From Candidatus Bathyarchaeota archaeon (GTDB lineage: Archaea > Thermoproteota > Bathyarchaeia > Bathyarchaeales > Bathycorpusculaceae): a stretch of 64,000 bases of DNA. Both the position numbers and the translations under genes were made by a program. Under the pieces are notes generated by a model that did not search any database, was not told the DNA's origin, and saw nothing but the letters and a program-made list of their open reading frames with translations. The stretch spans positions 10-64,009 of the forward strand of contig JAAYYI010000033.1 in NCBI GenBank assembly GCA_012515445.1. The letters run 5' to 3'. This document shows positions 1 to 64,000 of the stretch, piece by piece (positions within the stretch are counted from its first letter, which is position 1; every line of letters starts with the position of its first letter).

Positions 1-184
1 GACTAGAAGGATCGGGAATTATGATTGGTTACAGTCGAAATGACTTAATTCTGAGAATATTCGGGTAGGTTATTGATAGTTATCACACCAGGGTGGTTAA
101 TTGTTTGTTGTGTTGTGGATGGGTGGATACATTGTAAGCTGATGTTTTTTTGTAATGGCATTTTGGTGGTTTATAAAACGTCAA

Positions 185-300
185 CAGAAAATTTTTGATC
201 TACTGTTAAAGCAGCAACTGTAGGTTCAACTTAGGCTTGAAAACAGAGAGGCTAGATCTACCCTCCTCAGCGATACCTCCCCCTCCCTTATTTAAAGGGC
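185..300. repeat. Dispersed intergenic mosaic repeat, copy A
   Basis: About 100 nt align to 33366-33474, sharing GTTCAACTTAGGCTTGAAAAC, TAGAyCTACCC..CTCAG and ACCTCCCCCTCCCTTATTTAAAG. The 5' part ATTTTTGATCTACTG recurs at 17863-17885 and, reverse-complemented, at 16081-16100. Confidence 0.75.
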
Positions 301-314
301 TAAACTGAAGATGG

Positions 315-806
315 CTACTTTTTTATCTGTTTAAGCAGCGTCTGCCGGGGCATGAACCCAAATCTCCCATAGAAGCTATACACCTGCTCGTTGCCGACGG
401 TTACTTCCAGAACCTTCTCAGCGGCGCCCTTCTCGTCCATCCATGTCAGCGCCCTAGTCATCAGCGATTCGCCTATACCGAGCCCACGGTAGGCTTCGGA
501 AACGAAGATAGACTCAACCGTACCCAGCTTTGCATCTGACAGACTGCTTACAATGTACCCCACAGCCGCACCGGAGCTTTCATCAATCGTGATATCAATA
601 CGCAACATGCCGCATCCCGCTTTGCTTAGCAGCTCAGATCGGCGCTTCTCCCAAGTCATAGCCGCAAAATGCCCCTTAAAGTGGATTGTGCGTTCGCCCA
701 TCAACCGATTTAGCCCCTCCCACAGTGGTCTGATCTGGTCTATCTCTGATTCATCCGTGAATGTGTACTTGATGTTAGGCGCGGCTTTTTTGGGCATATA
801 CGTCAC
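315..806 (-). CDS. GNAT-family N-acetyltransferase
   Basis: 163-aa ORF. The segment FVSEAYRGLGIGESLM fits the acetyl-CoA-binding R/QxxGxG/A motif and fold spacing of GNAT enzymes. Confidence 0.8.
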   Translation of the reverse strand: MTYMPKKAAPNIKYTFTDESEIDQIRPLWEGLNRLMGERTIHFKGHFAAMTWEKRRSELLSKAGCGMLRIDITIDESSGAAVGYIVSSLSDAKLGTVESIFVSEAYRGLGIGESLMTRALTWMDEKGAAEKVLEVTVGNEQVYSFYGRFGFMPRQTLLKQIKK

Positions 807-892
807 TTGGATAGCTGTGTTGTTGGCGGTTTCTGCTTAAAGCTTTATTTGCACAAACATCCAGCTATTCATTATCAAATTACGAGCAGTTT

Positions 893-1747
893 TTGATGTC
901 AAGCCAAGTAGATAAAGTCCAAGCTTACAGAAAAGAGGAAGAGAGTAAGATAGAGCAGCAATTCCTCAAAGGCAACCGAGACGAAGATTTAGGTGTCTAC
1001 ATCGACGTCTTCTCAGCTAAAAGTAGTGTTGAGGGCCAAAACGGCGGGGTAGTTACGGCTCTTCTGCAGAAGGGACTCCGCGAAGGCCTGTTCGACGTTG
1101 CAATAGTCGCAAGGCGGATGCAGGGCTACACGGCGCAGGCAGTAGTCGCCGATAATGCAGAAGCTGCTCTACAGTTCAAGGGAACAACTTACGTCAAAGT
1201 CAATGTTTCAAAGAAACTCCGAGAACTCCTCGGTCAAGGTAAAAGGCGGATAGCCGTCGTATGCACACCCTGCGAGATTAAAGCTGTACGAAAAATCCAG
1301 CAGACAATCGGCAAAGAAGCCGGAGTCTTAGTAATCGGATTATTCTGTTTTGAAGCTTTCAATCCCGCCAAGCTTAAAGAGGAGCTAGGCAAGCGAGGCA
1401 TCGACTTAGAGAAGGCTGAAAAGACAGAGATCAACAGAGGCAAATTCACAGCAACAGTTAACAGCGAAGCGACTATGTGTAGGGTAAAAGATATTGAGGC
1501 TGCATCCGAGCCGTTTTGTCGGTTCTGCAACGATTTTGTTTCTCGTTTGGCGGATGTCTCTGTCGGCTCCATCGGCAGTAGACAGGGTTACTCGACAGTT
1601 ATTGTGCGCTCCCCCGCTGGAGAACAGCTAGTTAAGGGTAATGACTTCGCCAAAGACACGGTCGATAAGCGGGAGATCGCTAAATTAGTGTGGTTTAAGT
1701 GTGAACGCGCAGAGAAACGCTTTGCTGACTTGAACCCGCAAGCTTAA
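893..1747 (+). CDS. FrhB/FdhB/FpoF-family F420-reactive FeS flavoprotein subunit
   Basis: 284-aa ORF starting at TTG 893 or ATG 896. Motifs GGVVTALL, CTPCEIKAVRK, GLFCFEAF and C-terminal CRFCNDF..ADVSVGS are typical of the F420 hydrogenase/dehydrogenase beta family. Confidence 0.75.
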   Translation: MMSSQVDKVQAYRKEEESKIEQQFLKGNRDEDLGVYIDVFSAKSSVEGQNGGVVTALLQKGLREGLFDVAIVARRMQGYTAQAVVADNAEAALQFKGTTYVKVNVSKKLRELLGQGKRRIAVVCTPCEIKAVRKIQQTIGKEAGVLVIGLFCFEAFNPAKLKEELGKRGIDLEKAEKTEINRGKFTATVNSEATMCRVKDIEAASEPFCRFCNDFVSRLADVSVGSIGSRQGYSTVIVRSPAGEQLVKGNDFAKDTVDKREIAKLVWFKCERAEKRFADLNPQA

Positions 1748-1864
1748 GCCCTGTTTTGACTATTTATTCTGAATGTGAGCGCTGTTTCTTAAGGGTTAGC
1801 GCAATATATGCAAAAGATTTTTTAACTCAAAAGCATTCCCCCTTTAAAGCGAGATGGAAACTCA

Positions 1865-2596
1865 ATGAAAATACTAAACGAGTTTGTACCAACACGTAAA
1901 TTCTTCAAGCTAGCAGAAGAACTCAAAGACCTTGTCGACGGCTGGAACGTAACTGACAGCGCAGCAGGCTATCCAGCACCAAGCGGCGTAGTCGTAAGCT
2001 GTTTACTGAAGAACAAGTACCCAGACAAGTACGTCTGCCCAATCTTCATTCTACATTACAAAGGCCCAGTTGAAGTCGGAGGATTAGCATTAGCATCCGA
2101 CATCGTTGGTTTAGACGGCTTAGCCGTAACCATGGGCGACAAGCCAAGCATCGGCGAACCAATCAAAATGCTTCCTTCATCAGAGGCTGCACGAGACTTC
2201 ATACGAAGCGACAAAGTTAAAATCAAAAACCTAAAACTCGGCTGCTTACTAAGCGCAAGATCAAACGTTGAAGACGCAATCAAACGTGCACAGGAACCAT
2301 GGGACTTCGTTTACTTCATGAGACTAAACGACGACTCATTCGAGCAACTAAAAGCAGTATCCGCTGCATGCAAGAAAATCAACAAGCCACTCTTCGCGTA
2401 CTTCCTCGTCGGAACTGAAAAGAACAAGGAAATCGTGAAAGTAATCGGTTGGCCAGTAACAGCCACAATGGACACTGTTGAAGAGAAAGCAGCAAGACTC
2501 GTCGGCCTAGTTGACGGCATCATCGCTACATGCGCTGGTGACGCTGAAGGCGACAAACTGATGCTGCAGAAACTCCAAAAGTTCCGCACAGCATAA
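1865..2596 (+). CDS. Short MetF-like (methylenetetrahydrofolate reductase family) TIM-barrel protein
   Basis: 243-aa ORF. NEFVPTRK resembles the MetF EFFPPRT motif, NVTDSAAG resembles SVTYGAGG, and GLAVTMGDKP resembles ALRGDPP. It is shorter than canonical MetF (about 290 aa). The assignment is from recalled motifs only. Confidence 0.5.
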   Translation: MKILNEFVPTRKFFKLAEELKDLVDGWNVTDSAAGYPAPSGVVVSCLLKNKYPDKYVCPIFILHYKGPVEVGGLALASDIVGLDGLAVTMGDKPSIGEPIKMLPSSEAARDFIRSDKVKIKNLKLGCLLSARSNVEDAIKRAQEPWDFVYFMRLNDDSFEQLKAVSAACKKINKPLFAYFLVGTEKNKEIVKVIGWPVTATMDTVEEKAARLVGLVDGIIATCAGDAEGDKLMLQKLQKFRTA

Positions 2597-2607
2597 AATA
2601 AACCATC

Positions 2608-2623
2608 GAGACCTCAGGGTCTC
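2608..2623. terminator. Perfect 6-bp hairpin between convergent genes, followed by a T-run
   Basis: GAGACC-TCAG-GGTCTC lies 12 nt after the MetF-like stop and about 35 nt from the 3' end of the signal peptidase gene. A T-rich tract sits at 2640-2657. Confidence 0.4.
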
Positions 2624-2657
2624 CTCCCCTAATCAATTAATCTATTCTTTTTTCCTT

Positions 2658-3359
2658 TTAAATTATTATTTCATCTTTTGGTTGCGGCTTCCGTTTTACC
2701 ACTGGCAAGACAAATTCAAGAATCACCAGTAAAAGTATAAGCACAAATACCAGTGGCAGACCCCAAGAGACATACCTGAAAAAGAGCGTAACCCAACCCA
2801 AAAGCGGAATCCTTAGAATTACTTTTCCTTCAACTAAATCAGCCGAGACACCCTGCCCGTTTGCAGTGTAGATGCTATTGGAATCATATTCACTTAACGA
2901 AGGAACTGCTGGCCACTTTTCGCCGTTACCATCTCCCTTTGTCTGGAAATGCAAAGTGCCATTTTCTGTGTAGCTAGCCACTATACGATGAACTATGGGA
3001 GTGCCGGTTTGGTCATTGGGTTTCTTGTATACTATTATGTCGCTGTTTGGGTAGTCAGTGTTTAATGTTTTTGGGTCTACGTCTTGGATGATTATTACGT
3101 CGCCCACGTTTAGTGTTCTGTTGAATGGATGAGTTAATGTCCAGAGGAAATCCTCAAGAGTATACGGCCGGTAATCAGGCCCTGGCACGGTGTTGTTGGG
3201 TATGCACATGCTGCTGCTTTCAACCACCCTAACAGGTGTTGAGACACCGAAAATCAGTGGCAGACTAAAGAAGAAACTGAGAACCAGAACTACAACAAGC
3301 ACCATAGAAAGTATGGTTCTAGCGTTCTTGTTGTGCCGTACCCTGTCAAGCACGTTCAA
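2658..3359 (-). CDS. Archaeal-type signal peptidase I (S26B-like)
   Basis: 233-aa ORF with an N-terminal TM helix, the SSSMCIP Ser box, GDVIIIQ, the IVHRIV His box and a C-terminal TM helix. Confidence 0.7.
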   Translation of the reverse strand: MNVLDRVRHNKNARTILSMVLVVVLVLSFFFSLPLIFGVSTPVRVVESSSMCIPNNTVPGPDYRPYTLEDFLWTLTHPFNRTLNVGDVIIIQDVDPKTLNTDYPNSDIIVYKKPNDQTGTPIVHRIVASYTENGTLHFQTKGDGNGEKWPAVPSLSEYDSNSIYTANGQGVSADLVEGKVILRIPLLGWVTLFFRYVSWGLPLVFVLILLLVILEFVLPVVKRKPQPKDEIII

Positions 3360-3475
3360 ATGTTTTCCTTCATGTCAAGGCGACCCCTTGTCTTATAAGA
3401 ATTTGTTAACTCCACCCAATCGGGAAGATAATATTTAAGTTCATGCATAATCAGGCATCTTAAGGAGAGCTAACT

Positions 3476-4234
3476 ACGAACACAATCCAAGTATTACCCG
3501 TCACAGGCTTACCACTAATACATCCCGGCGACCAATTAGGCAAGATGATCGCGGAAGCAGCAGAAAAGCAGGGTACCCCAATACAGCCGCACGACGTCAT
3601 CGTAGCCACCCACGTCGCTGTCTCAAAATCTGAAGGCAACATAGTAAACCTCGACGCCGTCAAGCCGTCCGAGAGAGCTATCGAGATCGCTAAGCAAACA
3701 AACAAAGACCCCGCAATGGTGGAAGTTATCCTGCAGGACACCAAAGAAATCGTCCGCATAGGCCAAAACAGCATCATAACCGAAACCAAAAGCGGCGTCG
3801 TCTGCGCCAACTCTGGGGTAGACCGCTCAAACGTGGCGGGCGACCGAAACGTGGTACCTCTGCCAAAAGACCCTAACGCTTCAGCGGCTAGAATCCGGCG
3901 GGAAATAGTTGAGCAATCCGGCGTTGAGGATGTGGCTGTTATCGTGTCTGATACCCATGGGCGTCCGTTTAGGATGGGGGAAATCAACATAGCAGTCGGC
4001 TACGCTGGCTTCAAACCTATCAGGGACAGGCGTGGAGAGAAAGACCTGTTCGGATATGTGCTGCGCATAAAGATGACTGCGGTTGCAGACGAGTTAGCTT
4101 CAGCGGCTGAGCTTGTAATAGGTCAAGCAAATGAAGGAATCCCCGTGGCTATCGTGCGAGGCTACAACTATACATCAAGCGAAGAACAAACCACACAGCT
4201 TATCCGAGCTAAGGAAAAAGACCTGTTCAGGTAG
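3476..4234 (+). CDS. cofE: Coenzyme F420:L-glutamate ligase CofE (start proposed at ACG 3476; first ATG is 3545)
   Basis: Motifs GVVCANSGVDRSNV, PLPKDPNASA and DTHGRPFR are present. The conserved N-terminus IQVLPVTGLPLIHPGDQL is encoded upstream of the first ATG, in a stretch with no ATG/GTG/TTG. GGAG at 3464-3467 lies 8 nt before ACG 3476. Product confidence is high; the start is uncertain. Confidence 0.85.
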   Translation, partial: TNTIQVLPVTGLPLIHPGDQLGKMIAEAAEKQGTPIQPHDVIVATHVAVSKSEGNIVNLDAVKPSERAIEIAKQTNKDPAMVEVILQDTKEIVRIGQNSIITETKSGVVCANSGVDRSNVAGDRNVVPLPKDPNASAARIRREIVEQSGVEDVAVIVSDTHGRPFRMGEINIAVGYAGFKPIRDRRGEKDLFGYVLRIKMTAVADELASAAELVIGQANEGIPVAIVRGYNYTSSEEQTTQLIRAKEKDLFR

Positions 4235-4276
4235 ATTCAAAAAGCCCAGCCGAGTAGAAAGATTAGAGTTGAAAGG

Positions 4277-4606
4277 ATGCAAGCACAAACACCCCAAGAA
4301 TTCTTTAGCACAATTTTACCTCAACGGTTCAAACCAGCGAAAGCAGCCGGCATAAACGTCGTCGCTCAAGTAAACATTTCTGGACCCGAAGGGGGCAGTT
4401 GGACAGTTACAATCAAAGATCAAAAGATGACTGTAACCGAAGGCGTGGACCCTAACGCTGAGTTAACGCTAAAAATGAACCCGGCCGATTTTCTGGATAT
4501 GGTAAACGAGAAGTTGAGTGCAGAGAAAGCCTTCTTTACCGGAAAAATCCAGTTTAAAGGCAATATCGCAGTCGCCCTGAAGCTTAAAGACGCTGGCTTT
4601 TTATAA
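4277..4606 (+). CDS. SCP2 (sterol carrier protein 2-like) domain protein
   Basis: 109-aa ORF. The C-terminal pattern ADFLDMVNEKLSAEKAFFTGKIQFKGNIAVALKL is typical of the SCP2 fold. Confidence 0.7.
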   Translation: MQAQTPQEFFSTILPQRFKPAKAAGINVVAQVNISGPEGGSWTVTIKDQKMTVTEGVDPNAELTLKMNPADFLDMVNEKLSAEKAFFTGKIQFKGNIAVALKLKDAGFL

Positions 4607-5146
4607 GTCCAGCTTATGGGCAACTTCCGGCGGCAGCGGCTCCTGACAGTACTTAAACGTGTCAGGCTCATCGATTTTACATATTGCTTTAAGCTCTTCA
4701 GCGCTTAGCTGCTTAATCAACTCAACGATTTTGTCATGTGCAACCAAGAACAACTGCTTCAAAGCTGGCTTGTCATGGAAGAGGACGCCGGCGTATTCGC
4801 ATATAACGGTTTTTTTAAGGTAAAATTCAACCATGCCTGTATGGAAGTTTATGTCGAAAGTGATTGGGCTGGCAACGCAGGTTTCGGGTTTAACAGAGTG
4901 CACCATGCAGCGTTTGGTTTTGCGGTCGTTAAAGACGCAGACGCCATCTTCATCTACTGAAGGGTAAGTGTAGCCGCCCTCAGTCGAGAAGGGATTGTCA
5001 ATGTTCAAGCCGTGTTCGTGCATGTATTGAGTTAAAATTTTTTTTCTCTCATCACTTAGCGGTGGCTTGGAACCGTGGCAGCAGGTATTCTTGCAGTTAC
5101 TGCAAACGTCATAGGAGTAGGTTTTTCCGTTGTTATCTTGGGACAT
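4601..5146 (-). CDS. YkgJ/UPF0153-like Cys-rich zinc/iron-chelating domain protein
   Basis: 181-aa ORF with CSNCKNTCCHG (CxxCxxCC) plus downstream conserved Cys residues (GVCVF, KRCMVH, ETC). Confidence 0.6.
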   Translation of the reverse strand: MSQDNNGKTYSYDVCSNCKNTCCHGSKPPLSDERKKILTQYMHEHGLNIDNPFSTEGGYTYPSVDEDGVCVFNDRKTKRCMVHSVKPETCVASPITFDINFHTGMVEFYLKKTVICEYAGVLFHDKPALKQLFLVAHDKIVELIKQLSAEELKAICKIDEPDTFKYCQEPLPPEVAHKLDL

Positions 5147-5752
5147 TTGGGTACCTTAGAACGGTTCATTGACATAGAGGCAATTAATAAGGGTTGAATA
5201 TACTTCGGTGATTGCTTCATGTATAACTCCTCAGTTGGACGCCTCTGGAAACGTTGACCTCCCAAATCTTTTTTTACGCTGTTCTGCGAGGTACAATCTG
5301 ACAAATATTGCCTGTGACGTAAATCTGTTCCCTGTTAAGCGACGCATCAGGTCACTTTTGTAGTGCTGAATTAAAAAGCGGCTTAGTTATAGATTGAGGA
5401 GCCCCCAAACATAGGGGACACGAAATTAAGCTTTATTGCGCTTTTAGGGCTATGAACAGCCGCCTTTACAATTGTTGCATCGCTAATTTTAAATATAACC
5501 TATCAAATACGCCTTCCTATTACTCTGGTGTCCTATGGGTGCTGGTTGTCTCAAGCATCGGCCAAACTGATGATTTCCATAAGCTGAGGTACTTAGCGAC
5601 TTCTAAATACTTTATAAAACGAAACTTGTCTGACCAAGTAATTTTTTTTCAGGGACATTTATTTTTTATCGCAAAAACCTTCACCCCTCTTAGCGCCGAT
5701 TCTCAATCTGCAATGATGAATAACCTACAGAACCCTAACTAAGGAATAACTC

Positions 5753-6871
5753 ATGGAAAAGAACGAAAACTCTGAAAGCAATGAAGAACTAAAAAATCAT
5801 GGACCGTTCTCCCTTCTAGATGGAGCAACCTCTCGTGTACCTACTATTACTCCAGAGCTCTCCTTTGCAAGCAGAATAGCTCGCGACCGCACAAAACCGC
5901 TCGAGGAAAGACTCGAAAACTTTGAGATTATCCTCGACTCCGAAGTAGGCGATACAAGCCTTACTCGTGCACGCAACATTGAACGAGAGATCGGTCTACG
6001 CCAGATTTACCTTAAATTTGAGGGCGGCAACCCAACAGGTACCCAAAAAGACCGCATCGCTTTCTCCCAAGCACTAGATGCTTTGCGACGTGGCTACAGC
6101 GAAATCACCGTTGCTTCATGCGGCAACTATGGCGCAGCCATCGCCTTGGCATCTTATCTTGCAGGTTTGCACTGTTTGATTTACGTTCCAGAAGGTTATC
6201 ATGCGAACCGTATTAAAGAAATCAAGTCCCTAGGCGCCGAATTAATCAAGGTTCCAGGTGACTACGAGGAAGCCGTGATTGTTTCACGTCAGAAAGCAGA
6301 AGAAAACGGTTACTATGACGCAAACGCCGGCGGCAGCAACACTAACTTACAATTCAAAGCCTACGGCGAAATCGCGTACGAAATCTACGATGAGCTCCGC
6401 GACGCCCCTGCAGCCGTAGCTGTACCAGCATCCAACGGCTCCACATTAGCCGGCATCTATCGTGGCTTCATCAGCCTCTATAACAGAGGAAAAACCTCCC
6501 GCATGCCTCGTCTCATCGCAGGCTCATCGTATGGCATGAACCCCATTGTCAACGCCTTCGTTAAGAACATGCCTAACTGCTGCGATTTAGATCCTGATAA
6601 AATTCACAACACAACAGTTAACGAGCCACTGATTAACTGGCGCTCCATCGACGGCGACTACGCCTTAACTGCCATCCGCCAAAGCCACGGCTGGGCAGCA
6701 TACGCCACCGACAAAAGTATGGTGGATTATGCTCGCCTCATCCGCGACAAAGAAGGCCTCAATGTGCTGCCCGCCTCCACCGCAGGCTTAATAGCGTTGC
6801 TAGATAGGCACAAAAAAGAAGCGTACCCAAGCGACCGCTATGTCGTCATATTAACAGGACGTAAAGCGTGA
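5753..6871 (+). CDS. PLP-dependent fold-type II enzyme, threonine synthase-like
   Basis: 372-aa ORF. LKFEGGNPTGTQKDR carries the PLP-lysine motif, a variant of NPTGSFKDR. SCGNYG and a Gly-rich phosphate loop region are also present. Confidence 0.75.
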   Translation: MEKNENSESNEELKNHGPFSLLDGATSRVPTITPELSFASRIARDRTKPLEERLENFEIILDSEVGDTSLTRARNIEREIGLRQIYLKFEGGNPTGTQKDRIAFSQALDALRRGYSEITVASCGNYGAAIALASYLAGLHCLIYVPEGYHANRIKEIKSLGAELIKVPGDYEEAVIVSRQKAEENGYYDANAGGSNTNLQFKAYGEIAYEIYDELRDAPAAVAVPASNGSTLAGIYRGFISLYNRGKTSRMPRLIAGSSYGMNPIVNAFVKNMPNCCDLDPDKIHNTTVNEPLINWRSIDGDYALTAIRQSHGWAAYATDKSMVDYARLIRDKEGLNVLPASTAGLIALLDRHKKEAYPSDRYVVILTGRKA

Positions 6872-6878
6872 CCCAAAC

Positions 6879-7934
6879 ATGGTACAGAAAGCAATAGTGT
6901 ACTGTGACCGAGAATACCTAAACGCAAACGGAAAAACAGCCCACGGACTAGTCCGTTACACCACACGCTACCAAATTGCGGGTGTAGTAGACTCTACTGT
7001 GCCAGCTTCAGGCGATGCTGGAGAAATTCTGGATGGAAAAGCAAGAAGCATCCCCCTATTCCACAACTTGGAGGAGGCCTGTGAAAAAACCAAGCCGGAC
7101 ACTTTTATCATCGGCGCAGTCTCAGAGGGCGGCGTTTTGCCAGCAGGCTATGACAAAGCTGTTGATTACGCGCTGGAGCATCATCTTAACGTCGTGTCGG
7201 GGCTGCATCAATTCATCTCCGACGACCCCCGCTTCGCCTCGGCTGCCAAGAGAAACGGCTGCCAAATCACCGACGTTCGCAAACTCTTCCGCGATCACAA
7301 ACGCTTCTACACCGGTGAAATAAGCAAAGTAGGCGCAACACGAATCGCCGTGCTGGGTACAGATTCCGCAATCGGCAAACGCACCACCGCAGTGCTGCTG
7401 GTTAACGAGTTGCGCAGGCGCGGCAGAAAAGCAGACATGATATTCACTGGTCAAACCGGCTGGATGCAGGGCTGGCCGCATGGCGCCATAATTGATGCTA
7501 TGATAAATGACTTTGTTTCGGGTGGTATAGAGGGTGCAATCATCGATTCTTGGCGTGACGAAGCTCCAGAGTTTGTTTTAATCGAAGGACAAGGCAGCCT
7601 GTTGCACCCGTTTTTCCCCGGCGGTTTTGAGATTATGGCAGCTGGGCAAATCCACGGCTTCACTATGCAGGACGCGCCTGGTAGACCGTGCCTCGATGGG
7701 TTCCCCGGCTACCCAATGCCTGACACACGCCGCGTAGTAAAACTGGCTAATCTTCTTTGCGGCAAGCCGCTAGTGGGCATCAGCATCAATCACGAGAACA
7801 TGACGCCACAGCAGGTTCAAACTGCCAAAGCCGACATGCACAAGAAATTCCATGTGCCCATTGAGGATCCAGTGTTTGATGGCGTAGTTAAGCTGACTGA
7901 TGCAATTGAGAAGCTACGTGACGGTGAAGCTTAA
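6879..7934 (+). CDS. DUF1611-family protein (DgcN-like P-loop/Rossmann protein)
   Basis: 351-aa ORF. The N-terminus has GKTAHGLVRY. The P-loop-like GTDSAIGKRTTAVLL and EGQGSLLHP are typical of DUF1611. It starts 8 nt after the upstream stop. Confidence 0.75.
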   Translation: MVQKAIVYCDREYLNANGKTAHGLVRYTTRYQIAGVVDSTVPASGDAGEILDGKARSIPLFHNLEEACEKTKPDTFIIGAVSEGGVLPAGYDKAVDYALEHHLNVVSGLHQFISDDPRFASAAKRNGCQITDVRKLFRDHKRFYTGEISKVGATRIAVLGTDSAIGKRTTAVLLVNELRRRGRKADMIFTGQTGWMQGWPHGAIIDAMINDFVSGGIEGAIIDSWRDEAPEFVLIEGQGSLLHPFFPGGFEIMAAGQIHGFTMQDAPGRPCLDGFPGYPMPDTRRVVKLANLLCGKPLVGISINHENMTPQQVQTAKADMHKKFHVPIEDPVFDGVVKLTDAIEKLRDGEA

Positions 7935-9371
7935 ACGAACCTTCTGTGCCTACAAAGCATAGAACTCTCCGAGCCCCAAATCCAAGGCAACGCCGTCCAC
8001 ACCGAAGTAACCCTCACCGACCTTTTGGCTAAAAAGAGCAGCTTTAGCCTGCAAGCCAAATACCCCCATGCACTTTCAGAGGCCGACTTACCGCTTCTGC
8101 GACTTGCCAGCGCCATGCCCATCCTTAACTACGGCTTATTCACCGACCAAATCCGATTGAACTACCCCATCAGCCACGCTGACCGTGCACTCCTAAATGA
8201 CCTTCTTGGGCTATTTAGCCGGGACATATTCATCAACAAGCTGGTGCGTCGGAAAAACCCCTATGTGCTCCCTGAGTACCTGCCAACCGAATCTGAGGTT
8301 ACGGAGGAAAACGCCAAGCCCCGAGCTAAAATCATCTCCAAATCGGTGTTTGCTGATGTTCCAATAATCAGCGGGTTAAATGCGAATTCCTGTGGGGTGC
8401 TCTCTAGCGGCGGCAAAGAAAGCCTCCTCACTTACGGCATGCTAAAAGAAGCAGGCGCCAACGTCTACCCCCTCTACGTCAACGAGAGCGGCGGACACTG
8501 GCGAACCGCATTGGCCGCCTACCGATACCATACTAAAACTGAGCCTAACACGGTACGGGTCTGGCTGAACGTAGATCGCTTCTACAACTTCATGCTTGAT
8601 CACCTCCAAATCATACGCCCCAACCACCGCAAAGTCTGGCTCGACACCTACCCCATCCGTCTCTGTATCTTCCCCGTCTACGTATTCTACCTCCTCCCCA
8701 TCTTCGCCGCCCAAAAAATCAGCAACCTTCTAATCGGCAGCGAATTCGACGACCCCCGGCTTGCACCCATCTACCGCGGCATTAAACACTACTTCGGCGT
8801 CTATGACCAAACCCAAGACTACGATTTACGCATGGAGCAATGGTATCAAAAACGCATGCCCACAATGAGGCAATGGAGCGCAGTGCGACCCATCTCAGGC
8901 TTGATTGTGGAACGTATCCTGACCCGCCGCTACCCCAAGCTAGCCAGTGTCCAGCGAAGCTGCCACAGCTGCCGTTTAGAGGGCGGCGAGGTAGTACCAT
9001 GCGGCGACTGCAGCAAATGCCTCGGAATCCAACTGTTCCTGCAGGCTAACGGCGCTGACCCCACAGCCTTGAACTACAGCAAACGGGATGTGGAGCTTTT
9101 CGCTCAGCGTTTCAATCAGGGCAGCTTGAGACTTGACGAGGATGAACGGGAGCATGCAGCCTACTTAGCCAGCCGACATGGCGTTACAGTCACCGGCAAA
9201 GAGAACCCGCATGTCGAGTCAATCCACCTCTACAAAGCCACCGCCGATCTGCAGCTTGTTCCAAAGCAGTTCCGCGCAAAACTTATGGGCATAATCGAGC
9301 AATACACCAACGGCTACACCAAACTCGAAGACGAAAAATGGGTCATCGCCGAGGCGTCTAAAGAGTTTTAA
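7935..9371 (+). CDS. PP-loop (N-type ATP pyrophosphatase) superfamily protein with C-terminal Cys cluster (start ACG 7935 proposed; TTG 8025 alternative)
   Basis: VLSSGGKESLLTYG is a SGGxDS-type PP-loop. The C-terminus has CHSCRLEGGEVVPCGDCSKC. The frame is open from the codon directly after the DUF1611 stop. Confidence 0.6.
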   Translation, partial: TNLLCLQSIELSEPQIQGNAVHTEVTLTDLLAKKSSFSLQAKYPHALSEADLPLLRLASAMPILNYGLFTDQIRLNYPISHADRALLNDLLGLFSRDIFINKLVRRKNPYVLPEYLPTESEVTEENAKPRAKIISKSVFADVPIISGLNANSCGVLSSGGKESLLTYGMLKEAGANVYPLYVNESGGHWRTALAAYRYHTKTEPNTVRVWLNVDRFYNFMLDHLQIIRPNHRKVWLDTYPIRLCIFPVYVFYLLPIFAAQKISNLLIGSEFDDPRLAPIYRGIKHYFGVYDQTQDYDLRMEQWYQKRMPTMRQWSAVRPISGLIVERILTRRYPKLASVQRSCHSCRLEGGEVVPCGDCSKCLGIQLFLQANGADPTALNYSKRDVELFAQRFNQGSLRLDEDEREHAAYLASRHGVTVTGKENPHVESIHLYKATADLQLVPKQFRAKLMGIIEQYTNGYTKLEDEKWVIAEASKEF

Positions 9372-9825
9372 CCATTTGAACGGCGTCGCGTGAGCCATGG
9401 TGCTCAAAGCGGTAATACCCCGCCAGCTGCTTTTTGGGCTTGTAACCGGCTTTCTGGTAGAGTGCGATGGCGGTTTTGTTGCCCTCGGAGACCTCAAGCT
9501 GAGAGAAGTTTAGCCCTCGCCGTCTCATTTCCTCTTCGGCAGCAAAGAGCAGCCGCAGCCCGATGCCTTGACCCTGATAAGCTGGGTCAACATCCAGCGT
9601 TTCAAGGTAACCGCCCCGAGTGCCCTTGCGGTAGAGCGCCACAATAAAGCCCCTGATGACTTCTGCGCATGTTTCGACGAGGCAGGTGCTGTTGGCTTTG
9701 TAGATGAGGTAGGCAAGCTGGCTTTTGGGGTAGGCGGTGGCTCCAGTGAAACAGCGGTTTTCGATTGCGACAATGGCTTCAATGTCGCTGGGTTCTGCAT
9801 TGCGAATTACTGCTGCTTCAGCCAT
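9358..9825 (-). CDS. GNAT acetyltransferase, RimI-like
   Basis: 155-aa ORF with IRNAEPSDIEAIVAIE, YQGQGIGLRLL and NKTAIALYQKAGY. Size and motifs match N-terminal acetyltransferases of the RimI type. Confidence 0.8.
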   Translation of the reverse strand: MAEAAVIRNAEPSDIEAIVAIENRCFTGATAYPKSQLAYLIYKANSTCLVETCAEVIRGFIVALYRKGTRGGYLETLDVDPAYQGQGIGLRLLFAAEEEMRRRGLNFSQLEVSEGNKTAIALYQKAGYKPKKQLAGYYRFEHHGSRDAVQMVKTL

Positions 9826-9959
9826 GTATGGTCAACTGGATAGAACATCGAGGCTTCTTTGGGAAAAACATTTCGATGCTATACAATCAGGCAACTTCTC
9901 TTTTTTCGACACCTATTTATCTTCTTATTTGTTTAACCTCTCCATCAGAGTTGAGACAT

Positions 9960-10925
9960 ATGCCCAAAGAATCAAATGAAGCGCATAAAATCGCAGTTAA
10001 AGATTACCAGTTCACAGAAAACATGACTGTAGACGAGCTTGTCAAGCAGATGGAGTTAGCTTGGGGTTTCACGGCGGGCAAGCTGGCTACAGGCGTCAAC
10101 ATAATGGAAGCCATGATCGACGACAAGAAATGCGTCAAAATCCTCTCGTTCACCGCCGACATCATCGCTACAGGCACAAGAGGTGTCATCCGCGAACTAG
10201 TCAAGCGCAAACTAGTCGATGTTATAATAACCACCTGCGGCACACTCGACCATGATGTCGCCCGCGTTACCCGCGATTATTACAAGGGTAGCTTCATGAT
10301 GAGCGACAGCAAACTGCACCATGAAGGCGTCAACCGACTCGGCAACGTCCTTGTACCAAACGACAGCTATGGTACAGTTATCGAAAAGAAAATCCTCGGT
10401 TTACTTGAAGAACTCTATAAAGAAGGCAAAAAAGAACTATCCACAATGGAGCTGAACCGCGAAATCGGCTTAAGATGCGTCGACGAAACCTCAATTGCAT
10501 ATTGGGCAGCTAAAAACGATATCCCAATCATCGTGCCCGGACCCACAGATGGCTCAGTAGGCTACCAACTCTGGTACTTCAGTCAAGACCACAAAGACTT
10601 CCGCATAAACATCCTGAAAGACGAGGAATACCTAAACAACCTCATCTTCGACGCCAAAAAAACCGGCGCCCTCATCGTCGGCGGCGGCATCAGCAAGCAC
10701 CACACGATCTGGTGGAACCAGTTCAAAGACGGACTCGACTATGTCGTCTACATATCGACGGCGGACGAGTGGGATGGCAGCTTAAGCGGCGCTCGGCCAC
10801 GTGAAGCAGTATCGTGGGGCAAGATTAACGAGAAGGCAAAGATGACGATGATCGAAGGCGACGCCACCATGGTGTTGCCGGTAATCACAGCGGCCTTGAT
10901 TGATCGCTTAAGTAAAAAGAAGTAA
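9960..10925 (+). CDS. dys: Deoxyhypusine synthase
   Basis: 321 aa from ATG 9960. Motifs are TADIIATGTRG, ITTCGTLDHD, GGGISKHH and DGSLSGARPREAVSWGKI, the last carrying the catalytic Lys. Confidence 0.85.
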   Translation: MPKESNEAHKIAVKDYQFTENMTVDELVKQMELAWGFTAGKLATGVNIMEAMIDDKKCVKILSFTADIIATGTRGVIRELVKRKLVDVIITTCGTLDHDVARVTRDYYKGSFMMSDSKLHHEGVNRLGNVLVPNDSYGTVIEKKILGLLEELYKEGKKELSTMELNREIGLRCVDETSIAYWAAKNDIPIIVPGPTDGSVGYQLWYFSQDHKDFRINILKDEEYLNNLIFDAKKTGALIVGGGISKHHTIWWNQFKDGLDYVVYISTADEWDGSLSGARPREAVSWGKINEKAKMTMIEGDATMVLPVITAALIDRLSKKK

Positions 10926-10986
10926 ACCTTCTTTTTCATTATTTTTAGTACAATAAAGTCTGTTTTGAAAAATAAAAGAAAGAAAA

Positions 10987-12066
10987 TTATGCCTTTGGCA
11001 TATCTTTGAAGATCCAACTCATGTCTGGACCCTTGCGTTTCTCAGTTACGCGCTCAGAGAGTGCGTGGCATATGAGTGGCAGCGCGATTGTTGCGTCACA
11101 GTAGCAGACTGCGCGTGTACCGGTTTGGCTGTTGATTTTGCCCCAGCTGATAGCTTCCTCAAGTGTGCATCCGGATAGTCCGCCCCATTGTGGGCTGTCG
11201 GTGGTGATTTGGATGGCGTATTTGTGGGGGTAGTAGTATTCCTGTATGCTTTTGCGTAAGCCGCCTTTTCTGCCTTTGACACCTTGGTCTTCGGTCATTG
11301 GTGAAACGGAGATGGCGATGAGCTGGGTTAGGTCTTTTGGTACGCCGCCGCCGATGTAGACGACGCCGACTTCTTTGGTTTTTGTGCCGATCTGGACGAA
11401 CTGGTCGAATTCTTTAACGCTGTCGACGTGGACGTTGTGCCCTTTGTTCTTTGCCAAGAGGAAGGTTTCGCCGTAGGCGCTGTCAACCATTGCTGGACTG
11501 AAGATTGGGACGCCGTTAGCTGCCGCAACTGCGGTGATGGCTGGAACCTTTTTCTTGCCGAGGAATTTGCCTAGGCCATGGAGAAATTCTGCGGATGTAT
11601 ACATGTAGTCTTGGTTGCAGGTCATGACGTAGTCTGTAACTAGGTCTTCCATTTCGCGGTAGTCTGTTTCTTTGCCATAGACATCGTAGTATCTGTTGAC
11701 GTCGTCGTTTAGGAGCTGTGCGTCGTCAACCATGTGGCTGCCTTGGTAGTAGCCTAGGCCCATTGCGTCAACGATGTCCTCAGATACGTTTGCGCCTGTG
11801 GAGATCAAGACGTCGATGAAGCGGTTCTCGATAAGCCAGTTGATGATTGTCCATTGGCCCGCTGTGCTCATGGAGCCTGCGAATCCGAGGGCGATGACTG
11901 TGTCTTTTTCTCTAATCATGTTTTCCCAGACATCGACGGCTTCGCCTAGTTTGCGGCCTTGGTAGGCGGTTTTACTCATTTCTTTTAGTAACTGTGAAAT
12001 GGGTTTTTGCTTAGTAACCTTGATGGGTTCTAGCTTCTTACTAAAATAGTCGTTACCTTTTGTCAT
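10987..12066 (-). CDS. Deoxyhypusine synthase-family paralogue
   Basis: 359 aa from ATG 12066. Motifs are GFAGSMSTAG, LISTGANVSED, GGGVPKD and GGLSGCTLEEAISWGKI; the SWGK Lys is retained. Confidence 0.75.
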   Translation of the reverse strand: MTKGNDYFSKKLEPIKVTKQKPISQLLKEMSKTAYQGRKLGEAVDVWENMIREKDTVIALGFAGSMSTAGQWTIINWLIENRFIDVLISTGANVSEDIVDAMGLGYYQGSHMVDDAQLLNDDVNRYYDVYGKETDYREMEDLVTDYVMTCNQDYMYTSAEFLHGLGKFLGKKKVPAITAVAAANGVPIFSPAMVDSAYGETFLLAKNKGHNVHVDSVKEFDQFVQIGTKTKEVGVVYIGGGVPKDLTQLIAISVSPMTEDQGVKGRKGGLRKSIQEYYYPHKYAIQITTDSPQWGGLSGCTLEEAISWGKINSQTGTRAVCYCDATIALPLICHALSERVTEKRKGPDMSWIFKDMPKA

Positions 12067-12279
12067 GTTAATTGGACACCTGTGTCGTTGTAAATAATAG
12101 GCTTGTATTAAAAATTTATTATTTAAAAAAGAGGCAAACAATAGTCTGTTGAACTAAAAAAAGGGCATTATTTTGAGATAGATAAATTCGGAGCCTGTTT
12201 CGCAGCCAAATAAAGGTGGGAAGCTTGACTTACCAGCCTGTTCGGCGCTGATGATGCTGTTTTTAAGTGTCAGACGCTG

Positions 12280-14223
12280 CTACATTTTTTCTGGCGCTGT
12301 TACTCCGACTAGGTTGAGGGTGTTTCGCATGACGGTTTGGATAGCTTTTGTTAGGGCGAGTCGTGCGTCGCCGAGTTTCGGGTTGTCGGCTTTCAGCACG
12401 GGGTATGCGTTGTAGAATGTGTTGAATTTATCTGCGAGTGCGTTTGCGTAGTCGGCGATCATGGCGGGTTTTAGGTACTCTGTTGCTTCGATGAACATGT
12501 CTGGGAAGTTTGCGAGGTTTAAGATGAGTTCCTTCTCCAGCTTCTCCGCCAGTAGGCCATAGTCAACGTTTTCCGGTTCACGTCCAGCTTTGCGGATGAT
12601 ACTGCAAGCACGTGCGTGGGTGTACTGCACGTATGGTGCGCTGTTGGTTTCGAAGTTAAGCACACGCTCCCACGTAAACACCACAGGCTTTCCCGGGTCA
12701 ACATCGATAAGTGCATATCGGACTGCGCCTAACCCGACGAAGTTGGCGATGTTATGCTTCTCCGCCTCGCTCAGCATTGGCGAGCGCTTGGTAACCTCCT
12801 CGTACGCGCGCCTAACTGCCTCGTCTAATACTTCGTCGAAGGTGATGTAGTGCCCTCGTCGGCTGCTCATCTTGTAACCCGGCAACGTAACCAGGTTGTA
12901 GGCGAAGTGTACTAGGTTGTCAGCGTCTTTACCGTGGCCCAATGCGTAGAGCGCCAACTTTAGCTGGAGCTGCGCAAGAGACTGCTCCATACCGATGACG
13001 TTGATGACTTTTTCGGCGTGCCTAAACTTCCAAATCGTGTATGCGATGTCGCGGGTGGTGTAGAGTGTTGTGCCGTCTGCACGTACCAGCGTTAAAGGCG
13101 GAACTTCGTTGTTTGGGCTTAATCCAAGTTTAGCTTTGAGGTTGAGGGTGTTAGCTGCTTTGTCGGCGTTGAATTGCTGTACGCCTTTCTCGTTGAAGAT
13201 AAACGGGGTTGACTGCAGCTTCGTCATGACTTCGCTTACCTGCGGCGTCCAAACGAAGTCGCTTTCCCAATCCCACGAGTCATAGGTAACTCCGACACGT
13301 TGCATTGTCGCTCGGAACCCGTCTAAGCAGAGGTCGCTGACTTCGCGGATTAACTCTTTAGCGGCTGGTTGTCCGTCTTCGTATCCACGGTTTAAGCGGC
13401 TGATTTCGCCTTCCGGATCATCGTCGAAGCTGATTTTTTTGAGTAATGTGTCGAAGAGCACGGGGTATTTCTCGCGTAGCTCAGCAGAGATCGATACCCA
13501 CTCGTCGAGTTCCTTGTTAGCTTTAGCCAGCTCTTCTGGGTTGTCAGCGGCTTTGGCTTGGAGCTTCTTTAGGCGGTTGATTTCCACGATGCAGCAGGTA
13601 ACCGTGTAGATTTTGCCAACGAAATGATCGGATTTCTCAGTCGGTTTAGGCTTGCCTAGCTTGGCGTATCCATATGCGACTACGCTGGATTGGCGTCCGA
13701 CGTCGTCTATGTAGTAGTGTCGGGATACGTTGTGGCCTCTGAGTTGCAGGATGCGCGCAATGGTGTCGCCGATTGTTGGGTTGCGTGCCTGACCGATGTG
13801 GATTGGGTGGAGTGGATTGACGCTTGTGTGCTCCACAATGATTTTTTGGGGCTGATCTGTTTTAACGAAGCCGTAGCTTTTGTCCAACTCTTTTATGGAG
13901 GTGAAGATTAAAGCGCTGAATTTTGCGAAGTCAACGTAGAAGTTAATGTATCCTGCACCTGCAGGCTCAACCTTCTCGATTAAGTCGAAGCCTGACTTGT
14001 CAACTGCGTCAGACAATTGCTTAGCTAAGTCGGTTGGTTTCTGTTTCAGCTGTTTTGCCAGCTCGAAGCACAGTGAAGTAGCCAGTTGGCCGTAGTCGAT
14101 GTTGGGTGTTTTCTTAAGAACTATGGTTGGCTGTTTAATATCGGGTAGAGACTTTGCCAAGGCGGCTGCTAATGCAGTTTGGCATTCAGCTCTGAACAGC
14201 TCATATGGGTTTTGTGCAATCAT
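12280..14223 (-). CDS. argS: Arginine--tRNA ligase
   Basis: 647-aa ORF with SVNPLHPIHIGQARN (HIGH region) and KMSSRRG (KMSKS-like). The C-terminal anticodon-binding domain pattern ends ...GVTAPEKM. Confidence 0.95.
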   Translation of the reverse strand: MIAQNPYELFRAECQTALAAALAKSLPDIKQPTIVLKKTPNIDYGQLATSLCFELAKQLKQKPTDLAKQLSDAVDKSGFDLIEKVEPAGAGYINFYVDFAKFSALIFTSIKELDKSYGFVKTDQPQKIIVEHTSVNPLHPIHIGQARNPTIGDTIARILQLRGHNVSRHYYIDDVGRQSSVVAYGYAKLGKPKPTEKSDHFVGKIYTVTCCIVEINRLKKLQAKAADNPEELAKANKELDEWVSISAELREKYPVLFDTLLKKISFDDDPEGEISRLNRGYEDGQPAAKELIREVSDLCLDGFRATMQRVGVTYDSWDWESDFVWTPQVSEVMTKLQSTPFIFNEKGVQQFNADKAANTLNLKAKLGLSPNNEVPPLTLVRADGTTLYTTRDIAYTIWKFRHAEKVINVIGMEQSLAQLQLKLALYALGHGKDADNLVHFAYNLVTLPGYKMSSRRGHYITFDEVLDEAVRRAYEEVTKRSPMLSEAEKHNIANFVGLGAVRYALIDVDPGKPVVFTWERVLNFETNSAPYVQYTHARACSIIRKAGREPENVDYGLLAEKLEKELILNLANFPDMFIEATEYLKPAMIADYANALADKFNTFYNAYPVLKADNPKLGDARLALTKAIQTVMRNTLNLVGVTAPEKM

Positions 14224-14270
14224 GCGATGTTGCGCTCCTAATGTATTTGGCTAATGTAAGGTTAGCAACG

Positions 14271-14282
14271 TTATATTTTAAA
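14271..14282. promoter_or_regulatory. Putative TATA box in the argS / deacetylase divergent region
   Basis: TTATATTTTAAA ends 40 nt upstream of ATG 14322. Confidence 0.35.
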
Positions 14283-14321
14283 TGCAATGGAAGTGCATTA
14301 GTACAGCGGATGCAGTAAACG

Positions 14322-15170
14322 ATGAAAACCAAGCTAGTCTATTCAGAAAAGTGTTTAGGCTATGGCACTTGGCACATTGAGGGGCCTCAAAGAGTAAAAA
14401 TTGCACATGATATTCTGCAGGAGAAGGGCTACAGCTTTGTTGAGCCTACAGCGGCAACTGAGGACCAAGTGCTCAATGCACATGACATGGAGTACCTTTG
14501 GAATCTTAGAAAAGGAATGGTGGAAGACTCTGACACGCCAGCTTACGATAACATCATTGAATTCGCTTGCCTGTCTGCGGGTGCAGCGATCGTGGCATCG
14601 AAGATCGGCGGCTTTTCGCTTACGCGTCCACCTGGACACCACTGCGGTAGGTATGGGTCTGCGTTGGGTGTTTATACACGTGGCTTCTGCTACCTCAATA
14701 ACATCGCTATCGCTGTAAAGGATTCAGCTAAAAAAACGCTGATACTAGACATTGATGGGCACCACGGGAATGGTACGCAGGAGATTTTTTTATGTGACCC
14801 CAAAGTGACTTACGTGTCTGTTCATCAGTCGCCGAATTTTCCGGGGACAGGTAAAGTGACGGAGGGAAACTGCATTAACTTTGAGTTGCAGCCAAACGTC
14901 GGAGGTAATGTCTACCTGGTAACGTTGGATAAAGCGTTAAGCTGCGTTAACCCAAAAGAGTATGAAGCGCTGGCGGTTTCCGCTGGGTTTGATACGCATA
15001 GCTGCGATTTAGCGTCACTGGGTCTAGTAACTGAGGACTATTACATGATCGGCAAACGCGTTGCAGCTTTAGGGTTGCCAACGTTCTTTGTTTTAGAAGG
15101 CGGCTACAATGGACAAAACGTCGGTTTAGATGTTGACTCGTTTTTGAGGGGTTACGAAGAAAACCGTTAA
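14322..15170 (+). CDS. Histone deacetylase-family amidohydrolase (AcuC / acetylpolyamine amidohydrolase-like)
   Basis: 282-aa ORF with RPPGHH, DIDGHHGNGTQ and EGGY motifs. Confidence 0.85.
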   Translation: MKTKLVYSEKCLGYGTWHIEGPQRVKIAHDILQEKGYSFVEPTAATEDQVLNAHDMEYLWNLRKGMVEDSDTPAYDNIIEFACLSAGAAIVASKIGGFSLTRPPGHHCGRYGSALGVYTRGFCYLNNIAIAVKDSAKKTLILDIDGHHGNGTQEIFLCDPKVTYVSVHQSPNFPGTGKVTEGNCINFELQPNVGGNVYLVTLDKALSCVNPKEYEALAVSAGFDTHSCDLASLGLVTEDYYMIGKRVAALGLPTFFVLEGGYNGQNVGLDVDSFLRGYEENR

Positions 15171-15190
15171 CCCCAATAAATTGGAAAAAT

Positions 15191-15823
15191 TTATTGTTCT
15201 TGCTCTGCTGCTTTTTTGTCTTCGGCGCGTTTGTTGATTGCGTCGATTTTCTCTGCGATGCGCTCACTGCGCTGCTCTGCTGCTGTGATGAGTGGCTTCC
15301 AGTCTTTGCGTTTAACGATAGCTGCTAACTGCTCGGTTTGAGCTGGCAGTTTTGCTAATGCGTCGTTAAAGTGGCTGTCTGCTGCTTCGTCAGAGTCTAC
15401 CGTGCAAAGTGCCTCTTCGGGGCATGCTTGGATGCAGCGTGTTTCGCCGTTGCATAGGTTGCATGCGATGGCTTTGCCGGTTTCAGCGTTAATTGCTATT
15501 CCACCGTGTGGGCAGGCTTGGACACACCAATCGCAGCCTTTGCACTTCTTTTCGTCGATGATTAGTAAGCTGTTTATTTCGCTTTGTGTGATTGCGCGTT
15601 CTGGGCATGCTTTTACGCATCTTGCGTCGTGGCAGCCTCTGCAGGTTAATGCGAAGTTGAATACTGGTGCCATGCGGACAACTCGGATTCTGCTTCTTAT
15701 GGGGTTCCAGTTGTTTACTTCACCTTTTTCGCTGGAGCAGGCGTATTCACAGATTCCGCAGCCGATACATTTGCTTGGGTCCACTGCGACGAATTTTCTT
15801 GGTAATGTTTTAGCGGACGACAT
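15191..15823 (-). CDS. 4Fe-4S multi-cluster ferredoxin-domain protein (DmsB/HybA-like)
   Basis: 210-aa ORF with four Cys groups: CIGCGICEYAC, CRGCHDARCVKACP, CKGCDWCVQACP and CNLCNGETRCIQACP. The C-terminus is a charged helical tail. Confidence 0.8.
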   Translation of the reverse strand: MSSAKTLPRKFVAVDPSKCIGCGICEYACSSEKGEVNNWNPIRSRIRVVRMAPVFNFALTCRGCHDARCVKACPERAITQSEINSLLIIDEKKCKGCDWCVQACPHGGIAINAETGKAIACNLCNGETRCIQACPEEALCTVDSDEAADSHFNDALAKLPAQTEQLAAIVKRKDWKPLITAAEQRSERIAEKIDAINKRAEDKKAAEQEQ

Positions 15824-16063
15824 ATTGTGACCAAACCTTTCGGTGTTAAAGTATCACTGTGCATCGTAGGCTTTTATGCATTACCCAAGAAAAATAATTT
15901 TTTATCAACATAAGCATGTTGAAACCCACTTTTGGGTCAGCTCTTGGTAATATTTGATAACTTAGTGCTCTGTTGAAGGTTTGTTTACCGTTTAGGTGGT
16001 TAGGGAGGCGATTTCTATAAGTTTCGTTGAAAGCAAGCATAGCAGACTTCTGTTGCTCTCCAG

Positions 16064-16100
16064 CTACCCCCCGCCCCCTATATAACAGTAGATCAAAATT
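16064..16100. repeat. Mosaic repeat, copy H (C-rich/TATA-like module + CAGTAGATCAAAA module)
   Basis: CTACCCCCCGCCCCCTATATAACAGTAGATCAAAATT; compare the reverse complement of 17863-17894 (GGGGTATATAGCAGTAGATCAAAAATCTG). Confidence 0.6.
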
Positions 16101-16292
16101 GTTTAGAATCCTTTTTTCTCTGTGGGTCGGTAGAAATAACCACAAAGAATTCGTTCCAGCGTTGTTGTTCTTTAAACAGGTAGATTAAAATCATAGAATG
16201 TTAAACTTCGTTCTACCATTTTTGCTTTGAAAAAGCGCTTGTTTAGGAAGAAGAAAAAATCGTCTTTTTCGGGGGAACCAAAGTTTTTTCTT

Positions 16293-16553
16293 TCACAGCG
16301 CGCTCTCCGTTTTATCGTTACATTGAATCCTGATTAGCATGGATAATCCGTTTTCCCCATGTGGCAGTCCCTTATGCCAATGTGCTGAGTGCTGGAAAGT
16401 ATGCACTTCTTTTCTGGTGTTGCTTGACAGGAAATCAACTGTGTTATCCATTAGTGATACGATTTCGAGTTTAGCAGTCTCTTTTAAGGCTACAGTCAAG
16501 ACGCCACCTCTAAAGGGATCCGCGGTAATGAACTGTTGAGGGACAGCCGACAC
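16293..16553 (-). pseudogene. N-terminal fragment of an MBL-fold (DHPS-like metallo-beta-lactamase fold) gene
   Basis: The 86-aa ORF reads LEIVSLMDNTVDFLSS...GENGLSMLI, like the first 70 aa of about 270-aa MBL-fold proteins, then stops. Its 5' end overlaps the Lrp gene 3' end by 44 nt. No continuation is seen in any frame. Confidence 0.35.
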
Positions 16554-17088
16554 ATTTTTTTTCGGCGTAACGTGCGCATATGCAGCAGTCTACTTTGCAG
16601 GGTGCTTTGTCTTTACCTTTATGCGTCAGGTACTCCCTGATTTGGAGAAACTGTGAGAACTCGTTTTCGCTGATTGGGTAGAATTCTGATCTGCGGATGC
16701 CAGGGTTGCTGCGTAGTGAGCATTTCTCGACTGATATGCTGTCTAGGGTGTCTCGGTTTTCGGCGATTACTACTGCGATGAGGTTGTATCCGCCTATTGT
16801 TTTGAAGAAGTGGACGACTCTGGGGCATTCTTTGAAGCGGTTCATTATGTCTTGCATTGCTTGGGCGTCTTCTATTTCTAGTAGGATCATTGCTGGTATG
16901 AGTCCGAATGCTTTTGGGTTTATTAGTGCAGTGTTTTTTATGGCACCTGTCTGGGTGAGTTTTTCGAGTCTTTTTTTGATGCCCATGCTTGTGTATCCTG
17001 TGGTTTTTTCTAGGTCTTTTAGGGTTGTTCTTGCGTCTTGTTGGAGTTGGCTGATTATTTTTCGGTCGATGTCGTCCATTAAAGTCAC
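16510..17088 (-). CDS. Lrp/AsnC-family transcriptional regulator with C-terminal Cys-rich extension
   Basis: 192-aa ORF with the HTH DDIDRKIISQLQQDARTTLKDLEKTTGYTSMGIKKRLEKL and a RAM-like domain. An extra tail reads CKVDCCICARYAEKKCVGCP. Confidence 0.8.
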   Translation of the reverse strand: MTLMDDIDRKIISQLQQDARTTLKDLEKTTGYTSMGIKKRLEKLTQTGAIKNTALINPKAFGLIPAMILLEIEDAQAMQDIMNRFKECPRVVHFFKTIGGYNLIAVVIAENRDTLDSISVEKCSLRSNPGIRRSEFYPISENEFSQFLQIREYLTHKGKDKAPCKVDCCICARYAEKKCVGCPSTVHYRGSL

Positions 17089-17104
17089 TCAGTTGGTTTA
17101 TTTT

Positions 17105-17132
17105 CTAAACATAATGTATTAATAATGTTTAG
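17105..17132. promoter_or_regulatory. 8-bp inverted repeat in the divergent Lrp / NifX-like promoter region (candidate operator)
   Basis: CTAAACAT-N12-ATGTTTAG lies 17-44 nt upstream of the Lrp start (17088) and about 30 nt upstream of ATG 17162. Confidence 0.35.
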
Positions 17133-17161
17133 CTATTAAACCTTGCAGTAAAGGCGATACT

Positions 17162-17545
17162 ATGACACAACGAATCGTAATACCCGTCCAAAACAACTCG
17201 GGCTTAGAATCCCAAATTGCACAACACTTCGGCCAAGCCCCCTACTTCGCCCTCGTAGAATTAGATGGCGCAAAGATAGCCAAAGTGGAAATCGAAAAGA
17301 ACACAAGCACACATATGGGCGGCACCGGAGACCCGCATGGAAGCACACTGTCCCTAAGACCCACAGCCATAGTAGCATGCGGAATGGGGCCAGGAGCCAA
17401 GAACTGCTTCGAAGGCGCTGGCGTGCAAGTGCTGCAGGCAATTGGCATCACAGTTGGCGAGATAATTGAAAACTACAAAAGCGGTTTACTCCAGCCACTA
17501 ACGGCAGTCTGTCCACACGCACATCATCACCACCACAATCATTAG
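17162..17545 (+). CDS. NifX/NifB-C-terminal-domain-like (dinitrogenase FeMo-cofactor-binding fold) protein with poly-His tail
   Basis: 127-aa ORF. IAQHFGQAPYFALVELDG is typical of this fold. The C-terminus is CPHAHHHHHNH. Confidence 0.7.
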   Translation: MTQRIVIPVQNNSGLESQIAQHFGQAPYFALVELDGAKIAKVEIEKNTSTHMGGTGDPHGSTLSLRPTAIVACGMGPGAKNCFEGAGVQVLQAIGITVGEIIENYKSGLLQPLTAVCPHAHHHHHNH

Positions 17546-17862
17546 CCTATTTTTTGGGCTGAATGGTTTCTGGCGAGCATAAATTGCTTTCAAGTTGTCT
17601 GCCCACTCCTTGAAGCGGTCCCTTTACGTGTCTTCCGAGTGCATTCGGCCAGAAACCCAGCACACCTTAAAAAGCCGTTGTAGTCTCTTTCGTTGTCTGT
17701 GGATTTAAATTGTTAGTGTTCTAAATTTTCAAATTAGAAGAAGAAGGCAGCAGCCCCCTTGCTCTTCTTCAACCAGAGGATTTTGCTGTGGCTCCTGTTA
17801 TGTCCTCATTTGCTTCTGATTGCTTGCTGGTTGATGCGGTTTCCCCAAGTTCAGCGGCAGTT

Positions 17863-17894
17863 ACAGCAGATTTTTGATCTACTGCTATATACCC
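17863..17894. repeat. Mosaic repeat, short copy
   Basis: CAGCAGATTTTTGATCTACTGCTATATACCCC shares ATTTTTGATCTACTG with copy A (190-204) and, as reverse complement, with copy H. Confidence 0.55.
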
Positions 17895-17937
17895 CAAATG
17901 CGTTTTCATTCCCATTAGAGATATCAGGCGGAGAACC

Positions 17938-18492
17938 ATGAAGGCAGAGTTAACAAAACCAGAAACCTCACTCATAATCTACTGGTCAAAAACAGGAAAC
18001 ACCCAAAAAGTCGCATACGCCATGAAGCAAGGTCTAGAAGAAATCAACACGCACGTCACCGTAAAGAAGCCTGAAGAAGCAGAAAACCTCGACTACTTCG
18101 ACTACGACTTGGTCTGCGTAGGCTGCCCGTCTCATTCTTGGCATCCGCCAGAGCAGATGACTGCCTATCTTAAGAAGAAATTTAATTACTACCGGGAAAA
18201 CGGCAAAATAAGACTTGGCGCCCCCAAGGTCGCGGGGAAAAACGCTATCGTCTTCGTGACTTATTCTGGCCCCCACACGGGTATCGCTGAAGCAACGCCT
18301 GTCGGCAAAGATATTGCTCAGTACTTTGACCATATAGGCTTCAATGTAGCTGCTGAATGGTATGTTCTAAGTGAATTCCACGGCTCAAAAGAAGCCAACC
18401 GTGAAGGGCGGCTCGGCGACCTCAGAGGCAAACCCAACGCTGAGCAGCTGCAGGGCATAAAAGACAGCTTAAAACAGCTGTTCACAATGTAA
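17938..18492 (+). CDS. Flavodoxin-like protein
   Basis: 184-aa ORF. LIIYWSKTGNTQKVA is the FMN phosphate-binding loop (S/T-x-T-G-x-T). Confidence 0.7.
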   Translation: MKAELTKPETSLIIYWSKTGNTQKVAYAMKQGLEEINTHVTVKKPEEAENLDYFDYDLVCVGCPSHSWHPPEQMTAYLKKKFNYYRENGKIRLGAPKVAGKNAIVFVTYSGPHTGIAEATPVGKDIAQYFDHIGFNVAAEWYVLSEFHGSKEANREGRLGDLRGKPNAEQLQGIKDSLKQLFTM

Positions 18493-18575
18493 CATATTTT
18501 TCCCCTTAAAAATACCACATTAAATATATGCCAGATTTTGCTAGTCAAAGAGCAGAAATCTTTGAGGTTTATGTT

Positions 18576-19340
18576 ATGAAAACTCTAGTTACCGTCGGTC
18601 GTGGTGGAACAGGAAAATCCAGTTTCTCAGCCCTTATGGCAAAAGCCTTCATAGAAGCCAAACAAGCCCCAATCTTGCTAGTTGACGCTGACCCTGACCA
18701 GAACTTGGCTGAGATGCTTGGAGTAGACCTTAAAGAAGCAGGTAAATCCACAATAGCAGACCTCATCGTAAGCACTTTCATCGAGGGCGGAGGCACTACA
18801 GTCGGCGTTGCTCCGGCCCAGCGCATCGAAGCCCGCATCTGGGAGAAGGGCCTCTACGAAAGCGCCAGCTTCGATTTTATGGCTGTCGGCAACAAATGGA
18901 TTGAAGGCTGCTACTGCATGCCTAACACTGCGCTGAAAAACGCACTGGAATCTCTTACTAAAAACTACAAATACGTCATAGTCGACTCCCCAGCGGGCCT
19001 TGAGAACCTTAACCGCAGAATCACCTCAAAAGTTGACGACGTATTTGACATATTAGACCACTCCAAAAAGTCACAGGATCATGTCAAAAGAGCATACAGA
19101 ATAGCTAAAGAAGTTGACATGAAATTCCAAAACTTTTACATAATTGGTGGATACCGGTTCCCGCCTGAGCTGGGACAAGAGGCAGAAACCAACTTGGGAT
19201 TCAAATATCTCGGTAAAATCGAGGCAGATGACGAGCTAGACCAAGCAGTTCTTGATGGAGAGTCGCTTTTAGACCTTCCAAATGATAATAAAGCGTATCT
19301 TTCGGTTAAAAAAATCCTTGAAACACTGGATTACTTATAG
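18576..19340 (+). CDS. cooC: CODH nickel-insertion accessory ATPase CooC
   Basis: 254 aa from ATG 18576 with the deviant Walker A GRGGTGKSS, the CooC-type CxC motif EGCYCMPN and DSPAGLE. It lies immediately upstream of cdhA. Confidence 0.85.
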   Translation: MKTLVTVGRGGTGKSSFSALMAKAFIEAKQAPILLVDADPDQNLAEMLGVDLKEAGKSTIADLIVSTFIEGGGTTVGVAPAQRIEARIWEKGLYESASFDFMAVGNKWIEGCYCMPNTALKNALESLTKNYKYVIVDSPAGLENLNRRITSKVDDVFDILDHSKKSQDHVKRAYRIAKEVDMKFQNFYIIGGYRFPPELGQEAETNLGFKYLGKIEADDELDQAVLDGESLLDLPNDNKAYLSVKKILETLDYL

Positions 19341-19417
19341 CCCAAATTTTTTTACATAATTTTTTCTTATCTTAACATTTCTATTAGTCTAACCTGACTT
19401 TTGAATAAAGAATCTGG

Positions 19418-19460
19418 AAAGGTTTAAAAAGATTGTAAGCTGGTAGACTGGTAAACCTTT
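19418..19460. promoter_or_regulatory. 9-bp inverted repeat overlapping a TATA-like AAAGGTTTAAAAAG upstream of cdhA
   Basis: AAAGGTTTA (19418-19426) and TAAACCTTT (19452-19460) are separated by 25 nt. The repeat ends 17 nt before the TTG start of cdhA. Confidence 0.35.
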
Positions 19461-19476
19461 ACAGAGGTTATTAGAT

Positions 19477-21825
19477 TTGACTGATAAAAACGTCCATGTA
19501 AAAATAGACGAAATGAAGACCAACGCCGGTCTTGTCAAGAACCTCGAGTTATCTATTGGCAAGGTTATTAATGATAACTATACTGAAGAGCCAATGGGTC
19601 CAACTCCGATGCCCTCCATAACCACCCTGCGAGATTGGGACATGAAGCTTTTAACCAAATACAAGCCCTTCTACATGCCCGACTGCGACTCATGTTGCCT
19701 TTGCACTTTTGGCAAATGTGACTTGACCGCTGGCAAACGCGGCGCATGCGGTTTAGACATAGCAGCCCAATCATCGCGTATCGTTATGATTGCAGCCTCA
19801 ATCGGTTCTGCATGCCATACAGCTCACTCACGCCACTTAGTTAACCACTTAATAGAAAAGTATGGCCGCAGGTACCCCATTGATGTCGGAGGATTAAACG
19901 TTAAAGTTGAAGCACCAGTCAGCCGCCTTGTAACTGGTATAAAACCTGCAACACTCGGCGACTTGGATGATATTCTAACATACACAGAAGAAGAAATTAC
20001 TCAAATTCTAGCAACCGCACACACAGGTCAAGAAGCAAACCCATTAGACTTTGAATCAAAAGCCTTCCACATCGGCATGATTGACCATGTAGGTATGGAA
20101 GTAGGCGACATTGCCCAGATATCCGTTTTCGGCTATCCAAAAGCTGACCCAGAAGCTCCACTAATCAAATTAGGCATCGCCAGCGTTGACAGAACCAAAC
20201 CGGTTGTCATGTGCATCGGCCACAACGTTGTACCATCAGTCGGAATTATCGACTATGCAAAAGAAAACAAAATTGACGAAAGAATCGAAGTAGTCGGCTT
20301 ATGCTGCACAGCCCACGACATGTCAAGATACTACACCCGTGCAAGAATCGTTGGCCCAATCAGCTGGGAAATCAGATTCATACGCGCAGGCCTTGCAGAT
20401 GTCGTAGTACTCGATGAGCAATGCATCAGAACCGATGTAGCTGAAGAAGCAGCGAAAGTTAACACACCAGTCATCGCAGCCTCAGAGAAGAACTGCGTTG
20501 GTTTCAAGAACCGCACAAACGACTCAACCGACTCAATCGTCGAAGACCTCGTCACTGGCAAAGTTCCGGGTGTACTAGTCCTTGACCCAGAAAAAGTCGG
20601 CGAAGTAGCCGTCCGCGTTGCAATGAAGATGGCACCAATCCGCAAACGCAAGAACGTTCTCCCAACAGCAGAAGAAGTTGTTGCAATCGCAAAGACATGC
20701 ACACAATGCAAAGCTTGCCAGCGCAACTGCCCACAGGACTACTTCATCCCAGCAGCTATGAAAGCAGCAGCTGCCGGTGACTTATCAAAACTAGAAGAAA
20801 TATACGAAGTCTGCATTGGATGCTTAAGATGCGAAAGCGCATGCCCACAGAAAATCAAGATCCATAGCCTCATCGTCAAAGCAGGCGAAAAATCAATGCA
20901 ATGCGAAGATAACCTATGCCGCAGCGGCAGAGGTGCAGTTTCAGATGTCGAAATCCGCAGCGTCGGTGGTCCACTTGTTCTTGGAGAAATTCCAGGTATC
21001 GTCGCCATCGTCGGTTGTAGCAATTATCCAAAAGGCGGCAAAGACGTATATGACATAGCCAGAGAATTCGCAAGCAGACGATACATTGTTGCACTATCAG
21101 GATGCAGCGCAATGTCCGCAGGCAGCTACCGCAACAAAGATGGCCAAACCCTCTACGAAGAATTCCCAGGCGGATTCGAAGCAGGAGGAGTCCTCAACGT
21201 CGGCTCATGTGTCTCAAACAGCCACATTGCAGGTGCAGCCATCAAAGTCGCAAATATCTTCGCAAAACGCCCACTAAGAGGCAACTACGAGGAAATCGCA
21301 GACTATGTCCATAATCGTATCGGTGCAGTAGGTTTAGCTTGGGGTGCATACTCACAAAAAGCAGCATCCATCGCAGCAGGTTTCTGGCGCTTAGGTGTAC
21401 CGGTCGTCGTCGGCCCACACGGAAGCAAATACAGACGCATGCTCCTAGGCCGCAAGGAAGACCCAGAAAACTGGAACGTAATAGACGCACGCACAGGCGA
21501 AACAGTCAATGTCGGTCCATCACCAGAACACCTATTCAACGTAGCAGAAACCAAAGAAGAATGCATCGTCCAAATCGCAAAGCTCTGCATGAGACCAAAC
21601 GACACATGGAAGGGACGCTCCGGCAAACTCAGCCACTACATTGACCTACACAAACGCTACATGGGTGTCATGCCAAACGATATTCACCTATACGTCAGAA
21701 CAATGGCAGATGTACCAATCACAATGAAGGACGAAATTACACAAGTCCTGCAAGCAAACAACTGGAAAGAAAGCATAATTCCGGACCCAACATTGCTCCC
21801 AAGAATGGTCCGTAAAATGAAGTGA
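19477..21825 (+). CDS. cdhA: Acetyl-CoA decarbonylase/synthase alpha subunit (CODH catalytic subunit)
   Basis: 782-aa ORF starting at TTG, with GAGGT 8 nt upstream. It has N-terminal CDSCCLCTFGKCDL..GACG cluster motifs, a ferredoxin-like insert (CTQCKACQRNCP, CIGCLRCESACP) and a C-cluster region. Confidence 0.95.
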   Translation: MTDKNVHVKIDEMKTNAGLVKNLELSIGKVINDNYTEEPMGPTPMPSITTLRDWDMKLLTKYKPFYMPDCDSCCLCTFGKCDLTAGKRGACGLDIAAQSSRIVMIAASIGSACHTAHSRHLVNHLIEKYGRRYPIDVGGLNVKVEAPVSRLVTGIKPATLGDLDDILTYTEEEITQILATAHTGQEANPLDFESKAFHIGMIDHVGMEVGDIAQISVFGYPKADPEAPLIKLGIASVDRTKPVVMCIGHNVVPSVGIIDYAKENKIDERIEVVGLCCTAHDMSRYYTRARIVGPISWEIRFIRAGLADVVVLDEQCIRTDVAEEAAKVNTPVIAASEKNCVGFKNRTNDSTDSIVEDLVTGKVPGVLVLDPEKVGEVAVRVAMKMAPIRKRKNVLPTAEEVVAIAKTCTQCKACQRNCPQDYFIPAAMKAAAAGDLSKLEEIYEVCIGCLRCESACPQKIKIHSLIVKAGEKSMQCEDNLCRSGRGAVSDVEIRSVGGPLVLGEIPGIVAIVGCSNYPKGGKDVYDIAREFASRRYIVALSGCSAMSAGSYRNKDGQTLYEEFPGGFEAGGVLNVGSCVSNSHIAGAAIKVANIFAKRPLRGNYEEIADYVHNRIGAVGLAWGAYSQKAASIAAGFWRLGVPVVVGPHGSKYRRMLLGRKEDPENWNVIDARTGETVNVGPSPEHLFNVAETKEECIVQIAKLCMRPNDTWKGRSGKLSHYIDLHKRYMGVMPNDIHLYVRTMADVPITMKDEITQVLQANNWKESIIPDPTLLPRMVRKMK

Positions 21826-21844
21826 GGAACGGAGGAGAAAAACT

Positions 21845-22387
21845 ATGTCCTGTGAACCATGGCAATGTGCAGAAATTGCAGCAACTAAAAAAGCAAACGT
21901 AATCCAAAAACCCGAGATAGCAGTCGCAATGATGAAACGGGCTCAACACCCCATCCTCATTGTCGGCAGTAATGTCACAGAAAGATGGATGGACGGTAAG
22001 CAAGCCATCGAATACATCATCGAATTCGCAAACGCATCAAAGATTCCAGTAGTAGCAACAGCCCATATGGTCGGCGAATTTGTAAAGCGCGGCTATACTC
22101 CAGCAGCATACTGGAATGCAATGGAAATCAGCCAACGCGTCTGTGACCCAACATGGATGGGACTGGACGGCAAAGGCCACCCAGACCTAGTCATCTATGT
22201 TGGTATGCCATACTACATGGAAGCACTGATCCTAAGCGGCCTCAAACACTTCGCACCAGACCTAAAAACAATGACACTTGACAACATGTACCATGTACAC
22301 GCAAGTTGGTCATTCCCTAACGCAAGCCTAGAAGAATGGGCTGCAAACCTCAAAGTTTTAACTTCAAAATATAGTGGAGGACAATAA
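21845..22387 (+). CDS. cdhB: ACDS epsilon subunit
   Basis: 180-aa ORF directly after cdhA, with GGAGGAG upstream. Size and position are canonical for the archaeal cdh operon. Confidence 0.85.
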   Translation: MSCEPWQCAEIAATKKANVIQKPEIAVAMMKRAQHPILIVGSNVTERWMDGKQAIEYIIEFANASKIPVVATAHMVGEFVKRGYTPAAYWNAMEISQRVCDPTWMGLDGKGHPDLVIYVGMPYYMEALILSGLKHFAPDLKTMTLDNMYHVHASWSFPNASLEEWAANLKVLTSKYSGGQ

Positions 22388-22388
22388 A

Positions 22389-23795
22389 ATGTCAATGTTT
22401 AAAGATATACCAGTAGAAGTCGGCGTAATCTACGAAGGAGAACGTATCCGCAGAAACGACATGCAAGTCGAACTCGGCGGACCAACAGTCAAACAAAAGT
22501 TTGAACTGGCAAAAGTAAAACCCATGAACGAAATCGACGATGGCAAAGTCACCATCATCGGTCCAGACTTAAAAGACCTTAAAGAAGGCGGCGCTTACCC
22601 ATTCGGTATCCTAATCGAAGCAGCAGGCGCAAAACTCGATGCAGGCCTCGAAGGTGTCCTAGAAAGACGCATTCACGGCTACTTAAACTACATCGAGGGC
22701 TTCATGCACCTAAACCAGCGCTATGACATCTGGATACGCATCGGCAAGAAATCCTTCCAGAAAGGCCTAAACAGCTTTGAACCAATCGGCAAAGTCGTCT
22801 ACAGACTCTTCAAGAGCGAACTACCAATCGTCGAGAAACTACAGATCACCTTCATCACAGACCCAGCAAAACTAGAAGAAATGACGCCAGCGGCAATGCA
22901 AGCATACGAAGCACGCGACTCAAAAGCCAGAGGCCTAAAAGACTCAGAAGTATCAGAATTCTACGGCTGTGCACTCTGCCAGTCATTCGCACCAAGCCAC
23001 GTCTGTGTCATTACACCACAAAGATACAGCAACTGCGGCGCCATCAGCTGGTTCGACGGTAAAGCCTCCGCAAGCATTGACCCCAAGGGCCCAGTCTTCG
23101 CAATCCCAAGAGGCGAAATGCTAAACGAAGAAAAAGGTGAATTCAGCGGCGTTAACGAAGCAGCAAAGAAACGCAGCATGGGCGAAGTCACCAAAGTCTG
23201 GCTATACACAGCCTTTGACCACCCACACACTTCATGCGGATGCTTCGAAGCAGTAACCTTCTACGTCCCAGAAGTCGACGGCTTAGCAGTCGTACAACGC
23301 AACTTCAAAGGCGCAACCGTAAACGGCTTACCCTTCAGCACAATCGCAGACTCCGCAGCAGGCGGACGCCAAATCGACGGCTTCCACGGAATGTCCATCG
23401 AATACATGCGAAGCAGCAAATTCTTCGCAGCAGACGGCGGATGGAACCGCATCGTTTGGGTACCAAAAGAAGTCAAGGAAAAAGTCAAAGACTTCATCCC
23501 GAAAGACGTTGTTGACAAGATCGCAACCGAAGAGGATGCAAAGAACGTTGACGAACTCAAAGCGTTCCTGAAGGCAAAGAACCATCCAGTCGTTGCTAAA
23601 TGGGAAACAGAAGCACCAGCAGCAGAAACCGCAGCAGTCACCGTTAACGAGGAAGCAGCAGGCACAATGATGCCAGTTGCAACAGCAGGATCACTGCCAA
23701 TAATGGCCGGCGGATTCAAGATCATCCTCAAAGACGCAAAGATCTACGCCAACAAAGTCATCATAACCACCGCAAAAGACGAGAAGAAAGCTTAA
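22389..23795 (+). CDS. cdhC: ACDS beta subunit (acetyl-CoA synthase, A-cluster)
   Basis: ATG 22389 is preceded by GGAGG at 22376-22380. Motifs FYGCALCQSFAPSHVCVITP and HTSCGCFE carry the A-cluster Cys ligands. Confidence 0.95.
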   Translation: MSMFKDIPVEVGVIYEGERIRRNDMQVELGGPTVKQKFELAKVKPMNEIDDGKVTIIGPDLKDLKEGGAYPFGILIEAAGAKLDAGLEGVLERRIHGYLNYIEGFMHLNQRYDIWIRIGKKSFQKGLNSFEPIGKVVYRLFKSELPIVEKLQITFITDPAKLEEMTPAAMQAYEARDSKARGLKDSEVSEFYGCALCQSFAPSHVCVITPQRYSNCGAISWFDGKASASIDPKGPVFAIPRGEMLNEEKGEFSGVNEAAKKRSMGEVTKVWLYTAFDHPHTSCGCFEAVTFYVPEVDGLAVVQRNFKGATVNGLPFSTIADSAAGGRQIDGFHGMSIEYMRSSKFFAADGGWNRIVWVPKEVKEKVKDFIPKDVVDKIATEEDAKNVDELKAFLKAKNHPVVAKWETEAPAAETAAVTVNEEAAGTMMPVATAGSLPIMAGGFKIILKDAKIYANKVIITTAKDEKKA

Positions 23796-23810
23796 GCCCG
23801 GTGACCTAAA

Positions 23811-25025
23811 ACGTCCAACGACAAGAAAAACAATGACGCGCTCAAGCTAAGTGACGATCTCTTAGCAGCGCTCGCAAAGTTCAAGACGATCGAGTTGGAA
23901 GACTTCCAACTTGACGCCAAAGAACTAGAAATACTCTTCGAGCCAGGACAAGCAGTAAACGTATTACCGAAACTCAAACTACCATTAGGCGTCGGCGCAG
24001 GCAAACCAACAAGCTTACTAGCACAGAACTTCCTGCCACCAGTCGAGAAATACCCAAACAAGATCGCCACAGTCAAACTAGGCGCAACACGAAGCGAAGG
24101 CGGCACACGCGGCAGAACAGTCACACTCGGCGGAGAAACCTCTCCAGCCTTCTACTCCTTTGAGAACCCAACACCACACAAACCAATCGTAACCTTAGAC
24201 GTCTTCGACATGGAAGTCCCACTGTCCAAGGCCGTCAAGATGCACGTTAAAGACGTCGTCGGCGACCCAGCAGCATGGGCGAAGCTTGCAGTCGAAAAGT
24301 TCGGCGCAGACATGGTTACAATGCACCTCATCAGCGTAGACCCACTACTCAAAGACGCATCACCGAAAGAAGCATGCAAAACAGTCGAGAAAGTCCTGCA
24401 GGCAGTCGATGTACCACTCGTAATCGGCGGATGCGGTGACCCAGTAAAAGACACAGCCCTCTTTGAAGAGGTATGCGCTCAGTTCCCAGGCGAACGCTTC
24501 CTAATCAGCTCAGTTACACGCGACATGGATGGCGAAAAATGCGCTAAATTCATCAAGAAAGCAGGCAACGCAGTACTTGCCTTCACACCAATGGACCTTA
24601 ACTTTGCACGCGAATTAAACAGGCGTCTCTTTGATCACCTATCACGCGAAGACATCGTTATGGACTTAACAACCGCAGCCCTCGGCTATGGACTTGACTA
24701 CGCATTCACCAACATGGAACGTGCACGCATCGGCGGCTTAATGGGCGACATGGAACTCGCTCAACCAATGAGCAGCGGCACAACCAACGCTTGGGCAGCC
24801 CGTGAAGCATGGCTAAAGATGTCAGCGGACTTTGAACCACGCGAACTCAGAGGTCCACTATGGGAAGTCACCACAGCGCTCACACTGCTTACTGCAGGTG
24901 TCGACGTATTCATGATGATGCACCCAGCAGCCGTTAAAACCCTCAAAGACGTCACTAACTACTTAACTGCAAACAAGAAAGCCGACCCAACCAAGTTCCT
25001 TGAGTGGGTTAAGGTGAAAGCTTAA
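23811..25025 (+). CDS. cdhD: ACDS delta subunit (corrinoid FeS protein small subunit); start proposed at ACG 23811, TTG 23895 alternative
   Basis: TIM-barrel CdhD/AcsD-like sequence (TLGGETSPAFYSFE, VTMHLIS, VPLVIGGCGD). The frame is open from 23805, with GGTGA at 23800-23804. Confidence 0.9.
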   Translation, partial: TSNDKKNNDALKLSDDLLAALAKFKTIELEDFQLDAKELEILFEPGQAVNVLPKLKLPLGVGAGKPTSLLAQNFLPPVEKYPNKIATVKLGATRSEGGTRGRTVTLGGETSPAFYSFENPTPHKPIVTLDVFDMEVPLSKAVKMHVKDVVGDPAAWAKLAVEKFGADMVTMHLISVDPLLKDASPKEACKTVEKVLQAVDVPLVIGGCGDPVKDTALFEEVCAQFPGERFLISSVTRDMDGEKCAKFIKKAGNAVLAFTPMDLNFARELNRRLFDHLSREDIVMDLTTAALGYGLDYAFTNMERARIGGLMGDMELAQPMSSGTTNAWAAREAWLKMSADFEPRELRGPLWEVTTALTLLTAGVDVFMMMHPAAVKTLKDVTNYLTANKKADPTKFLEWVKVKA

Positions 25026-25039
25026 GGAGACATGACAGT

Positions 25040-26464
25040 ATGGCAGACGATAAAAAAGGTGGATTAAAAGAACTCAGCCCAATCACTATCTACAAAAACC
25101 TACCGAAAACCAACTGCAAAGAATGCGGCCAAGACAATTGTATGGCATTCGCCGCGAAACTTGTCAATCGCGAACTTGAACTCGACGCATGTAAACCACT
25201 CCAGAAGCCAGAATACGCAAAGCAGTATGCTGCACTAAAAGAGCTCCTTAAACCAGCAGTTAAAGAAGTAATCATCGGCGTCGGCGAGAAAGCCAAGAAA
25301 ATCGGCGGCAAACTAGTCATGTACCGCCATGAGCTTACATACAAGAACCCAACCGCAATCGCAATCGACGTAACCGACGAGATGCCAGAGAGCGAAGTTG
25401 TCGCCCGCGTACAGAAGACTGAAAACTTCAGCTTCGAATACATCGGCAACACCCTCAAACTCGACATGATCGCCGTCAGATGCACAAGCGACGACGCAGA
25501 CAAATTCAAAGCATGCGTAAAGAAAGTCAGCGAAACCACAAAGCTACCGATGATCCTGTGCGCCATGAACCCACAAGTCATGGAAGCAGGCATAATGGCC
25601 ACACCCAAAGCACGCCCGCTACTCTACGCAGCAAACAGCAGTAACTGGAAAGAAATGGCTGAACTAGCAATCATGTACGATGCACCACTAGTCGCGTCAT
25701 CACCAAACGACCTCGACGGACTCATGTCACTGGCAAAGACTCTCCAGACATACGGCGTTAAAGACATCGTTCTTGACCCAGGAACCTTCCCAAACGAAGG
25801 CTTACAGGACACAATAAACAACTTCACCATGCTACGCCGTGCAGCAACAAAAGCCGGCAACGAACTCGCAGGCTTACCACTGCTCGGTGTACCCATGGCT
25901 GCTTGGGCAAACAAGGGCGAAACAGCAGATGACCTCATCAAATGGCGCGAATCATACATCGCATCCATGCTGGTTGTCCGCTACGCAGACGCACTCATCC
26001 TACACGGAAACGACGGATGGAGCCTACTGCCACTTGCAGTACTACGCCAGAACATCTACACAGACCCACGTAAGCCAGTTGCAGTTGCACCAGGTCTCAA
26101 AGTCTTCGGTACACCAGACGAGAACAGCCCAGTCATGTTCACAAGCAACTTCGCGTTAACCTACTACACAGTCGCTTCAGACATCGAATCCAGCAAGACC
26201 AACGCGTACTTAATCGTTGTTGAATCAGAAGGTTCAGCCATCGACAGTGGTGTCGCAGGACGCAAATTAACCGCAGAACGCATCGCAGACGCAATCAAAA
26301 CATCAGGCGTTGAAGGCAAAGTTAAGCACCGCAAGATCATCAGCCCAGGCAAAGCAAGCAGAATCAGCGGCGAAATCGAAGAACTATCAGGCTGGAAAGT
26401 CCTGGTCGGTCCACGCGACAGCAGCGAAATCCCGAAGTACATCATCGATAAATGGCAACCATAG
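25040..26464 (+). CDS. cdhE: ACDS gamma subunit (corrinoid FeS protein large subunit)
   Basis: 474-aa ORF with the N-terminal 4Fe-4S motif TNCKECGQDNCMAFAAKL..C. AAGGAGA lies upstream. Confidence 0.9.
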   Translation: MADDKKGGLKELSPITIYKNLPKTNCKECGQDNCMAFAAKLVNRELELDACKPLQKPEYAKQYAALKELLKPAVKEVIIGVGEKAKKIGGKLVMYRHELTYKNPTAIAIDVTDEMPESEVVARVQKTENFSFEYIGNTLKLDMIAVRCTSDDADKFKACVKKVSETTKLPMILCAMNPQVMEAGIMATPKARPLLYAANSSNWKEMAELAIMYDAPLVASSPNDLDGLMSLAKTLQTYGVKDIVLDPGTFPNEGLQDTINNFTMLRRAATKAGNELAGLPLLGVPMAAWANKGETADDLIKWRESYIASMLVVRYADALILHGNDGWSLLPLAVLRQNIYTDPRKPVAVAPGLKVFGTPDENSPVMFTSNFALTYYTVASDIESSKTNAYLIVVESEGSAIDSGVAGRKLTAERIADAIKTSGVEGKVKHRKIISPGKASRISGEIEELSGWKVLVGPRDSSEIPKYIIDKWQP

Positions 26465-26467
26465 CCA

Positions 26468-26492
26468 TTTTTCCTTTTTTAATTTCTTTTTT
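26468..26492. terminator. Oligo-T tracts between convergent cdhE and the Kelch-repeat gene
   Basis: TTTTTCCTTTTTTAATTTCTTTTTT begins directly after the cdhE stop. Oligo-T is the usual archaeal termination signal. Confidence 0.4.
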
Positions 26493-26520
26493 AGTTCTGT
26501 TTCTATTAGCTAATTCTCTG

Positions 26521-27798
26521 TCACTTGTGTTTTTGATGGTGCTTCCAGAGACTTAACGTTGGCGCAACTATTGCTATGCCCGTGATTATGGCGGCTATGA
26601 TGATAGTCTGCGTGGATGCTTCTGATGTTGATGGTTCTGGTATTTTTGTAGGTGTGGTTGTTGGGGTTGGCTGCGGTGTTTGAGGTGTTAGCGTCATAGT
26701 TGGTTTTGGGGTGGTGGTTGGTGTTGGCTGGCCAGTTTGTGTTGGTTCCGGTGCTGGCACATCATAGATTATGCCCCTGTACCCTGATGGTATGTATTGG
26801 TGGACGCTGGTGCTTGTGCTGTAGAAGTATCGTCCTCCAACAACGTATATAGTGTCGTTTAACACAGTGATGCCTACATCGTGGCGTGGATCAGTCAGAG
26901 GTGTACTTTTTGCCCAGCTATCGCTTGCTGGATCATAGGCGTAGTGTTCTTGGCTGTTCTGGCCGATAACGTGGATTTTTTTAGCGGCGAATTCTCCGGT
27001 TATTGCTGCCCCGGCGCTTGGCAGTAAGTGCCATGATGGTATCGCGCGTTGGCTCCAAGTATCAGTTGCTGGGTCATACATTTGGTTAGCGAGGTTCATG
27101 GAGTATGTAAAGCTTGTAACGCCTATCCAGTAAATCTTGTCGTCTAGCATAGCTGAGGCAGCGTAGATTGCGGCTCTGTTGAAACCCTCTGTTACGACGT
27201 TCGGGATGGGTGCTTTTACCACCCAACTATCTGTCACTGGATCGTAGGCGTAGTTTAAGCTCTGGTCAGGATCGCCTCCCATAACGTAGATTTTGCCGAG
27301 GGCAAGGTTGGTTTGGAGTCTTGATCTTGCAGTGGGCATTGTTGTTTTGGTTTCCCACGTGTTTGTTGCTGGGTCATATGCTTCGACTACTGCGGTGTCC
27401 TCCCATTGTTTGGATGTAAAGTTGTAGATGCAGCCGCCGATGCAGAAAATTTTGCCTTCGTAAACTGCTATACCGATCTGTGACCTGTTGGTCGGCATCG
27501 ACGCTTTTGTAGTCCACCTGTCCAGAGTTGGGTCATACATTTCGTTGATTCCGAGTATGCCTCCGCCTCTGATTTCGCCGCCTATTGAATAGATTTTTCC
27601 GTCTACAACTGCTGCTCCGGGGCCTGCTCTTGATGTTGGCATGGCTGCTTTAGGGAGCCAGATGTTTTCGGCTGTAATTATGCTGCCGTTTGATTGGGCA
27701 AAACAGGGTAAAGGGCAAACCATCATGACAATTAATGCCGGGATGATCAAAAGAAGCATTATGGTCGTTCGGTTATGCAAGCATTTCACCAACAGCAA
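26521..27798 (-). CDS. Secreted Kelch-repeat beta-propeller protein with Pro/Thr linker and C-terminal TM anchor
   Basis: 425-aa ORF with a signal peptide and repeated GKIY.IGG / W...A.MPT.R units. A PTPT-rich linker is followed by a TM helix and KHHQKHK. Confidence 0.75.
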   Translation of the reverse strand: MLLVKCLHNRTTIMLLLIIPALIVMMVCPLPCFAQSNGSIITAENIWLPKAAMPTSRAGPGAAVVDGKIYSIGGEIRGGGILGINEMYDPTLDRWTTKASMPTNRSQIGIAVYEGKIFCIGGCIYNFTSKQWEDTAVVEAYDPATNTWETKTTMPTARSRLQTNLALGKIYVMGGDPDQSLNYAYDPVTDSWVVKAPIPNVVTEGFNRAAIYAASAMLDDKIYWIGVTSFTYSMNLANQMYDPATDTWSQRAIPSWHLLPSAGAAITGEFAAKKIHVIGQNSQEHYAYDPASDSWAKSTPLTDPRHDVGITVLNDTIYVVGGRYFYSTSTSVHQYIPSGYRGIIYDVPAPEPTQTGQPTPTTTPKPTMTLTPQTPQPTPTTTPTKIPEPSTSEASTQTIIIAAIITGIAIVAPTLSLWKHHQKHK

Positions 27799-27982
27799 GA
27801 GTGTGGGAAACGCCTTTAGTTCTATTCATGGAACATACTGTTCCAGCCTTGGAACGTAACTAACATTAAACTTGTCAATACCAACCATTTCAAAAAAGAA
27901 TAACGATCTAGAGTTTGTTTTCTGTATGTCAAAAATTCTTTATCAGCAACGTTCGGCAGAGTAGCTAACAGAGGAATTCTAG

Positions 27983-28363
27983 TTGGATCACACCATAATA
28001 CACTTCGATATCCCAGCAAACGATATTGAAAAAATGAAAAAATTCTACACTGAACTTTTCGGCTGGAAAATAGAAAAACTTGGCAACATGGAATACTACG
28101 GAGTAACAACCGTGCCCATGGATGAGAAGGGCAACCTGCTCAGACCGGGCGTAAACGGCGGCCTCTATAAAAAAGAGCAACCGCAGCAGCAGTCTGTGAA
28201 CTACATCTACGTGGAATCCGCTGACGAGTACAGCAAGAAAATCGTGGCTTTAGGCGGCAAAATAGTTGTTTCGAAGACAGAGGTTCCAGGCATGGGCTGG
28301 TTCGCATTAGCGCAAGACCCAGAGGGCAACACTTTTGGCATCTTTGAAACAATGCCGATGTAA
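27983..28363 (+). CDS. VOC-family (glyoxalase/bleomycin resistance-like) protein
   Basis: 126-aa ORF starting at TTG, directly after an in-frame TAG. Motifs are IIHFDIPANDIEKMKKFYTELFGW and DPEGNTFGIFE. Confidence 0.75.
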   Translation: MDHTIIHFDIPANDIEKMKKFYTELFGWKIEKLGNMEYYGVTTVPMDEKGNLLRPGVNGGLYKKEQPQQQSVNYIYVESADEYSKKIVALGGKIVVSKTEVPGMGWFALAQDPEGNTFGIFETMPM

Positions 28364-28440
28364 AATCTGTTTAAGCGGCTGCTGCTGATTTATTTAAGCG
28401 GATGGGCCACGGCGGAGCAAGAAGCCATACAGTGTGCCTT

Positions 28441-28496
28441 CTCCCCTAATTTTGTCCTTTAAATAAGGGGGGGTTTAGAAAAATCGCAGTTGACCT
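28441..28496. repeat. Mosaic repeat, copy G
   Basis: CCTTTAAATAAGGGGGGGTTTAGAAAAATCGCAGTTGACCT aligns with 63287-63329 (CCTTTAAATAAGAGGGGGGTCTAGTCGGAAATCGCAGTTAAGG). Confidence 0.7.
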
Positions 28497-28744
28497 CAAC
28501 TCATATGCTGCATAATCGAATTGCTTGTAGAATCGCCCACAACCAGTTCACAATGTGACTAAAGCGGAGTGCAAAACAGATGTTTCTGCTAGACCTGTAT
28601 CGTAGTAGAAGCAGTAGGGCTGTGTTTCCTTTTTTCTTCGAATTCGAAAATCAAAAAGCGATTTCCATATTCCTACCCTCGGCAATTAAACGTAATTGTT
28701 AAAGCCCAGAAAACAACACATTAACCAAGCAAGGCGAAAAACAG

Positions 28745-29827
28745 ATGCCGAAAAACTACACTTACACAGATGCAGGCGTCAACAGAGCACAACGCCACGA
28801 ATCCAAAAAGCAACTATCAAGCTTAAAAGAAACCTACCGCCACATAGGCTTCGGCGGCATCATGCATCTGCCATACAGCAATCTCTTCCCAACTGCGCAG
28901 GACACGTTTCTGGATCTTCAAATCGAAGGTGTCGGCACCAAAGTCCTAATCGCTGAATTAGCAGACAAATATGACACAATCGGCGTAGACGCAGTCGCCA
29001 TGGTTGTAAACGACATAATCCGATCTGGCGCAAAACCACTCGCCTTAGCAGACAATATACACGCCGTAGCCAGCGAACCTAAACTCGTACAGGCATGGCT
29101 CAAAGGCATAATCGAGGGCGCAGAGCAATCCGAGTGCCCAGTCGTCAACGGAGAAACAGGCGACGTAGCAGAAATCATACGCGGCATCAAACCAGACAGC
29201 GGCTTTGACATGGTTGCCTCATGCATCGGCAGCGTCGAACGCAAAGACATCATAACCGGCACAGGCATCAAACCCGGTGACTCCATCATCGGACTCGCCA
29301 GTAGCGGTGTCCACAGCAACGGCATTACCCTCGTACGCAAAATTCTCTTCAAGCAATGGGGTGGAAAATACGACGCATCCGACATTCCAGAAGGCTTAGA
29401 GCGCGAAGTGGTACTTGAAGCGTTGGAGCCCACTAAAATTTACGTTAAACCGCTCCTCACTTTAGCCCGCGAAGTCAAAGTCAAAGGCGCCGTGCACATC
29501 ACAGGCGATAGCTACACAAAATTCAACAACCTCGTCAACTACTCGGCGGGAATAGGCTTCTGCTTTGACAATTTCAAGCCGCAACCCATATTCGGAGTAA
29601 TACAGCGCACAGCCTCAGAACTCGGCTACACCATAACTGACGAGGAAATGTTTCGGACGTTTAACATGGGCTGGGGTTTTGGCATAATCGTTGACAAAAC
29701 AGAAATCGACAAAGCAATGAACACACTTGAGCAGGCAGGATACGCGGCTGAACGCATAGGCAAAGTCACCGACAGAGAGCGCACAGTGGAAATAGAGCAC
29801 AAAGGCAAACACATGATTTTAACGTAA
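28745..29827 (+). CDS. purM: Phosphoribosylformylglycinamidine cyclo-ligase (AIR synthetase)
   Basis: 360-aa ORF with YTDAGVN, GVGTK, DAVAMVVNDI and GLASSGVHSNG motifs. Confidence 0.95.
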   Translation: MPKNYTYTDAGVNRAQRHESKKQLSSLKETYRHIGFGGIMHLPYSNLFPTAQDTFLDLQIEGVGTKVLIAELADKYDTIGVDAVAMVVNDIIRSGAKPLALADNIHAVASEPKLVQAWLKGIIEGAEQSECPVVNGETGDVAEIIRGIKPDSGFDMVASCIGSVERKDIITGTGIKPGDSIIGLASSGVHSNGITLVRKILFKQWGGKYDASDIPEGLEREVVLEALEPTKIYVKPLLTLAREVKVKGAVHITGDSYTKFNNLVNYSAGIGFCFDNFKPQPIFGVIQRTASELGYTITDEEMFRTFNMGWGFGIIVDKTEIDKAMNTLEQAGYAAERIGKVTDRERTVEIEHKGKHMILT

Positions 29828-29885
29828 GCTTTTGCACTGTTTCTTACGAAAGTGTTTAAATTCAGATTGCTTAGTTTAAAGAACT

Positions 29886-30137
29886 ATGAAATACGCTGCC
29901 AAAATCGAAGTAGGCCTCAAACCCGGACACAGTAACCCGGAAGGCGAAACCACCGCACGTTCACTAGTTGAATTAGGCTTCAGCGTCGAGGCAGTAGACG
30001 TTAGCAAAGTCTACACTATTATCCTCGAAGCAGCATCAGCCAAAGAAGCCAAAGCTAAGGCGGAGGAAATGAGCAAACGACTGCTCGCTAACCCGACAAA
30101 GGATAACTACACTATCAGTGTCGTTGAGCAGAAATGA
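29886..30137 (+). CDS. purS: FGAM synthase subunit PurS
   Basis: 83-aa ORF with the pattern KPGHSNPEGETTARSL.....V. Its stop overlaps the purL start (ATGA). Confidence 0.85.
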   Translation: MKYAAKIEVGLKPGHSNPEGETTARSLVELGFSVEAVDVSKVYTIILEAASAKEAKAKAEEMSKRLLANPTKDNYTISVVEQK

Positions 30138-32518
30138 ACGCCGACTTAATCGTGCAACGAGAAAACAGCCAAGTACTCGAATTTAAAATAGCTAAAGCCA
30201 CAAAGGCGCAGCTTCAGGAAATCAACAGCGAACTCGCATTGGGCTTCAGCGCAGAGGAACTATCCATAATACAGGCTTACTTTATCAAGGAAAAACGTAA
30301 CCCAACTGACATTGAGCTCCAAACCATAAGCCAGTCATGGAGCGAGCACTGCTGCCACAAAACCTTCAAAGGCAAAATCCAGCTTAACGGCAAAGAGATC
30401 AGCAGCCTATTCAAAACCTACCTCGCCAAAGCCACCAAAGAAATAAACGCACCCTGGTGCTTCAGCGTTTTCGAGGACAACGCGGGCATAGTTAAATTCG
30501 ACAAGGGCTACGGCATCGCGGCGAAGGTGGAAACTCACAATCACCCATCAGCAGTTGAACCGTTCGGCGGCGCGGCAACCGGCGTCGGTGGAGTCATCCG
30601 AGACATCCTAGGCGTCTGGGCAGATCCAATAGCATGCACCGACGTCTTGGGCTTTGGGCCGCTGGATTATGATTACAACAAGTTACCCAACGGTGTCAAG
30701 CACCCCAAATACATCTACAGAGGCGTCACCGCCGGCATCAGCGCCTACGGAAACAACATGGGCATCCCAACCGTTAACGGTGCAATATACTTCGACGACA
30801 GCTACACGGGTAATGTCGTAGTGTACTGCGGCTGCATCGGGCTACTGCCACTAAACAAGTATGTGCGCAGCGGCAAAGTAGGCGACTACGTTGTCTTGTC
30901 AGGCGGCAAAACAGGAAGAGACGGCATCCACGGCGTAACGTTCGCCTCAGCCGAACTCACAGAGAAATCTGAGGAAATCAGCCGCCCAGCAGTGCAGATC
31001 GCTGACCCCATCGAGGAGGAAAAAGTCAAGCGCGCAGTGGTTGGAATCCGAGACGCCGGTTTAGGTAGCGGAATAACAGATATTGGGGGAGGCGGTTTGT
31101 CTTCGGCAGTCGGCGAAACGGCAGAGCGCTTTGGATCCGGAGTAGCAGTGGATCTGGAAAAAGTTCACCTTAAACATGAAGGCCTCTCGCCATGGGAAAT
31201 TTACTTATCTGAATCGCAGGAACGCATGCTTATGACTATTCCTCCTGAGAATCTGGAGCAGGTTATGGCAATCTTTGAGAAGGAAGATGTTCACGCGGTA
31301 GCCATAGGCAGACTAATTCCGGAGCGGCGATTGAGGTTGAGCTACAAGGGCGAATTAGTCTCAGACATCGACATGGCGTTCCTTTTCAGCACATGCGAAA
31401 TCACTAAAACTGCAACCCTCGAACAGGCTAAATTGATAGAGCCAGACTTCCCAGAACCACAAAACCTTACCCAAACCCTGCTTGACTTGCTTGCGGCTCC
31501 AAACATTGCGAGCAAAGAAGCAGTCATACGCACCTACGACCACGAAGTCAAAGGCAACACCCTACTCAAGCCGTTGCAGGGCGACTACGCAGGACCAAAC
31601 GACGCAGCAGTCCTAAAACCCGTCGACGTCTCAAATAAAGGCCTAGTTATCAGCTGCGGCATGAACCCCAACTACGGCAAAATCGACGCTTACTGGATGG
31701 CGGCTTCAGCAATCGACGAAGCCATACGCAACAACCTCGCCGTCGGCGGCAGAAGAATCGCAATTCTTGACAATTTTACGTGGGGCAACCCTGAGAAGAG
31801 CGAGCGGCTCGGCAGCTTGGTGCGTGCCTGCGAAGCATGCTACGATGTAGCCACCAATTTCCGCACACCTTTCATTTCGGGCAAGGACAGTTTATACAAC
31901 GAATCGCCGCTTGGCCCAGTCACGCCTACTCTGCTCATCACAGCAATCGGCATCATACCAGACATAAACAAAACTGTTTCAGTCGACCTGAAAGCGGCAG
32001 GCAACCTAATCTACATAGTTGGCGACACTTACTCTGAACTCGGCGGCAGCGAATACTACAAACTCAAAGGCTTTCTCGGCGCTTCAGTGCCTAAACTGAA
32101 TGCCTCTAAAGCCCGAAAATCCTACTACAACCTAACCAAAGCCATGGGCGAGGGCATAGTGAAGTCCTGCCATGACCTTTCAGAGGGCGGCTTGGCGGTT
32201 GCGGCGGCGGAGATGGCGTTTGCAAGCGGGCTAGGATTGGAACTTGATCTCCAAAAAGTCCCTGCCAAAAACGTCAGCCGAGATGATTTCATGCTGTTCT
32301 CGGAGTCTAACAGCCGATTCTTAATAGAAGTCGCTCCAGAAGACCAGAAACTTTTCGAAGAGCTGATGGGCAAATACAGCAAGCCAATCGGTAAAGTAAC
32401 CAAGGAACAGAAGCTGATCATCAAAGGCTTAAGCGGCAAAGCTGTAATCGATGCATCGATTGACAAGCTTAGGTATAGCTGGAAGAAAACCCTCAACCCC
32501 AAGGAGGACATACAATGA
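30134..32518 (+). CDS. purL: FGAM synthase II (large subunit)
   Basis: 794-aa ORF with SWSEHCCHKTF, VETHNHPSAVEPFGGAATGVGG and GKDSLYNE motifs. Confidence 0.95.
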   Translation: MNADLIVQRENSQVLEFKIAKATKAQLQEINSELALGFSAEELSIIQAYFIKEKRNPTDIELQTISQSWSEHCCHKTFKGKIQLNGKEISSLFKTYLAKATKEINAPWCFSVFEDNAGIVKFDKGYGIAAKVETHNHPSAVEPFGGAATGVGGVIRDILGVWADPIACTDVLGFGPLDYDYNKLPNGVKHPKYIYRGVTAGISAYGNNMGIPTVNGAIYFDDSYTGNVVVYCGCIGLLPLNKYVRSGKVGDYVVLSGGKTGRDGIHGVTFASAELTEKSEEISRPAVQIADPIEEEKVKRAVVGIRDAGLGSGITDIGGGGLSSAVGETAERFGSGVAVDLEKVHLKHEGLSPWEIYLSESQERMLMTIPPENLEQVMAIFEKEDVHAVAIGRLIPERRLRLSYKGELVSDIDMAFLFSTCEITKTATLEQAKLIEPDFPEPQNLTQTLLDLLAAPNIASKEAVIRTYDHEVKGNTLLKPLQGDYAGPNDAAVLKPVDVSNKGLVISCGMNPNYGKIDAYWMAASAIDEAIRNNLAVGGRRIAILDNFTWGNPEKSERLGSLVRACEACYDVATNFRTPFISGKDSLYNESPLGPVTPTLLITAIGIIPDINKTVSVDLKAAGNLIYIVGDTYSELGGSEYYKLKGFLGASVPKLNASKARKSYYNLTKAMGEGIVKSCHDLSEGGLAVAAAEMAFASGLGLELDLQKVPAKNVSRDDFMLFSESNSRFLIEVAPEDQKLFEELMGKYSKPIGKVTKEQKLIIKGLSGKAVIDASIDKLRYSWKKTLNPKEDIQ

Positions 32519-33336
32519 ACACTGAAGACATCAAGGTCTGTGTACTGCGAGTCGGCGGAACCAACTGCGACGCAGAAACACAGCGGGCATTCACTGAACT
32601 CGGCGCCAAAGCCGAAGTCATACAAGTCAGCGACATGATCAAAAAACGCAACCTACTTGACTACAACGTGCTAGTTTTCCCGGGCGGCTTCAGCTACGGC
32701 GACTACGTGCGAAGCGGAGTCATTTTCGCGCGGCACCTCTCAGCGAACTTGGGCAAAGAAATCAGGCAATTCGTTGACGAAGGTAGACCTTTGCTTGGCA
32801 TATGCAATGGCTTCCAGATACTCGTCGAATACGGTTTGCTTCCTGGTTTCAGCGGTATCAGCGAATTCCCCGAGGCCACCTTAACCACCAACGAGCCAGC
32901 AGGCTTCAAATGCAAATGGGTCTACCTAAAACAGGAAAACCGCGGCAAATGCGCATTCACCTCAGCAATCCCAGCGGGCAAAACCATCCAGCTTCCAATC
33001 GCGCACGGCGAAGGCAGACTGCTATTCCCCAAAGAAAAAGAGCAGGCGCTACTCAAAAAAATCATTGACCAAGACATGCTCGTGTTCCGCTACTGCACAA
33101 AAGACGGCGAAACAGCAGAAGGCAAATACCCCGATAACCCAAACGGCAGCTTCCACGACATCGCAGGCATATGCAATCCCGAGGGCAACATATTCGGATT
33201 AATGCCACATCCAGAACGTGCGATGTACTGGTGGCAGCAACCCACATGGACAAGGGAAAACCAGATGCTAAAGTACGGCGACGGCAAACTAATCTTCCAA
33301 AGCATAATTAACAAGCTGACGAAAACCAATCACTAA
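32515..33336 (+). CDS. purQ: FGAM synthase I (glutaminase subunit)
   Basis: 273-aa ORF with FPGGFSYGD, the GICNGFQ catalytic Cys and HPER. Its start overlaps the purL stop (ATGA). Confidence 0.95.
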   Translation: MNTEDIKVCVLRVGGTNCDAETQRAFTELGAKAEVIQVSDMIKKRNLLDYNVLVFPGGFSYGDYVRSGVIFARHLSANLGKEIRQFVDEGRPLLGICNGFQILVEYGLLPGFSGISEFPEATLTTNEPAGFKCKWVYLKQENRGKCAFTSAIPAGKTIQLPIAHGEGRLLFPKEKEQALLKKIIDQDMLVFRYCTKDGETAEGKYPDNPNGSFHDIAGICNPEGNIFGLMPHPERAMYWWQQPTWTRENQMLKYGDGKLIFQSIINKLTKTNH

Positions 33337-33365
33337 ACCTTCTTTCTAACGTGTGATTTTTTTTC

Positions 33366-33474
33366 TATACCCCCTTATTTAAAGCAGTTAACTATATGTT
33401 CAACTTAGGCTTGAAAACCGATTAGTTAGACCTACCCGTCTCAGTGGTACCTACCCCATCCTTATTTAAAGGAC
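33366..33474. repeat. Mosaic repeat, copy B (two direct C-rich/TATA-like modules flanking the GTTCAACTTAGGCTTGAAAAC core)
   Basis: It aligns over about 100 nt with copy A. It lies between the convergent 3' ends of purQ and the pfkB-like gene, so it is not simply a promoter. Confidence 0.75.
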
Positions 33475-33536
33475 AGACACCGCTTAAGCTACTCCACAGA
33501 AAGTAGATCAGTCAGCCAAAAAGTGGCATAAAAAAA

Positions 33537-34445
33537 TTAGAAGGTTAAGTCTTCTCTTGTTGGCAAACCGTCACGGGCGCCCATTTTCATTACGCTTCTG
33601 GAAGCCACAAAGTTGCCAAGTCTGCCGCAGTCTTCGAGTGTGCGGTTGTGTACTAAGCCGTATAGGAAGCCTGCGTCGAATGCGTCGCCCGCGCCTGTGG
33701 TGTCGACTACTGGCACCTTGTAGGGTTGCAACGTCATTTTTTCTTCGCCATTCGATACGTAGCATCCCTTGTCACCCATCTTTACCGCGACGATTTCGAC
33801 GCCCATGTCGATTAGCATTTGGGCGCCTTTGGGGATTTCGCGTTCGCCGGTGATGAGCTCAAGCTCCAAAGCGTTTGGCATCATAACAAACGAGTTCTGG
33901 ATAATCGGCTCAATAGCCGAGAGACCTTTCTGTGCATAGAGTGAGCCGGGGTCAAAGCTGACTTTAACACTGTCCGGTAGAAAACTCATAAGCTTCTTCT
34001 GCGCCCGGAACGATTTCTCGCCAACAAACGACGATAAGTGTAGAAACTGGGTGTCGGTGATGTATGACGCTTGTATTTCTCTGAACTCGATTTGGTCGTT
34101 GACGCCGGAGTTAATGTAGAGTGCTCTTGCACCCTTCTTATCTACGAAGCCGAGGCAGACGCCGCTTTTGCCTTTAGGGGAGTGGATGATGCCATCTGTG
34201 TTGACGCCTTCTTTTTGGAAGCAGTCGATTTGCAGTTGACCTTCGTGGTCGTCTGCTATTTTGCCGACGAAACCGACACTTTGTCCCAAGCGTGCCAACC
34301 CTACCATTGTGTTGGCTGCTGAACCGCCGCATGCCTCCGTATAATCATGGATGAAGCTTTCTTCCTCTGCACTCGCTATCTTGTCCACTTTTAGAAGTGT
34401 GTCAACGTTGAGTGCTCCGAATCCTACTACGTCAAATCTTGTCAT
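33537..34445 (-). CDS. PfkB-family sugar/nucleoside kinase (ribokinase-like)
   Basis: 302-aa ORF with an N-terminal GG motif region (GGSAANT) and the C-terminal DTTGAGDAF anion hole motif. Confidence 0.85.
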   Translation of the reverse strand: MTRFDVVGFGALNVDTLLKVDKIASAEEESFIHDYTEACGGSAANTMVGLARLGQSVGFVGKIADDHEGQLQIDCFQKEGVNTDGIIHSPKGKSGVCLGFVDKKGARALYINSGVNDQIEFREIQASYITDTQFLHLSSFVGEKSFRAQKKLMSFLPDSVKVSFDPGSLYAQKGLSAIEPIIQNSFVMMPNALELELITGEREIPKGAQMLIDMGVEIVAVKMGDKGCYVSNGEEKMTLQPYKVPVVDTTGAGDAFDAGFLYGLVHNRTLEDCGRLGNFVASRSVMKMGARDGLPTREDLTF

Positions 34446-35356
34446 TGGAATATCTCGCTGAAGGGTATTTTATATTGGCCTAATTTGCCCTCATAGTTGC
34501 CGGCTGAGATGCGCACTACGCCGGGAATGTCTACAGTTGCTTCGACGCCTGCCTTAGTGGCTAACTTTATGGCGTCAATTGATACTGCGTCGTAGACTAC
34601 TTCGGCGATGTAGCTCACGCCGTCTGGCACTTTGGATTCTTTGCCGAGTTTGGCTTTGAGAGAGGGGCAGTAGCTGTGGTTTGTTGTTGGGCCGATCTCT
34701 GGGAAGTGAGTTTCTGGTTTTGAGCCGGCTGAGCAGATGTCGAAGGTTGTGACGACGCCGTCGATGTGGTGGATTGCGTCAAGCGCTTTTGCACCTGCTT
34801 CTTTTAGTGCCTCTTTGTTGGTGCAGAATAGCCAGATGTTGCCGCCTGCGACTCCTCGGGCGTAGCCTATGTAGCGTTCGATTACGAAGTCGGGGCACAT
34901 TAGCGGTACAACGATGACTTCTCTGCCGTGGCGCTGCTCGACCCATTCATAGCCGTCGCCGCAGTGACCAACCCGGGTCATCATATCCATTTTGCCCTCT
35001 GCGTTTGGCAATGCATCATAGACTGCTGTAAAGGGTTTAACTAGGATGTCTTGGCGTATGCGGTAGCTGAGTTCCTTCTCGAATTTTTCAAGGAGTTTAG
35101 CGAAGTCCTTTTTGGGGTTAAGTTCGCCCCAGAACTGCAAAATTGCGCCAACGCGTCCGTCGGGTGTTTCGTCTTCGCTTAGGTAGCGTTCAACTCCGCC
35201 CTCGGTACGGCCGATGACTACTGAGGGGGTTGCGGTTGAGTCTGAAGTTGCTTTGCAGAGTGTTTCAACGTCGTCTGCTGTTACGATAACTCGGCAGTAT
35301 AAGCCGCTGAATCCTTCGATGAAGGTGTCATAATCGATTTTTGGGTTCTTAACCAT
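34442..35356 (-). CDS. ftr: Formylmethanofuran--tetrahydromethanopterin N-formyltransferase
   Basis: 304-aa ORF, collinear with recalled Ftr sequences (TFIEGFSG..RVIVTA, GVAGGNIW, and C-terminal ISAGNYEGKLGQYKIPFSEIF versus the Methanopyrus ISAGNFGGKLGQYEIHLHDLF). Confidence 0.9.
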   Translation of the reverse strand: MVKNPKIDYDTFIEGFSGLYCRVIVTADDVETLCKATSDSTATPSVVIGRTEGGVERYLSEDETPDGRVGAILQFWGELNPKKDFAKLLEKFEKELSYRIRQDILVKPFTAVYDALPNAEGKMDMMTRVGHCGDGYEWVEQRHGREVIVVPLMCPDFVIERYIGYARGVAGGNIWLFCTNKEALKEAGAKALDAIHHIDGVVTTFDICSAGSKPETHFPEIGPTTNHSYCPSLKAKLGKESKVPDGVSYIAEVVYDAVSIDAIKLATKAGVEATVDIPGVVRISAGNYEGKLGQYKIPFSEIFQ

Positions 35357-35357
35357 A

Positions 35358-36437
35358 CTATCCTAATCTCCCTATGTTTATTCCACGTACCTTTTTCCTG
35401 AACTCGCTACTTTCCTTGATGAGTGAACCCATATTTTTGGATGTTACTATTTGAACCTTCGGCAAGCAGTCAGGGTAAAGCGTGGTTAATTCTGCCAGTA
35501 TGGCTGGGTCTACGTCTGCTTTTTTGAGTGCCTCTATGCTCCAGTTTTCGATTGCTTTGATAGCGGCTTGTTTGCCGTGCTTGCAGAAGATGTCGGCTAA
35601 AGTGGCGGTTATGAGGTTGCTCTCGGATTGCACCGCGACTTCGGCTGCCTTGATTGCGTAGCTGTTGCCGTTGAATGAAACGGATAAACCGCCTTTGTTT
35701 CGTACTAGCTGGAATGCTTCGACGTCGGTTATGCTATCGCCAACGTACATGGCATTCTCAAATTTGGCGCCAAGCTTTTTGGCGGCGTCGCGGATGGATT
35801 CAGCTTTCTGCTCCCCGCCGACCGTAACTACATCAGTCAACAGTTTCCCGACTGTCATCTTGGGGATTTCTGACCAGAAAATCTCATCTAAGCGCTGCAG
35901 TAGCGTCTGGTCGCAGTCACAAAAGTTCTCTATACTGTTTATGCCTGAGATGTCGATTGTGCGCATGTGGGCGATTTCCTGCGCCATTTCTCTAAGCGTT
36001 TCTTTCTCGTCTACCGTTATGGGGGCTTGGTCGAGGCTTAACCGAGTGCAGTAAGTATTCTGGAATGGGAAATCGGTTGCCTTGCACAGCGAGCGGATGT
36101 AGTGCTCGTAGCTTGTGCTCACAATGTATGAATCGGCGAGGCGCTGGACATGGGCAAGTGTGGTTTTGGTGTCTTTAATTAATACGATGTTTTGCTGGCT
36201 GAACTCTTCCATCTGGCGGTCGGTTACGCCGTAAGCTTTGAAGAAGGGCAGAATCAGCTTTAGTGTGGTGCCTGCAGTGTAGCCCGGTTTTTGAACAATA
36301 TCGGCGAGGACGTCGTCGTATTTGCTGATATTGGCAAAAAGCCGGTCGCCGCTCGGGATGAAATGTTCGGCTAACTCGAACGCATTATCGTTTTTGCTAA
36401 TTGGGCCTTCGCAGTCGGAGATGAAGAGGCGCTTCAA
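35358..36437 (-). CDS. HAD-superfamily-like protein (EhaR-like family)
   Basis: 359-aa ORF. N-terminal FISDCEGPISKNDNAFE and the late YVGDSITD motif resemble proteins annotated as energy-converting hydrogenase A subunit R. This assignment is from memory. Confidence 0.4.
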   Translation of the reverse strand: MKRLFISDCEGPISKNDNAFELAEHFIPSGDRLFANISKYDDVLADIVQKPGYTAGTTLKLILPFFKAYGVTDRQMEEFSQQNIVLIKDTKTTLAHVQRLADSYIVSTSYEHYIRSLCKATDFPFQNTYCTRLSLDQAPITVDEKETLREMAQEIAHMRTIDISGINSIENFCDCDQTLLQRLDEIFWSEIPKMTVGKLLTDVVTVGGEQKAESIRDAAKKLGAKFENAMYVGDSITDVEAFQLVRNKGGLSVSFNGNSYAIKAAEVAVQSESNLITATLADIFCKHGKQAAIKAIENWSIEALKKADVDPAILAELTTLYPDCLPKVQIVTSKNMGSLIKESSEFRKKVRGINIGRLG

Positions 36438-37849
36438 GCCTTCCTCAGCTGCTCCATCTTCTTGATGCTTTTTGCGATGTGATCTTTGGCTGCGACGTCG
36501 GTGCGGTTCCAGAGTGCTCCGCCGGTGATGGCTTTGGCGCCTTCTTGGCTGATGGTGCGGGCTTCCTCTATGTCTTTGCCGATTCCGAGGATACCGATAA
36601 CACGGGATTTCAATGCGTAATTCTTGCCGTCTCTTAGCTCCATTGATCCGGGGTAGATGCGGATTTTATCGCCGTACTTCTTGCTGAGTGCTTCTGCTTT
36701 GGAGAGGTCAACTGGGCCGCCGACTGCTGCTCTGTCCAGCTTGCCTGCGTGGACTTTGCTGTATCCGCCATAATCAGGCGGCACTTTGTAGGTTAAAACT
36801 GTGGCTGACTTGTGCATTTCGACGCTTGTTAGGTTGCCGTCAATCATTCTTAGGCATACGTCTGCGAAGTCGTCTTTGATTACTGGGAGAAGGTTCATGA
36901 TTTCCGGGTCGCCGGGTCGGCTGTTAATCTCCAAAATTTTGATGCCTTTGCCTGTATGCATAAACGCGAGGTATAGTGGGACTCCGCGCAATGCGGTGTC
37001 ATCGGGGATTTTTTTGCGCCAGCCCTTGAAGACCTTCTCTGCTAATGCAAGTTCGGCTTCTCGGTCGGCTGCTGTAAGGAAGGGTAAGTAATCTTTGGCG
37101 TCTTTGTAGGAGCCCATGCCGCCGGTGTTTGGTCCGCGGTCGTCGTCGAATGCGCGTTTGTAGTCGCGAGTGTCGGGGGGCGGGATGAAGTGTTTACCGT
37201 CGCAGAACCCCATGCAGCTTGATTCTTCGCCGGGCACTTTTTCCTCGAGGATAACTGCGCCGTATTTGAAGTTGGATAAGAAGTGTTCCCAGAGTTGCTC
37301 TCGGGTGGTGAAGTGGTCGCCCCAGACGCCCACGCCTTTTCCCAGCGCGGGTTTATCGGGTTTAACTGCCACTTGGTTATCGAGCTCATCTAGCCACCTG
37401 TAAACTGCAGATTTAGCTTCAGCTTCAGACTTGTACTGGGCTGGGTCGAAAACTTTGAATCTTGGATTAGCCTCGGGTGCGATTTCCTCGAAAAGTAGGC
37501 GCTGGGCTACTTTGCTCTCTTCAATTGCATAGGCTTTTTTGGGGCAGATGACTGGTATGCCGACTTTGGCTTCGATCAAGTCTCGGATGCCCTTAATGAT
37601 GGGGTTCTCGGATCCTACAAGCACGAAGTCGAGATCGGTTTTATTGGCTTCGGCGAAGCGGCAGATTTCGTTAACGTCTAAGCTTGGAATAACCGCGTGT
37701 TTTGCGGCATGTTTGGCGTTGTAGGGGTTGCATTGCTTGTCAGCGACGTAGAGTTGCACGTTGTGGTTTTTGCTTCTAAGAAGAGTGTCAGCCATAGCGA
37801 CTTCTCGTGCGCCGTAAGAAACCAGTAGTACTCCCAGTTTATCCATCAA
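36434..37849 (-). CDS. purD: Phosphoribosylamine--glycine ligase (GAR synthetase), long archaeal form
   Basis: 471-aa ORF with ATP-grasp layout and PurD-like motifs (GPNTGGMGSY, EINSRPGDPE). It sits between purF and the HAD-like gene, with a 4-nt overlap. Confidence 0.85.
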   Translation of the reverse strand: MMDKLGVLLVSYGAREVAMADTLLRSKNHNVQLYVADKQCNPYNAKHAAKHAVIPSLDVNEICRFAEANKTDLDFVLVGSENPIIKGIRDLIEAKVGIPVICPKKAYAIEESKVAQRLLFEEIAPEANPRFKVFDPAQYKSEAEAKSAVYRWLDELDNQVAVKPDKPALGKGVGVWGDHFTTREQLWEHFLSNFKYGAVILEEKVPGEESSCMGFCDGKHFIPPPDTRDYKRAFDDDRGPNTGGMGSYKDAKDYLPFLTAADREAELALAEKVFKGWRKKIPDDTALRGVPLYLAFMHTGKGIKILEINSRPGDPEIMNLLPVIKDDFADVCLRMIDGNLTSVEMHKSATVLTYKVPPDYGGYSKVHAGKLDRAAVGGPVDLSKAEALSKKYGDKIRIYPGSMELRDGKNYALKSRVIGILGIGKDIEEARTISQEGAKAITGGALWNRTDVAAKDHIAKSIKKMEQLRKA

Positions 37850-37902
37850 AGATTCACCGAATTATTAGCTGCTGTATTTTGCGTTATGTAGCTTAATAGC
37901 GG

Positions 37903-39384
37903 TTACGGCTGAATCTCTTCGTTCTCGTAGATTCTGCCTTTCTCCTCATATCCTTGCTGGAAGCGCCGCTTCATTGCGTCAGCGATTTTCTGTGCACAGG
38001 GTGTCGGGTACTTGCCGGTTATGCAGGCCAAGCAGAGTTCATCCGTTTTTTTGCCTGTAGCCTCTACTAGAGCTTCGATTGACTGGTAGCAGACACCGTC
38101 GGCACCGATGATTTTTGCGATTTCCTCTGCGTTGTGGCGTGAACCGACGAGTTGGCCGTAGCTGGACATGTCGATGCCGTAGAAGCATGGGCCGATGATA
38201 CGTGGGAAAGTCACGAACACGTAAACTTTCTTCGCGCCTGCCTGACGCATCTTTTCGATGATTACTTTGGTTGTGTCTCCGCGGACGATACTGTCCTCGG
38301 TTATGATGACGCTTTTACCTGCGACTTTGGAGCCTAAAATGTTGATTTTTTTGTCGATGGTTGAGTAGCGTTCAGCGTTTAGCAGGATAAACGCGCGTTC
38401 AGTTACATAGCGGTGGCGCCTTGAGCAGCGTTCCCAGCGGAGTCCTGAAGCTTCATGCACGCCCATCGCGGAGTCGTCGCCTGTTTCGGGAACCGACATG
38501 ATTATGTCGCATTCCTTAACGACGTCTTGGTACTCTTTCACTGTGTTGCGCCCGAATTGCTCACGTATTTCATAGACGTATTTGCCGTTGAAAATAGAGT
38601 CGGGACGTGCAAAATATGCGAATTCAAACGCGCAGAAAGCGTGTTTGGGGTTTTCGATTACTTGGATTCGTTTAAAGCCGTCTTTGGTTGCGATAGCGAG
38701 TTCGCCGGGGTTTAACTCGAAATCCCGTACAAAGCTGTTCATGTCCAAGCTGACGGTTTCAGAGGAAAACGCTAAAGTTTTAGTGTTGGGGTCATGTCCG
38801 GCACACAGCGGTTTAATGCCGTGCGGGTCTTTGAAGGCAAAGAATTCTCCGTTTCCGGTTATGCCTGTGACGCTGAATGCTCCGTCGAGGCTTTCCATGA
38901 CTCCTTTTGCCGCGGCCACTATGTCTTTGCTCTGCTTGTAGCCAAGCAGGAACTTGTGACAAACGAGGTCTGAGTCGCAGTTGTAAATGAAATCCTTAAA
39001 GTTGTCTTCCATCTCTTTTTTGAGTGGCTGAGTGTTAACGATGTTGCCGTTGAATGATAGTGCTACGGTTACTCCGCCCATTGAGGCGGTAAAAGGCTGG
39101 GTTCCTTGAACGATGGATACGTCGTCGCATTTTCCTGATGTAGTGTAGCGGACGTTTCCGATGCCGACTGAGCCTGGGAGCCTAGCGAACCATTCGTTGA
39201 TTGCGTTGCCCTTGACTTTCGGTACTAGGTCCAGGTTCTTGTATGAGAAGAATTGTCCATTATGGAATGTGAGGAAGCCATGTGATTGGTGGCCTCGGTG
39301 ATTCTGAGCTCTTAGTCCCCAGTAAACATAGGGGAAAACTGGTTGATTTTCGAAGTTTATTGCTCCAAATATGCCGCAGCCCGT
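37903..39384 (-). CDS. purF: Amidophosphoribosyltransferase (start proposed at ACG, plus-strand 39382-39384; first ATG is 39081)
   Basis: Upstream of the first ATG the open frame encodes GCGIFGA (the Ntn Cys nucleophile), LRAQNHRGHQSHGF and GIGNVRYTTSG. The PRTase motif VIITEDSIVRGDT lies downstream. Confidence 0.9.
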   Translation of the reverse strand, partial: TGCGIFGAINFENQPVFPYVYWGLRAQNHRGHQSHGFLTFHNGQFFSYKNLDLVPKVKGNAINEWFARLPGSVGIGNVRYTTSGKCDDVSIVQGTQPFTASMGGVTVALSFNGNIVNTQPLKKEMEDNFKDFIYNCDSDLVCHKFLLGYKQSKDIVAAAKGVMESLDGAFSVTGITGNGEFFAFKDPHGIKPLCAGHDPNTKTLAFSSETVSLDMNSFVRDFELNPGELAIATKDGFKRIQVIENPKHAFCAFEFAYFARPDSIFNGKYVYEIREQFGRNTVKEYQDVVKECDIIMSVPETGDDSAMGVHEASGLRWERCSRRHRYVTERAFILLNAERYSTIDKKINILGSKVAGKSVIITEDSIVRGDTTKVIIEKMRQAGAKKVYVFVTFPRIIGPCFYGIDMSSYGQLVGSRHNAEEIAKIIGADGVCYQSIEALVEATGKKTDELCLACITGKYPTPCAQKIADAMKRRFQQGYEEKGRIYENEEIQP

Positions 39385-39590
39385 GTTCTGGTCCCTTCTA
39401 GCCTTGAATGCAACAGTAGTAAAAGAGGAGGTTTATCAGCTTTTAGTACAAATTTAACTATAAGTCATGGTTTTTTTAACAGCAATCAGACTTACCTGAC
39501 TAAATTCGGGCGACGAGATATTTCCTTATTAGACGATAAGTGGCAACAATTCATTATTTTCTGGTTTCGAAGTTTACTATAGCTTCTGCT

Positions 39591-39624
39591 GCTCTCAAGC
39601 GACCCCCTCCCTTATTTAAAGCGG
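39591..39624. repeat. Mosaic repeat, short copy F (C-rich/TATA-like module)
   Basis: GCTCTCAAGCGACCCCCTCCCTTATTTAAAGCGG lies in the divergent purF / TIR-like gene region, about 55 nt upstream of ATG 39679. Confidence 0.6.
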
Positions 39625-39678
39625 CAGAACTTGCACAACATTTTACTGCATTAACCACGACATAGGTCACTGAGCATT

Positions 39679-40512
39679 ATGCAGACGCCCAAATACCACA
39701 TTTACCTCGCATACGCCGAAGCAGACAAATCCGGCTTCCGATTCAACATCACACAAGAAGAGCTGCAGCGCACCTTCGCCGAACCCATCAACGAGGGCAA
39801 ACAATTCTGGTTCTTGGGCAGACTCCTAAATCCCATGAAAATCGCCAAGGTCCTAATTTTTTGGTCCTATGAGGAAGCGAACATGCTTGACTTGCCCAGC
39901 AACGAAAGCATCGTCGTCGAGAAGGACAAAAAATACGTGGTTGAATCCATAGAGAGGGGCAAAGTTAAAGGCGCCTATTTGTGCACGGACAAATTCTTGG
40001 CTAAACCCCAAACTGTGGCAGCGCCTACAGGGGCAACTTTTTCTGGTAAGCGTCGTGTTCTAATCGTCTCCGGCACCGACGATGCCATGAAGCAGAAGCT
40101 GACAAAAGCGCTGGGCAAACTCCTGCTTGTGCCGGTGGTGCTGTGCGAGGAGCCGGGGCATGGTAGAAAAATTGTGGAGCGCTTCACCGCCGCATACGCC
40201 GACGTTGGCCTAGCAGTGGTGCTGCTGTCACCAGACGACTACGTCTACGCCAAAAGTGAGCAACCGACCAAACGAAAACTAAAACCCCGCCAGGACGTCG
40301 TATTTGAACTTGGCTACCTGCTCGGTAAACTGGGCAAAGAAAAGGTGCTGGTTCTCTATAGGGAGTCGGAGAAAGGCGAGTTCGAAGTTAACACTGACTT
40401 CGAGGGCGTAACCTCCGCGCCGTTCGACAGGCTTGACAGCTGGAAACTGGCGCTTCTGCGCGGGCTACTCGGCAACGGCTACCAAGTTGAGGGCGACAGA
40501 ATCCTAAAATAA
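39679..40512 (+). CDS. Two-domain protein: unknown N-terminal domain + TIR-like nucleotide-binding domain (Cap12/PycTIR-type, PF10137-like)
   Basis: 277-aa ORF. The C-terminal half has RVLIVSGTDD, VVLLSPDD and RQDVVFELGYLLGKLGKEKVLVL, matching the recalled signature of the TIR-like family. Confidence 0.65.
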   Translation: MQTPKYHIYLAYAEADKSGFRFNITQEELQRTFAEPINEGKQFWFLGRLLNPMKIAKVLIFWSYEEANMLDLPSNESIVVEKDKKYVVESIERGKVKGAYLCTDKFLAKPQTVAAPTGATFSGKRRVLIVSGTDDAMKQKLTKALGKLLLVPVVLCEEPGHGRKIVERFTAAYADVGLAVVLLSPDDYVYAKSEQPTKRKLKPRQDVVFELGYLLGKLGKEKVLVLYRESEKGEFEVNTDFEGVTSAPFDRLDSWKLALLRGLLGNGYQVEGDRILK

Positions 40513-40538
40513 CCCCTGACGGTTTCAGATAGCAGCGC

Positions 40539-40614
40539 GCGGTTGTAGTCTAGCTCGGTAGGACTCCAGCTTCCCAAGCTGGCTACCCGGGTTCAAATCC
40601 CGGCAACCGCACCA
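40539..40614 (+). tRNA. tRNA-Gly (anticodon CCC), CCA encoded
   Basis: A cloverleaf was folded by hand. The acceptor stem is GCGGTTG/CAACCGC and the D stem GTCT/GGAC. The anticodon stem CCAGC/GCTGG carries loop TTCCCAA, and the T stem CCGGG/CCCGG carries loop TTCAAAT. Discriminator A is followed by CCA. Confidence 0.9.
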
Positions 40615-40763
40615 AATTATACATTAAATGCGTAGTTCTGCATTTTACTAACGCACACTTTTCAAGTGATGTCCAACCCGCAACTGATTCTTGCTCGTTA
40701 TGGATGCTTTTATATTTCGTGCTGGAGCTAATTCGGTTAATAGACATTCGGGAGAGACTATGG

Positions 40764-42080
40764 TTGAATAAAACAGCAAAAACACTTTCAATTCTTGTAA
40801 TCAGCGTCTTATGCCTGTCCATCTTCACCTCATCCGCAGCGGCGGGAACCACGGGGTTATGGATATACGGCGGAGACAAATACGACATGGCAATCGCCAA
40901 CATGGCCACCATGGATGGCAGCCACGTACTAGTAGGCTGCACACAATCCTACGGTTCATTAGCCGACGACCTATGGCTTTTCAAAGTAGCAGGCGACGGC
41001 TCTACAACATGGAGCAAGCACTACGGTGGTGAAGGCAACGAATCTGGCTTTAATGTTATCACAACAGTCGACGGTGGATATGCAGTAATCGGCGCCACAA
41101 CCTCATATGGTGCAGGCGAAGAAGACATCTGGCTGGTTAAAACAGACTCGGAGGGCAATATGCAGTGGAACCAAACCTACGGCGGCTTATACGACGACGA
41201 AGGCTGGATGCTAATCCAAACCAGCGACGGCGGCTACCTCATCACAGGCTTAATCTGCACTTCTGAAGGCATAGGGGACGGTTGCCTAATAAAAACAGAC
41301 TCATCCGGCAATCTGGAATGGCAGAAAACCTACGGTGGAGCAGGCGACGAAGGCTTTTACGGCATAACCAAATCCTCCGAAGGCGGCTACATCCTAGCTG
41401 GATACACAAATTCAACTGGCGCTGGCAAGTGCGACGTTTGGCTAGTAAAGGTAAGTGCCTCAGGTACCGAGCAGTGGGCTAAAACCTACGGCGGCTCAGA
41501 AGACGATTACGGGTATATCGCTTTTGAAACCGAAACAGACTTCGTCGTTGACTGCACAACCTACTCTTACGGCGCAGGCGAAGCAGATGTTTGGCTGCTT
41601 AAAGTCGACGCTATGGGCGGTTTAATGTGGAACTACACCTATGGTGGACCAGAAGACGACCATGGCTGGTACGGCGCAAAAACCACCGACGGCTTCGCAC
41701 TTGGCGGCTACACCTACTCTTATGGGGTAAACGGTAACGCTGCTGCTTGGCTCATAAAAGTAGACATAAACGGCATGACTATGTGGAACCAAACCTATGG
41801 GTCAGCAGCCAAAGACTTCTACGGTTGGGCGGTAACGCAGACAAGCGACGGTGGCTATGCAATTTCCGGCGAAGTATTACCAGTAGATGTCGATACATGC
41901 GACGCTTTCCTAGTCATCACCGACGAGAACGGCGATGCATTGATTCCTGAAGACACCGCCAATACCGAGCTTATCCCACTATGGGCTGTCGGCGCGATCG
42001 TTGCGGTTATAATCGTTGTTTTGCTGGTTGTTGTTCTGCTTATGCGGCGAAAACCCAAGCAGCCGCAACCAACACAATAA
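40764..42080 (+). CDS. Secreted 7-repeat (beta-propeller-like) surface protein with C-terminal TM anchor
   Basis: A TTG 40764 start gives the signal peptide MNKTAKTLSILVISVLCLSIFTSSAAA. There are seven repeats of about 50 aa (W.KTYGG..D.G....T.DGGY...G.T.S.G.G..D.WL.K.D..G...W). The C-terminus is a TM helix plus RRKPKQ. Confidence 0.6.
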   Translation: MNKTAKTLSILVISVLCLSIFTSSAAAGTTGLWIYGGDKYDMAIANMATMDGSHVLVGCTQSYGSLADDLWLFKVAGDGSTTWSKHYGGEGNESGFNVITTVDGGYAVIGATTSYGAGEEDIWLVKTDSEGNMQWNQTYGGLYDDEGWMLIQTSDGGYLITGLICTSEGIGDGCLIKTDSSGNLEWQKTYGGAGDEGFYGITKSSEGGYILAGYTNSTGAGKCDVWLVKVSASGTEQWAKTYGGSEDDYGYIAFETETDFVVDCTTYSYGAGEADVWLLKVDAMGGLMWNYTYGGPEDDHGWYGAKTTDGFALGGYTYSYGVNGNAAAWLIKVDINGMTMWNQTYGSAAKDFYGWAVTQTSDGGYAISGEVLPVDVDTCDAFLVITDENGDALIPEDTANTELIPLWAVGAIVAVIIVVLLVVVLLMRRKPKQPQPTQ

Positions 42081-42192
42081 CCACCTTTTCTTTTTATTAT
42101 TTTTTTTGTTTTACAATTAGATCGCTTGCTGGGTTCATGCCGGCAAGGGTTAAATCCAGCATTCTGCATCGGGTTATACGAGGCTCCAAAAA

Positions 42193-42852
42193 ATGAAGTG
42201 TCTAATCCCAATAGTAGCAATCGCAGTATGCTGCCTCTTTATCGGCGGCTTAATCTTAGTAATTGAACTCAACCAGCCCACAGGCGAAAACGCGAACGCT
42301 AACTCAAACGGCGACAACCCCGTTTTAGGCTCAGTGGGCTCACCCAATTCGCCCATCGTCGGTTCGCCGGCGTATTCAAGCGGCAACATACAAGTATTTC
42401 TAAAAGTCGACGGCGTCACAGGAGAATCCACCGACGCAAAACATCTCGGCTGGGTCGAAGCAACCGCCTATAACTGGACAGTTACCGTTCCACAATCCAG
42501 CAGCGGCAGACCAATCGGGTCACCATATCCCAGTAACTTCATTGTAGTAGCGGAAACCAGCAAAGCTTCCCCTGTCCTATTCCGAGATTGTGTAATGGGC
42601 AAACAATTAACCGTAACAATCGCGGTTCAATCCACCGACGGCAACGGCAAAGCAGTGGATATATGCACTTGGAGACTCGGCAATGTCATCATGAGTTCGT
42701 ATAATACCAACACAGGTCTCGACGGAGGCAGCCGCGTCTACGACGTATATGGCTTTATGCCAGGCAAGGTTGAGGTGACGGTGCAACAAATCAACGCTGA
42801 TGGCAGCTTAGGGTCACCGACTTCAGCAGAATGGGAATACGTTTCAAGGTAA
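42193..42852 (+). CDS. Membrane-anchored Hcp-like protein (type VI secretion tube protein family fold)
   Basis: 219-aa ORF with an N-terminal TM helix and a low-complexity linker. About 150 aa are then collinear with recalled Hcp1. VFLKVDGVTGESTDAKHLGWVEATAYNW matches MFIKIGDVKGESKDKTHAEEIDVLAWSW, and TSKASPVLFRDCVMGKQL matches IDKSTPNLMMACSSGKHY. Confidence 0.7.
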   Translation: MKCLIPIVAIAVCCLFIGGLILVIELNQPTGENANANSNGDNPVLGSVGSPNSPIVGSPAYSSGNIQVFLKVDGVTGESTDAKHLGWVEATAYNWTVTVPQSSSGRPIGSPYPSNFIVVAETSKASPVLFRDCVMGKQLTVTIAVQSTDGNGKAVDICTWRLGNVIMSSYNTNTGLDGGSRVYDVYGFMPGKVEVTVQQINADGSLGSPTSAEWEYVSR

Positions 42853-42875
42853 AGCTTGAACTTCCTCTCTTCTTT

Positions 42876-43094
42876 TTACTTCTGTTTTTCTCCGCATTCA
42901 GGGCAGAAATGCGCTTTCTCCGTAATTCGGCTGTAGCAGTTGGGGCAGATTTTCAGGACAATTGGCTGGGGTTTTAGCGATGCCCCGCAGAAGTTGCAGA
43001 AATTCGAGCGCGCGATGACTTGTGAGCTGCATCTTGGGCACGTTATGTAGCTGTTTACGTCTGGAACAGGGATCATTATAGCCGTAGAGAGCAT
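42876..43094 (-). CDS. Double zinc-ribbon protein
   Basis: 72-aa ORF with four CxxC pairs: CPRC..CNFC..CPNC..CPEC. Confidence 0.6.
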   Translation of the reverse strand: MLSTAIMIPVPDVNSYITCPRCSSQVIARSNFCNFCGASLKPQPIVLKICPNCYSRITEKAHFCPECGEKQK

Positions 43095-43196
43095 AAATCA
43101 CATCATAGTAGTATTGGCGGTTCCTGCTCTTATTATTGTTCATGGTATCCATCAGTCACACACCGTTATTAGCACAAGACGCCCCAGTTTTTGTAG

Positions 43197-43433
43197 ATGA
43201 AGTTTATGGGTAATAAAGTTCCCGACAGCGAAGAAAACGCCAATCGGTGCCTCTGCCCTACATGCCCAACATACAAGAAATCGCAGTTAAGTGGCACATT
43301 GTTCTGCGGTCGCGGTAAAGCACAGCAGAAACCCATCCAAACCGGATGCTTATGCCCAAACTGCCCCGTTTGGAAGCAGTACTCGCTGGACAGCATGTAC
43401 TACTGCGCCATGGGCAAATCAGAGGAACTATAA
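43197..43433 (+). CDS. Small Cys-rich protein (DUF2769-like)
   Basis: 78-aa ORF with the duplicated motif CLCPTCP...FC / CLCPNCP...YC. Confidence 0.5.
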   Translation: MKFMGNKVPDSEENANRCLCPTCPTYKKSQLSGTLFCGRGKAQQKPIQTGCLCPNCPVWKQYSLDSMYYCAMGKSEEL

Positions 43434-43437
43434 ACGG

Positions 43438-44346
43438 TTAGCTTTTCGGTTTTTTCTTGTAGAGTATAGCTGCTGCTGTTAGTGTTAGAAGTGCCGCTGT
43501 CAGTAGAATTGTAGCTGGGAACTCTGGAACCATATTTGTTGGTACGGGCGTAATCAACGGGGGCTGTTCAGTAGACGACTCAACGTAAAGGGTGTGCAGT
43601 ATATCGGCCACGGCGTTAACCGCCAGATTCAAGAATTCTCCGCATCTGCTACTGAAGACTGAGTTGCTCCAGTTGTAGTTGGTATCCATCCAGACACAGC
43701 CTAAATGGTTGCTGCCGCCAAAAGTTGTGTCGTAAGCTAAAGCCGCCGTGACATTATACACTGTCGTTGTGCTTAGATTGCCGTCGTAGAAGAGATAACT
43801 GTTGAAGGTGTCAGAGTAGCTGTTGGTTCTAGTGTTGACGTAGTTTTCGTAATCGCTATGATGCTGTTCTGCACCCCAAGCTGTATTTACACCCATGTTA
43901 TGCGCATAAACCGCTACGTCGGAAACGTAATGAGTCATTATTCCCGCAGTTCTGGCTGCGTTGGCATAGTCTTTACTTTTAAGGTAAGACAGTGCCTGAT
44001 TGTAGGTTTCATTTGCTCTCTTGGCTGCGGCATCATCAACTAACATTCCCTCAGTTGAGTAGTAAATATGATGCTTGGTGGTGTCGCCGATGCCCTCGAT
44101 GATATCATTGCCGTTGTCGGGTAGTTCTGTGCCCAAGAGGTAAACCACCAAGTTATCGAGAATGTACTGTTTCTCTGCTTGCGGCAGGTAATCCAGCGCG
44201 TGCTCAGCAATCCAGTCGTGGGTGCCATAATCCGGGTGCGCCAAATCCGCGGAGTAGCCGCCATTACTCCAGCACAAAGCAGGTGCTAAACCGCATAAAA
44301 GAGGAATACAACAAGTGAACACTAAAGCGGGCTTACTTATCTTCAA
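43438..44346 (-). CDS. Secreted zinc-dependent phospholipase C / S1-P1 nuclease-like protein with PEF-CTERM-like sorting signal
   Basis: 302-aa ORF with a signal peptide, W..GTHDWIAEHAL and HHIYY / HYVSD..V.AH His-rich metal motifs. The C-terminus is VPEFPATILLTAALLTLTAAAILYKKKPKS. Confidence 0.55.
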   Translation of the reverse strand: MKISKPALVFTCCIPLLCGLAPALCWSNGGYSADLAHPDYGTHDWIAEHALDYLPQAEKQYILDNLVVYLLGTELPDNGNDIIEGIGDTTKHHIYYSTEGMLVDDAAAKRANETYNQALSYLKSKDYANAARTAGIMTHYVSDVAVYAHNMGVNTAWGAEQHHSDYENYVNTRTNSYSDTFNSYLFYDGNLSTTTVYNVTAALAYDTTFGGSNHLGCVWMDTNYNWSNSVFSSRCGEFLNLAVNAVADILHTLYVESSTEQPPLITPVPTNMVPEFPATILLTAALLTLTAAAILYKKKPKS

Positions 44347-44464
44347 CTGGTCTGATTCACACTCAAGCCTGATATACTTTCAGGACGCTTTTAATGCTTC
44401 GCAAGACAGGCGGTGAATTTAGATTAACAAATATTAAAAACACGGTTTTACTTCCTATTAATCG

Positions 44465-44848
44465 ATGATTATCTTGAAGTACGATATCCTATACACAGAC
44501 GGCAATGGGATTTCACATTTTAGAGCCGCAAACTTCTCTTTCACGGATACAAACTTTGCGCCGCCTGCCCCGCCGGTTGGGCTCTCGGAATTCATAGACA
44601 CAGGAAAAATGGTTTTCTTCAGTATACCCAAGGGCTGGTTCGGTGACTGGCACCCAGCGCCCATGAAGCAGTTCTTCTGTTGCCTCAATGGCGAAATAGA
44701 GATAGTGTCAGGCGACGGTGAGAAGCGGCGTTTCCGCGAAGGGAACGTTTTCCTGCTTGAGGATACGTCTGGGCAGGGGCACACAACCCGCGTAGTTGGC
44801 GACGAGGCGTTTGTTGCTGCCGTTGTGCAACTAGCAAATCAGAAGTAG
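44465..44848 (+). CDS. Cupin-like small protein
   Basis: 127-aa ORF with a beta-rich pattern (G..H..P..Q.F..L.GE.E....GE...F..G) compatible with the cupin fold. The assignment is weak. Confidence 0.45.
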   Translation: MIILKYDILYTDGNGISHFRAANFSFTDTNFAPPAPPVGLSEFIDTGKMVFFSIPKGWFGDWHPAPMKQFFCCLNGEIEIVSGDGEKRRFREGNVFLLEDTSGQGHTTRVVGDEAFVAAVVQLANQK

Positions 44849-44926
44849 CCCCTGTCTACCTGTTTCTACTTTGATATGGGAATCTGTTTTTTAATCCCCA
44901 AGCCCTCTTCTATGTAGGGAATAGAT

Positions 44927-45280
44927 GTGACTGTTTTTGTAGTCAGAACATACACCGTTAAACCGGACAAGCTAGCTGATCATAAGATATGGGGCAAGAA
45001 GCTGGTTGCGCTCTTAAAGAAGAAGCCTGGGCTCTTCAGCAGCGTGCAGGGCATGCGGGTGTTAAGCCACAAATACGGCGGGCAAGTTGGTGGCTTCACG
45101 GCAATGTGGAAGTTTAACAGCCTACAGGACGCTGAAGAGTGGGAAAACGGTTTCACCGTAGTCAAAGAGGAAGTGACGCTGCGCCAAGAGTTTCTCGAAC
45201 TCATTGTGCCCGGTTCATATCGCCAAGAGATTTGGGAACCTGTGCGAACCATAAACCGTCGAAAACAGAAAACCAAGTAG
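44927..45280 (+). CDS. Hypothetical protein (possible ferredoxin-like Dabb/NIPSNAP-type fold)
   Basis: 117-aa ORF starting at GTG. Codon usage resembles the neighbours. No diagnostic motif. Confidence 0.35.
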   Translation: MTVFVVRTYTVKPDKLADHKIWGKKLVALLKKKPGLFSSVQGMRVLSHKYGGQVGGFTAMWKFNSLQDAEEWENGFTVVKEEVTLRQEFLELIVPGSYRQEIWEPVRTINRRKQKTK

Positions 45281-45326
45281 GCGCCTCTCCAACATAATGG
45301 GATACTAATAGAAACTAATTGCAATA

Positions 45327-45387
45327 CCTATAGAGGGGGTACCTTTTTTGTTAGTAGGGAGGGAGGTACTTTTGAGTAGGATAGGTC
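45327..45387. repeat. Mosaic repeat, copy E (reverse orientation, degenerate)
   Basis: The reverse complement GACCTATCCTACTCAAAAGTACCTCCCTCCCTAC...GGTACCCCCTCTATAGG matches the TAGACCTACCC..CTCAG..TACCTCCCC core. Confidence 0.55.
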
Positions 45388-45452
45388 AACGCTTTTTCCC
45401 GTCGAAAGGTTCATTACATTAACCAGTGCACAAGCATAATTGTAGTGATCTT

Positions 45453-46214
45453 ATGCCGTTAGCATTTATTATCGGAACCGCAGGAAGCGGAAAATCTCAC
45501 TTCACAGCAGCATTCGCGGAATGGCTAAAAATGAGCAAGCAGGACGTGGCAATCGTTAACCTTGACCCCGGCGCGCTTAAGCTGCCTTACCAGCCCGACG
45601 TGGACGTTCGCAACTACGTGGACGTCGGTGACTTGATGGAGAAGTACAACTTGGGCCCCAACGGTGCCTTGATTATGGCTGCGGATTTGATCGCTGACGA
45701 AATAGAGAACTTAACACGCGACATAGAGGAAGCCCACGCTGACCTCGTACTGGTCGATACGCCGGGGCAAATGGAACTCTTCGCCTTCCGTGCCTCTGGA
45801 CCCTACATCGTAAACGAGTTAACCAAGGAACCGAAAGCACTGCTCTACCTCTTCGACGCAGTATTCAGCGTGAACCCATTTAACTATGTTTCAAACATGT
45901 TCCTCTCAGCGGCAGTGTACAACCGCTTCTTCCAGCCACAGATTCACATCCTCTCAAAAACCGATTTAATCCCCAAAAAGGACGTGCATGAAATCGCGTC
46001 ATGGTCAGCTAACCCGATGGCGCTCGAAGACGCCCTGCAGACGAAACTTGAAGATTCAAAACGGATATTCAGCCACAACATGATGCAAGCCATCAACAAG
46101 CTCGGCATGAAATTCCTACTGATGCCTTCATCGTCTAAAACAAACGAGGGCATGGTAAACATCAACGCAACCCTTGAGCGACTATTGAATTACGGAGAAA
46201 AATACACAACCTAA
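45453..46214 (+). CDS. GPN-loop GTPase
   Basis: ATG 45453 gives MPLAFIIGTAGSGKS (P-loop). Other motifs are NLDPGA, LGPNGA (GPN) and DTPGQMELF. Confidence 0.85.
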   Translation: MPLAFIIGTAGSGKSHFTAAFAEWLKMSKQDVAIVNLDPGALKLPYQPDVDVRNYVDVGDLMEKYNLGPNGALIMAADLIADEIENLTRDIEEAHADLVLVDTPGQMELFAFRASGPYIVNELTKEPKALLYLFDAVFSVNPFNYVSNMFLSAAVYNRFFQPQIHILSKTDLIPKKDVHEIASWSANPMALEDALQTKLEDSKRIFSHNMMQAINKLGMKFLLMPSSSKTNEGMVNINATLERLLNYGEKYTT

Positions 46215-46837
46215 GCGTTGAGGAGCGACCAGCTGGCTGCGAAAGCGCCGCGTTTCGCCCTAAGAGGTGACTCCGCTGACGCTACTACGATGGCGTCGTT
46301 TTCCTTGGGCTGCAGCTGCTCCAGCATCTGCCTAGTGGTTTTCGGGTACTGCTTTTCCATGTCCTCTATAACTGATTCAATCCTTAAGTGCCCGTTGTGG
46401 TAAACCATAACGAAAGCTTTGTGTGCGCCGGCAATAATCGCTGCGTCACGCTGGTTAATGCCTGAGCCGACTTTTTCGCCGCAGTTCCTAACTAGAAAGG
46501 CATAGTTGTACTCGTTGGGGTTTAACTCTGACTTGCCGAAGTCTATCTCTTTGGGGAAGGCTTCCTCGAATTGCCCCCAGATGTCTCTTCCTTTCTCTGT
46601 TAACTCGCATCCTGACTTTGATATCTCTATGAGGTCAGCTTCGCGGAGGCGGCTGATGATGGTTCGTATTGCGCCGTCGCCGACGCCGAGCAACTCAGCA
46701 AGTTTGGTTCTGCCGATGGGTTTCTGTGATAGAAGCTGCAGTGCATAGAACACATGGAAAACTGTGAAGCTCGTTGAGGGACCGGGCGCTTTTTTCCCCG
46801 CTAATTGCTGGATAAACTTCTTCAACGATGCTGCCAT
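46211..46837 (-). CDS. Winged-helix transcriptional regulator with C-terminal DUF4443-like domain
   Basis: About 208 aa from ATG 46837. The HTH segment is IGRTKLAELLGVGDGAIRTIISRLREADLIE. Confidence 0.5.
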   Translation of the reverse strand: MAASLKKFIQQLAGKKAPGPSTSFTVFHVFYALQLLSQKPIGRTKLAELLGVGDGAIRTIISRLREADLIEISKSGCELTEKGRDIWGQFEEAFPKEIDFGKSELNPNEYNYAFLVRNCGEKVGSGINQRDAAIIAGAHKAFVMVYHNGHLRIESVIEDMEKQYPKTTRQMLEQLQPKENDAIVVASAESPLRAKRGAFAASWSLLNA

Positions 46838-46876
46838 GTGTACGTCCACCTGTGATATGTAGCATTGATTGGGTAC

Positions 46877-47293
46877 TTATAACTTATCGAAGCTTCGGCT
46901 GCCGCCGAATTTGTAAGCTACCGCTGAAATCTCAACGAGTGCTCCTGATTTGAGTTCGCAGGCAACTGTCGCTCGGGCAGGCGGCGCTTCTGGGAAATAC
47001 TTTTCGTATTCCCTGTTGAAGTCACCGAATAGAGTCATGGATGAGAGGTAAACGGTTGTTTGAACGATGTCTTTTAGGCTATAGTTGGCGGCGGATAGTA
47101 TGGCTTGAATGTTCTCCATTACCTGTTTTGTCTGCTGGGTGATGTCTGCTTCTATCAGCTGGTTGATTTTGGGATTTATGGCGAGTTGCCCCGAGATATA
47201 GAGGGTGCCTGCTGCTTGGATTGCTTGACTGTAGGGTCCCACTGGTTTAGGCGTGTTTGGGCTTGTGATAACTTGCTTCATAACGCTCAACAT
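46877..47293 (-). CDS. RidA/YjgF-family enamine/imine deaminase
   Basis: 138-aa ORF with PKPVGPYSQAI..G.LYISGQ and ARATV....L..GALVEI motifs. Confidence 0.85.
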   Translation of the reverse strand: MLSVMKQVITSPNTPKPVGPYSQAIQAAGTLYISGQLAINPKINQLIEADITQQTKQVMENIQAILSAANYSLKDIVQTTVYLSSMTLFGDFNREYEKYFPEAPPARATVACELKSGALVEISAVAYKFGGSRSFDKL

Positions 47294-47441
47294 GTTTTCT
47301 GTGCTGTTCTGCGCTTAAAACCCTTATGTAGCAGGCGAATAGCTCACCCATCCGATATTCCGTTTGGAATATTTTATTCAGAAAGCCATATAAGAAAACC
47401 GGCAGGTAAGCTATACTACTTCATCAACGGAAGAGAACACT

Positions 47442-48620
47442 ATGAATCGAACAGGCAAATATTTGTTCACATCCGAATCCGTCGGAGAAGGTCACCCAGA
47501 CAAAGTAGCAGACCAAATCTCTGACAGCGTCCTAGACGCAATCTTCAGCCAGGATCCAAAGGCACACGTTGACTGCGAAACCCTCGTCATGCAGGGCACA
47601 GTCATGATCACTGGCCAAATCACCACAAAAGCAAGCATAAACATCCCAAACATCGTCCGAGGCACCCTAAAAGACATAGGCTTCGACAACGCCAAAGACG
47701 GCTTAGACTGGGAAACATGCGGTATCCTAGTCTCACTAACTGAGCAATCCCCAGACATCGCTATGGGTGTACAGGAATCTAACGGTAAAGAGCAGGGAGC
47801 AGGCGACCAAGGAATGGTTTTCGGTTACGCCTCAAACGAAACCAAGGAACTGATGCCGCTGCCAATCTTGCTTGCTCACAGACTCGTAAAACGCTTAGCC
47901 ACCGTCCGCCACGATGGTACAATGCCATACTTGCGCCCAGACTGCAAATCCCAAGTAACAGTCGAATACGAAAACGGCAAACCAAAATGCGTCAAAACAG
48001 TCGTCATCGCAGCTCAGAACAACGGCTCAGTTGAAGACTCAGTTCTCAAAAAGCAAATCATCGACCAAGTCATCAAAAAAATAATCCCCGCCAACATGCT
48101 TGCGGCAGACGTGAACTACGTCATTAACGGCACAGGCCGCTTCGTCATCGGCGGAACACTAGCAGACTCCGGCTTAACCGGTCGCAAAATCATCGTTGAC
48201 ACATACGGCGGTGTAGGCGCTCACGGCGGCGGATGCTTCAGCGGCAAAGACCCCTCAAAAGTGGACCGCAGCGGATGCTACATGGCACGCTACATCGCAA
48301 AGAACATTGTTGCAGCCGGCTTAGCAGATCAATGCCAAGTCCAAATCAGCTACGCCATCGGCGTCGCCAAACCAATCAGCGTACTAGTCGATACTAATGG
48401 CACTGGCAAAATCCCAGACGAGCAAATCCTCGACTTGGTCCAGAAGAACTTTGACATGACTCCATACGGTATCATCACAACACTCAACCTAAGAAGACCA
48501 ATCTACAAGAAAACCGCAGCTTTCGGTCACTTCGGCCGCGACGATGTCGAGTTCCCGTGGGAACGCTGTGACAAAGCAGAGATTCTCAAGAAAGCAGCAG
48601 CTGAATACAAGAAAGCATAA
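47442..48620 (+). CDS. metK: S-adenosylmethionine synthetase, bacterial/eukaryotic MetK type
   Basis: 392-aa [35 protein letters not shown] and [17 protein letters not shown] are near-identical to the bacterial MetK signatures. Confidence 0.95.
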
Positions 48621-48736
48621 GCTTTCTTTTTCTCCTTGTTAAGAAGAAGAAAAAAAGTTACGGCAAGCATATTTTTTCTTCTTACATATTTCAGAGGTAT
48701 TTTTTCTACTTTTTTTAAAAATACTATGAAGGTTTT

Positions 48737-49000
48737 TTATGGTACTCCGTTTGAGTTTTTAGTCATAAGATTAACAGCGTACACTTCAGCTTTAGCCTTA
48801 GTTGGGAACTCAGGTGAAACCACTCTACAGTCTTTCTCTTCTTCAGGCCGTGGCCCAACAAAAACCAGAACATGAAAGCATTGGCCATACTGTTTCTGTG
48901 CTACAATAAGTGTTTGGCCAGTGGCTTCGTTGAAGTAGCCGCATTCATGTTTGAGTATCTTCCAACCTTTAATATCCTTGATTTTTCTTCCCACCTGCAC
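48737..49000 (-). CDS. Hypothetical small protein
   Basis: 87-aa ORF with ordinary composition and no recognisable motif. Confidence 0.3.
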   Translation of the reverse strand: MQVGRKIKDIKGWKILKHECGYFNEATGQTLIVAQKQYGQCFHVLVFVGPRPEEEKDCRVVSPEFPTKAKAEVYAVNLMTKNSNGVP

Positions 49001-49061
49001 CTGTAATTAGATTATGGGCAAAAAAGCCCTACCGGTTTGATACCGAATTAATTGCGGGTTA

Positions 49062-49340
49062 TTAGTTTAATAGTTTAACGACTGTGCCTATTGCTTGGCC
49101 GGGAACTCCATGGTTGAATCTTACTCTAACCATGCCGTTTTTACCATGAAGGCTTATGACGTGTCCAAGCATCAGACTTTTTCCTGATTTCCAAGCTACT
49201 TTTTGCCCCACTAACTTGCCTGCAACAGATGAGGAAGTTATGCCTTGGAATTCTATCAAGCAAACGTTTGGTGTTTGAGATTTATTGCCTACTTGGTAAT
49301 TTGTTATTCTTCCGTAAGTTTTCTGTGACAAATTGTTCAC
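49062..49340 (-). CDS. rpl35ae: Ribosomal protein L35Ae (eL33)
   Basis: 92-aa ORF with the pattern GRI..Y..G...Q.....LIEF.G......A..L.G..V.W.....GHV...HG.NG.VRVRF..G.PGQA.G. Confidence 0.8.
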   Translation of the reverse strand: MNNLSQKTYGRITNYQVGNKSQTPNVCLIEFQGITSSSVAGKLVGQKVAWKSGKSLMLGHVISLHGKNGMVRVRFNHGVPGQAIGTVVKLLN

Positions 49341-49479
49341 CTTAAAGTGCTTCTTACTGGGTTTGCCCGCTTTTAAATGTGCTCTAGACTTTGTTTAATT
49401 CTCAAACGCAATATTTTACGGTATACTTTAGAAAGCGAGTTTTAAAAGAAATCCTTACTTGGATTTTGAGTGCTGCTAA

Positions 49480-50634
49480 CTACACTGCAGGCGCTATATC
49501 TGGCGCCGCGCTTGACATAGACTGCCATCGGCGCCGATTTACCTTCACAAACAAAGTAACTATAAGCGCAACCAACACAGCTCCTGCAACTACAAACGCA
49601 ATAACATAAAGGGGCAGAATCCACACTGTCGCTAGATTACTTACTGAACCATTCAATTCCTCGTTGCCTAACCAGCTTGCCTGCACATCCATCGATCCTG
49701 ACGTCTGAATCATCCAGTCAAAACTGAAACGCCCATCAGTGCCGGTTTGGGCTGAGCCAATTGTGAACCATTCTCCTGCGTTGCTTCGGGCTCGTAGGGT
49801 AATGTTCTCGCCTGTCTGATGCGGAAGTATCTGCCCAGTTATGGTTACATTACCGTTCTGCAGGATAAAGGGCGAAGACATAGCTAACGTTAGAGTGCTT
49901 GGGTCCAGTTCGTGCAATGAAGCGCCCACTTGACCAGGTGCCGTATTCTGCATATAAGTTGGCCCCACAACCTGCACAGAGATGTTTTGGTAACTGCTTG
50001 GGCACTCGCCGACTCGCCAGCCATTTCGCCAGGAGCCGCCTGTGCATTCTGCTATGTAGTAAGTGGCGTTCTGGTAGGTGACGCTGTAAACGCCGTTTCT
50101 TGCATCCGTAGGTTGATAGCCGACGTCCACTGCGAGTTGCATGTGCCGCTGTTGCTGATAATATAAGAGCACCACTGGGACGCCGCCAGCCTCCAAAATC
50201 GAACCTGCTATAAACGCGAATAAGTCGCAGTCGCCAACTCCCTCAAACAGTGTTTCAGCGGGGTACTTGACTGCCTCTGATTCTTCATAGGTTATCTGGT
50301 GGACGATTTGAAGTACGCCGTTTGTGAAGTCCTCGGTGTTGTTATAAATCTGCCAGAGTTTGTCAGCGACAGGCTTCATTGTGTAGGGTGTGATGAACTG
50401 TGAAAGATGCTGTGCGGTGAAGACAAAGTGGTTCTGCTGCATGTAGTACTGGTAGAGACTGTAGGGCACTATTAAGTTGAGTTGGTAGGATGTTGAGCTG
50501 CCGGGATATTCTGATACCAGAAAAGATAGTTCAGTATCCTGTGTTTCGCTCTCGGTTCTGCCAACAGGAACTAACGATAAGACGATTACCAATAGTGCAG
50601 ATAGGCAGAGCGCTTTTAGGTACACAGCTTTCAT
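49480..50634 (-). CDS. Membrane-anchored extracellular protein with transglutaminase-like Cys-protease core
   Basis: 384-aa ORF with a signal peptide. GVGDCDLFAFIAGSILEAGGVPV fits the G.C..FA.....L.A.G.P signature. A later beta-rich domain is followed by a C-terminal TM helix plus RRR. Confidence 0.5.
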   Translation of the reverse strand: MKAVYLKALCLSALLVIVLSLVPVGRTESETQDTELSFLVSEYPGSSTSYQLNLIVPYSLYQYYMQQNHFVFTAQHLSQFITPYTMKPVADKLWQIYNNTEDFTNGVLQIVHQITYEESEAVKYPAETLFEGVGDCDLFAFIAGSILEAGGVPVVLLYYQQQRHMQLAVDVGYQPTDARNGVYSVTYQNATYYIAECTGGSWRNGWRVGECPSSYQNISVQVVGPTYMQNTAPGQVGASLHELDPSTLTLAMSSPFILQNGNVTITGQILPHQTGENITLRARSNAGEWFTIGSAQTGTDGRFSFDWMIQTSGSMDVQASWLGNEELNGSVSNLATVWILPLYVIAFVVAGAVLVALIVTLFVKVNRRRWQSMSSAAPDIAPAV

Positions 50635-50705
50635 ATTGGAGAATACCCGCCGAATGTTTCCTCCAATTGATTTGATTCCTTAAATGGTTATTCCCAAAAC
50701 TGCAT

Positions 50706-51527
50706 CTACAGCGCTTTATCCTGTACTGATGCACCCGACTGTCTAATCAGCGTTGCAAGTTCATCTACGGCTTCAGCAAGCAACCTTTCAGGTTCAGCTA
50801 CCTGCGTGGCAACCATCGTAAGATGCAGTTCCACGAGGGGTCCATTATTAGAAGTAAGCGGATGTGACTTGATATATACCCCCTCGCAGTCAGTCATCAC
50901 CTTGTCAATTAGAGGTGCTAACCGTGATTCACCGATACCTTCTACAAAGAGGCTTCGCTGGCAAAAAGCGCAACCGCCAACAGCCTTCTTGATTTCCAGT
51001 GCAATGGTTTGAGTAAAAATCGCCTCCATCTCTCTGGGTACACCGGGCAACGAAAACAGGGTTGTGGAGCCGACTTCCACTCGGAGGCCTGGCGCTGTCC
51101 CAATCGGGTTGTCGACTGGCTCTGTGTTTTCAGGGAAAGTAGCCATCTTTACCCGTGGCGGCGTCATCTCCATGTCAACTGGGAGTTGGTGCTTTGTAAA
51201 ATATTCAACCATTCTAGCTTTAACCATTTCGAGTGCCTCTTGGTTAATGACGAGTTTCTGGTTTAGTGCCGCCGCGATGCCTTGGAAGGTTTTATCATCG
51301 AATGTTGGGCCTAAACCGCCCGTGAGTATTAGGAATCTGGGTTTACGAGCTATGGCTTCGTTTATTGTTTGTGCGACTTCTTCAACTATATCCTGAACTA
51401 CGGTTACTCGTTTTACGTTAGCTCCTAATGCGGTTGCTTGTGCCCCGAGCCAGCATGCGTTTGTATCCTGAATTTTACCGATAAGTAACTCGTTGCCTAT
51501 GCAGATGATTTCTATTTCCACAGCCAA
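50706..51527 (-). CDS. CinA-like MoCF-biosynthesis (MoaB/Mog fold) domain protein
   Basis: 273-aa ORF with IICIGNELLIGKIQDTN and ILTGGLGPTFDDKT. Confidence 0.75.
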   Translation of the reverse strand: MAVEIEIICIGNELLIGKIQDTNACWLGAQATALGANVKRVTVVQDIVEEVAQTINEAIARKPRFLILTGGLGPTFDDKTFQGIAAALNQKLVINQEALEMVKARMVEYFTKHQLPVDMEMTPPRVKMATFPENTEPVDNPIGTAPGLRVEVGSTTLFSLPGVPREMEAIFTQTIALEIKKAVGGCAFCQRSLFVEGIGESRLAPLIDKVMTDCEGVYIKSHPLTSNNGPLVELHLTMVATQVAEPERLLAEAVDELATLIRQSGASVQDKAL

Positions 51528-51646
51528 GAGGATTACCCTACAGTTGGGATGGTGAGGATTGCTTTAATACAGTTTCTATGAAAAAGGCATGATTGGATTC
51601 ATGGTCAAAGCTAAGAAAATGTATAGCGCCGCTTTCTAGGCGGGGT

Positions 51647-51847
51647 CTACTTTTTACTGAGATACCACTTAAGGTACTCTTTTCGGCGGGCTGCTTTCGC
51701 GTCTTCGTCATCGAAGTTCTGGCGCTTGTCATGTTCGTCGTTGAGTTCCTGCCCTGTACAGTATAAACCACAGCTCTTGCAGCAATACTTCTTGGTTAAG
51801 GAGATGTAAGTCATTTCTCCGCCGCATTCAGGACAATAATTTACCAT
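51647..51847 (-). CDS. Zinc-ribbon small protein
   Basis: 66-aa ORF with CPECG...CCKSCG and a basic C-terminal tail. Confidence 0.5.
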   Translation of the reverse strand: MVNYCPECGGEMTYISLTKKYCCKSCGLYCTGQELNDEHDKRQNFDDEDAKAARRKEYLKWYLSKK

Positions 51848-51944
51848 GTTTTGATGCCCTTTTTTGGTTTTATATTTATTCGCGGCTGGGCAGATATTAG
51901 TCTTCGCATTAAAAAAGTAATAAAGTTGCCCTAAAAATAGGGGG

Positions 51945-52988
51945 TTATACGTGGCGGTAGATTTTGTCGTTGCTGTACTGACCGGATTCCATTTCCTGTT
52001 CGATCTCTCTTAGCAGCAAGATCCGCTTGAACGTAGCTGGGTGAGTTGAGAAGAGGCTGTTTGCCTGCTGCCATGTGGATTTTGCTTCTTTTTCCATCGC
52101 CAACTCGAGTTCGCGTTCGTCCAAGACGCCGTCGTTGTCTAAGTCGTATCTGTTTTTGTTATCCATTATTGAGGCGATTTCCTGTTTAGCCATGCCTGGG
52201 TCAGAGATGTAAAATGAGCGGGCGCTGGAGTTAGTTTTTGGTGCTATGGATAGGCCGTAGGTTATTTTTGCCAGTGCACTTGAGAGTGAGCGGGGTGAGC
52301 CAGTTTCGTACGCTGAGAAGGCGTCCGCATAGTGCTCACGCAGTCTGCTTAAGCGCATGACTATGATGAATGTTAGGATGTAAATTGCGTATGAGATGAC
52401 GCCGATTACCAGCAGGATGGCGCCGGAGTTGTCTTTATCTCGTCTGCCTCTTCCGCTGAATGCACCGGCATAAAGTGTAACCTGTGCAATGTAGTATGAG
52501 ATTAGCGGCAAACAGGATAGAACGGTCATTACGATGTAGTCTTTGTGCTTCACGTGTCCTAGCTCGTGGGCGATGACTGCCCTGACTTCTGATTGGTTTA
52601 GCTGCCGAAGTAGCCCTTCATGGACGGCTAGCACGGCGCTACCTTGTGTTCTGCCAAACGTGAACGCGTTAGGAGTATTGCTTGGCACCGTTGCTAACCG
52701 CGGCATGGGTAAGCCCGCTTTGTCTGCAAGCTCTTTAACGGTGTTTTCAAGCCATGGGTTTTCGCCGGGTTTGAGGTAATTCAGGTGGGTGGTCCACGCT
52801 ACGATGGATGGGCCGACCGCATACTGGAACAAAATGAAAAGGGCAGAAGCGCCTATAGCAATCGCTAAACCCGCAAATACGTCCAACTCTAAGAAGATGA
52901 CTATTGCAAAGATGAGAAGCGAGAATATGAATGCTGATAAGAATATGGATGTGGCCATTGCGAATTTGAGTTGTGATAGATTAGCCAA
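51945..52988 (-). CDS. htpX: M48-family zinc metalloprotease HtpX-like
   Basis: 347-aa ORF with N-terminal TM helices, HELGHVKHKD (HExxH) and further TM helices. Confidence 0.85.
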   Translation of the reverse strand: MANLSQLKFAMATSIFLSAFIFSLLIFAIVIFLELDVFAGLAIAIGASALFILFQYAVGPSIVAWTTHLNYLKPGENPWLENTVKELADKAGLPMPRLATVPSNTPNAFTFGRTQGSAVLAVHEGLLRQLNQSEVRAVIAHELGHVKHKDYIVMTVLSCLPLISYYIAQVTLYAGAFSGRGRRDKDNSGAILLVIGVISYAIYILTFIIVMRLSRLREHYADAFSAYETGSPRSLSSALAKITYGLSIAPKTNSSARSFYISDPGMAKQEIASIMDNKNRYDLDNDGVLDERELELAMEKEAKSTWQQANSLFSTHPATFKRILLLREIEQEMESGQYSNDKIYRHV

Positions 52989-53094
52989 GCATTAAGCCTC
53001 TCATTAGACTGTTTTCAGTAACGCCTAAAGGAATTAAGGCTTTTCCCAAAAAGGAAGAATAGAATAACGATTTAAAAAAAGGAAAAAGAAAGGA

Positions 53095-54078
53095 TTAGAT
53101 GGGGTAAGCTCCGCATTTCTTGCAGAACTGAATCTTTGTAACCTGCCAACTCTTGCACTTGGGACACTGGATAGCGCCAGGTACCTGTGGGAAGACTTCT
53201 TTGGGTACGCCGAAGACTTTGCGGAAGTGCTGGTAGTAGAGTAGCTGCTCTTGATCGGCGATTTCAACGTCGTCTTGCTCTTTGATTTTAGCTACTTTCT
53301 CCTTGAACTCTTCTAGCGTGAAGGTGTCGTTGAAGTATGTGCGCAACGTTTCGGTACCTGTGCCTGCTTCGAGTGGCGCTTTGGGTCTCCAGATGGCGTC
53401 ATGGGGGATGACGTCTTCGTATGCTTTGCGGAGAATCCATTTGCCATACTTTACTCCGTTGTACATGTTAATCTTGTACTTGATAGGGATCTTCTTGGCC
53501 CATTCCTGGAATTCGGGGTCTAAGTAGGGTGCCTTGATCTCCATGCCCATTGACTTAGCCATAGGGATGGATGAGAAACCCATTTCAGCCCACATTTCCT
53601 GCTGTTTAACAGCAAACTGTTCCTCTGTAAGGTGGAATTGCCAGGGGTAACCGAAAAGCTCGTCAAGCCCGTCTCCGGTGAAGGCGGTTTTGATGCCTTT
53701 CTCTTTAAGTAGGGTTAAGCCGATGTAGACTGGAAGGCTGTTTCGGATCTCCATAGGGTCGAATTTTTTGAGTGCTTCTATGACTTTGGGGTAGAATTTG
53801 AGGAGGTCTTCTTTGCCGAACTGGTAGGTTTCCTGTTTGAGGTGGAGGAAGTCTACCATCATTTTGACGTATTGGGCGTCTTTGGGTTGGCCATGCTTGA
53901 ATGCTAGGGTGATGCAGGGTATGTCGGGTTTGTATTTTACGGCTTCCCAAGCGATTATTTGGGTATCTGTTCCTGCTGAGAAGAGGAAGCCGTCGGCAAG
54001 GTTGTTCTTTACGATTTTGTGAATTAGTGTTCTTGCTTGTTGGGTAAGTTGGGCTACTTCTGTTTCGTTAATGGCCAT
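53095..54078 (-). CDS. Asparagine synthase-like synthetase-domain protein (no glutaminase domain) with C-terminal zinc ribbon
   Basis: 327-aa ORF. FLFSAGTDTQ is a degenerate SGGxDS PP-loop, and FTGDGLDELFGYPW matches the AsnB G.G.DE.FGGY motif. The C-terminus is CPKCKS..CKKCG. Confidence 0.6.
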   Translation of the reverse strand: MAINETEVAQLTQQARTLIHKIVKNNLADGFLFSAGTDTQIIAWEAVKYKPDIPCITLAFKHGQPKDAQYVKMMVDFLHLKQETYQFGKEDLLKFYPKVIEALKKFDPMEIRNSLPVYIGLTLLKEKGIKTAFTGDGLDELFGYPWQFHLTEEQFAVKQQEMWAEMGFSSIPMAKSMGMEIKAPYLDPEFQEWAKKIPIKYKINMYNGVKYGKWILRKAYEDVIPHDAIWRPKAPLEAGTGTETLRTYFNDTFTLEEFKEKVAKIKEQDDVEIADQEQLLYYQHFRKVFGVPKEVFPQVPGAIQCPKCKSWQVTKIQFCKKCGAYPI

Positions 54079-54330
54079 TTCTTTCCCTCGATATTACTGT
54101 GTTTGTCAGCCTCGTCCTTTATAAAGTTAACCGTGTGCTTAGTAAAGCCATTAAATACTGGACGGATGTGCAAATTAATTATTAATAGGTGGACATGTGG
54201 TGATTTGAACGGCTGGCGTATCCATGCTGTATGCTGCCTTAGCACAAAAAAACCAACCATTGAACAGCAAAAACCAAACTTTAAAAGACATAAACCAAAC
54301 ATTACACAAAACAACAAAAAGGCACCCCAC

Positions 54331-55083
54331 ATGAGAGTCAGCGTACTACACATGGCAATCAGACCCAACCTAGACGACAACCTCAAAGCCGCCAAAACAC
54401 AGGTCATCAAAGCAGCAAAACAAAAACCCGCCCTAATCGCCCTCCCAGAATACTTCTCCGTCCCTAACTGCATGGGCGATTTCACCGACGCAGCAGCCAT
54501 CAGCAGAGAAACCTGCAACAAAACACTTGACTTCCTGCAGGATATCTCCGCAAAAATAGGAAACATCTACCTGTTGGGGGGCACGGTGCTCCAAGAAGAC
54601 GGCGGCGCCTACTACAACACCAGCACACTCTGGAAGAACGGTGCCTTAATTGCTAAATACAAAAAAATCAGCCCGATAGACTGCGAATTAAAGGCTGGCG
54701 TCGCTAAAGGCTCAACTCCGCTGGTGGTTGATACGGAGATTGGCAAGCTGGGATTGATTGTTTGCGCTGACAGTTTTAACGCTGAACTGGTAAAAACGGT
54801 TGCGGGGTTAGGTGCAGAGATAATTTCGCTGCCGGTTGCGGCTATGGGTGCTCATCCGCCCGTTAAGGGTCACCCGCTGACTGAGGCGATGGCCCGTAAC
54901 TATGGCGTGTTCGTGCTAAAGGTGGGTAACGTTAGCTCCAGTATGCGTGGCGGAAGAAGCGCCATCATCGCTCCCTGGGGTATTCTGGGTGAAGTTACCG
55001 ATGCACCCGAAGACAGCATATTAACTGCAGAGTTAGATATGGAAAAGTTAAGGGCTTATAGGGCGAAGCTCAGTAAAACTTAG
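54331..55083 (+). CDS. Carbon-nitrogen hydrolase (nitrilase superfamily)
   Basis: 250 aa from ATG 54331. LPEYF carries the catalytic Glu, KYKK the Lys, and LIVCADSF the Cys. Confidence 0.8.
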   Translation: MRVSVLHMAIRPNLDDNLKAAKTQVIKAAKQKPALIALPEYFSVPNCMGDFTDAAAISRETCNKTLDFLQDISAKIGNIYLLGGTVLQEDGGAYYNTSTLWKNGALIAKYKKISPIDCELKAGVAKGSTPLVVDTEIGKLGLIVCADSFNAELVKTVAGLGAEIISLPVAAMGAHPPVKGHPLTEAMARNYGVFVLKVGNVSSSMRGGRSAIIAPWGILGEVTDAPEDSILTAELDMEKLRAYRAKLSKT

Positions 55084-55954
55084 CCCAGTTATCCACAATT
55101 TTCTGCATTTTAAGGAAATTGTAGGTTTTCAGCCATTCCCTGAATGCATCGTTATGCACCGCGAACTGCGCAACCTGCTTAGCGTTCTCCGAATCGTGTA
55201 CAAGCAGCAGTACAGCCATCAGGTTGTGTCTTGATATGATTGCAACCGTTTTTAGCAATGCATCGAGTTTATCGTCGGTGGGCATTTCTGCGCTGAGTTC
55301 AACCACCACGGGTTTTTTGAGTGTAGCCACAAAGTCGCGGACGATCGTATCTACCCAGTAGTTAGTGAAGTAGTTGCCGCTTGATAAGGGAACATGGAAG
55401 TAATCGACTAGCTCCGCGATTGCCGCGAAGTCTATGCCGAAGCGCTCCTTGGCAAGAACTGGGTCTGGGAACATTTCCACAGCAAAGGTGCCCTTGGTGT
55501 GGGTTTTGGCTTCTTTGAGGAATTCGGTTATTGTTTTAGCCCGCCACTCTGTCCAGTTTAAACCGCTTTTCTGGTGTAGTTCGGTGCATCTTGGGCAGGT
55601 GCAGAAGCTTTCGTCAGCGAAGTGGTAGAGGTTCAAGGTGACGCCCTCGATGTCCTCTTTTGATACGCTGTCGAGGTAATCGAATACTTTTTTTCGGTAA
55701 GCTGGATTAGTTGGGCATACAAAGTCAAAGGCGAGATTAGCTTTACGGTTTTTACGCATAGCTGGTCCATCTTTAGATTGTGAAACCATGCTGGGGTCTT
55801 CACGGATTGCTTTTGCGTCGCAGAAGACGGTTACGTCGTTCTGCATGCCCTTCGCGGCTGGGAACGCTTGTCCGTCAACCCATTTACTGAAGAAAACATG
55901 AACGTCATAGCCCGGTACAAACTCGGGTTTGTATGTAACTAAGCCAATTTGCAT
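55070..55954 (-). CDS. GHL10/UPF0748-like TIM-barrel protein, paralogue 1
   Basis: 294-aa ORF. It shares HFADESFCTCPRCTELHQKSGLNWTEWRAKTITEFL and PDPVLAKERFGIDF with 62013-62915. The FCxCxxC...W..WR pattern recalls the glycoside-hydrolase-like 10 family. Confidence 0.45.
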   Translation of the reverse strand: MQIGLVTYKPEFVPGYDVHVFFSKWVDGQAFPAAKGMQNDVTVFCDAKAIREDPSMVSQSKDGPAMRKNRKANLAFDFVCPTNPAYRKKVFDYLDSVSKEDIEGVTLNLYHFADESFCTCPRCTELHQKSGLNWTEWRAKTITEFLKEAKTHTKGTFAVEMFPDPVLAKERFGIDFAAIAELVDYFHVPLSSGNYFTNYWVDTIVRDFVATLKKPVVVELSAEMPTDDKLDALLKTVAIISRHNLMAVLLLVHDSENAKQVAQFAVHNDAFREWLKTYNFLKMQKIVDNWAKFY

Positions 55955-56014
55955 GCCCTAATTCAATGCTCGCAACAGATATATCTCTGGCGCTTATTTA
56001 ATTGTTGATTTCAT

Positions 56015-56239
56015 ATGGACAAACAAAAGTCTAAGTCACCAATAACGATTGATCTCGCCAATTGCGGTCCCTGCACTGGGCAAATCTGTATTGGTGTTTG
56101 TCCACAGGGCGCTCTTGAAGAGGGCAAAAACCGCAAACCACAGATTGTTACAGTAGTTACCTGTACCAAATGCGGCGTATGCATGAACCTGTGCCCAAAC
56201 AAAGCCATCAGTTTAAATGCCTCTGCCCCTAAAAAGTAG
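56015..56239 (+). CDS. 2x[4Fe-4S]-type small ferredoxin
   Basis: 74-aa ORF with CGPCTGQICIGVCP and CTKCGVCMNLCP. Confidence 0.7.
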   Translation: MDKQKSKSPITIDLANCGPCTGQICIGVCPQGALEEGKNRKPQIVTVVTCTKCGVCMNLCPNKAISLNASAPKK

Positions 56240-56257
56240 CAAACGGGGTCAATAAAA

Positions 56258-57265
56258 GTGGATCAGCAGCGTGACTTTCCCGGCGACATCAAGTTTATTG
56301 TTAAAGACAACGTTTTAGCCTTCACTTCGCCAGAAGGCTTCGATATCATTAGCTCAGCGATTTTCAACGGCGGCGCCAGACACATCAAAAACGTTCTAAA
56401 CATCGGTGTACCGCCCGGCTACAGCGATGTGGCGCTGCATATGGATCCGATGGCGCTTATCACAATGTCCGCGGCTAAGCTGGACTTAAAAAAGGATTAC
56501 TTGGCGATGGTTACCGCTGCTAACGTGCACAACTTTAGTTTGGTTTCAAAGAAAAACGAGGAATGCACAGTCTATATTGCAGCTACGGCAGGGTGCAGCC
56601 ATGGTGAATCCAGCGGCGAAACCATAAAAGTCGAGGAAATCCTCGGCACCATAAACATCATAGTTCTAATCGACGGTGCGCCAGTTCAAAGCTGCCTAGC
56701 CGCCGCCATGATAACAGCCACAGAAGCCAAATCCGCAGCGCTCCACGACCTTGACGTACGCAGCCGCTACACAGGCGACCTCGCAACAGGCTCAATTACA
56801 GACAGCGTCACGGTGGCAACCACCGGCAAAGGCATACCTATTGTGCTAGGCGGCCCTGCATCGACTCTGGGTCAACTCGTAGGTGCTTGCACACGACAGG
56901 CAGTTACCGAGGCGCTGCTTAAGCAGGAGCCTGAATGGATTAACCGCTCAGTGCTTGATCGGCTAAGAGAACGTAAATTGCCGGTTGAAAAGTTGGCTTC
57001 TGAAGTCTCCAAAATTAAAGGTTTAGAAATCACCGCCGAGGAACTAACAGAGTTACTGAAAAAGGATCCTTCAGCGTTGGCGTCGCTACTTGCGGCGGCA
57101 CGAATGGATGACGACTACAAGAAGAGTCTTCTTCCAACTGACTTTGCAAGCTGGAGCCAAATCACCGCCTGCGCAGAATGCAAGAAAATGCAGGGCTACG
57201 AAGCGGTTGAGTTGCCGCCATTCATAAAAGACGCCTTAGTCAAAATCCTCAAAGCCACCCGTTAA
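56258..57265 (+). CDS. cbiZ: Adenosylcobinamide amidohydrolase CbiZ-like protein with about 120-aa C-terminal extension
   Basis: 335-aa ORF starting at GTG, with AIFNGG, VTAANV, ATAGCSHGES, GTINIIVLID, ITATEAKSAAL and ATGSITDSV. Confidence 0.7.
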   Translation: MDQQRDFPGDIKFIVKDNVLAFTSPEGFDIISSAIFNGGARHIKNVLNIGVPPGYSDVALHMDPMALITMSAAKLDLKKDYLAMVTAANVHNFSLVSKKNEECTVYIAATAGCSHGESSGETIKVEEILGTINIIVLIDGAPVQSCLAAAMITATEAKSAALHDLDVRSRYTGDLATGSITDSVTVATTGKGIPIVLGGPASTLGQLVGACTRQAVTEALLKQEPEWINRSVLDRLRERKLPVEKLASEVSKIKGLEITAEELTELLKKDPSALASLLAAARMDDDYKKSLLPTDFASWSQITACAECKKMQGYEAVELPPFIKDALVKILKATR

Positions 57266-57280
57266 GGGTCAGGATACGGC

Positions 57281-57628
57281 TTGAACGTAATAAACCCCAA
57301 AGACCCGTCACAGAAGCAGGCAACCTCCATATGCATTGTTTCTCCTGATAAAACTGAGGCTGTCTGTTTTGAACCGCAGGAACTCGAAGAGTTAATCGCT
57401 GAGTTATCCAGCGGAAGAATCGCGCTAGATTACCTTGCCGAGCACCTAAAACTAACCTGTCATCAGCTTTACTACGTCGTCGAGCACCTGCGGAAGACTG
57501 GAAAAGTTAGCGGCGAATTAACTTACAGTACCTTCACCTCCAGCGGCACCTCAAAGCTATTACACCTCGAGAAGATAAAAGTGCAGAAACGTATGCATAG
57601 GCAGAAGATGCGGGAAAAAGGAAAGTGA
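57281..57628 (+). CDS. Hypothetical protein (possible winged-helix segment, basic tail)
   Basis: 115-aa ORF starting at TTG, 15 nt after the cbiZ stop. No diagnostic motif. Confidence 0.35.
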   Translation: MNVINPKDPSQKQATSICIVSPDKTEAVCFEPQELEELIAELSSGRIALDYLAEHLKLTCHQLYYVVEHLRKTGKVSGELTYSTFTSSGTSKLLHLEKIKVQKRMHRQKMREKGK

Positions 57629-58083
57629 TAATTACGTTTTCATAAGCGCTGTTTGTTAGTTTTAGTTAATAGCGGCTATTTGCGGAGCAACTGTTGCCTT
57701 AGCAAACAATGGGTTACTTAACAATAGAAAGCATACAAGCAACGATTTAGGCTGGCTAAAAATAAATGCCCAAATTATTTAGGCGGAAAATTTTGCGTCA
57801 ATCAGCCAGCAGTTAGCGATGATAACCTGATAACAGCCAGTGCGTTTGCAGCGTTAGAGTTTTCTTACGAGGTTTTCAAGAGGACTGGCGTTAAGAAAGC
57901 ACAAACCGCGAGGCGTGGTATCAACTATATAAGACAAGGAACGCTGGGTGTTTTACAGAATTGATGGAGTCGTTAAAATAGACACACTCATAGCTCCTTA
58001 AAGTTGCTAAATCAGACCGTTATCAAGGGACAATCAAGAAAACGGGAACATTTTTAACACAACATCGTTTTCCCTACCAGAGA

Positions 58084-58635
58084 ATGAGAAGACACTGGGT
58101 ATTTCTTACATTCGTATTCGTGTTTGCTATCTCAGCGTTGACTATACTGATTGGTTACTCCCTTTTGCCCATCTCTCAGCAGGATATGGCTCAGCCTTGG
58201 ATCTTTAAGGGCGCATATGCAACATACACTGGTCAAGTAGTCGACGTTTCTACACAAACCAATCTTTCCGCAAGAATCGAAGTCACAGACGTAAATGCCT
58301 CCCACGTGCAGGTTAGGACTTCCTCAACAATTGCGCCTTCTTCTGGGCCAGCAGTCAACGATCACTTTACTCTCTGGATAAGTAAAGCCAACGTAAGCTT
58401 CCAGCCCCCGGGAGAAGCTTTTGCACGGAGCTACAGCGCACAAATCTCGAATCGATCCTGCACTGTCTACGAGTACACTAACGAAGCCATAAACGCCACC
58501 TACTACATCGATGATGCTCTGCAGTGGCCTGTTCGGCTTGTCTATATGACAGGCTTTGAAAACCAGCTTTACACCTTAGACTTCCGACTTAATAGTACAA
58601 ACATAGGGGCGCTGGACGAGGCTTTTTTTGGTTGA
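58084..58635 (+). CDS. Hypothetical N-terminally anchored extracellular protein
   Basis: 183-aa ORF with an N-terminal TM helix (WVFLTFVFVFAISALTILIGY). The remainder is beta-rich. Confidence 0.4.
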   Translation: MRRHWVFLTFVFVFAISALTILIGYSLLPISQQDMAQPWIFKGAYATYTGQVVDVSTQTNLSARIEVTDVNASHVQVRTSSTIAPSSGPAVNDHFTLWISKANVSFQPPGEAFARSYSAQISNRSCTVYEYTNEAINATYYIDDALQWPVRLVYMTGFENQLYTLDFRLNSTNIGALDEAFFG

Positions 58636-58737
58636 ATAGAGCGCGCTAAGCACATCACAGCTTTCTCATTTGGAGGAAAGGCGAAAGCGTAAAAACGTGA
58701 GCATAGGCGGAAAATGACCTGAAAAAGAAAGTAGCGG

Positions 58738-60150
58738 TTAAGCTTTTGCTGCTCCACGCCTTCTGGCAAACACTAAAACCGCTATGGCTATCGCCGAAGC
58801 CAAGAGTACGATTGCAACTGCGGTAATTTCAGGCGTTAACTCTAAAGTAACGCCGGTGCTGTCAATTGAGGACGGTGGAGTCCATTTTGCAGGGCTAGGT
58901 GTCGGCGTTACTGTTGGTGTAGCGGTGGACTGTGGGGAAACCGGTGTCCCCAAATTTATTGGCTGATCATAAACTGGTAATGCTATGTTTATGGTTGGTG
59001 CTTCAAAGGGTGCAACTAGTGGATAGTTGTCTTTGTTTTCGGAATTAATTACATAAGGTGTGTCGCCTATGCCGTCGCCATTTAAGTCAGCGCCGGTGTA
59101 GTCGCTCCAGTAGTTGCCAACGCCGCCTTTATCCCAGATGCTGCCGCCTGTGTGGTAATCGCTGTAGAATTTGACGTTAGCAGAGTTGTTGATGAAGGCG
59201 TTGTGGTAGAAGGTGTTGTTTAAGCCACTGCCACCATTCAGGTTGCAAATGCAAACTCCACTGTTATATTCAGCGCCGTAAGTGGCATATCCTTCGTCCA
59301 TGATATAGTTATCGTAGAAGAGGTTGTCTCTGCAGGTGCTGCCTATCCATATTCCCCACACGGATGGCCCCCTGATTTGGTTTCCGGATACTATGTTGTT
59401 TGAGCAGGATCGGTCGGAATTGCCTAAGCTGATTTCGCCGCTGTTTCCCTGAATGGTGTTGTAGTCGCCGTAGAAAACGTGCATTAAATCGTAGGAATTG
59501 TGAGTTATTGTGTTATAGGAGCCCCAGACTATGAGACTTCCAGAGATATTGTTGCTATAAAGGTTGCAGTAGCTGGCGTTAACTGAAATACTATGATTAG
59601 CCGCGTTAACTCTATTTTGTGAAAGAGTAATGTTAGAACCCTCTATACGCCAGTCATCGCCAGTTAGTGTGCATCTTTCGATTGCTACCTTGGAGCCGGT
59701 TAAGCTGCAGGTTTTTCCAAGCGTAATAATGTTACTTACAAGTTGTACCTCATCGCCGTTGCCTGTAATGCCGCCGGTCGAATTGATTGTTAAGCCCGAG
59801 ATTCTGACGTTGTCTGAGTTGATGATAATTGCGTCGTCTGGGTAATAGTAAGTGCGGTTAAAGTATGAGCTATAGACGCTTTCAATAGTCGGATTTATGA
59901 TAACAAAATTGTTTCTGACGTCTTCGCCACTTATGGTTAATGGTTTGTTTATTTCGAAGCATGAATCGTTGTAGACGCCATTTCTTACGTAGATTGTGTC
60001 GCCTGCTGAGGCGCTTGCTATTGCTTGTGTGATTGTGGGATAGTCATCGGGAACGATTATAGTTTTTGAGCCGGCGTTTACTTGGTTGACTGATGCTGCG
60101 CTTATGAGAAGTATGCAAGCTATGAATAGGACGGCTGAAGGTTTTAACAT
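58738..60150 (-). CDS. Secreted right-handed parallel beta-helix (NosD/pectin-lyase-fold) protein with C-terminal TM anchor
   Basis: 470-aa ORF with a signal peptide. There are multiple about 22-aa N.I.GN-type repeats (NNISGS, HNSYD, GNQIRG, YDNYI, YHNAF). A PT-rich linker precedes the TM helix and RRRG. Confidence 0.7.
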   Translation of the reverse strand: MLKPSAVLFIACILLISAASVNQVNAGSKTIIVPDDYPTITQAIASASAGDTIYVRNGVYNDSCFEINKPLTISGEDVRNNFVIINPTIESVYSSYFNRTYYYPDDAIIINSDNVRISGLTINSTGGITGNGDEVQLVSNIITLGKTCSLTGSKVAIERCTLTGDDWRIEGSNITLSQNRVNAANHSISVNASYCNLYSNNISGSLIVWGSYNTITHNSYDLMHVFYGDYNTIQGNSGEISLGNSDRSCSNNIVSGNQIRGPSVWGIWIGSTCRDNLFYDNYIMDEGYATYGAEYNSGVCICNLNGGSGLNNTFYHNAFINNSANVKFYSDYHTGGSIWDKGGVGNYWSDYTGADLNGDGIGDTPYVINSENKDNYPLVAPFEAPTINIALPVYDQPINLGTPVSPQSTATPTVTPTPSPAKWTPPSSIDSTGVTLELTPEITAVAIVLLASAIAIAVLVFARRRGAAKA

Positions 60151-60270
60151 GCTTTAACCTTCTTTGGTTAAGGTCAAGGTAGAATAAAGCTCTCTGCATG
60201 GAACATTGTGTTCTTTTTTTCGAACAGCGTAGCGAACGCAGTTTTGCTTATAATGAACAATTGAAAAAAT

Positions 60271-61335
60271 TCAGCGCGGAATGGTCATCACAAATTTTGT
60301 GCCCTTCCCTGCTTCGCCCTCTTCACATATGCTCCAGCCGTAAACTTGAACGATCTTTTTTGACAAAAACAAGCCAAAGCCTGTGCTGCCGCCCGTGCTG
60401 AAGCCCTGCCTGAAGAGTTGGTCCTTGCAGTTAATGGGTATACCCATGCCGTCATCCTCATAGATGAGCCGTAAGTCGCCAGCTGGTGTTCCCTGATGGT
60501 AAATCCAGACGTTCTGGGTTGTTTTACCATACTTGCGTGTGTTATCCATGAAGTTGAACAGCAGCTGCCTTAGCAGTGAATCAGCATGGACGATTAAGCC
60601 GTGGCAGTCATTGATTACTTTAAAAGGTAAACTCGGGAACATTTCAACTGCGCCGTCCACGGCTTTACCTACATCTAAATCGACAAGTGCCTCCATACCT
60701 ACCTGTTCATAGGTTGAGGCAAGCTCGAAAATCTTCATTGAGTCATTGACTGCACGGGACATTTTATCTAAGCCGTCAACGACGTCGACCATGTCGTAGT
60801 GCCGTTTTTTGAGAATGTAGGTGTAGCTTGTTACTGAGCTGAGCTTGTTGCGTACGTCGTGGCGTGTGAGGCTGCCGACGACTTTGAGTTTTTCGTTTAA
60901 CTCTTCAATTTTGTCTATGTTGGCGGAGAGATATTCGAGGGCGACGGTCATGTCTTTTTCCATGATTTTCTGCTCGGTGATGTCGGTGGCGCTGACTGCG
61001 GAGCCGAGGTAGACGCCGTTGTCACCGTAGACTGGTGAGCAGTTGACTAGGACGGGAACTAGCGAGTCGTCTTTTCTTTGCGCTAAATATTCTGCTGCAA
61101 CGGCTTCTTTGCTGTTCAGCCACTTTGTTATTATCTCAGTTTCTTCTTTGGCATCTGTGCCCGATAACAAGGGTACCATGTCTTGGCCTAGCGCCTGGTT
61201 TTTTGTGTAGCCGAAGAGCTTCTCTGAAGCGCTATTCCAGAATGTGATTTTCCTGTTGGCATCTACCATTATTACGGCTTGCCCAATGCGGTCTAGTAGG
61301 TTAGCGTGAAAGCTTTCGGCGGCTTTTAGTTCCAA
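60271..61335 (-). CDS. PAS-domain sensor histidine kinase
   Basis: 354-aa ORF with a PAS domain (ITFWNSASEKLFGY), the H-box LTRHDVRNKL, the N box (FMDNTRKYG) and G boxes (DDGMGI, GFGL). Confidence 0.8.
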   Translation of the reverse strand: MELKAAESFHANLLDRIGQAVIMVDANRKITFWNSASEKLFGYTKNQALGQDMVPLLSGTDAKEETEIITKWLNSKEAVAAEYLAQRKDDSLVPVLVNCSPVYGDNGVYLGSAVSATDITEQKIMEKDMTVALEYLSANIDKIEELNEKLKVVGSLTRHDVRNKLSSVTSYTYILKKRHYDMVDVVDGLDKMSRAVNDSMKIFELASTYEQVGMEALVDLDVGKAVDGAVEMFPSLPFKVINDCHGLIVHADSLLRQLLFNFMDNTRKYGKTTQNVWIYHQGTPAGDLRLIYEDDGMGIPINCKDQLFRQGFSTGGSTGFGLFLSKKIVQVYGWSICEEGEAGKGTKFVMTIPR

Positions 61336-61508
61336 GACTTATCGCTCAATTATGCCCTTACCTCTGAATAAAATTGTTATGAATCGACAATCCACTTCGT
61401 TTATCGATCACACTTCGTCAGTTTGTTAGCACAGTAACATGGCGTATAAACAGGAGATAGCTTGTCCGGCTTTCAGACTAAACCGACGGTATCCTAAGTT
61501 ACGTTTTA

Positions 61509-61612
61509 GCGCAACAGTAGGTTCTACCTACTCTTCACTGCTTTAAATAGGGGGGAGGTCACTTTGAGACGAGTAGGTCCTAAAAAGCCTCTTATATAAG
61601 GGGAGGGGGGTC
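61509..61612. repeat. Mosaic repeat, copy C (two C-rich/TATA-like modules in reverse orientation + 7-bp hairpin AGTAGGT-TCT-ACCTACT)
   Basis: CTTTAAATAGGGGGGAGGTCACTTTGAGACGAGTAGGTCCTAAAAAGCCTCTTATATAAGGGGAGGGGGGTC. Its reverse complement aligns with 63203-63255. Confidence 0.7.
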
Positions 61613-61693
61613 TTGTGAGAGCAAAAGACTCTGATCGTTGTAATTTTTAGGACGCACAAAGCGGTTTATTGTTTGTCTGCTTCTTTGTTGGCT

Positions 61694-61816
61694 ATGATGC
61701 CTATAATGTTTAAGTGTCCAATATGTCAAGCTGTTCTTGCTGATCCAGCTGAGTTACGTGAGCACAGGTTAGCTAAGCACAGGAATTGTGTGCATGAAGC
61801 TAAATGTGTGTGCTAA
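61694..61816 (+). CDS. 40-aa C2H2 zinc-finger mini-protein (below the ORF-track cutoff)
   Basis: The translation MMPIMFKCPICQAVLADPAELREHRLAKHRNCVHEAKCVC has exact C-x2-C-x12-H-x4-H spacing. I read it directly from the sequence. Confidence 0.5.
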   Translation: MMPIMFKCPICQAVLADPAELREHRLAKHRNCVHEAKCVC

Positions 61817-62012
61817 ATTGGCACCGCAATATTGCTGTTATTAATTGATGTGCTGTCAGCGGATATGCTGAGTAGCTTATGGCGTGATTGCTAATATTCA
61901 GCAATCCAGTTGTCTAACTCTAAGAAACCAGTGCAACCTGCCCTTCCTGCGAAGACTTAATAAGGTTCCAGAGGTCATGTTCTCGTTAAAATCAACATAA
62001 GGTGTATTAGAT

Positions 62013-62915
62013 TTGAAATTCGGTGTGTTTCTCTACCAACCAGAGCCTGTTGAAGGCGTCGATTACAATTTCTACCGACAGAAATCCGAATCCGGCATCG
62101 TCGGTGTAGTAAACCCAAAAATGTACACTAACATCGCATGCTTCGGCGACAATAACATGGCTGCAAAGCGCCCAGACTGGGTGTCCACAAGCAGCTTTGG
62201 CCCAGCACTCAGGACCAACAAACGCTACAACCTCCGCTGGGACGTAGTCTGCATGACTAACCCAGAAGCAAGAGAATACAACCTTAAAATCATCGCTGAC
62301 AGCGCCAAAAAAACTCCAGGCATCAGCATCAGCAGCCAGCACTTCGCTGATCAAGGCTTCTGCACATGCCCAAGATGCATTGAGCAGCAACGCAAAAGCG
62401 GCTTAAGCTGGGTTGAATGGAGAGCAAAAACCGTCACTGACTTCCTCGCTGAAGTTAAAGAGGTTGTCCAGGGCAAGCCGCTCTTCGTAAACATCCTCCC
62501 AGACCCATTACTCGCCAAAGAACGCTTCGGCTACGATTTCGAAGCAATGGCACAGTACACTGACTACTTCGTTATTCCAATGTTCAGCAAAGCATACCCG
62601 TCACCATGGTACTGGGAAACCATCGCACGCGGATTCAAGAGCAAACTAAAGAAGCCAACCTTCGTAAACTTCTACGTACGCGGCCCCAACGAAACATGGG
62701 AAACAGTCGCGACAACACAGCAGATCATGACAGTCGCAACCCGCGTTGCACGCCAAGGCATCGACGGCGTCATCTTCCTAGCAGAGAAGGCTGAGTACAT
62801 CCAGAAGTTCCAGAAAGAGGCAGCCGCAGACAAAGTTACACGTGAATTCCTTAAGGATCACGGCGGCGACGATGTACTAGATCTCTTTGCACGTTGGGAG
62901 AAAATCTACTCCTAA
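62013..62915 (+). CDS. GHL10/UPF0748-like TIM-barrel protein, paralogue 2
   Basis: 300-aa ORF starting at TTG, with AAGGTG 8 nt upstream. It has HFADQGFCTCPRCIEQQRKSGLSWVEWRAKTVTDFL and PDPLLAKERFGYDF. Confidence 0.45.
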   Translation: MKFGVFLYQPEPVEGVDYNFYRQKSESGIVGVVNPKMYTNIACFGDNNMAAKRPDWVSTSSFGPALRTNKRYNLRWDVVCMTNPEAREYNLKIIADSAKKTPGISISSQHFADQGFCTCPRCIEQQRKSGLSWVEWRAKTVTDFLAEVKEVVQGKPLFVNILPDPLLAKERFGYDFEAMAQYTDYFVIPMFSKAYPSPWYWETIARGFKSKLKKPTFVNFYVRGPNETWETVATTQQIMTVATRVARQGIDGVIFLAEKAEYIQKFQKEAAADKVTREFLKDHGGDDVLDLFARWEKIYS

Positions 62916-63180
62916 ATCTTTCTTTTTTATTTTATTTTTAGGCTTTTTATTGGGTTAGCTTGGGCTATTGTAGAACATTAGCTCATAAACTGAATATGTG
63001 TATTGTATAGTAAGTACTATTACGCTCTTCCCTTCTGTTGTTTACCAGTTATACAGACCAACAGCACACAAGGAAACTAGCAATGACCAAAAAATTGCTA
63101 ACCGCACTAACAATCACTCTAGTAATATTCTCTGCAGTATACTGGCCAATGTCAAGCTAAGTCGTTTTGTTGCTTTGCAG

Positions 63181-63330
63181 CTACCTACCTCCTTATAAAA
63201 AACGGCTTTTTAGGACCTGCCTGCCTCAGAGTGACCTCCCCCTCCCTTATATAAAACAACAATGGCTGGTTCTATCAAAGCTTTTACCTTTAAATAAGAG
63301 GGGGGTCTAGTCGGAAATCGCAGTTAAGGT
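63181..63330. repeat. Mosaic repeat, copy D (inverted pair of C-rich/TATA-like modules + AAATCGCAGTT module)
   Basis: GACCTCCCCCTCCCTTATATAAA (63233-63255) faces TTTAAATAAGAGGGGGGTC (63289-63307). The left part aligns with copy C (reverse complement) and the right part with copy G. Confidence 0.7.
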
Positions 63331-63332
63331 GC

Positions 63333-64000
63333 CTATCTTAGGATTTTGAATATTACGTATCTGTCGTTTGAGTATACCAGTTGTAGGATTTTGCTGTTGA
63401 TTATTTGTGTGTCGAGTTCGTTTCGGTCGTAGACTATGAAGCCGATGCTGTCTCGTTGTATGTAGCTGCGGAAGTCTCTGGGTTTAACCTCGAAGGGCGC
63501 TGTTTTGGTTGTGAATAAGCCCTGTAGAGTCTCTTTTGTTAGCGCTGGGTAGCTACTCTGGGATAGCGTCAGCGTCTGGTATGAGCGCTGCACCGTCTCG
63601 TTAGCCGCTAAAGCGTCGAAGTCGTAGACGATGCGTAACGCGTCGATCTGACGGTTAGCTAAAGAGCCGATGTTACCCCACGTCGGCAAGTCATCGAAGT
63701 ACACTGCATAACCAACGCTGTTTGTTCCGTCGTAGAGTCCAAGGTAGCTGTCCTTAAGCTGAGTCCCAGTAAAATTGGCAACAGCCCAGTTGTCCTCTGA
63801 GGATTTAACTTCTGCAGGCGCATCATACGGATTCACCCAATCAAGCAGTCCCGGAATATCGGCGACTTCCAACTTGTACTGCAAATCAAAAAGCGTAGAT
63901 AAGTACAGGGTGGCATCGGTGATTTCGCCATTTATGGGCGTTACCGTCCAAGCAACGTCGAATTGGTAGCTGTCGTTATGCACGGAAATCATCTTGGTTA
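63333..64000 (-). CDS. Hypothetical protein, probably 5'-truncated by the window end
   Basis: The frame is open to the last base of the window (first ATG at 63992). It is beta-rich with no recognisable motif. Confidence 0.4.
   Translation of the reverse strand, partial: TKMISVHNDSYQFDVAWTVTPINGEITDATLYLSTLFDLQYKLEVADIPGLLDWVNPYDAPAEVKSSEDNWAVANFTGTQLKDSYLGLYDGTNSVGYAVYFDDLPTWGNIGSLANRQIDALRIVYDFDALAANETVQRSYQTLTLSQSSYPALTKETLQGLFTTKTAPFEVKPRDFRSYIQRDSIGFIVYDRNELDTQIINSKILQLVYSNDRYVIFKILR

Follow-up and report, generated by a model that had tools for sequence, protein, structure and literature searches.

The window analysed here comprises 64,000 nt of a Candidatus Bathyarchaeota archaeon (GenBank assembly GCA_012515445.1, contig JAAYYI010000033.1), and the features relevant to this study are compiled in Table 1. 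Two ORFs on the same strand, encoding a FrhB-like protein and a short MetF-like protein, are separated by 117 nt; the positions, the length of 243 aa, and the spacer given in the original prediction were reproduced. The first codon of the FrhB-like ORF is a TTG at 893; translation more likely begins with the ATG at 896. This gene lies between a GNAT gene and the MetF-like gene. The 233-aa ORF on the opposite strand is 62-70% identical to ORFs at the same position in loci L022 and L023, and is missing from the other compared loci. Pfam matches within the window also bear out the predicted context of ACDS, cofE, and ftr, with Prismane, CO_dh, CdhC/ACS_CODH_B_C, and two CdhD matches in case of the ACDS operon, which would be the consumer of methyl-H4MPT.

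Table 1. Features of the window around the MetF-like gene and in its wider context.
Feature	Position	Strand	Remarks
FrhB-family protein, 284 aa	893..1747	+	Pfam FrhB_FdhB_C and FrhB_FdhB_N
BRE/TATA-like element TGCAAAAGATTTTTTAAC	1809..1826	+	conserved; predicted promoter of the MetF-like gene itself
Short MetF-like protein, 243 aa	1865..2596	+	remote MTHFR-superfamily (βα)8 barrel, as judged by the predicted model
233-aa ORF	2658..3359	-	no Pfam match; between MetF-like gene and cofE
cofE (F420:γ-glutamyl ligase)	3545..4234	+	Pfam F420_ligase 2.8e-67
SCP2-domain protein	4277..4606	+	Pfam SCP2 4.5e-19; synteny with cofE recurs in relatives
CooC-like ATPase and ACDS operon (cdhA, cdhB, cdhC, two CdhD-family)	18528..26464	+	Pfam
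ftr (formylmethanofuran:H4MPT formyltransferase)	34442..35356	-	PF01913 at G000:C8:34910-35338(-), 139 bits

The genome to which the window belongs (G000) is 92% complete and encodes Mch, two Ftr copies, an MtdA/B-type dehydrogenase, and the ACDS operon. These genes of the H4MPT-type pathway agree with the earlier assignment to a Wood-Ljungdahl organism. F420-type Mtd, FTHFS, and FolD were not found in the genome. The absence of mer, noted before for the window, extends to the genome as a whole: the only matches to the model of canonical Mer (TIGR03555, cut-off 348.7 bits) are two luciferase-like paralogs located elsewhere, with 99 and 81 bits. A PF02219 profile search of the genome gave no match and thus no canonical MetF, and MetV (PF12225) was found neither in the genome nor in the examined neighbourhoods of MetF-like genes.

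The motifs on which a relationship of the 243-aa protein to MTHFR had been proposed, EFVPTR (residues 6-11), VTDSAAG (29-35), and VTMGDKP (88-94), are all present, but this likeness is visible only by means of family profiles and the predicted fold. With the single sequence, neither Pfam (including MTHFR, PF02219) nor NCBIfam gave a match at E<=1, and a PDB search was without match as well. In contrast, 24 out of 71 members of the MetF-like family match PF02219 (best E 2.8e-17), the family profile matches the Thermus MTHFR 1v93 in the PDB at 1.9e-5, and the atlas features of the protein reach 0.95 against MTHFR clusters. The AF2 model (pLDDT 96.6) has the (βα)8 barrel of the MTHFR type. MetF chains rank first in Foldseek (TM ~0.70), and VIA Z values of 18.2 for E. 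coli MTHFR and 18.0 for Thermus MTHFR are tied with Mer and FGD, so that the top fold matches include MTHFR, Mfr, and Mer. Judged by profile and model, the protein is a remote (βα)8 barrel of the MTHFR superfamily; of the original claim, the remote kinship stands, and a direct score by an MTHFR model was not obtained.

FAD-dependent MTHFR/MetF (PF02219; E. coli 1zp3/1b5t, Thermus 1v93/3apt) belongs to the same superfamily and has the same fold. The 243-aa protein retains the β1 Glu and the Asp of the β4 motif GD.P, but is ~50 residues shorter and lies below the Pfam model. E6 and D92, which are kept in at least 90% of the family, align with E28 and D120 of the E. coli enzyme in hhalign and MAFFT alignments that are reliable only over approximately the first 100-125 residues. 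Thus, the Glu at the end of β1 and the Asp at the end of β4 are in place, and these are the positions A and D common to MTHFR, Mfr, and Mer (PMC11094777). Different from the enzyme of E. coli and Thermus, the presumed substrate is methylene-H4MPT, due to the fact that the genome shows no H4F enzymes.

Other positions have been remodelled. In the short clade the β2 motif reads NVTDSAAG instead of DIPESPxG in the wider family, and the β3 motif reads PIFILHYKG instead of xHxRLxDxN (PH..(C/R).D in MTHFR/MetF). Due to the replacement of both motifs, cofactor use and even the reaction may differ. Together with the missing direct Pfam or NCBIfam match and with TrpA, RPE, and luciferase-like barrels scoring close behind in the fold searches, this remodelling would suit a TIM-barrel enzyme with another substrate, whose likeness to MTHFR reflects shared ancestry only. 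We regard this explanation as very unlikely, since both catalytic positions of the pterin reductases are retained and since the exact exclusivity with Mer, which recurs inside three genera, and the common locus described below would be hard to explain otherwise.

Among the 251 genomes of the order sample, 102 carry the short MetF-like gene, in each case as a single copy, and 56 carry Mer; ~23 genomes with both genes would be expected, and none was observed. The hypergeometric P for this exclusivity overstates the support because related genomes are not independent. The class sample of 121 genomes contains 16 genomes with the short gene, one of these copies being truncated at a contig end, and 34 with Mer; again, no genome has both. 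The profile of the MetF-like alignment (A1) scores canonical MetF weakly (48-65 bits). The same pattern is found within genera. In genus g1, the genus of the window, 34 genomes with the MetF-like gene and 4 with Mer make up all 38 genomes, in genus g6 the corresponding numbers are 7 and 4 out of 11, and in genus g16 the two genes occur in 9 and 14 genomes, but never in the same one. Approximately 59 CdhC-positive genomes of the order carry neither gene; here, the step is either dispensable or done otherwise.

Both genes also share a genomic context. In genera g1 and g6, Mer adjoins cofC and cofE-SCP2, and the MetF-like gene adjoins cofE-SCP2(-cofC), cooC-cdh, or ACS. Beyond these genera, the MetF-like gene is located directly next to an F420-type Mtd gene in 9 loci. 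Its most frequent neighbour is cofE, which lies within 3.5 kb in 41 out of 74 fetched loci and adjoins Mer in 12 out of 56 cases. The complementary distribution and the shared locus are strong comparative evidence for the presumed replacement of Mer by the short protein. We therefore consider it fairly probable that the 243-aa protein belongs to the MTHFR superfamily as a shortened and highly divergent member and, in this Bathyarchaeia lineage, displaced Mer in the conversion of methylene-H4MPT to methyl-H4MPT. The observations behind this reading are homology, fold, catalytic residues, the absence of Mer, complementary distribution, and shared locus.

Since Mer would cover an anabolic need as well, complementarity alone does not separate a catabolic from an anabolic role. 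The short protein could be an anabolic methylene-pterin reductase that supplies methyl groups, e.g., for methionine, in organisms that have truly lost the reduction of CO2 to the methyl level. Sulfolobales, Desulfurococcales, and Fervidicoccaceae, all without the Wood-Ljungdahl pathway, harbour distant relatives, and for this reason the basic role of the family may be anabolic. Furthermore, CdhC is missing from some genomes with the MetF-like gene, e.g., G122 with a completeness of 98%, and Mer-less Bathy-6 were taken for organotrophs by Loh et al. 2021 (PMC7886697). However, CdhC is present in ~87 out of the 102 genomes (~85%) and nearly all of them keep Mch, the gene repeatedly adjoins cooC-cdh, ACS, and Mtd, and it occupies the very slot of Mer in genera where Mer is catabolic. 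Extreme sequence constraint and a strongly conserved promoter-like element argue in the same direction, and a purely anabolic role thus appears unlikely.

The upstream neighbour matches FrhB_FdhB_C (1.7e-36) and FrhB_FdhB_N (9.8e-12) in Pfam and has the length of a stand-alone FrhB (~280 aa). Among 61 relatives, C124 is kept in at least 90% and C127, C152, C196, C209, and C212 without exception, so that both domains and the cysteine ligands of the FrhB/FpoF/FdhB family are present. In contrast to characterised members, the protein remains below every equivalog cut-off (129 vs 331.5 bits for FrhB, 120 vs 475 bits for FpoF), and its gene lacks an adjoining FrhA/G, Fpo, Fsr, or GltS partner; hence it is not FrhB proper, for which an adjacent frhA/frhG would be expected. 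In its closest relatives, the domains are fused to HoxU-like proteins beside NuoEF or follow HoxH. From its sequence, we predict an F420-reactive FAD/[4Fe-4S] protein without adjoining hydrogenase subunits.

The 284-aa type was found only in genera g1 and g6, where the next gene is nearly always the MetF-like one. This order, with a constant spacer of ~117-120 nt, was observed in 28 genomes and in 4 out of 4 homologs on long contigs. In genome G000 the pair is kept together although the Hox-type hydrogenase operon is situated on another contig. Elsewhere, a second FrhB subfamily (Fer4+FrhB, 350-360 aa) adjoins the MetF-like gene in three orientations, and FrhB lies within 500 nt of ~36% of the MetF-like genes, but of only 3 out of 56 Mer genes. 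It is tempting to speculate that the FrhB-like and the MetF-like protein form a two-subunit F420H2:methylene-H4MPT oxidoreductase, in which FrhB would oxidise F420H2 and electrons would pass via FAD and [4Fe-4S] to a flavin in the MetF-like barrel. Several observations make this arrangement rather unlikely. FrhB-family neighbours of any kind accompany only ~37 out of the 100 MetF-like genes that could be evaluated across the order, no FrhB gene lies within 3.5 kb of ~63%, and the 284-aa type is missing from G114 and G032, which belong to the same family as the window. In relatives, FrhB genes also flank Mch and Mer, the latter of which needs no FrhB, and Mer-bearing genomes contain this FrhB domain in fusion with a HoxU-like protein next to NuoEF. 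Moreover, the β2 and β3 motifs of the short clade have changed, and its flavin binding is putative. The conservation of the pair consequently holds for the genus of the window and one sister genus, but not order-wide.

Two further observations separate the genes. The element TGCAAAAGATTTTTTAAC, of which the window has a single copy, precedes the MetF-like ATG by 39-56 nt and is found at equal distance in 12 out of 16 loci of one comparison and in 4 out of 4 of another, with or without an upstream frhB-like gene; it is predicted to be the MetF-like gene's own promoter. In addition, the MetF-like protein evolves far slower than the FrhB-like protein, with identities between the compared genomes of 98-99% and 65-75%, respectively, and 85-91% for CofE. 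A complex prediction with the FrhB-like (A2) and MetF-like (A1) alignments, for which no controls were run, gave 0.00 in both runs, a score that speaks neither for nor against the pair. The idea that the FrhB-like gene had decayed into pseudogenes several times was dismissed, since the apparent internal stops are natural gene ends in G161, G298, G304, and G185; disrupted copies occur only in G238 (in-frame TGA) and G334 (frameshift). Missing partners in the majority of loci, the vicinity to Mer and Mch, the separate promoter-like element, and unequal divergence speak against the proposed dedicated electron-input module. The FrhB-like gene is a lineage-specific neighbour and not a proven subunit.

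For the presumed substitute of Mer, we infer substrate, electron donor, and flavin content by analogy, with a mechanism modelled on three characterised classes of reductases. The 243-aa protein would reduce methylene-H4MPT to methyl-H4MPT and thereby feed CODH/ACS. The glutamate E6 in β1 may protonate the substrate to yield the 5-iminium cation, and the aspartate D92 in β4 may hold the pterin, followed by hydride delivery. The persistent link to cofE, cofC, and the FrhB family points to F420H2 as the hydride source, and since the genome's Mtd belongs to the NAD(P)-type family, the reduction of methylene-H4MPT is left as the evident step that uses F420; the alternative donor would be NAD(P)H. 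The FrhB-like protein is presumably an F420-reactive FeS flavoprotein tied to the methylene step only in some lineages. Its most plausible task is to maintain the F420 pool in the reduced state, e.g., from ferredoxin or a Hox/NuoEF-type diaphorase. A role as an obligate subunit is less likely.

Three known systems invite comparison. Mer (TIGR03555; 1f07) catalyses the reaction proposed here and occupies the same slot in sister species (cofC/cofE/SCP2, ACS, cdh). Its barrel is comparable to the 243-aa model (Z 18.6, 18% identity), with Glu and Asp at analogous positions (PMC11094777). Nevertheless, the 243-aa protein is not luciferase-like, does not match the Mer equivalog model, and is ~90 residues shorter, and its direct use of F420H2 is putative. 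The flavin-independent mycobacterial Mfr (8bgr, 7wmz; PF19345) shares the barrel fold (Z 17.6) and is a precedent for an MTHFR-like enzyme without flavin that receives hydride directly from nicotinamide; it is bacterial, H4F-using, and ~290 aa long, and shows no detectable sequence match to the 243-aa protein. MetF+MetV of the ANME-1 and Ca. Syntrophoarchaeum type, proposed as a replacement of Mer (Chadwick et al. 2022, PMC9012536), embodies the same idea of an MTHFR-family enzyme at Mer's step in the H4MPT pathway. Relatives of this MetF occur in Bathyarchaeia, but they have canonical length (~310-aa frames here), are detectable as MTHFR, always adjoin MetV, and co-occur with Mer in ~12 genomes of the class sample. 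The short clade never does so and, different from MetFV of the ANME-1 and acetogen type, has no adjacent MetV and no MetV elsewhere in the genome. The papers found in our literature searches do not describe the short clade. That it forms, together with the FrhB-like protein, an undescribed two-component F420H2:methylene-H4MPT oxidoreductase, and thus a third solution besides Mer and MetFV, seems improbable.

In anoxic sediments, Bathyarchaeia rank with the most abundant archaea, and the capacity of a lineage to convert CO2 to acetate is commonly judged by the presence of Mer. Accordingly, Mer-less Bathy-6 were considered to have lost this capacity, and a lone FrhB was left without an assigned role (Loh et al. 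2021, PMC7886697). If the short MetF-like protein replaces Mer, many pathway reconstructions would need revision, given its occurrence in 102 out of 251 genomes of the order, including 34 out of 38 of the window's genus. Such a replacement would also provide a second case of the switch from Mer to MetF discussed for ANME-1, independent of the first and cleaner, with within-genus swaps at the same locus. Should the two-component arrangement hold, a complete reductive acetyl-CoA pathway would be restored in Bathyarchaeia that were scored as Mer-less. The energetics of archaeal acetogenesis would be affected by whether electrons come from F420H2 directly, from F420H2 via FrhB, or from NAD(P)H.

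Both reading frames, with a spacer of 117 nt, were found as originally predicted, and cofE, ftr, and the ACDS operon were all located in the same window. The upstream product carries the two FrhB/FdhB domains claimed for it (Pfam; C domain 1.7e-36, N domain 9.8e-12) and scores far below the FrhB and FpoF equivalog cut-offs of NCBIfam; its 61 relatives share five of its cysteines without exception, and a sixth is kept in at least 90% of them. The only other FrhB paralog of the window's own genome, G000, is a 505-aa fusion of FrhB with two CBS domains (contig C121; L026:3302-4819, minus strand), the context of which is not that of the C1 pathway. The second genomic copy of ftr (G000:C86:26535-26951) scores higher than that of the window (179 and 139 bits, respectively). 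The 233-aa ORF occurs at the same position in loci L022 and L023 (62-70% identity); most other loci lack it.

Features of the window around the FrhB-like and MetF-like genes
Feature	Position	Strand	Remarks
FrhB-like gene	893-1747	+	284 aa; frame opens with TTG, more probable start codon ATG 896
BRE/TATA-like element TGCAAAAGATTTTTTAAC	1809-1826	+	18 nt, upstream of MetF-like gene
MetF-like gene	1865-2596	+	243 aa
233-aa ORF	2658-3359	-	between MetF-like gene and cofE; no Pfam family
cofE	3545-4234		SCP2 gene next
CooC-like gene, cdhABC, two CdhD-family genes	18528-26464
ftr	34442-35356	-

The 243-aa protein is MetF-like as claimed, but remotely: family profile and predicted fold bear the assignment out, whereas the protein's own scan gave no Pfam or NCBIfam match at E<=1. 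A single-sequence search against PDB gave no match. The names given by the sources for its close homologs are Bathyarchaeia or Nitrososphaerota. An exhaustive search yielded ~100 relatives, mostly of 225-260 aa, 71 of which were aligned. Pfam MTHFR is matched individually by 24 of these 71 (best E 2.8e-17), and the alignment profile matches MTHFR structures of Thermus, Neisseria, yeast, and E. coli (best E 1.9e-5). Language-model features grouped the protein with Thermoproteota 'MTHFR domain' clusters (0.95). The AlphaFold2 model is a confident (βα)8 barrel (pLDDT 96.6), for which MetF chains rank first in Foldseek (TM ~0.70). A second, independent structure aligner gave Z scores of 18.2 and 18.0 for MTHFR, 18.6 for Mer (F420-dependent methylene-H4MPT reductase), 19.0 for a Clostridium 5-methyl-THF-binding protein, 18.8 for F420-dependent FGD, and 17.6 for a flavin-free mycobacterial MTHFR, all above unrelated barrels (Z ~15-16).

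MTHFR, Mfr, and Mer have in common a position A, the proton donor forming the 5-iminium cation, and a position D for pterin binding (Gehl et al., PMC11094777). Residues E6 and D92, near-invariant across the MetF-like family, align to E28 and D120 of E. coli MetF and are, as predicted from this alignment, positions A and D of methylene-pterin reductases. In the Bathyarchaeia/Hadarchaeales clade β2 reads NVTDSAAG, compared to DIPESPxG in the rest of the family, and β3 reads PIFILHYKG, compared to xHxRLxDxN in the rest and PHLTCID in E. coli.

Genome-wide, no Mer above the cut-off of 348.7 was found in G000 (2.44 Mb, 127 contigs, 92% complete), where two luciferase-like paralogs reach 99 and 81 bits; the absence of mer noted for the window thus extends to this assembly. 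PF02219, MetV, F420-type Mtd, FTHFS, and FolD were likewise not found in this 92% complete genome, which has Mch, two ftr copies, an MtdA/B-type dehydrogenase, and ACDS. Its Hox-type hydrogenase sits on a different contig from the window. From this inventory it follows that the C1 carrier is of the H4MPT type and that the methylene-to-methyl step lacks a recognised enzyme.

In a class sample of 121 genomes (at least 250 bits for the full-length short MetF-like gene, at least 389 bits for canonical Mer), the short gene was observed in 15 genomes, plus one copy cut at a contig end, canonical Mer in 34, and both in none of the 121. Canonical-length MetF (frames of ~310 aa) does coexist with Mer in this sample. 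In the order sample, the short gene occurs in 102 of 251 genomes, always as a single copy, and Mer in 56; none of the 251 has both, with ~23 expected. Since related genomes are not independent, the uncorrected hypergeometric P of 1e-15 is too strong, and the split within genera is more telling: short gene and Mer account for 34 and four genomes of the window's genus (38/38) and for seven and four of genus g6 (11/11), and in genus g16 nine genomes have the short gene, 14 have Mer, and none has both. Of the CdhC-positive genomes in the order sample, ~59, mainly of family f2, have neither gene, and canonical MetF was also not found in two of them, G050 and G056; there the methylene step is thus sometimes missing or done by something else.

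Within 3.5 kb of 74 MetF-like and 56 Mer loci, respectively, cofE was found at 41 and 12, cooC at 21 and five, cdhA at 18 and none, an ADP-forming acetyl-CoA synthetase gene at 17 and ten, F420-type Mtd at nine and eight, and cofC at three and seven. In the window's genus and g6, Mer is flanked by cofC and by a divergent cofE-SCP2 pair, and the MetF-like gene is located directly upstream of cofE-SCP2(-cofC). The order in G038, a Mer-bearing genome of the window's genus, is ACS, 94-aa ORF, Mer, CofC, NuoE, NuoF, a HoxU-like::FrhB fusion, cooC, cooC, cdhABC, with cofE-SCP2 at the opposite side. The MetF-like gene of G114 and of G032 is situated in this Mer interval, with cooC-cooC-cdh on one side and ACS-cofE on the other. 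A shared slot of this kind is what non-orthologous displacement at a single locus leaves behind.

The original prediction joined the FrhB-like and MetF-like proteins in a heteromeric F420-dependent methylene-C1 reductase, which would apply mainly to the window's genus and g6 and which we consider unlikely. From the FrhB side the pair is tightly conserved: each of the four homologs of the 284-aa type on long contigs (57-75% identity) has the MetF-like gene 116-120 nt downstream, followed by cofE, and in the order sample 28 genomes, all of the window's genus or g6, have this type immediately in front of the MetF-like gene. From the other side conservation fails, with an FrhB gene within 3.5 kb of only ~37 of 100 evaluable MetF-like genes and the 284-aa type absent from G114 and G032, both of the window's own family. 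In other genera a Fer4+FrhB subfamily (350-360 aa) adjoins the MetF-like gene upstream, downstream, or divergently. Furthermore, FrhB, present in 102 of the 121 class genomes, adjoins Mer in G082, G220, G215, G063, and G107, is near Mer in G003 and G038, and in much of family f2 is a neighbour of Mch; the window-type domain is also found in a fusion with a HoxU-like protein, next to NuoE and NuoF, in Mer- and MetF-like-bearing genomes alike. FrhB is not specific to the MetF-like enzyme.

Between Mer/CofC and cooC-cdh of G038, a module of NuoE-like, NuoF-like, and a 491-aa fusion of HoxU/NuoG N-terminal FeS and FrhB parts (L020:5987-9853) looks like an undescribed NADH:F420 oxidoreductase. In both Mer-bearing and MetF-like-bearing genomes, window-type FrhB domains also occur inside open frames of ~720-760 aa (G038:C10:23771-24592, G342:C50, G160:C3, and others), some of which contain a single in-frame stop. 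In G086 (L011:63-6729), hoxE-F-U-Y-H, an FrhB-like gene of the window type directly behind it, and the MetF-like gene follow each other on one strand; in G337 (L066) the MetF-like gene directly follows hoxH, without FrhB between. Isolated disruptions of the FrhB-like gene in L032 (G238, in-frame TGA) and L033 (G334, frameshift) and of the MetF-like gene in L025:4975-5701 (frameshift) may be assembly errors or decay.

Two observations argue against the FrhB-like protein as a fixed subunit. The BRE/TATA-like element, which occurs once in the window, is kept across families and orders and, in nearly every locus, lies at a fixed distance from the MetF-like ATG whether or not frhB is upstream; on these sequence grounds the MetF-like gene is likely transcribed independently of the frhB-like gene, and the element could mark a predicted strong dedicated promoter. 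In comparisons between genomes in which identity drops to 65-75% for the FrhB-like protein and to 85-91% for CofE, the MetF-like protein still reaches 98-99%.

F420H2 is most likely the reductant of the MetF-like protein, given how often its gene is linked to cofE, cofC, and FrhB and given that the Mtd of G000 belongs to the NAD(P)-type family. The FrhB-like protein would most plausibly serve the F420 pool, for which soluble FpoF acting as ferredoxin:F420 oxidoreductase is a precedent. NAD(P)H or another partner may instead be the reductant: in five genomes of genus g9 (L009:3629-7708 in G020; L060, L064, L068, and L070), NfnA-like, NfnB/GltD-like, MetF-like, and F420-type Mtd genes are co-directional in this order, with gaps of 70-145 nt, which suggests the NfnAB-like pair as a possible alternative electron donor. 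A purely anabolic role of the short protein appears quite improbable; support for it comes from remote homologs in Sulfolobales, Desulfurococcales, and Fervidicoccaceae and from a few MetF-like genomes that lack CdhC.

Loh et al. 2021 (PMC7886697) described Bathy-6 lineages without Mer, in which they did not find MetF either; they recorded an isolated FrhB homolog, and their conclusion was that these lineages had lost the reduction of CO2 to the methyl level. The Mer-to-MetF switch proposed for ANME-1 involves canonical MetF with MetV (PMC9012536), whereas the window's clade is short, MetV-less, and Pfam-invisible; our literature search found no paper on such a clade. New here are the exclusivity across 251 genomes, including exact partitions within genera, a census of the loci of both genes, the one-sided linkage to FrhB, and the conserved promoter-like element. 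The best-supported explanation, and a reasonably probable one, is that Bathyarchaeia without Mer use the short MetF-like protein as their methylene-H4MPT reductase.

Follow-up and report, generated by a model that had tools for sequence, protein, structure and literature searches.

An ACG triplet as the probable initiation codon of cofE in a Bathyarchaeia lineage

The window, the whole 64,000-nucleotide stretch of Bathyarchaeia DNA analyzed here, carries on its forward strand a cofE gene (coenzyme F420-0:L-glutamate ligase; TIGR01916, PF01996) whose reading frame is closed upstream by an in-frame TAA at 3461-3463. The stop is followed by a Shine-Dalgarno (SD) core, GGAG (3464-3467, extended AAGGAGAG at 3462-3469), an 8-nt spacer, AGCTAACT, and the triplet ACG at 3476-3478. 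The CDS read from this triplet occupies 3476-4234 and comprises 252 codons plus the TAG at 4232-4234, giving a product of 252 amino acids. Past the ACG, the frame contains an ATC at 3485-3487 and reaches its first canonical start, ATG, only at 3545-3547; gene callers place the start there (229-aa product), although in the longer protein this codon specifies the internal residue Met24. Translation of the frame after the TAA gives G E L T T N T I Q V L P V T G L P L I H P G D Q L G K M, the final Met being that of ATG 3545, with no earlier ATG, GTG or TTG. Upstream lies a putative promoter, the BRE/TATA-like element GATAATATTTAAGT (3427-3440), whose TTTAAGT box starts 42 nt 5′ of the ACG. Direct reading of the sequence bears out the positions that the initial annotation had given for the TAA, GGAG, ACG, ATC and ATG, as well as its statements that no ATG, GTG or TTG lies in frame upstream of ATG 3545 and that the ACG yields a 252-aa product. 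A run of 27 codons lacking a canonical start has a chance of about 0.25 and is not unusual; the missing start draws its weight from homology, not from the length of the stretch. In-frame stops are also found 2-14 codons 5′ of the ACG in six further cofE loci.

Profile and structure comparisons identify the product as CofE, the F420-0:gamma-glutamyl ligase, which is predicted to add glutamate to F420-0. It scores 287.4 bits against the equivalog model TIGR01916 (cutoff 180.65) over all 244 profile positions, the first of which falls on the Ile whose codon is at 3485, 285 bits against NF009809 (cutoff 274) and 243.5 bits against PF01996, where the match begins at residue 16 of the stop-to-stop translation. 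Alignments with the Archaeoglobus fulgidus CofE chains 7ULD, 2PHN and 2G9I (E ~9e-49) begin at query residue 4; query residues 4-252 align with residues 3-242 of the 2G9I chain, whose residue 3 stands at VEVFPVEGLPLIKEGDDL, in agreement with the Archaeoglobus CofE start that the initial annotation had given, MRVEVFPVEGLPLIKEGDDL. The A. fulgidus enzyme (2PHN, 2G9I, 7ULD) and the CofE of the window thus match over their full length, including the V.P..GLPLI..GD segment. Bathyarchaeia CofE orthologues are mostly 252 aa long and begin MN.VQVI.VEGLPLI; the window protein has the same length, and its start codon is the sole difference from known CofE.

Codons 2-23 (NTIQVLPVTGLPLIHPGDQLGK, 3479-3544) encode the strand at the N-terminus, the GLPLI..GD loop and the first part of helix 1. 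In the AlphaFold model, the strand spans residues 5-8 and the helix residues 21-31, with pLDDT averaging 72 over residues 1-10, 85 over residues 11-20 and 94 over residues 21-30, and the residue encoded by ATG 3545 (residue 24) falls within the helix. Across these codons the Nei-Gojobori (NG86) estimate of dN/dS is ~0.14, with dS averaging 1.4, indicating purifying selection, and the dN/dS of the whole gene is ~0.07, with the frame intact at 251-252 codons in all members of the ACG-bearing clade described below. That the codons preceding the first ATG encode the conserved CofE N-terminus is accordingly backed by the profiles, the PDB chains, the AlphaFold model and dN/dS, and a profile alignment over 3479-3544, which the initial annotation had proposed as a check, has the family profiles covering the segment. 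The segment upstream of ATG 3545 is coding and is part of the fold; a start called at ATG 3545 loses codons 2-23 and with them the strand, the loop and the start of helix 1.

We compared the start region across 154 distinct Bathyarchaeia CofE sequences, anchoring the start column by tblastn. At the column of ACG 3476, the codon is GTG in 79 sequences, ATG in 47, TTG in 14, ACG in 13 and ATT in one, the ATT adjoining an ATG; no other codon occurs at this position among the 154. A canonical GTG, ATG or TTG therefore stands exactly at the column in 140/154 orthologues, and at or adjoining it in 141/154. Twelve of the ACG sequences, the window included, form one clean clade, and the thirteenth (L125) has a separate origin. 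Fitch parsimony on a neighbor-joining tree reconstructs a canonical codon at the root, a single clean ACG clade and a further, independent gain in L125, where a stop lies 17 codons 5′ of the ACG and no canonical start occurs before codon +42.

All 12 members of the clade carry the ACG, at amino-acid identities of 74-95%. Among the 57 amino-acid-invariant, fourfold-degenerate columns of the clade, it is the only one that is also invariant at the codon level, with dS above 1. The remaining Thr columns use ACC, ACA and ACT freely, and ACG is the rarest Thr codon (15/160). This pattern of substitution indicates that selection acts on the ACG triplet itself, beyond conservation of the amino acid. 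Canonical codons stand nearby in a few of the ACG loci: an ATG in L168 and a GTG in L170, each five codons 5′ of the ACG and overlapping the SD, and a GTG three codons 3′ of the ACG in L171-173, where it is called as the start. Because of these neighbors, the ACG need not be the sole start in these five loci.

Promoter and SD geometry are alike in ACG and canonical cofE loci. A GGAG, GAGG or GGTG motif is present in 13/13 ACG loci, with a spacer of 6-10 nt (mode 8-9), and in 106/136 canonical loci, with a modal spacer of 8 nt; taking all SD-bearing loci together, the spacer ranges from 6 to 11 nt. In 12/13 loci of the ACG group, a TTTAAGT box with no more than one mismatch is found between -42 and -46, mostly at -42/-43, and many canonical loci have a similar box at about -46/-47. 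From promoter spacing only, we infer a transcription start ~13-14 nt 5′ of the ACG and hence a short leader carrying the SD. The codons found at the column, the SD spacing and the clade-wide invariance of the triplet all support the proposal of the initial annotation that ACG 3476 is the start. Judged on these comparative grounds, cofE has no canonical codon where its protein must begin, and translation almost certainly starts at ACG 3476.

The same pattern is found elsewhere. An SD-anchored scan across all loci places ACG fourth, behind ATG, GTG and TTG, with 23 occurrences; no codon outside these four exceeds 7, and none of the other near-cognates ATA, ATT, ATC and CTG rises above background in that scan. 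The start column of a GCS2-like gene is ACG in 72/75 loci (70/72 under a stricter filter); the N-terminus expected from this start is (M)YKPLEVLGPEHEY..., and gene callers give the protein 371 aa in place of ~395. Within the window, this gene survives only as a 22-residue C-terminal relic. In purF, the start column holds ATG, ACG or ATA directly before a Gly-Cys pair, the Cys being position 1 of TIGR01134; ATA as a start is particular to purF, where four independent lineages have it. The mature PurF N-terminus, with the catalytic Cys as its first residue, is CGIFGAINFENQ.... Mis-calling leaves 44 of 120 PurF clusters without this Cys. In the cdhD gene of the window, a conserved N-terminus is encoded 5′ of the first canonical start, where GGTGA-N6-ACG is suitably placed, and CdhD is called at 376 aa instead of ~404. 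Independent gene families with the ACG pattern are few (cofE, the GCS2-like gene, purF and cdhD), and with them the ACG start recurs in other genes and lineages across the class Bathyarchaeia. An ambiguous further case is ACG 7935, which three near-identical orthologous loci keep, with an ATG four codons 5′.

Our preferred explanation, to which we assign a probability of roughly 0.78, is that ACG 3476 directs synthesis of a 252-aa CofE by SD-positioned, near-cognate initiation with initiator Met-tRNA and is kept by selection. The gene would be transcribed from its own promoter (BRE/TATA, 3427-3440) into an mRNA with a ~13-nt leader starting at, or close to, the SD, AAGGAGAG. Pairing of the SD with the anti-SD would set the small subunit so that the ACG, 8 nt downstream, lies in the P site, where the ordinary initiator Met-tRNA (anticodon CAU) would accept it as a near-cognate despite one C:A mismatch, in the middle of the codon. 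Decoding by the normal initiator tRNA is, on our inference, the most likely mechanism. The protein would then begin with Met, giving MNTIQVLPVTGLPLIHPGDQLGK as the CofE N-terminal peptide, and would probably be made less efficiently than from AUG. The ACG would have come about by a T-to-C change from a canonical start in the ancestor of this Bathyarchaeia sub-clade and has since been kept by selection, as part of a class-wide use of ACG (and AUA) starts in particular genes. Its purpose is most plausibly to set or regulate low expression.

Some features of archaeal initiation accord with this explanation. The archaeal SD pre-positions the initiation complex, triplets being scanned locally by the initiator tRNA (PMC6237735), and in ribosome profiling of Haloferax ~30% of putative alternative initiation sites are near-cognate codons (PMC7261190). 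Reviews on archaea name no start codons other than AUG, GUG and UUG, and complexes on non-AUG mRNA are destabilized by aIF1; together these imply that ACG would be inefficient unless the lineage is more permissive. Our incomplete search of the literature returned no archaeal or bacterial precedent for an ACG start, the reports of such starts being eukaryotic, viral or organellar.

One alternative, which we regard as quite unlikely, is that a lineage-specific decoder reads ACG as cognate, be it a CGU initiator-like tRNA, a modified initiator anticodon or an elongator Thr-tRNA, the last of which would produce a Thr N-terminus. Long retention of ACG, as in ~70/72 loci of the GCS2-like gene, suggests reasonably efficient use and would suit such a decoder, but the start columns switch among ATG, GTG, TTG, ACG and ATA in relatives, a behavior that fits one permissive initiator better. 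Neither the window nor the 60 loci scanned contains a Met or Thr tRNA gene; the only tRNA genes there are tRNA-Gly(CCC), in the window, and tRNA-Leu(GAG), in the loci.

A start at ATC 3485, yielding a 249-aa protein that begins MQVLPV, is very unlikely. This codon is a translation table 11 near-cognate differing from ATG at the third base only, position 1 of TIGR01916 aligns there, and in L171-173 the column is a GTG that is called as the start. Its distance from the SD, which the initial annotation had already counted against it, is confirmed as 17 nt, as compared with 6-11 nt in all SD-bearing loci. The column is also unconserved: apart from the GTG of L171-173 it reads GTA or GTT in four loci, and since these have two mismatches to AUG it does not represent a conserved start. 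The ACG three codons 5′, on the other hand, is invariant in 12/12 clade members.

We consider it highly improbable that translation starts at ATG 3545, giving a 229-aa CofE that has no N-terminal strand, with the upstream conservation reflecting a non-coding leader or regulatory element. ATG 3545 is the only canonical in-frame start, and the 229-aa product is recorded in databases for this exact sequence on 10 contigs, as are products of 228-229 aa for several close relatives. These entries belong to the same ACG clade and are truncated calls; contrary to the possibility raised in the initial annotation, orthologues of the lineage do not start at the equivalent of ATG 3545. No SD-like motif precedes this ATG, the sequence there being cgaccaattaggcaag. 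Codons 2-23 substitute as coding sequence does, with many synonymous changes at the low dN/dS given above; the stretch that would be lost matches TIGR01916 positions 1-17 and the N-terminus of solved CofE structures; Met24 would have to begin the protein from inside predicted helix 1; and the canonical codons of 141/154 orthologues stand at or next to the ACG column instead.

Starts farther upstream were also rejected. Readthrough of TAA 3461 from ATG 3443 (MHNQAS-stop-GELTT...) was dismissed, as this ATG is unconserved (AGC in locus L001) and lies 3′ of the TATA box but 5′ of the presumed transcription start. Far-upstream canonical starts underlie database calls of 272-284 aa (P0006 and P0007, for example), and these extensions cross the SD and, in loci L003 and L020, the conserved TATA box too.

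Site-specific C-to-U editing of the mRNA, which would turn ACG into AUG and restore canonical initiation, is highly improbable. C-to-U editing converts a genomic ACG to AUG in ndhD, psbL and other genes of plant organelles, and the cofE locus shares the signature of the plant chloroplast and mitochondrial sites, a strictly conserved genomic ACG at the column where relatives have ATG; editing would also explain that strict conservation. We know of no C-to-U editing of mRNA in archaea, and the dedicated machinery on which the plant organelles rely is likewise unknown there. Furthermore, the purF ATA starts of four independent lineages are beyond repair by such editing and are left unexplained by it, and ACG arose independently at least twice in cofE and occurs in other genes as well, each site needing a pre-existing specificity factor.

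Finally, a sequencing or assembly error, or a decaying pseudogene that has lost its start, would take just one T-to-C change from ATG, but carries a negligible probability: an identical 123-nt start region with the ACG is present in three independent assemblies from different sequencing runs, whose agreement excludes an assembly error in the window and, with ACG rather than ATG in each, speaks against the sequencing error that the initial annotation had considered, twelve diverged species have the ACG in common, and the intact frame and low whole-gene dN/dS noted above do not suit a pseudogene.

Near-cognate initiation at ACG 3476 invites comparison with known non-AUG starts. ACG initiates the adeno-associated virus (AAV) VP2 protein, the Sendai virus C′ protein, the mitochondrial isoform of yeast ALA1 and many upstream ORFs. 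As in cofE, the ACG of these eukaryotic and viral genes occupies a defined site of initiation and, in the cases that are known, is decoded by initiator Met-tRNA via a middle-position mismatch, with output usually lowered or regulated. The codon-checking core of e/aIF1, e/aIF1A and e/aIF2 is common to archaea and eukaryotes (PMC6237735, PMC7531240). The cofE site, in contrast, would be selected by an SD on a short leader rather than by cap-dependent scanning and Kozak context, and its ACG would be the only start available to a housekeeping enzyme, not the start of an alternative isoform or upstream ORF. Also unlike the eukaryotic and viral cases, the ACG is conserved throughout a clade in cofE and throughout the class in the GCS2-like gene.

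A second comparison is with the rare starts of translation table 11 (AUU, AUC, AUA and CUG), such as the AUU of infC that serves IF3 autoregulation. Starts of the infC type and the cofE ACG are alike in being conserved, preceded by a normal SD and kept by selection, and both plausibly throttle or regulate expression. The purF ATA starts belong to this rare-start class, while the mismatch of the cofE ACG falls, unlike theirs, at the second codon position. ACG is, to our knowledge, not among the table 11 start codons; gene callers ignore it, and truncated calls result. When measured in E. coli, initiation at ACG is very low.

A wider reading, that the start-codon repertoire of Bathyarchaeia is expanded or relaxed, with ACG and AUA as genuine, selection-kept starts of specific genes, seems to us somewhat better than an even bet. 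The pattern behind it is an ACG that has almost reached fixation in the gene for the GCS2-like carboxylate-amine ligase, is fixed within a clade in cofE and alternates with ATG and ATA in purF. If this reading is right, the stringency of the aIF1/aIF2/initiator-tRNA checkpoint would be lineage-specific and possibly used for regulation, like the bacterial infC AUU. A noticeable share of Bathyarchaeia genes in databases would be mis-started (about 4 of ~65 in the window). Standard gene callers truncate or over-extend ACG-start genes, and mis-called genes introduce distortions into metabolic reconstructions, predicted structures and constructs for heterologous expression. The signature for a genome-wide test is a canonical start in relatives at the column, normal SD spacing and an invariant triplet where synonymous sites are saturated. 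Archaeal start selection would also be more eukaryote-like and more permissive than the AUG/GUG/UUG rule of the reviews, which is of relevance as Bathyarchaeia are a TACK lineage related to the eukaryotic stem. Conserved weak starts would then point to unexplored translational control in an abundant, largely uncultured group of carbon-cycling archaea.

On the plus strand, the in-frame stop codon TAA (3461-63), which closes the cofE frame upstream, is followed by the Shine-Dalgarno (SD) core GGAG (3464-67), an 8-nt spacer and the proposed start codon ACG (3476-78), all of which can be read directly where the initial annotation had placed them. From this TAA onward no canonical start (ATG, GTG or TTG) precedes ATG 3545 (plus strand), also as described there, and this first canonical in-frame start encodes Met24 of the 252-aa coenzyme F420-0:L-glutamate ligase (CofE) obtained on translation from ACG 3476 to TAG 4232-34, the length originally given. 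A canonical-start-free run of such length is unremarkable alone; its weight comes from encoding conserved protein. The upstream neighbor of cofE lies on the opposite strand, so cofE is first in its transcription unit and has no translational coupling to an upstream gene. A conserved GATAAAATTTAAGT-like BRE/TATA element is located ~42-43 nt upstream of the cofE start, from which we infer a transcription start ~13-14 nt before ACG and a short, SD-bearing leader.

Alignment to CofE family profiles, the check proposed in the initial annotation, covers the stretch upstream of ATG 3545: the NCBIfam equivalog TIGR01916 matches with 287 bits (cutoff 181) in a full-length alignment that begins at the Ile of 3485, and the Pfam PF01996 match begins a few residues later. 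The ACG-started protein aligns with the solved chains of Archaeoglobus fulgidus CofE (2G9I, 2PHN and 7ULD) from its residue 4 onward, and AlphaFold modeling (mean pLDDT 74.5, with 72-94 in the N-terminal blocks) places a strand at residues 5-8 and a helix at 21-31, with Met24 inside this first helix. Profile, solved chains and model agree that the conserved CofE N-terminus is encoded upstream of ATG 3545, as had been claimed. Among the 12 nearest sequences, codons 2-23 have a dN/dS of 0.14 and the remaining gene one of 0.07, with synonymous sites near saturation (mean dS 1.4-1.9), values indicating that the stretch before ATG 3545 is translated in the cofE frame and that the gene is under strong constraint.

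The nearest CofE proteins are without exception from Bathyarchaeia, and most close orthologues are 252 aa long with the N-terminus MN.VQVI.VEGLPLI, their Met falling at the window's ACG and not, as the competing expectation would have it, at the equivalent of ATG 3545. We took 80 species-representative genome loci and 80 metagenome loci and anchored them by tblastn on the start column, the alignment column of ACG 3476 or its counterpart. Among 154 distinct CofE sequences this column holds GTG (79), ATG (47), TTG (14), ACG (13) or ATT (1, directly preceded by ATG), and no other codon. GGAG, GAGG or GGTG stands 6-10 nt, mostly 8-9 nt, before ACG in 13/13 ACG-group loci, and canonical loci have an equal spacer distribution with a mode of 8 nt.

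Twelve distinct sequences, the window's own and those closest to it, share 74-95% protein identity, form one clean clade in a neighbor-joining tree and carry ACG without exception (12/12). Of their 57 columns with the same fourfold-degenerate amino acid throughout, only the ACG column is codon-invariant; at Thr columns inside CofE, ACC, ACA and ACT are freely interchanged, with ACG the least frequent Thr codon (15/160). The thirteenth case, L125 (contig Ga0316601_100029647, ACG at 1772), represents a second independent origin, as it belongs to a different subgroup of Bathyarchaeia whose remaining members have ATG; here a stop lies 17 codons upstream of ACG and the first canonical start is at codon +42. 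Under parsimony the root is canonical, with two changes. An identical 123-nt start region with ACG occurs in three independent assemblies from different runs, which speaks against ACG being a sequencing or assembly error. Start-column alignment, ACG invariance and SD spacing support the initial observation and its interpretation, and on this wholly comparative evidence we put the probability of cofE starting at ACG 3476 at roughly 0.85.

ACG recurs at the start column in L168-L173, extra DNA fetched for particular protein matches, where gene calls begin at a nearby ATG or GTG overlapping the SD or at a Val codon three codons downstream. Public annotations of the clade (P0006, P0007, P0009, P0012 and other protein matches) conflict at the N-terminus, with 228-229-aa truncations versus 262-284-aa extensions. 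For several very close relatives the calls are 228-229 aa long and begin at the ATG 3545 equivalent, a start that is at odds with the coding-type conservation upstream and with the CofE fold. The extended calls, which read the SD as 'GE', are implausible; that in locus L003 translates the promoter as well. The NCBI entry P0010 (245 aa, MPVTGLP...) appears, from the L002 sequence, to use an ATT start. ATC 3485 (plus strand), the alternative near-cognate, had rightly been set aside: it lies 17 nt from the SD, and its column is GTA, GTT or GTG in clade members and is not conserved. ATG 3443, also in frame, runs into the TAA and is not conserved.

An SD-anchored scan across the window and all fetched loci (first SD-spaced codon at most 12 codons from the upstream stop, ORFs of at least 120 codons) returned ATG 111, GTG 62, TTG 34 and ACG 23 times, and any other codon at most 7 times. 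The majority of the additional ACG matches are one gene, a GCS2/YbdK-like carboxylate-amine ligase (PF04107, ~395 aa; L023:4702-5889, minus strand) with counterparts in ~75 other loci (e.g. L007, L046 and L160), ~2 kb from cofE in most of them. Of 75 distinct Bathyarchaeia loci, 72 have ACG and 3 have ATG at its start column (ACG in 70/72 under a stricter filter), with GAGG 6-9 nt before ACG. The upstream frame is closed without a canonical start in 57/70 ACG loci, in-frame stops often lying just 1-3 codons before ACG, and gene callers shorten the gene (e.g. to 371 aa in L168). The window retains a relic of it at 5159-5224 (minus strand; 59% identity to the last 22 residues, 373-394), directly upstream of a CxxCxxCC-family gene (4601-5146); since the remainder is absent and relatives have the gene at the same position, a deletion or rearrangement may have occurred near 5225-5400.

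Within the window, the only ORFs of at least 200 codons with at least 20 conserved-looking codons ahead of their first canonical start are cofE, purF, cdhD and an ACG candidate at 7935. In purF (37906-39384, minus strand) ACG 39384 directly precedes a Gly-Cys pair (ACG-GGC-TGC), position 1 of TIGR01134 is the catalytic Cys of this (M)GC, and the first canonical start, ATG 39081, lies ~100 codons downstream. In 21 of 120 PurF ortholog clusters the protein starts with MGCGIFG and has the ACG-start length, 493 aa; 44 are truncated calls without the catalytic Cys, and the start column is Ile in ~50 and Thr in 3. DNA from three lineages has ACG at this column and DNA from four has ATA, with ATG also found among orthologues. 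For cdhD (CODH/ACS delta subunit; 23811-25025, plus strand), which has GGTGA-N6-ACG with ACG at 23811, TIGR00381 position 4 corresponds to residue 17 counted from ACG, and a conserved LKLSDDLLAALAKFKTIE segment is encoded before TTG 23895 (residue 29), the first canonical start; orthologues are mostly 405-413 aa, the closest relatives being truncated calls of 376-378 aa. ORF 7935-9371 (plus strand, 478 codons) has an SGGKES PP-loop-like motif and no Pfam or NCBIfam match. Its ACG directly follows the upstream gene's TAA, with GGTGA 7 nt upstream and the first canonical start 30 codons in; its start is ambiguous, since orthologues in L084, L085 and L088 keep ACG yet have ATG four codons upstream. 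In ORF 49480-50679 (minus strand), ATT 50655 is possibly another non-canonical start: it lies seven codons before the first canonical ATG, 50634, and a strong GGAGG precedes it at a spacing of 4 nt. The long stretch before the first start codon of the stop-to-stop frame 40554-42080 reflects overlap of its 5' end with tRNA-Gly(CCC) (40539-40614, plus strand), the window's only tRNA.

ACG initiation is well documented in eukaryotes, eukaryotic viruses and plant organelles, there through RNA editing. To our knowledge, translation table 11 adds AUU, AUC, AUA and CUG and does not include ACG. A 2020 review gives archaeal start codons as AUG, GUG and UUG (PMC7531240). The ACG-start literature that we found is eukaryotic, viral or plant-organellar only; our search, whose coverage was incomplete so that an earlier description may exist, returned no report of archaeal or bacterial ACG starts or of unusual Bathyarchaeia start codons. 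The present case would be near-cognate initiation of a known kind, but SD-directed, archaeal and the conserved sole start of core enzymes.

On the simplest reading, the SD would position the initiation complex on ACG, where the normal initiator Met-tRNA would tolerate a C:A mismatch in the middle of this near-cognate codon. Archaeal initiation complexes are pre-positioned by the SD, with aIF1 controlling how the initiator tRNA samples nearby triplets (PMC6237735), and ribosome profiling in Haloferax found ~30% near-cognates among putative alternative initiation sites, left unpursued by the authors (PMC7261190); both support near-cognate reading by Met-tRNA, as does the alternation of start columns among ATG, GTG, TTG, ACG and ATA between related species. 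Decoding by an ACG-specific tRNA fits less well, as this switching is better explained by one permissive initiator. None of the tRNA genes in the window or in 60 scanned loci bears on this question. C-to-U editing could restore a start codon in the mRNA, but the ATA cases are beyond such repair. The full statement, with ACG 3476 decoded by Met-tRNAi, is also probable, slightly less so than the start position itself. That ACG has been kept for so long, and is close to fixation in the GCS2-like gene, suggests that it is useful, and its benefit may most plausibly be to keep expression low or to regulate it at a low level.

Follow-up and report, generated by a model that had tools for sequence, protein, structure and literature searches.

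Results

Four genes in a 64,000 nt stretch of DNA from an uncultured Bathyarchaeia archaeon (the window) raise the question of where their translation begins. A sequence-only reading of the window had proposed that cofE, a PP-loop protein gene (gene 7935), cdhD and purF each initiate at ACG, and all four triplets were found where that reading had placed them (Table 1). We compared the window with a set of 88 related loci (L001-L088). The claim that several unrelated genes initiate at ACG was supported, firmly for cofE, purF and cdhD and more weakly for gene 7935. Translation table 11 does not list ACG as a start codon and standard gene finders miss it; the public calls of these genes were systematically truncated or extended.

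Table 1. Positions of the ACG codons, coding sequences and upstream motifs in the window.
Feature	Position	Strand	Remarks
cofE ACG start codon	3476..3478	+	coenzyme F420-0:L-glutamate ligase; orthologue start column
cofE coding sequence from ACG	3476..4234	+	full-length TIGR01916 and PF01996 matches
Shine-Dalgarno-like AGGAG	3463..3467	+	8 nt 5' of cofE ACG
GGTGA Shine-Dalgarno motif	7923..7927	+	within 3' end of DUF1611 gene, 7 nt before ACG 7935
Probable ACG start, PP-loop (SGGKES) protein	7935..7937	+	adjoins TAA of upstream gene
PP-loop protein coding sequence from ACG	7935..9371	+	no Pfam or NCBIfam match
GGTGA Shine-Dalgarno motif of cdhD	23800..23804	+	6 nt 5' of ACG; its TGA is an in-frame stop
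cdhD ACG start codon	23811..23813	+	acetyl-CoA decarbonylase/synthase delta subunit; aligns with TTG of orthologues
cdhD coding sequence from ACG	23811..25025	+	TIGR00381 positions 4-389 = ORF residues 19-402
purF coding sequence from ACG	37903..39384	-	493 codons, length equal to ATG-initiated orthologues
purF ACG start codon	39382..39384	-	amidophosphoribosyltransferase; catalytic Cys 2 codons later
Weak Shine-Dalgarno-like GAAGGGA	39392..39398	-	7 nt 5' of purF ACG

Start regions of cofE, purF and cdhD

The stop-to-stop reading frame of cofE spans 3464-4234, with the ACG as codon 5 past a TAA at 3461-3463. No canonical start occurs between this TAA and codon 28, where the first one, ATG 3545, is found; position 1 of model TIGR01916 aligned to codon 8, upstream of that ATG. 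When the column occupied by the ACG was inspected in 74 orthologous loci it contained GTG (44), ATG (25) or TTG (5), and the five closest relatives (78-95% identical) carried ACG, giving six ACG sequences with the window included. Orthologues of the ACG clade had AGGAGA (L001, L003, L020, L035) or GGGAGA (L002) at the Shine-Dalgarno site, where GTG or ATG orthologues mostly had GAGG only.

In purF positions 1-432 of TIGR01134 aligned from the catalytic Cys, which is position 1 of the model. The ACG is codon 17 past a TAA at 39435-39433 and the first canonical start lies 117 codons into the reading frame. Four orthologous proteins (P0001, P0005, P0007, P0008) begin MGCGIFG, and the ACG of the window aligned with their ATG. 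The same codon was found in five other assemblies, with ACG-GGC-TGC in L081, L082, L083/84 and L085 and TAA-ATG-GGC-TGC in L088, and across loci the start position before the catalytic Cys was occupied by ACG, ATG or ATA. In L082 a TAG stood two codons 5' of the ACG. A GAAGG(G)A motif was kept 5' of the start in L081-L088 whether this was ACG, ATA or ATG, and across the 101-codon stretch that precedes the first ATG synonymous and non-synonymous differences stood at 23:7 to 46:7.

In cdhD the ACG is codon 3 past the TGA at 23802-23804, with TTG 23895 as the first canonical start; position 4 of TIGR00381 aligned to codon 19, which lies upstream of this TTG. The start column was TTG in eight loci (L088, L040, L076, L019, L029, L015, L071, L072) and ACG in ten (among them L081, L085, L003, L013, L041, L031, L017, L007 and L012), and the GGTGA motif was kept with identical spacing in all orthologous loci, TTG and ACG alike. 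The GTG contained within this motif was considered as a start and was excluded by the in-frame TGA in the window, L081 and L085.

Codon-level evidence

For these genes protein family models required residues 5' of the first canonical start, and the sequence between the ACG and that start was under purifying selection. ACG accounted for only 0.76% of codons and was the rarest threonine codon (9.8% of threonine codons in the window, 15% across all loci); despite this rarity its third base was invariant at the start sites. Alignment of orthologues, which the sequence-only reading had proposed as a check, placed ACG in close relatives in the same column as the ATG, GTG or TTG starts of other orthologues, showing that these codons have interchanged in evolution. 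The spacing between the ACG codons and a Shine-Dalgarno motif was normal, or a short leader preceded them. Among in-frame ACG codons located 5' of the first canonical start in the window's clade, 24% had a Shine-Dalgarno motif 3-10 nt upstream, compared with 2.2% of all codons in that zone. The pattern thus exceeds what chance would give.

Canonical starts were conserved in the remaining window genes for which close relatives allowed a comparison, and the ACG cases thus amount to about four genes in 58. None of the other non-canonical codons was sustained as a start in these loci: CTG, ATA, ATT and ATC were never obligate starts, and GCG, TCG and CTG were not seen as starts.

A GCS2-family ligase in related loci

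A fifth gene, encoding a GCS2-family ligase, was found in related loci; of 56 lineages, 53 begin it with ACG and three with ATG. Neither ACA, ACC nor ACT occurred at this site (53/53 threonine-type codons were ACG), while other conserved threonine columns of the ligase mixed all four threonine codons; on this pattern the expectation that the codon itself is selected, beyond the amino acid, was met. In 42 sequences there was no canonical start upstream in the reading frame, nor within four codons downstream. Public gene calls on more than 200 contigs were uniformly 388/389 aa long, and such truncated calls imply a non-ATG codon at the start. An ATG-type variant was absent among more than 70 members of ten clusters (90% identity; more than 200 contigs, possibly DNA- or RNA-derived). 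ACG itself may be under selection here to set the expression level.

Taken without protein or RNA evidence, these data make it very likely that ACG is a real start codon for cofE, purF, cdhD and the GCS2 ligase.

Gene 7935

The sequence-only reading had listed gene 7935 among the four cases, which held only in part. Its ACG is codon 1 past the TAA at 7932-7934, where the DUF1611 gene upstream ends in the same frame, and the earliest canonical start is TTG 8025. The TAA-ACG junction was identical in L001, and L054 had an overlapping TAACG without a canonical start. A conserved N-terminal motif, TN(L/I)xC..SIE..P(Q/E)I, starts at the ACG. However, orthologues in L035, L004, L005 and L008 carried ATG four codons upstream, with ACG as an internal threonine codon, and the alignment-column test was not met since the ACG does not fall in the canonical start column of these orthologues. 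Of the four genes it offers the weakest case, and we only lean towards its ACG being the start codon.

Discussion

Alternative explanations

The mundane alternative raised by the sequence-only reading, that a true ATG reads as ACG through a systematic T-to-C error of sequencing or assembly, or through polymorphism, failed. ACG is one T-to-C step from ATG, and nothing else speaks in favour of this explanation. The same C recurred in independent assemblies, including NCBI MAGs from several projects, an ENA contig of 3.3 Mb, a JGI metagenome and Logan assemblies of two SRA runs, and it was present in all sister assemblies from these sources. The truncated GCS2 call was likewise repeated on more than 200 contigs and the cofE orthologues mostly have GTG, which is two changes from ACG, so that error is excluded. 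Translation from the first downstream ATG, GTG or TTG, giving truncated proteins or reflecting decaying genes with an incidental upstream frame, does match the gene callers' annotation of these genes. We consider it very unlikely, and the conservation data contradict it: such a start would strip purF of about 100 residues along with its catalytic N-terminal Cys and cofE of model positions 1-20, synonymous changes far outnumber non-synonymous ones in the upstream codons, and the ACG and its third base are kept across lineages. For gene 7935 alone we have to consider read-through of the TAA to give a DUF1611 fusion, or termination-reinitiation which needs no real start codon. The two frames are indeed one, separated only by the TAA, here and in L001, and the orthologues are tightly coupled translationally, with ATGGGTGA or ATGGTTAA overlaps and the TAACG of L054. 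The other genomes, however, have the two genes in separate reading frames and hence no conserved fusion, and the GGTGA is positioned as in a normal coupled start; this explanation too appears unlikely.

Two further explanations accept the ACG and differ in how it would be read, and we regard both as unlikely. Site-specific C-to-U editing of the mRNA would convert ACG to AUG before translation. Genomic ACG is placed where orthologues carry ATG, and ACG is both the sole non-canonical start seen and the only codon that becomes AUG when one C is changed to U. Against this, archaea are not known to possess an mRNA editing system; in cofE and cdhD orthologues the usual starts are GTG or TTG, but the editable triplets GCG, TCG and CTG, which would yield GUG and UUG, were not seen as starts; and the ten GCS2 clusters contained no ATG-type variant, with the reservation that an RNA origin of their contigs has not been established. 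Editing, which the sequence-only reading had also put forward, is not needed to explain the data and, without transcript data, is not excluded. Alternatively, a dedicated or modified initiator tRNA could pair fully with ACG, either as a second initiator with anticodon CGU or through a modified base at position 35. The usage is specific to ACG, and a stoichiometric subunit (cdhD) on ACG suggests efficient decoding. A JGI metagenome scan for an initiator-type anticodon arm with CGT returned 65 contigs and no intact archaeal initiator, for which A1:U72 and three G:C pairs in the anticodon stem would be expected; the matches were one ordinary archaeal threonine tRNA, a few bacterial-type tRNAs and many 3' half fragments. 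The scan was by exact match only and would have missed intron-containing genes. None of the 88 Bathyarchaeia loci carried an initiator or Thr(CGU) tRNA gene, these being loci only and not full genomes.

Proposed mechanism

The explanation which we prefer, by a modest margin when taken as a whole, is that the four ACG codons are genuine starts, that ACG initiation is lineage-wide in Bathyarchaeia and that the codon is read by the ordinary initiator tRNA. We infer that the Shine-Dalgarno motif would position the ribosome on the ACG, where the initiator Met-tRNA (anticodon CAU) would pair with a C.A mismatch tolerated in the middle of the codon, and the protein would start with Met. Such codons would probably have originated as T-to-C changes, in a genome with a strong sense-strand preference for C over T, and we propose that they persist because they work well enough.

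Only ACG appears in these genes, and a general loss of start-codon stringency would predict CTG, ATA, ATT and ATC as well, which counts against decoding by the ordinary initiator. ACG is a very poor start in the bacteria that have been tested, and in yeast it reaches only ~0.5% of AUG (PMC4705826). The use of ACG for a stoichiometric subunit of a major enzyme complex, the cdhD product, argues that initiation there is fairly efficient, which in turn hints at a dedicated adaptation. A bolder reading would be that Bathyarchaeia have added ACG to their efficient starts by a dedicated mechanism, editing or a fully pairing initiator tRNA, and employ the codon to tune the dosage of particular enzymes. 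We doubt that this is so; if true, either mechanism would be the first for archaea.

Comparison with known systems

The literature searched contained no description of ACG start codons in Bathyarchaeia. Some precedent for near-cognate initiation in archaea comes from harringtonine ribosome profiling of Haloferax volcanii, in which about 30% of putative alternative starts were near-cognate (PMC7261190). Those sites were alternative or internal, were set aside by the authors, and were neither codon-resolved nor shown to be conserved; ACG is absent from the main text of that paper.

Plant chloroplasts and mitochondria make AUG from genomic ACG by C-to-U editing, as in ndhD and psbL. The likeness lies in a genomic ACG in the start column where relatives have ATG; the difference is that organellar editing needs PPR/DYW-type factors, and to our knowledge none of these has been reported from archaea.

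Table 11 provides for initiation at GUG, UUG and, rarely, CUG, AUU, AUC or AUA, and an AUU start is conserved in bacterial infC. As with these alternative starts, the ACG codons are positioned by a Shine-Dalgarno motif and have one mismatch to the initiator tRNA, and a non-AUG start can be conserved in a given gene, as ACG is in the GCS2 ligase. The mismatch of ACG is at codon position 2, not 1 or 3, and in these loci none of the remaining rare table 11 codons proved to be an obligate start.

Near-cognate ACG starts are familiar from eukaryotes and viruses, for example in the AAV capsid protein VP2 and the Sendai virus C' protein, and in eukaryotes they are usually weak, alternative or regulatory. 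There the initiator Met-tRNA reads ACG despite the mismatch at the middle position, and by analogy the archaeal initiator may do the same; the archaeal factors aIF1, aIF1A and aIF2 are homologous to the eukaryotic factors which govern start stringency (PMC4705826). Unlike the eukaryotic examples, the ACG codons of Bathyarchaeia are the sole starts of housekeeping enzymes, lie behind a Shine-Dalgarno motif in prokaryotic operons, and are conserved over a whole archaeal class, where they interchange with GTG and TTG.

Candidate ACG start codons in the window

For every stop-to-stop ORF we listed how far the first ATG, GTG or TTG lies from the upstream stop, and four genes stood out: cofE, cdhD, purF and a gene at 7935 whose product carries an SGGKES PP-loop motif. 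The sequence-only reading had placed an ACG behind a Shine-Dalgarno (SD)-like motif in each of these genes, with no earlier canonical start (ATG, GTG or TTG), and this placement was confirmed. The features are collected in the table below.

Features of the window and of one related locus, with codons numbered from the upstream stop
Feature	Position	Strand	ACG codon after stop	First canonical start	Family match	SD motif, distance to ACG	Expected N-terminus or remark
cofE	ACG 3476		5th	codon 28	TIGR01916 position 1 at codon 8	AGGAG, 8 nt	(M)NTIQVLPVTGLPLIHPGDQLGK
gene 7935	ACG 7935		1st	codon 31	none	GGTGA, 7 nt	
cdhD	ACG 23811		3rd	codon 31	TIGR00381 position 4 at codon 19	GGTGA, 6 nt	(M)SNDKK...
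purF	ACG 39384-39382	minus	17th	codon 118	TIGR01134 position 1 (catalytic Cys) at codon 19	GAAGGGA (weaker), 7 nt	
GCS2-family ligase	7858-9046 in related locus L009	minus			PF04107		(M)YKPLEVLGPEHEF; further examples in L013, L036
Gene with ACG as second codon in its family	4235-4606						
Small ORF	5452-5742				none		
Apparent three-gene operon	5753-9371						
Counterpart of ancestral gene 7935 ATG	7921-7923						gACGgt, out of frame
Deoxyhypusine synthase	9765-10925	plus					
Deoxyhypusine synthase	10987-12141	minus					
Variable island beside purF	39679-44346						
TIR-domain protein	39679-40512						island; CAP12/Pycsar effector type
tRNA-Gly(CCC)	40539-40614						island
Unknown 458-aa protein							island; listed between tRNA-Gly(CCC) and Hcp-like gene
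Hcp-like protein	42193-42852						island
Zinc phospholipase C	43438-44346						island

The window is densely coding, with approximately 48% G+C and one tRNA gene; an Rfam scan of it returned tRNA-Gly and nothing else. Among others it carries cofE, the cdhA-E operon, purine genes (purF, purD, purM, purL and purQ), metK, argS, a formylmethanofuran transferase gene and two for deoxyhypusine synthases. Protein searches assign it to uncultured Bathyarchaeia; an exact search with its MetK returned no public assembly. The closest locus found among the related Bathyarchaeia loci (L001-L088) was L001 (contig CAYPGY010000009.1), with a CofE 95% identical. The coding strand is markedly T-poor (A 0.30, C 0.27, G 0.23, T 0.20), C accounts for 39% and T for 16% of third codon positions, and the bias is strongest at 20001-24000 and 28001-32000, with an AT skew of up to +0.31 across the cdh operon.

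A number of other features were recorded. The variable island adjoins purF; the same gene set is found in L082, and L081, L083 and L088 carry different sets which include toxin-antitoxin pairs. The adjoining deoxyhypusine synthase paralogues, one of PRK01221 and the other of PRK00805 type, are both kept in related loci. The apparent three-gene operon, of unknown role and found in only a few related loci, encodes a threonine-synthase-like PLP enzyme, a DUF1611/DgcN-like protein and the PP-loop protein, which has no Pfam or NCBIfam match. The small ORF is perhaps not a real gene, because its ATG is replaced by AAT in the 95%-identical relative L001.

Start codons of cofE, purF and cdhD orthologues

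A CofE scan of GTDB genomes gave 80 Bathyarchaeia loci, in which the codon aligned with the cofE ACG was GTG in 44, ATG in 25, TTG in five, ACG in five and ATT in one (L077, where ATT was ruled out as the start since an ATG precedes it). The five loci with ACG are exactly the closest relatives (L001, L002, L003, L020 and L035; 78-95% identity) and stem from different MAG projects.

Many purF orthologues encode 493 aa with the N-terminus MGCGIFG, and the window purF read from its ACG has equal length; in its closest relatives the annotated protein is truncated, at 421-474 aa. ACG-GGC-TGC was present in L081 (a 3.3-Mb ENA contig), L082 (JGI), L083/84 (Logan, two SRA runs) and L085, and TAA-ATG-GGC-TGC in L088. 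The start is ATG in a 90% identical orthologue and ACG in an 84% identical one. As a TAG lies two codons before the ACG in L082, only AAC, ACG or GGC can precede the catalytic cysteine there. Over the 101 codons that separate the ACG from the first ATG, differences from relatives are mainly synonymous (synonymous versus non-synonymous 23:7, 24:6 and 46:7), indicating that this stretch is translated. In L086/87 the start position is ATA, behind the same GAAGGGA motif and about nine codons into the called gene at 10001, and this candidate start remains ambiguous because of an in-frame ATG 10 codons upstream.

The GGTGA upstream of the cdhD start was common to all loci compared. The codon 5-7 nt after it is TTG in L088, L040, L076, L019, L029, L015, L071 and L072, and ACG in the window, L081, L085, L003, L013, L041, L031, L017, L007 and L012. 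Seven of the ACG loci have an in-frame GTG within the SD. That GTG cannot be the start in the window, L081 or L085, where the motif reads as an in-frame TGA.

A fifth gene with an ACG start

In-frame codons upstream of the first canonical start were tallied for an SD 3-10 nt upstream. Within the window's clade SD-preceded ACG amounted to 9/38 (24%), versus 2.2% for all codons of that zone. The tally exposed a fifth gene, absent from the window and located approximately 1-2 kb upstream of cofE in related loci, which encodes a GCS2-family (glutamate-cysteine-ligase-like) ligase approximately 400 aa long. Its conserved N-terminus (xYKPLEVLGPEHEF) opens with ACG in 53 of 56 loci and with ATG in the other three; in 42 of the loci the ORF has no canonical start before this codon, nor is there one in the next four codons. 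Other conserved threonine columns of the alignment use all four codons (for example ACT 22, ACG 18, ACC 10, ACA 5), and ACG is the rarest threonine codon (15% overall, 9.8% in the window). At this site no other threonine codon occurs. The third-position G is therefore under selection, which together with ATG as the sole tolerated alternative is the signature of a start codon and not of a threonine codon.

On this evidence, which is comparative only, ACG is very likely the start codon of cofE, purF, cdhD and the GCS2 ligase. The comparison also makes it very likely that ACG initiation is a conserved, recurrent trait of Bathyarchaeia, and that on several occasions it evolved from ATG, GTG or TTG or gave way to them again, as in purF.

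Gene 7935

The claim of four ACG-initiated genes holds least firmly for gene 7935. TAA is directly followed by ACG in both the window and L001, and the L054 orthologue has an overlapping TAACG with no canonical start. This stop/start overlap is the ACG version of the classic TAATG. In L035, L004, L005 and L008 the orthologue starts at an ATG four codons upstream which overlaps the end of the preceding gene (ATGGGTGA or ATGGTTAA), and the counterpart of the window ACG is an internal threonine codon. At the window counterpart of this ancestral ATG a GAT to GAC change has occurred that leaves the upstream protein unaltered, and a length difference of 2 nt shifts the frame. The balance of this comparative evidence leans towards a start at ACG, and we favor, without great confidence, ACG 7935, no other start being plausible for the conserved N-terminus. 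Read-through or reinitiation in place of an ACG start is unlikely here and could not be excluded.

Specificity for ACG

Wherever a comparison with close relatives was possible, the remaining window genes have conserved canonical starts, from which we infer that approximately 4 of 58 window genes use ACG. No obligate non-canonical start other than ACG was found on inspection of 28 well-sampled families and 41 window genes, and the feature is specific to ACG rather than a general loosening of start choice. Two automated start-codon censuses were too noisy, as in-frame 5' leaders align and internal Met, Val and Leu columns interfere. Codons such as TTA, CTG, ATC, ATA, GCG and TCG in start columns were rejected, having canonical starts adjacent, as was the ACG in the family of gene 4235-4606, which is the second codon after GTG or TTG.

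Discussion

The interpretation of ACG as an initiation codon proposed in the sequence-only reading is supported. The alternative it offered, a systematic T-to-C assembly error, is refuted, the same C being present in independent assemblies. The two checks applied to the ACG reading, start codons in related genomes and a scan for ACG at SD spacing, gave positive results: the cofE, purF and cdhD ACGs align with canonical starts and recur in sister genomes, and ACG was enriched at SD spacing in the window's clade.

As to mechanism, SD pairing would place ACG in the P site, where the ordinary initiator Met-tRNA may tolerate a C.A mismatch at the middle position; a sense-strand preference for C over T would supply the ATG-to-ACG mutations. 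Such direct near-cognate reading is inferred by analogy with eukaryotic ACG starts, and we consider it the better, though by no means secure, explanation. In Haloferax, many of the putative start sites identified by harringtonine profiling were near-cognate (PMC7261190).

Two observations speak against a simple near-cognate model: ACG alone was seen, and it starts cdhD, a stoichiometric subunit. They keep two rivals alive, C-to-U editing of the mRNA, turning ACG into AUG, and a dedicated or modified initiator tRNA that reads ACG; we regard each as unlikely, and neither is excluded. Scanning the related loci for tRNAs yielded genes for Gly, Glu and Arg plus one odd call; none was an initiator. 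JGI metagenome contigs were also scanned for CGT in an anticodon arm of initiator type, a search that required an exact match and would have missed intron-bearing genes; it recovered no intact archaeal example. 

The 65 contigs matched by this CGT-for-CAT scan (L089-L153) mostly carried only the 3' half of an initiator-like tRNA, with a bacterial (...CGCAACCA) or archaeal (...CCCGCTAC) 3' end and unrelated sequence on its 5' side; these are possibly integration-site remnants. In a few (L104, L105, L110) the initiator-like tRNA was bacterial, full-length and had CGU as its anticodon.

ACG is not in translation table 11, and gene finders consequently truncate or wrongly extend genes which start with it. 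Public purF calls lack the catalytic cysteine, and most public GCS2 calls lack the first 6-7 residues: in 80 of 120 cluster representatives the call begins at an internal Met or Val immediately preceding GPEHE, in 20 it begins farther upstream, with threonine at the ACG position, and only six have an M(Y/F)K N-terminus. In ten GCS2 clusters (>200 contigs) nearly all full-length members are the truncated 388/389-aa form. Mis-annotation may affect some 5-7% of genes across thousands of Bathyarchaeia genomes, and the findings bear on archaeal translation as well as on the annotation of archaeal metagenome-assembled genomes. That GCS2 kept an ACG one mutation away from ATG suggests regulatory use of a weak or unusual start, although this role is only a possibility. 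Bathyarchaeia offer a natural system for how start-codon stringency is set and evolved and, should editing or a new initiator tRNA prove true, biology of a kind new to archaea.

The literature searched gave no account of ACG initiation, whether in archaea at large or in Bathyarchaeia. Archaea and eukaryotes share initiation factors, and ACG is among the better eukaryotic near-cognate starts. The Bathyarchaeia ACG starts resemble eukaryotic and viral near-cognate initiation at ACG, and also the uncommon bacterial cases of a conserved non-AUG start, for example AUU in infC. They are unlike both in combining a mismatch at the second codon position with an SD-led prokaryotic context. The likeness to ACG-to-AUG editing in plant organelles is at the DNA level only. 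What sets the Bathyarchaeia apart is that a codon absent from table 11 serves as the sole start of core metabolic enzymes across the whole class.

Follow-up and report, generated by a model that had tools for sequence, protein, structure and literature searches.

Translation of cdhD probably starts at an ACG codon in a Bathyarchaeia archaeon and about fifty relatives

The window analysed here, a stretch of 64,000 nucleotides of contig JAAYYI010000033.1 (assembly GCA_012515445.1) from a Candidatus Bathyarchaeota archaeon, contains a cdh operon in the order cdhA-cdhB-cdhC-cdhD-cdhE, as determined by profile matches of the genes neighbouring cdhD. The features considered below are as follows, with all coordinates referring to the window.

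19477 to 21825, + strand: cdhA (alpha subunit), first gene of the operon, with a TTG start (TIGR00314, 1145.7 bits; ORF list)
21845 to 22387, + strand: cdhB (epsilon subunit; TIGR00315, 126.6 bits)
22374 to 23795, + strand: cdhC (beta subunit), 473 codons (TIGR00316, 635 bits; NF003379, 709 bits)
23800 to 23804, + strand: Shine-Dalgarno (SD) motif GGTGA (sequence and conservation in cdhD loci)
23805 to 23810, + strand: untranslated spacer of 6 nt between the SD and the start (comparison with relatives)
23811 to 23813, + strand: ACG, inferred initiation codon of cdhD, 6 nt after GGTGA (start slot conserved in relatives)
23811 to 23894, + strand: 28-codon N-terminal extension of cdhD (coding signature, family model, conserved residues)
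23811 to 25025, + strand: cdhD (delta subunit) as re-annotated, 404 codons plus the stop codon TAA (TIGR00381, NF003375)
23895 to 23897, + strand: TTG, first canonical in-frame start and start of the public record (ORF list, sequence)
25040 to 26464, + strand: cdhE (gamma subunit), with an ATG start 14 nt past the cdhD stop (NF003195, 585 bits)

Within positions 23640 to 24060, the junction between cdhC and cdhD reads AAA GCT TAA gcc cGGTGA cct aaa ACG TCC AAC GAC AAG ... ATC GAG TTG GAA. The cdhC gene stops at TAA 23793-23795, and the TGA at 23802-23804, inside GGTGA, is in frame with cdhD and bounds its reading frame upstream in the source genome, leaving it open from 23805. The distance from the end of cdhC to ACG 23811 is 15 nt, and a start at TTG 23895 would mean a 99-nt gap. 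When the sequence was checked, no in-frame ATG, GTG or TTG was present among the 28 codons from 23811 to 23894, all of which are missed by ORF callers and which encode a Lys/Asp-rich tail followed by a conserved motif, LS-DLL-ALAKF--IE. The original prediction, which proposed ACG 23811 as the start of cdhD instead of TTG 23895, had placed the cdhC stop, GGTGA, the ACG, the beginning of the open frame, the TTG and the resulting gap exactly at these positions, and its translation of the 28 codons and the lack of ATG, GTG or TTG in them also held.

The identity of the gene as cdhD, coding for the delta subunit of the carbon-fixing acetyl-CoA synthase complex, ACDS (TIGR00381, PRK04452, Pfam PF03599), is established by score, full-length match and operon context. 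The whole protein exceeded the curated cut-offs of both TIGR00381 (440.7 bits, cut-off 252.9) and NF003375 (518.7 bits, cut-off 488), and positions 4-389 of the 389 in the TIGR00381 profile were matched, beginning at window position 23859, which is residue 17 when the ACG is taken as residue 1 and lies 12 codons upstream of TTG 23895. In tblastn searches, homology to the genus relatives began even earlier, at residue 4-5 of the open frame. An alignment of the orthologues only from 23895 onward would have refuted the original prediction; instead, both the relatives and the family model align well upstream of that position. The prediction had also pointed, for methanogen CdhD proteins, to a Lys-rich segment followed by KLSD at the N-terminus, and this held for the genus consensus (..DKKKD.EGL.LS.DLL.ALAKF), with methanogens being covered through the family model only.

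An open run of 30 codons is expected by chance with a probability of ~0.24 (61/64 per codon) and is unremarkable by itself, but the extension is more than chance because it is conserved, as determined by tblastn, the family model, codon-position entropy and pN/pS. The last two were calculated for a set of 14 ACG species without a canonical alternative start, the source genome included. In the 22 codons before the TTG slot, the entropy at the three codon positions was 0.43, 0.28 and 1.21, with most of the variation falling at the third position, and pN/pS was 0.20, as compared with 0.25 in the next 22 codons. In an order-wide alignment of 41 CdhD sequences, E28 was invariant, and L17, L21, L29 and D31 were nearly so. 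The 28-residue stretch upstream of TTG 23895 is thus part of the CdhD protein and under in-frame purifying selection, a result shown by comparison of genomes, without RNA or peptide data. Structural modelling was of little help for this region: an AlphaFold2 monomer model gave low confidence for residues 1-77 (pLDDT 37-61), with a single short helix at 15-21, solved structures begin at residue 78 of CdhD, and a complex prediction combining the C-terminal 85 residues of CdhC with residues 1-80 of CdhD, run without controls, scored 0.03 and speaks neither for binding nor against it.

To characterize the start region, we compared 108 cdhD loci, of which 99 belong to the genus of the source archaeon and 9 to its order more widely; all come from metagenome-assembled genomes of related species and are not independent of one another. 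At each locus the SD was found and the next in-frame codon was then read as the start slot. GGTGA (rarely AGTGA or GGTGG) was present in all 108 loci, and the slot codon, located 5-7 nt past it, was ACG in 52, TTG in 48 and ATG in 8, with no other codon observed. The spacer between the SD and the slot in the relatives was 5 or 6 nt long (7 nt in one locus) and hypervariable in sequence; since both its length and its sequence vary among close relatives, the spacer is untranslated. The codons downstream of the slot were identical whether it held ACG or TTG (as in ACG/TTG-ACT-CAC-CAC-GAC-ACA-GAC-AAA), and this shared context indicates that the ACG and the start codon of the TTG species are homologous. 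Conservation, together with synonymous variation, started directly after the ACG (T/P-H/Q-H/N-D, with CAC/CAT, GAC/GAT and ACT/ACC/ACG alternating), and the ACG itself remained unchanged in 52/52 ACG species despite a synonymous divergence of ~0.65-0.75. Among the Thr codons of the genome, ACG is the one used least, with a share of 11.8%.

The 52 ACG species fall into two groups according to what precedes the slot. In fourteen of them, including the source genome, the upstream stop is followed by no in-frame ATG, GTG or TTG before the ACG is reached; in 12 of these (again including the source genome) a 6-nt spacer puts the TGA of the SD in frame, and the other 2 carry a TAA before the ACG. The first canonical codon downstream of the ACG in these 14 species is variable in position, lying 19-55 codons further on. 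In the remaining 38 species a 5-nt spacer brings the GTG of GGTGA into frame, making an alternative start there possible. Initiation at this GTG inside the SD was considered and rejected, being excluded in the source genome by the in-frame TGA and unlikely in the 38 relatives given the variation of the spacer between 5 and 6 nt. With respect to the public-record start, the position of TTG 23895 was occupied by TTG in only 12 of the 108 loci and otherwise by CTG, CTT, CTC, TTA, CTA, ATA, ATT or TTC, and inspection of the sequence revealed no SD before it. TTG 23895 is therefore an ordinary Leu codon that varies synonymously.

To follow the slot codon in evolution, we constructed a maximum-likelihood tree of the 108 cdhD genes from which the first 30 codons were excluded. 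On this tree ACG must have been gained or lost 12 times or more, with at least 7 of these changes forced by well-supported branches, and these repeated switches show that ACG, TTG and ATG are interchangeable in evolution. ACG was limited to one 85-member clade within the genus; the basal 14-member clade of the genus was all TTG, and the order-level outgroups had ATG or TTG. ATG at the slot was rare and scattered on the tree, a distribution consistent with ATG being a transient state on the way from one to the other of TTG and ACG. Across the genus, the cdhD start site probably favours weak starts.

The initiator tRNA of the source genome is a standard, intron-containing one with A1:U72, the anticodon CAU and three G:C pairs in the anticodon stem (G29-31:C39-41). 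No initiator-like tRNA with the anticodon CGU was found in the assembly, which is 92% complete, and its sole CGU tRNA is an ordinary Thr elongator. The position of GGTGA, 6 nt before the ACG, fits the SD criterion of an anti-SD-complementary motif located 4-9 nt upstream. The 16S 3' end is absent from the assembly, so complementarity rests on the general archaeal sequence ...GAUCACCUCC-3'. As for RNA structure at the start, the predicted fold was no better than that of shuffled sequences (z -0.56). The SD match averaged 6.1 nt in the ACG species as compared with 5.3 nt, a difference that is confounded by phylogeny and was not counted as evidence.

To see how often the combination of an SD and ACG occurs elsewhere in the genome, we scanned ORF heads for an SD followed by a start-slot codon. 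With GGTG[AG] as the motif, ACG was the third most frequent codon after ATG and TTG, with 7 occurrences as compared with 4 and 0 at control spacings; allowing any SD 5-mer, SD-plus-ACG was found 9 times as compared with 5 at the control spacing, which is suggestive but not significant alone. ACG 7935 in the window was also flagged by the SD-plus-ACG scan. A second gene with this arrangement, C16:38487, is unrelated to cdhD and codes for a membrane-anchored coiled-coil/winged-helix protein whose first canonical start lies 72 codons downstream. Its start slot was ACG in 18 genus relatives and ATG in one, in an otherwise identical context, and in the other subclade a canonical start (TTG, ATG or GTG) was located directly upstream of the aligned slot.

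Taken together, these results make it likely that cdhD translation starts at ACG 23811 behind GGTGA, an inference drawn from sequence alone, without RNA, ribosome or peptide data. The same probably holds for the cdhD of about 50 related species, which, like that of the source archaeon, would start at ACG without a normal start codon. The choice of ACG 23811 over TTG 23895 made in the original prediction is therefore supported; actual initiation on the ACG with Met-tRNAi remains inferred. In the mechanism that we propose, GGTGA (23800-04) would pair with the 3' end of 16S rRNA and place the small ribosomal subunit 6 nt before the ACG, which the ordinary initiator Met-tRNA (CAU) would read as a near-cognate start despite a C-A mismatch in the middle of the codon, giving a predicted product of 404 residues. 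Decoding of the ACG by Met-tRNAi and the identity of the N-terminal residue are inferred only.

The spacing of cdhC and cdhD in related genomes, which the original prediction had named as a check, was determined in 103 loci. In 98 of them, 5-15 nt separated the cdhC stop from the start slot; in 85 the stop was the TGA inside GGTGA, and in 84 the distance was 5-6 nt, whereas the cdhC stop in the subclade of the window is TAA or TAG and precedes the slot by 12-15 nt. These distances are covered by the range of termination-reinitiation in Haloferax and E. coli, where the upstream stop lies within ~20 nt, and gene pairs coupled in this way typically encode subunits of one complex (PMC10666635). 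The proximity of the cdhC stop to the start makes coupling a reasonable part of the mechanism, although an inferred one: ribosomes just finishing cdhC would probably supply much of the initiation at cdhD by re-initiation, a mode in which a weak start codon would be tolerated or could even be favoured.

Several other explanations were weighed against initiation at the ACG. Conversion of ACG to AUG by C-to-U editing of the mRNA, as in plant organelles, would be compatible with the strict conservation of the ACG and with the presence of ATG, one transition away, at the same slot in 8 species, and DNA data alone cannot separate editing from near-cognate reading. However, mRNA editing is not known in archaea, to our knowledge, and the same ACG pattern at an unrelated gene would demand a broad editing system; a DYW-type deaminase (PF14432) was not found in the genome, although this is weak evidence since 14/14 control genomes were silent too. 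We regard editing as very unlikely. Much the same can be said of a start at another non-canonical codon within the extension (AAG, ATC 23889 or a Leu codon) or at several such sites. In favour of it, the NCBI record of a close relative, G059, begins MQLTDD at a CTG 14 codons past the ACG, and the near-cognates AAG and ATC are present in the stretch; against it, CTG is absent from the stretch in the source genome, none of the candidate codons is conserved or has an SD at a working distance, conservation begins right after the ACG, and the ACG is homologous to TTG and ATG starts. This alternative is thus also most improbable.

A third possibility is that TTG 23895, the first canonical start and that of the public record, is the true start, and that the conservation upstream of it reflects a non-coding RNA or DNA element. 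Against it, the TTG is conserved in only 12/108 loci and lacks an SD, the stretch before it varies mainly at third codon positions (pN/pS 0.20) and shows no RNA fold beyond that of shuffles (z -0.56), and both the family model and invariant residues reach upstream of the TTG. We give this explanation very little weight. Finally, cdhC and cdhD share a frame in the window, and read-through of the stop could in principle yield a fused CdhC-CdhD protein. In the source genome, however, the ribosome would need to pass two stops (TAA and TGA), in 63 relatives with a TGA stop and a 5-nt gap the two genes are in different frames, two species carry an extra in-frame TAA before the ACG, the codons from the stop to the ACG are hypervariable, and TTG or ATG species clearly initiate cdhD separately. 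A fusion is all but ruled out.

Initiation at the ACG thus remains the preferred reading, and it can be taken further. A bolder version holds that ACG is a selected fourth start codon in this Bathyarchaeia lineage and not a tolerated defect, read by Met-tRNAi with relaxed stringency like that of eukaryotes and preferred at tightly coupled genes, cdhD among them. In it, a start too weak for free initiation would tie synthesis of the delta subunit to completion of cdhC and so fix subunit stoichiometry. It fits the data in that ATG is rare (8/108) beside 52 ACG and 48 TTG, that the codon switched repeatedly and that an ACG start is found at an unrelated gene; even so, we consider that the balance tips slightly against it.

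No report of ACG starts in archaea or Bathyarchaeia was found in the literature searched, and neither archaea nor bacteria are known to use ACG as an established start codon; NCBI table 11 includes ATT in its list of starts, without ACG. Near-cognate initiation is a general principle (PMC4705826). In eukaryotes and viruses, ACG starts such as those of AAV VP2 and Sendai virus C' are read by Met-tRNAi under the control of eIF1, eIF1A and eIF2. The cdhD start resembles them in being one base from AUG, in presumably using the normal initiator tRNA and in being a weak start that would tune output, and archaea share the aIF1/aIF1A/aIF2 core with eukaryotes. Unlike them, the cdhD ACG is placed by an SD in a polycistronic operon and not by scanning with a Kozak context, and it is the sole start of an essential subunit, kept in ~50 species, and not that of an alternative isoform.

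Among bacteria, infC (IF3) and pcnB of E. coli start at AUU, which in infC serves autoregulation by IF3. As in cdhD, these are conserved non-canonical starts behind an SD in mRNAs of the prokaryotic type that were overlooked by gene finders, but the codon differs and nothing comparable to IF3 autoregulation is known for cdhD. With described cases of termination-reinitiation (Huber et al., PMC6728339, PMC10666635), cdhD shares the coding of subunits of one heteromeric complex and a stop 5-15 nt from the start, located within the SD in most relatives. Those cases are ATGA or TGATG overlaps with canonical starts, whereas in cdhD the distance is positive and the start is ACG, and the 15 nt of the source genome come close to the distance at which coupling is lost in Haloferax. 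Ribosome profiling of Haloferax volcanii assigned ~30% of putative alternative sites to near-cognate codons, which its authors set aside as possible false positives and of which none was validated (PMC7261190); those sites are likewise archaeal, but the case for cdhD rests on evolutionary conservation, and at the only start that a core gene has.

If the ACG start is confirmed, the rule that archaeal starts are AUG, GUG or UUG only would need amending, and cdhD would offer a natural system for asking how aIF1 and aIF2, shared with eukaryotes, determine how strictly start codons are selected and whether subunit stoichiometry in coupled operons is enforced by weak starts. It would also mean that proteins come out systematically truncated or over-extended when standard gene callers and NCBI table 11 are used. 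In sediments and soils, Bathyarchaeia rank with the most abundant archaea, and claims about their carbon metabolism depend centrally on their Wood-Ljungdahl/ACDS genes. The public record of the window's CdhD is 376 aa long, starting at TTG 23895 and missing the first 28 residues, and the records of relatives have 353-394 aa, being truncated, or 403-418 aa. Those of 411-412 aa start at the GTG inside the ribosome-binding site, and some predictions begin MTSTTHH....

ACG occupies the start slot (the in-frame codon behind the SD) in a second gene of G000, the genome to which the window belongs. This gene and two further candidates with the same arrangement are as follows:

Contig C16 of G000, 38487-39395 (locus L111, 101-1012; also locus L112): gene for a membrane-anchored coiled-coil protein of 303 residues with a winged-helix-like C-terminal part.
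Window 7923-7937: candidate ACG start flagged by the genome scan; GGTGA, 7 nt, ACG.
Contig C28 of G000, minus strand, around position 10415 from the 5' end of the reverse complement: tryptophanyl-tRNA-synthetase-like ORF; AGGTGA, 7 nt, ACG.

In the coiled-coil protein gene, AGGTGA precedes the ACG and the first canonical start lies 72 codons further downstream. Among genus relatives, the slot holds ACG in 18 and ATG in one (L133), where the surrounding context is otherwise identical. In the other subclade, a TTG, ATG or GTG, all canonical start codons, sits directly upstream of the aligned slot.

The ACG within window 7923-7937, which the genome scan flagged independently of the original prediction, directly follows a TAA stop and opens a frame of 478 codons, with the first canonical start 30 codons downstream. 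The ACG of the tryptophanyl-tRNA-synthetase-like ORF sits 8 codons upstream of the first ATG, and it may represent another ACG start.

For CdhD itself, the public record of the close relative G059 (contig C1, locus L033; protein P0009, 394 aa, N-terminus MQLTDD) places the start at a non-canonical codon 14 codons past the ACG; the NCBI pipeline evidently had to improvise a start for this protein.

At the cdhC-cdhD junction, the TGA within the cdhD SD (CGGTGA) is the cdhC stop codon in 85 of the 103 relatives (loci L002-L110), and in the subclade of the window the cdhC stop, now TAA or TAG, has shifted 12-15 nt upstream. The coding stretches for a conserved CdhC C-terminal tail (GGFKIILKDAKIYANKVII, window 23700-23790) and a CdhD N-terminal segment (IELEDFQLDAKELEILFE, window 23886-23945) flank this junction, one on each side. 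By appearance, each resembles two short strands about a DAK turn; a complex prediction gave no verdict.

At window 22374-22395, the cdhC ORF start, GTG 22374, gives a 14-nt overlap with cdhB, but the match to the cdhC family models begins no earlier than residue 8, right behind two ATG codons (VEDNKMSM). One of these ATGs, instead of the GTG, could be the true start.

The initiator tRNA gene of G000, overlooked by default tRNA scanning without intron mode, carries an intron of approximately 25 nt adjoining the anticodon loop (aragorn c[23133,23236] on its own contig).
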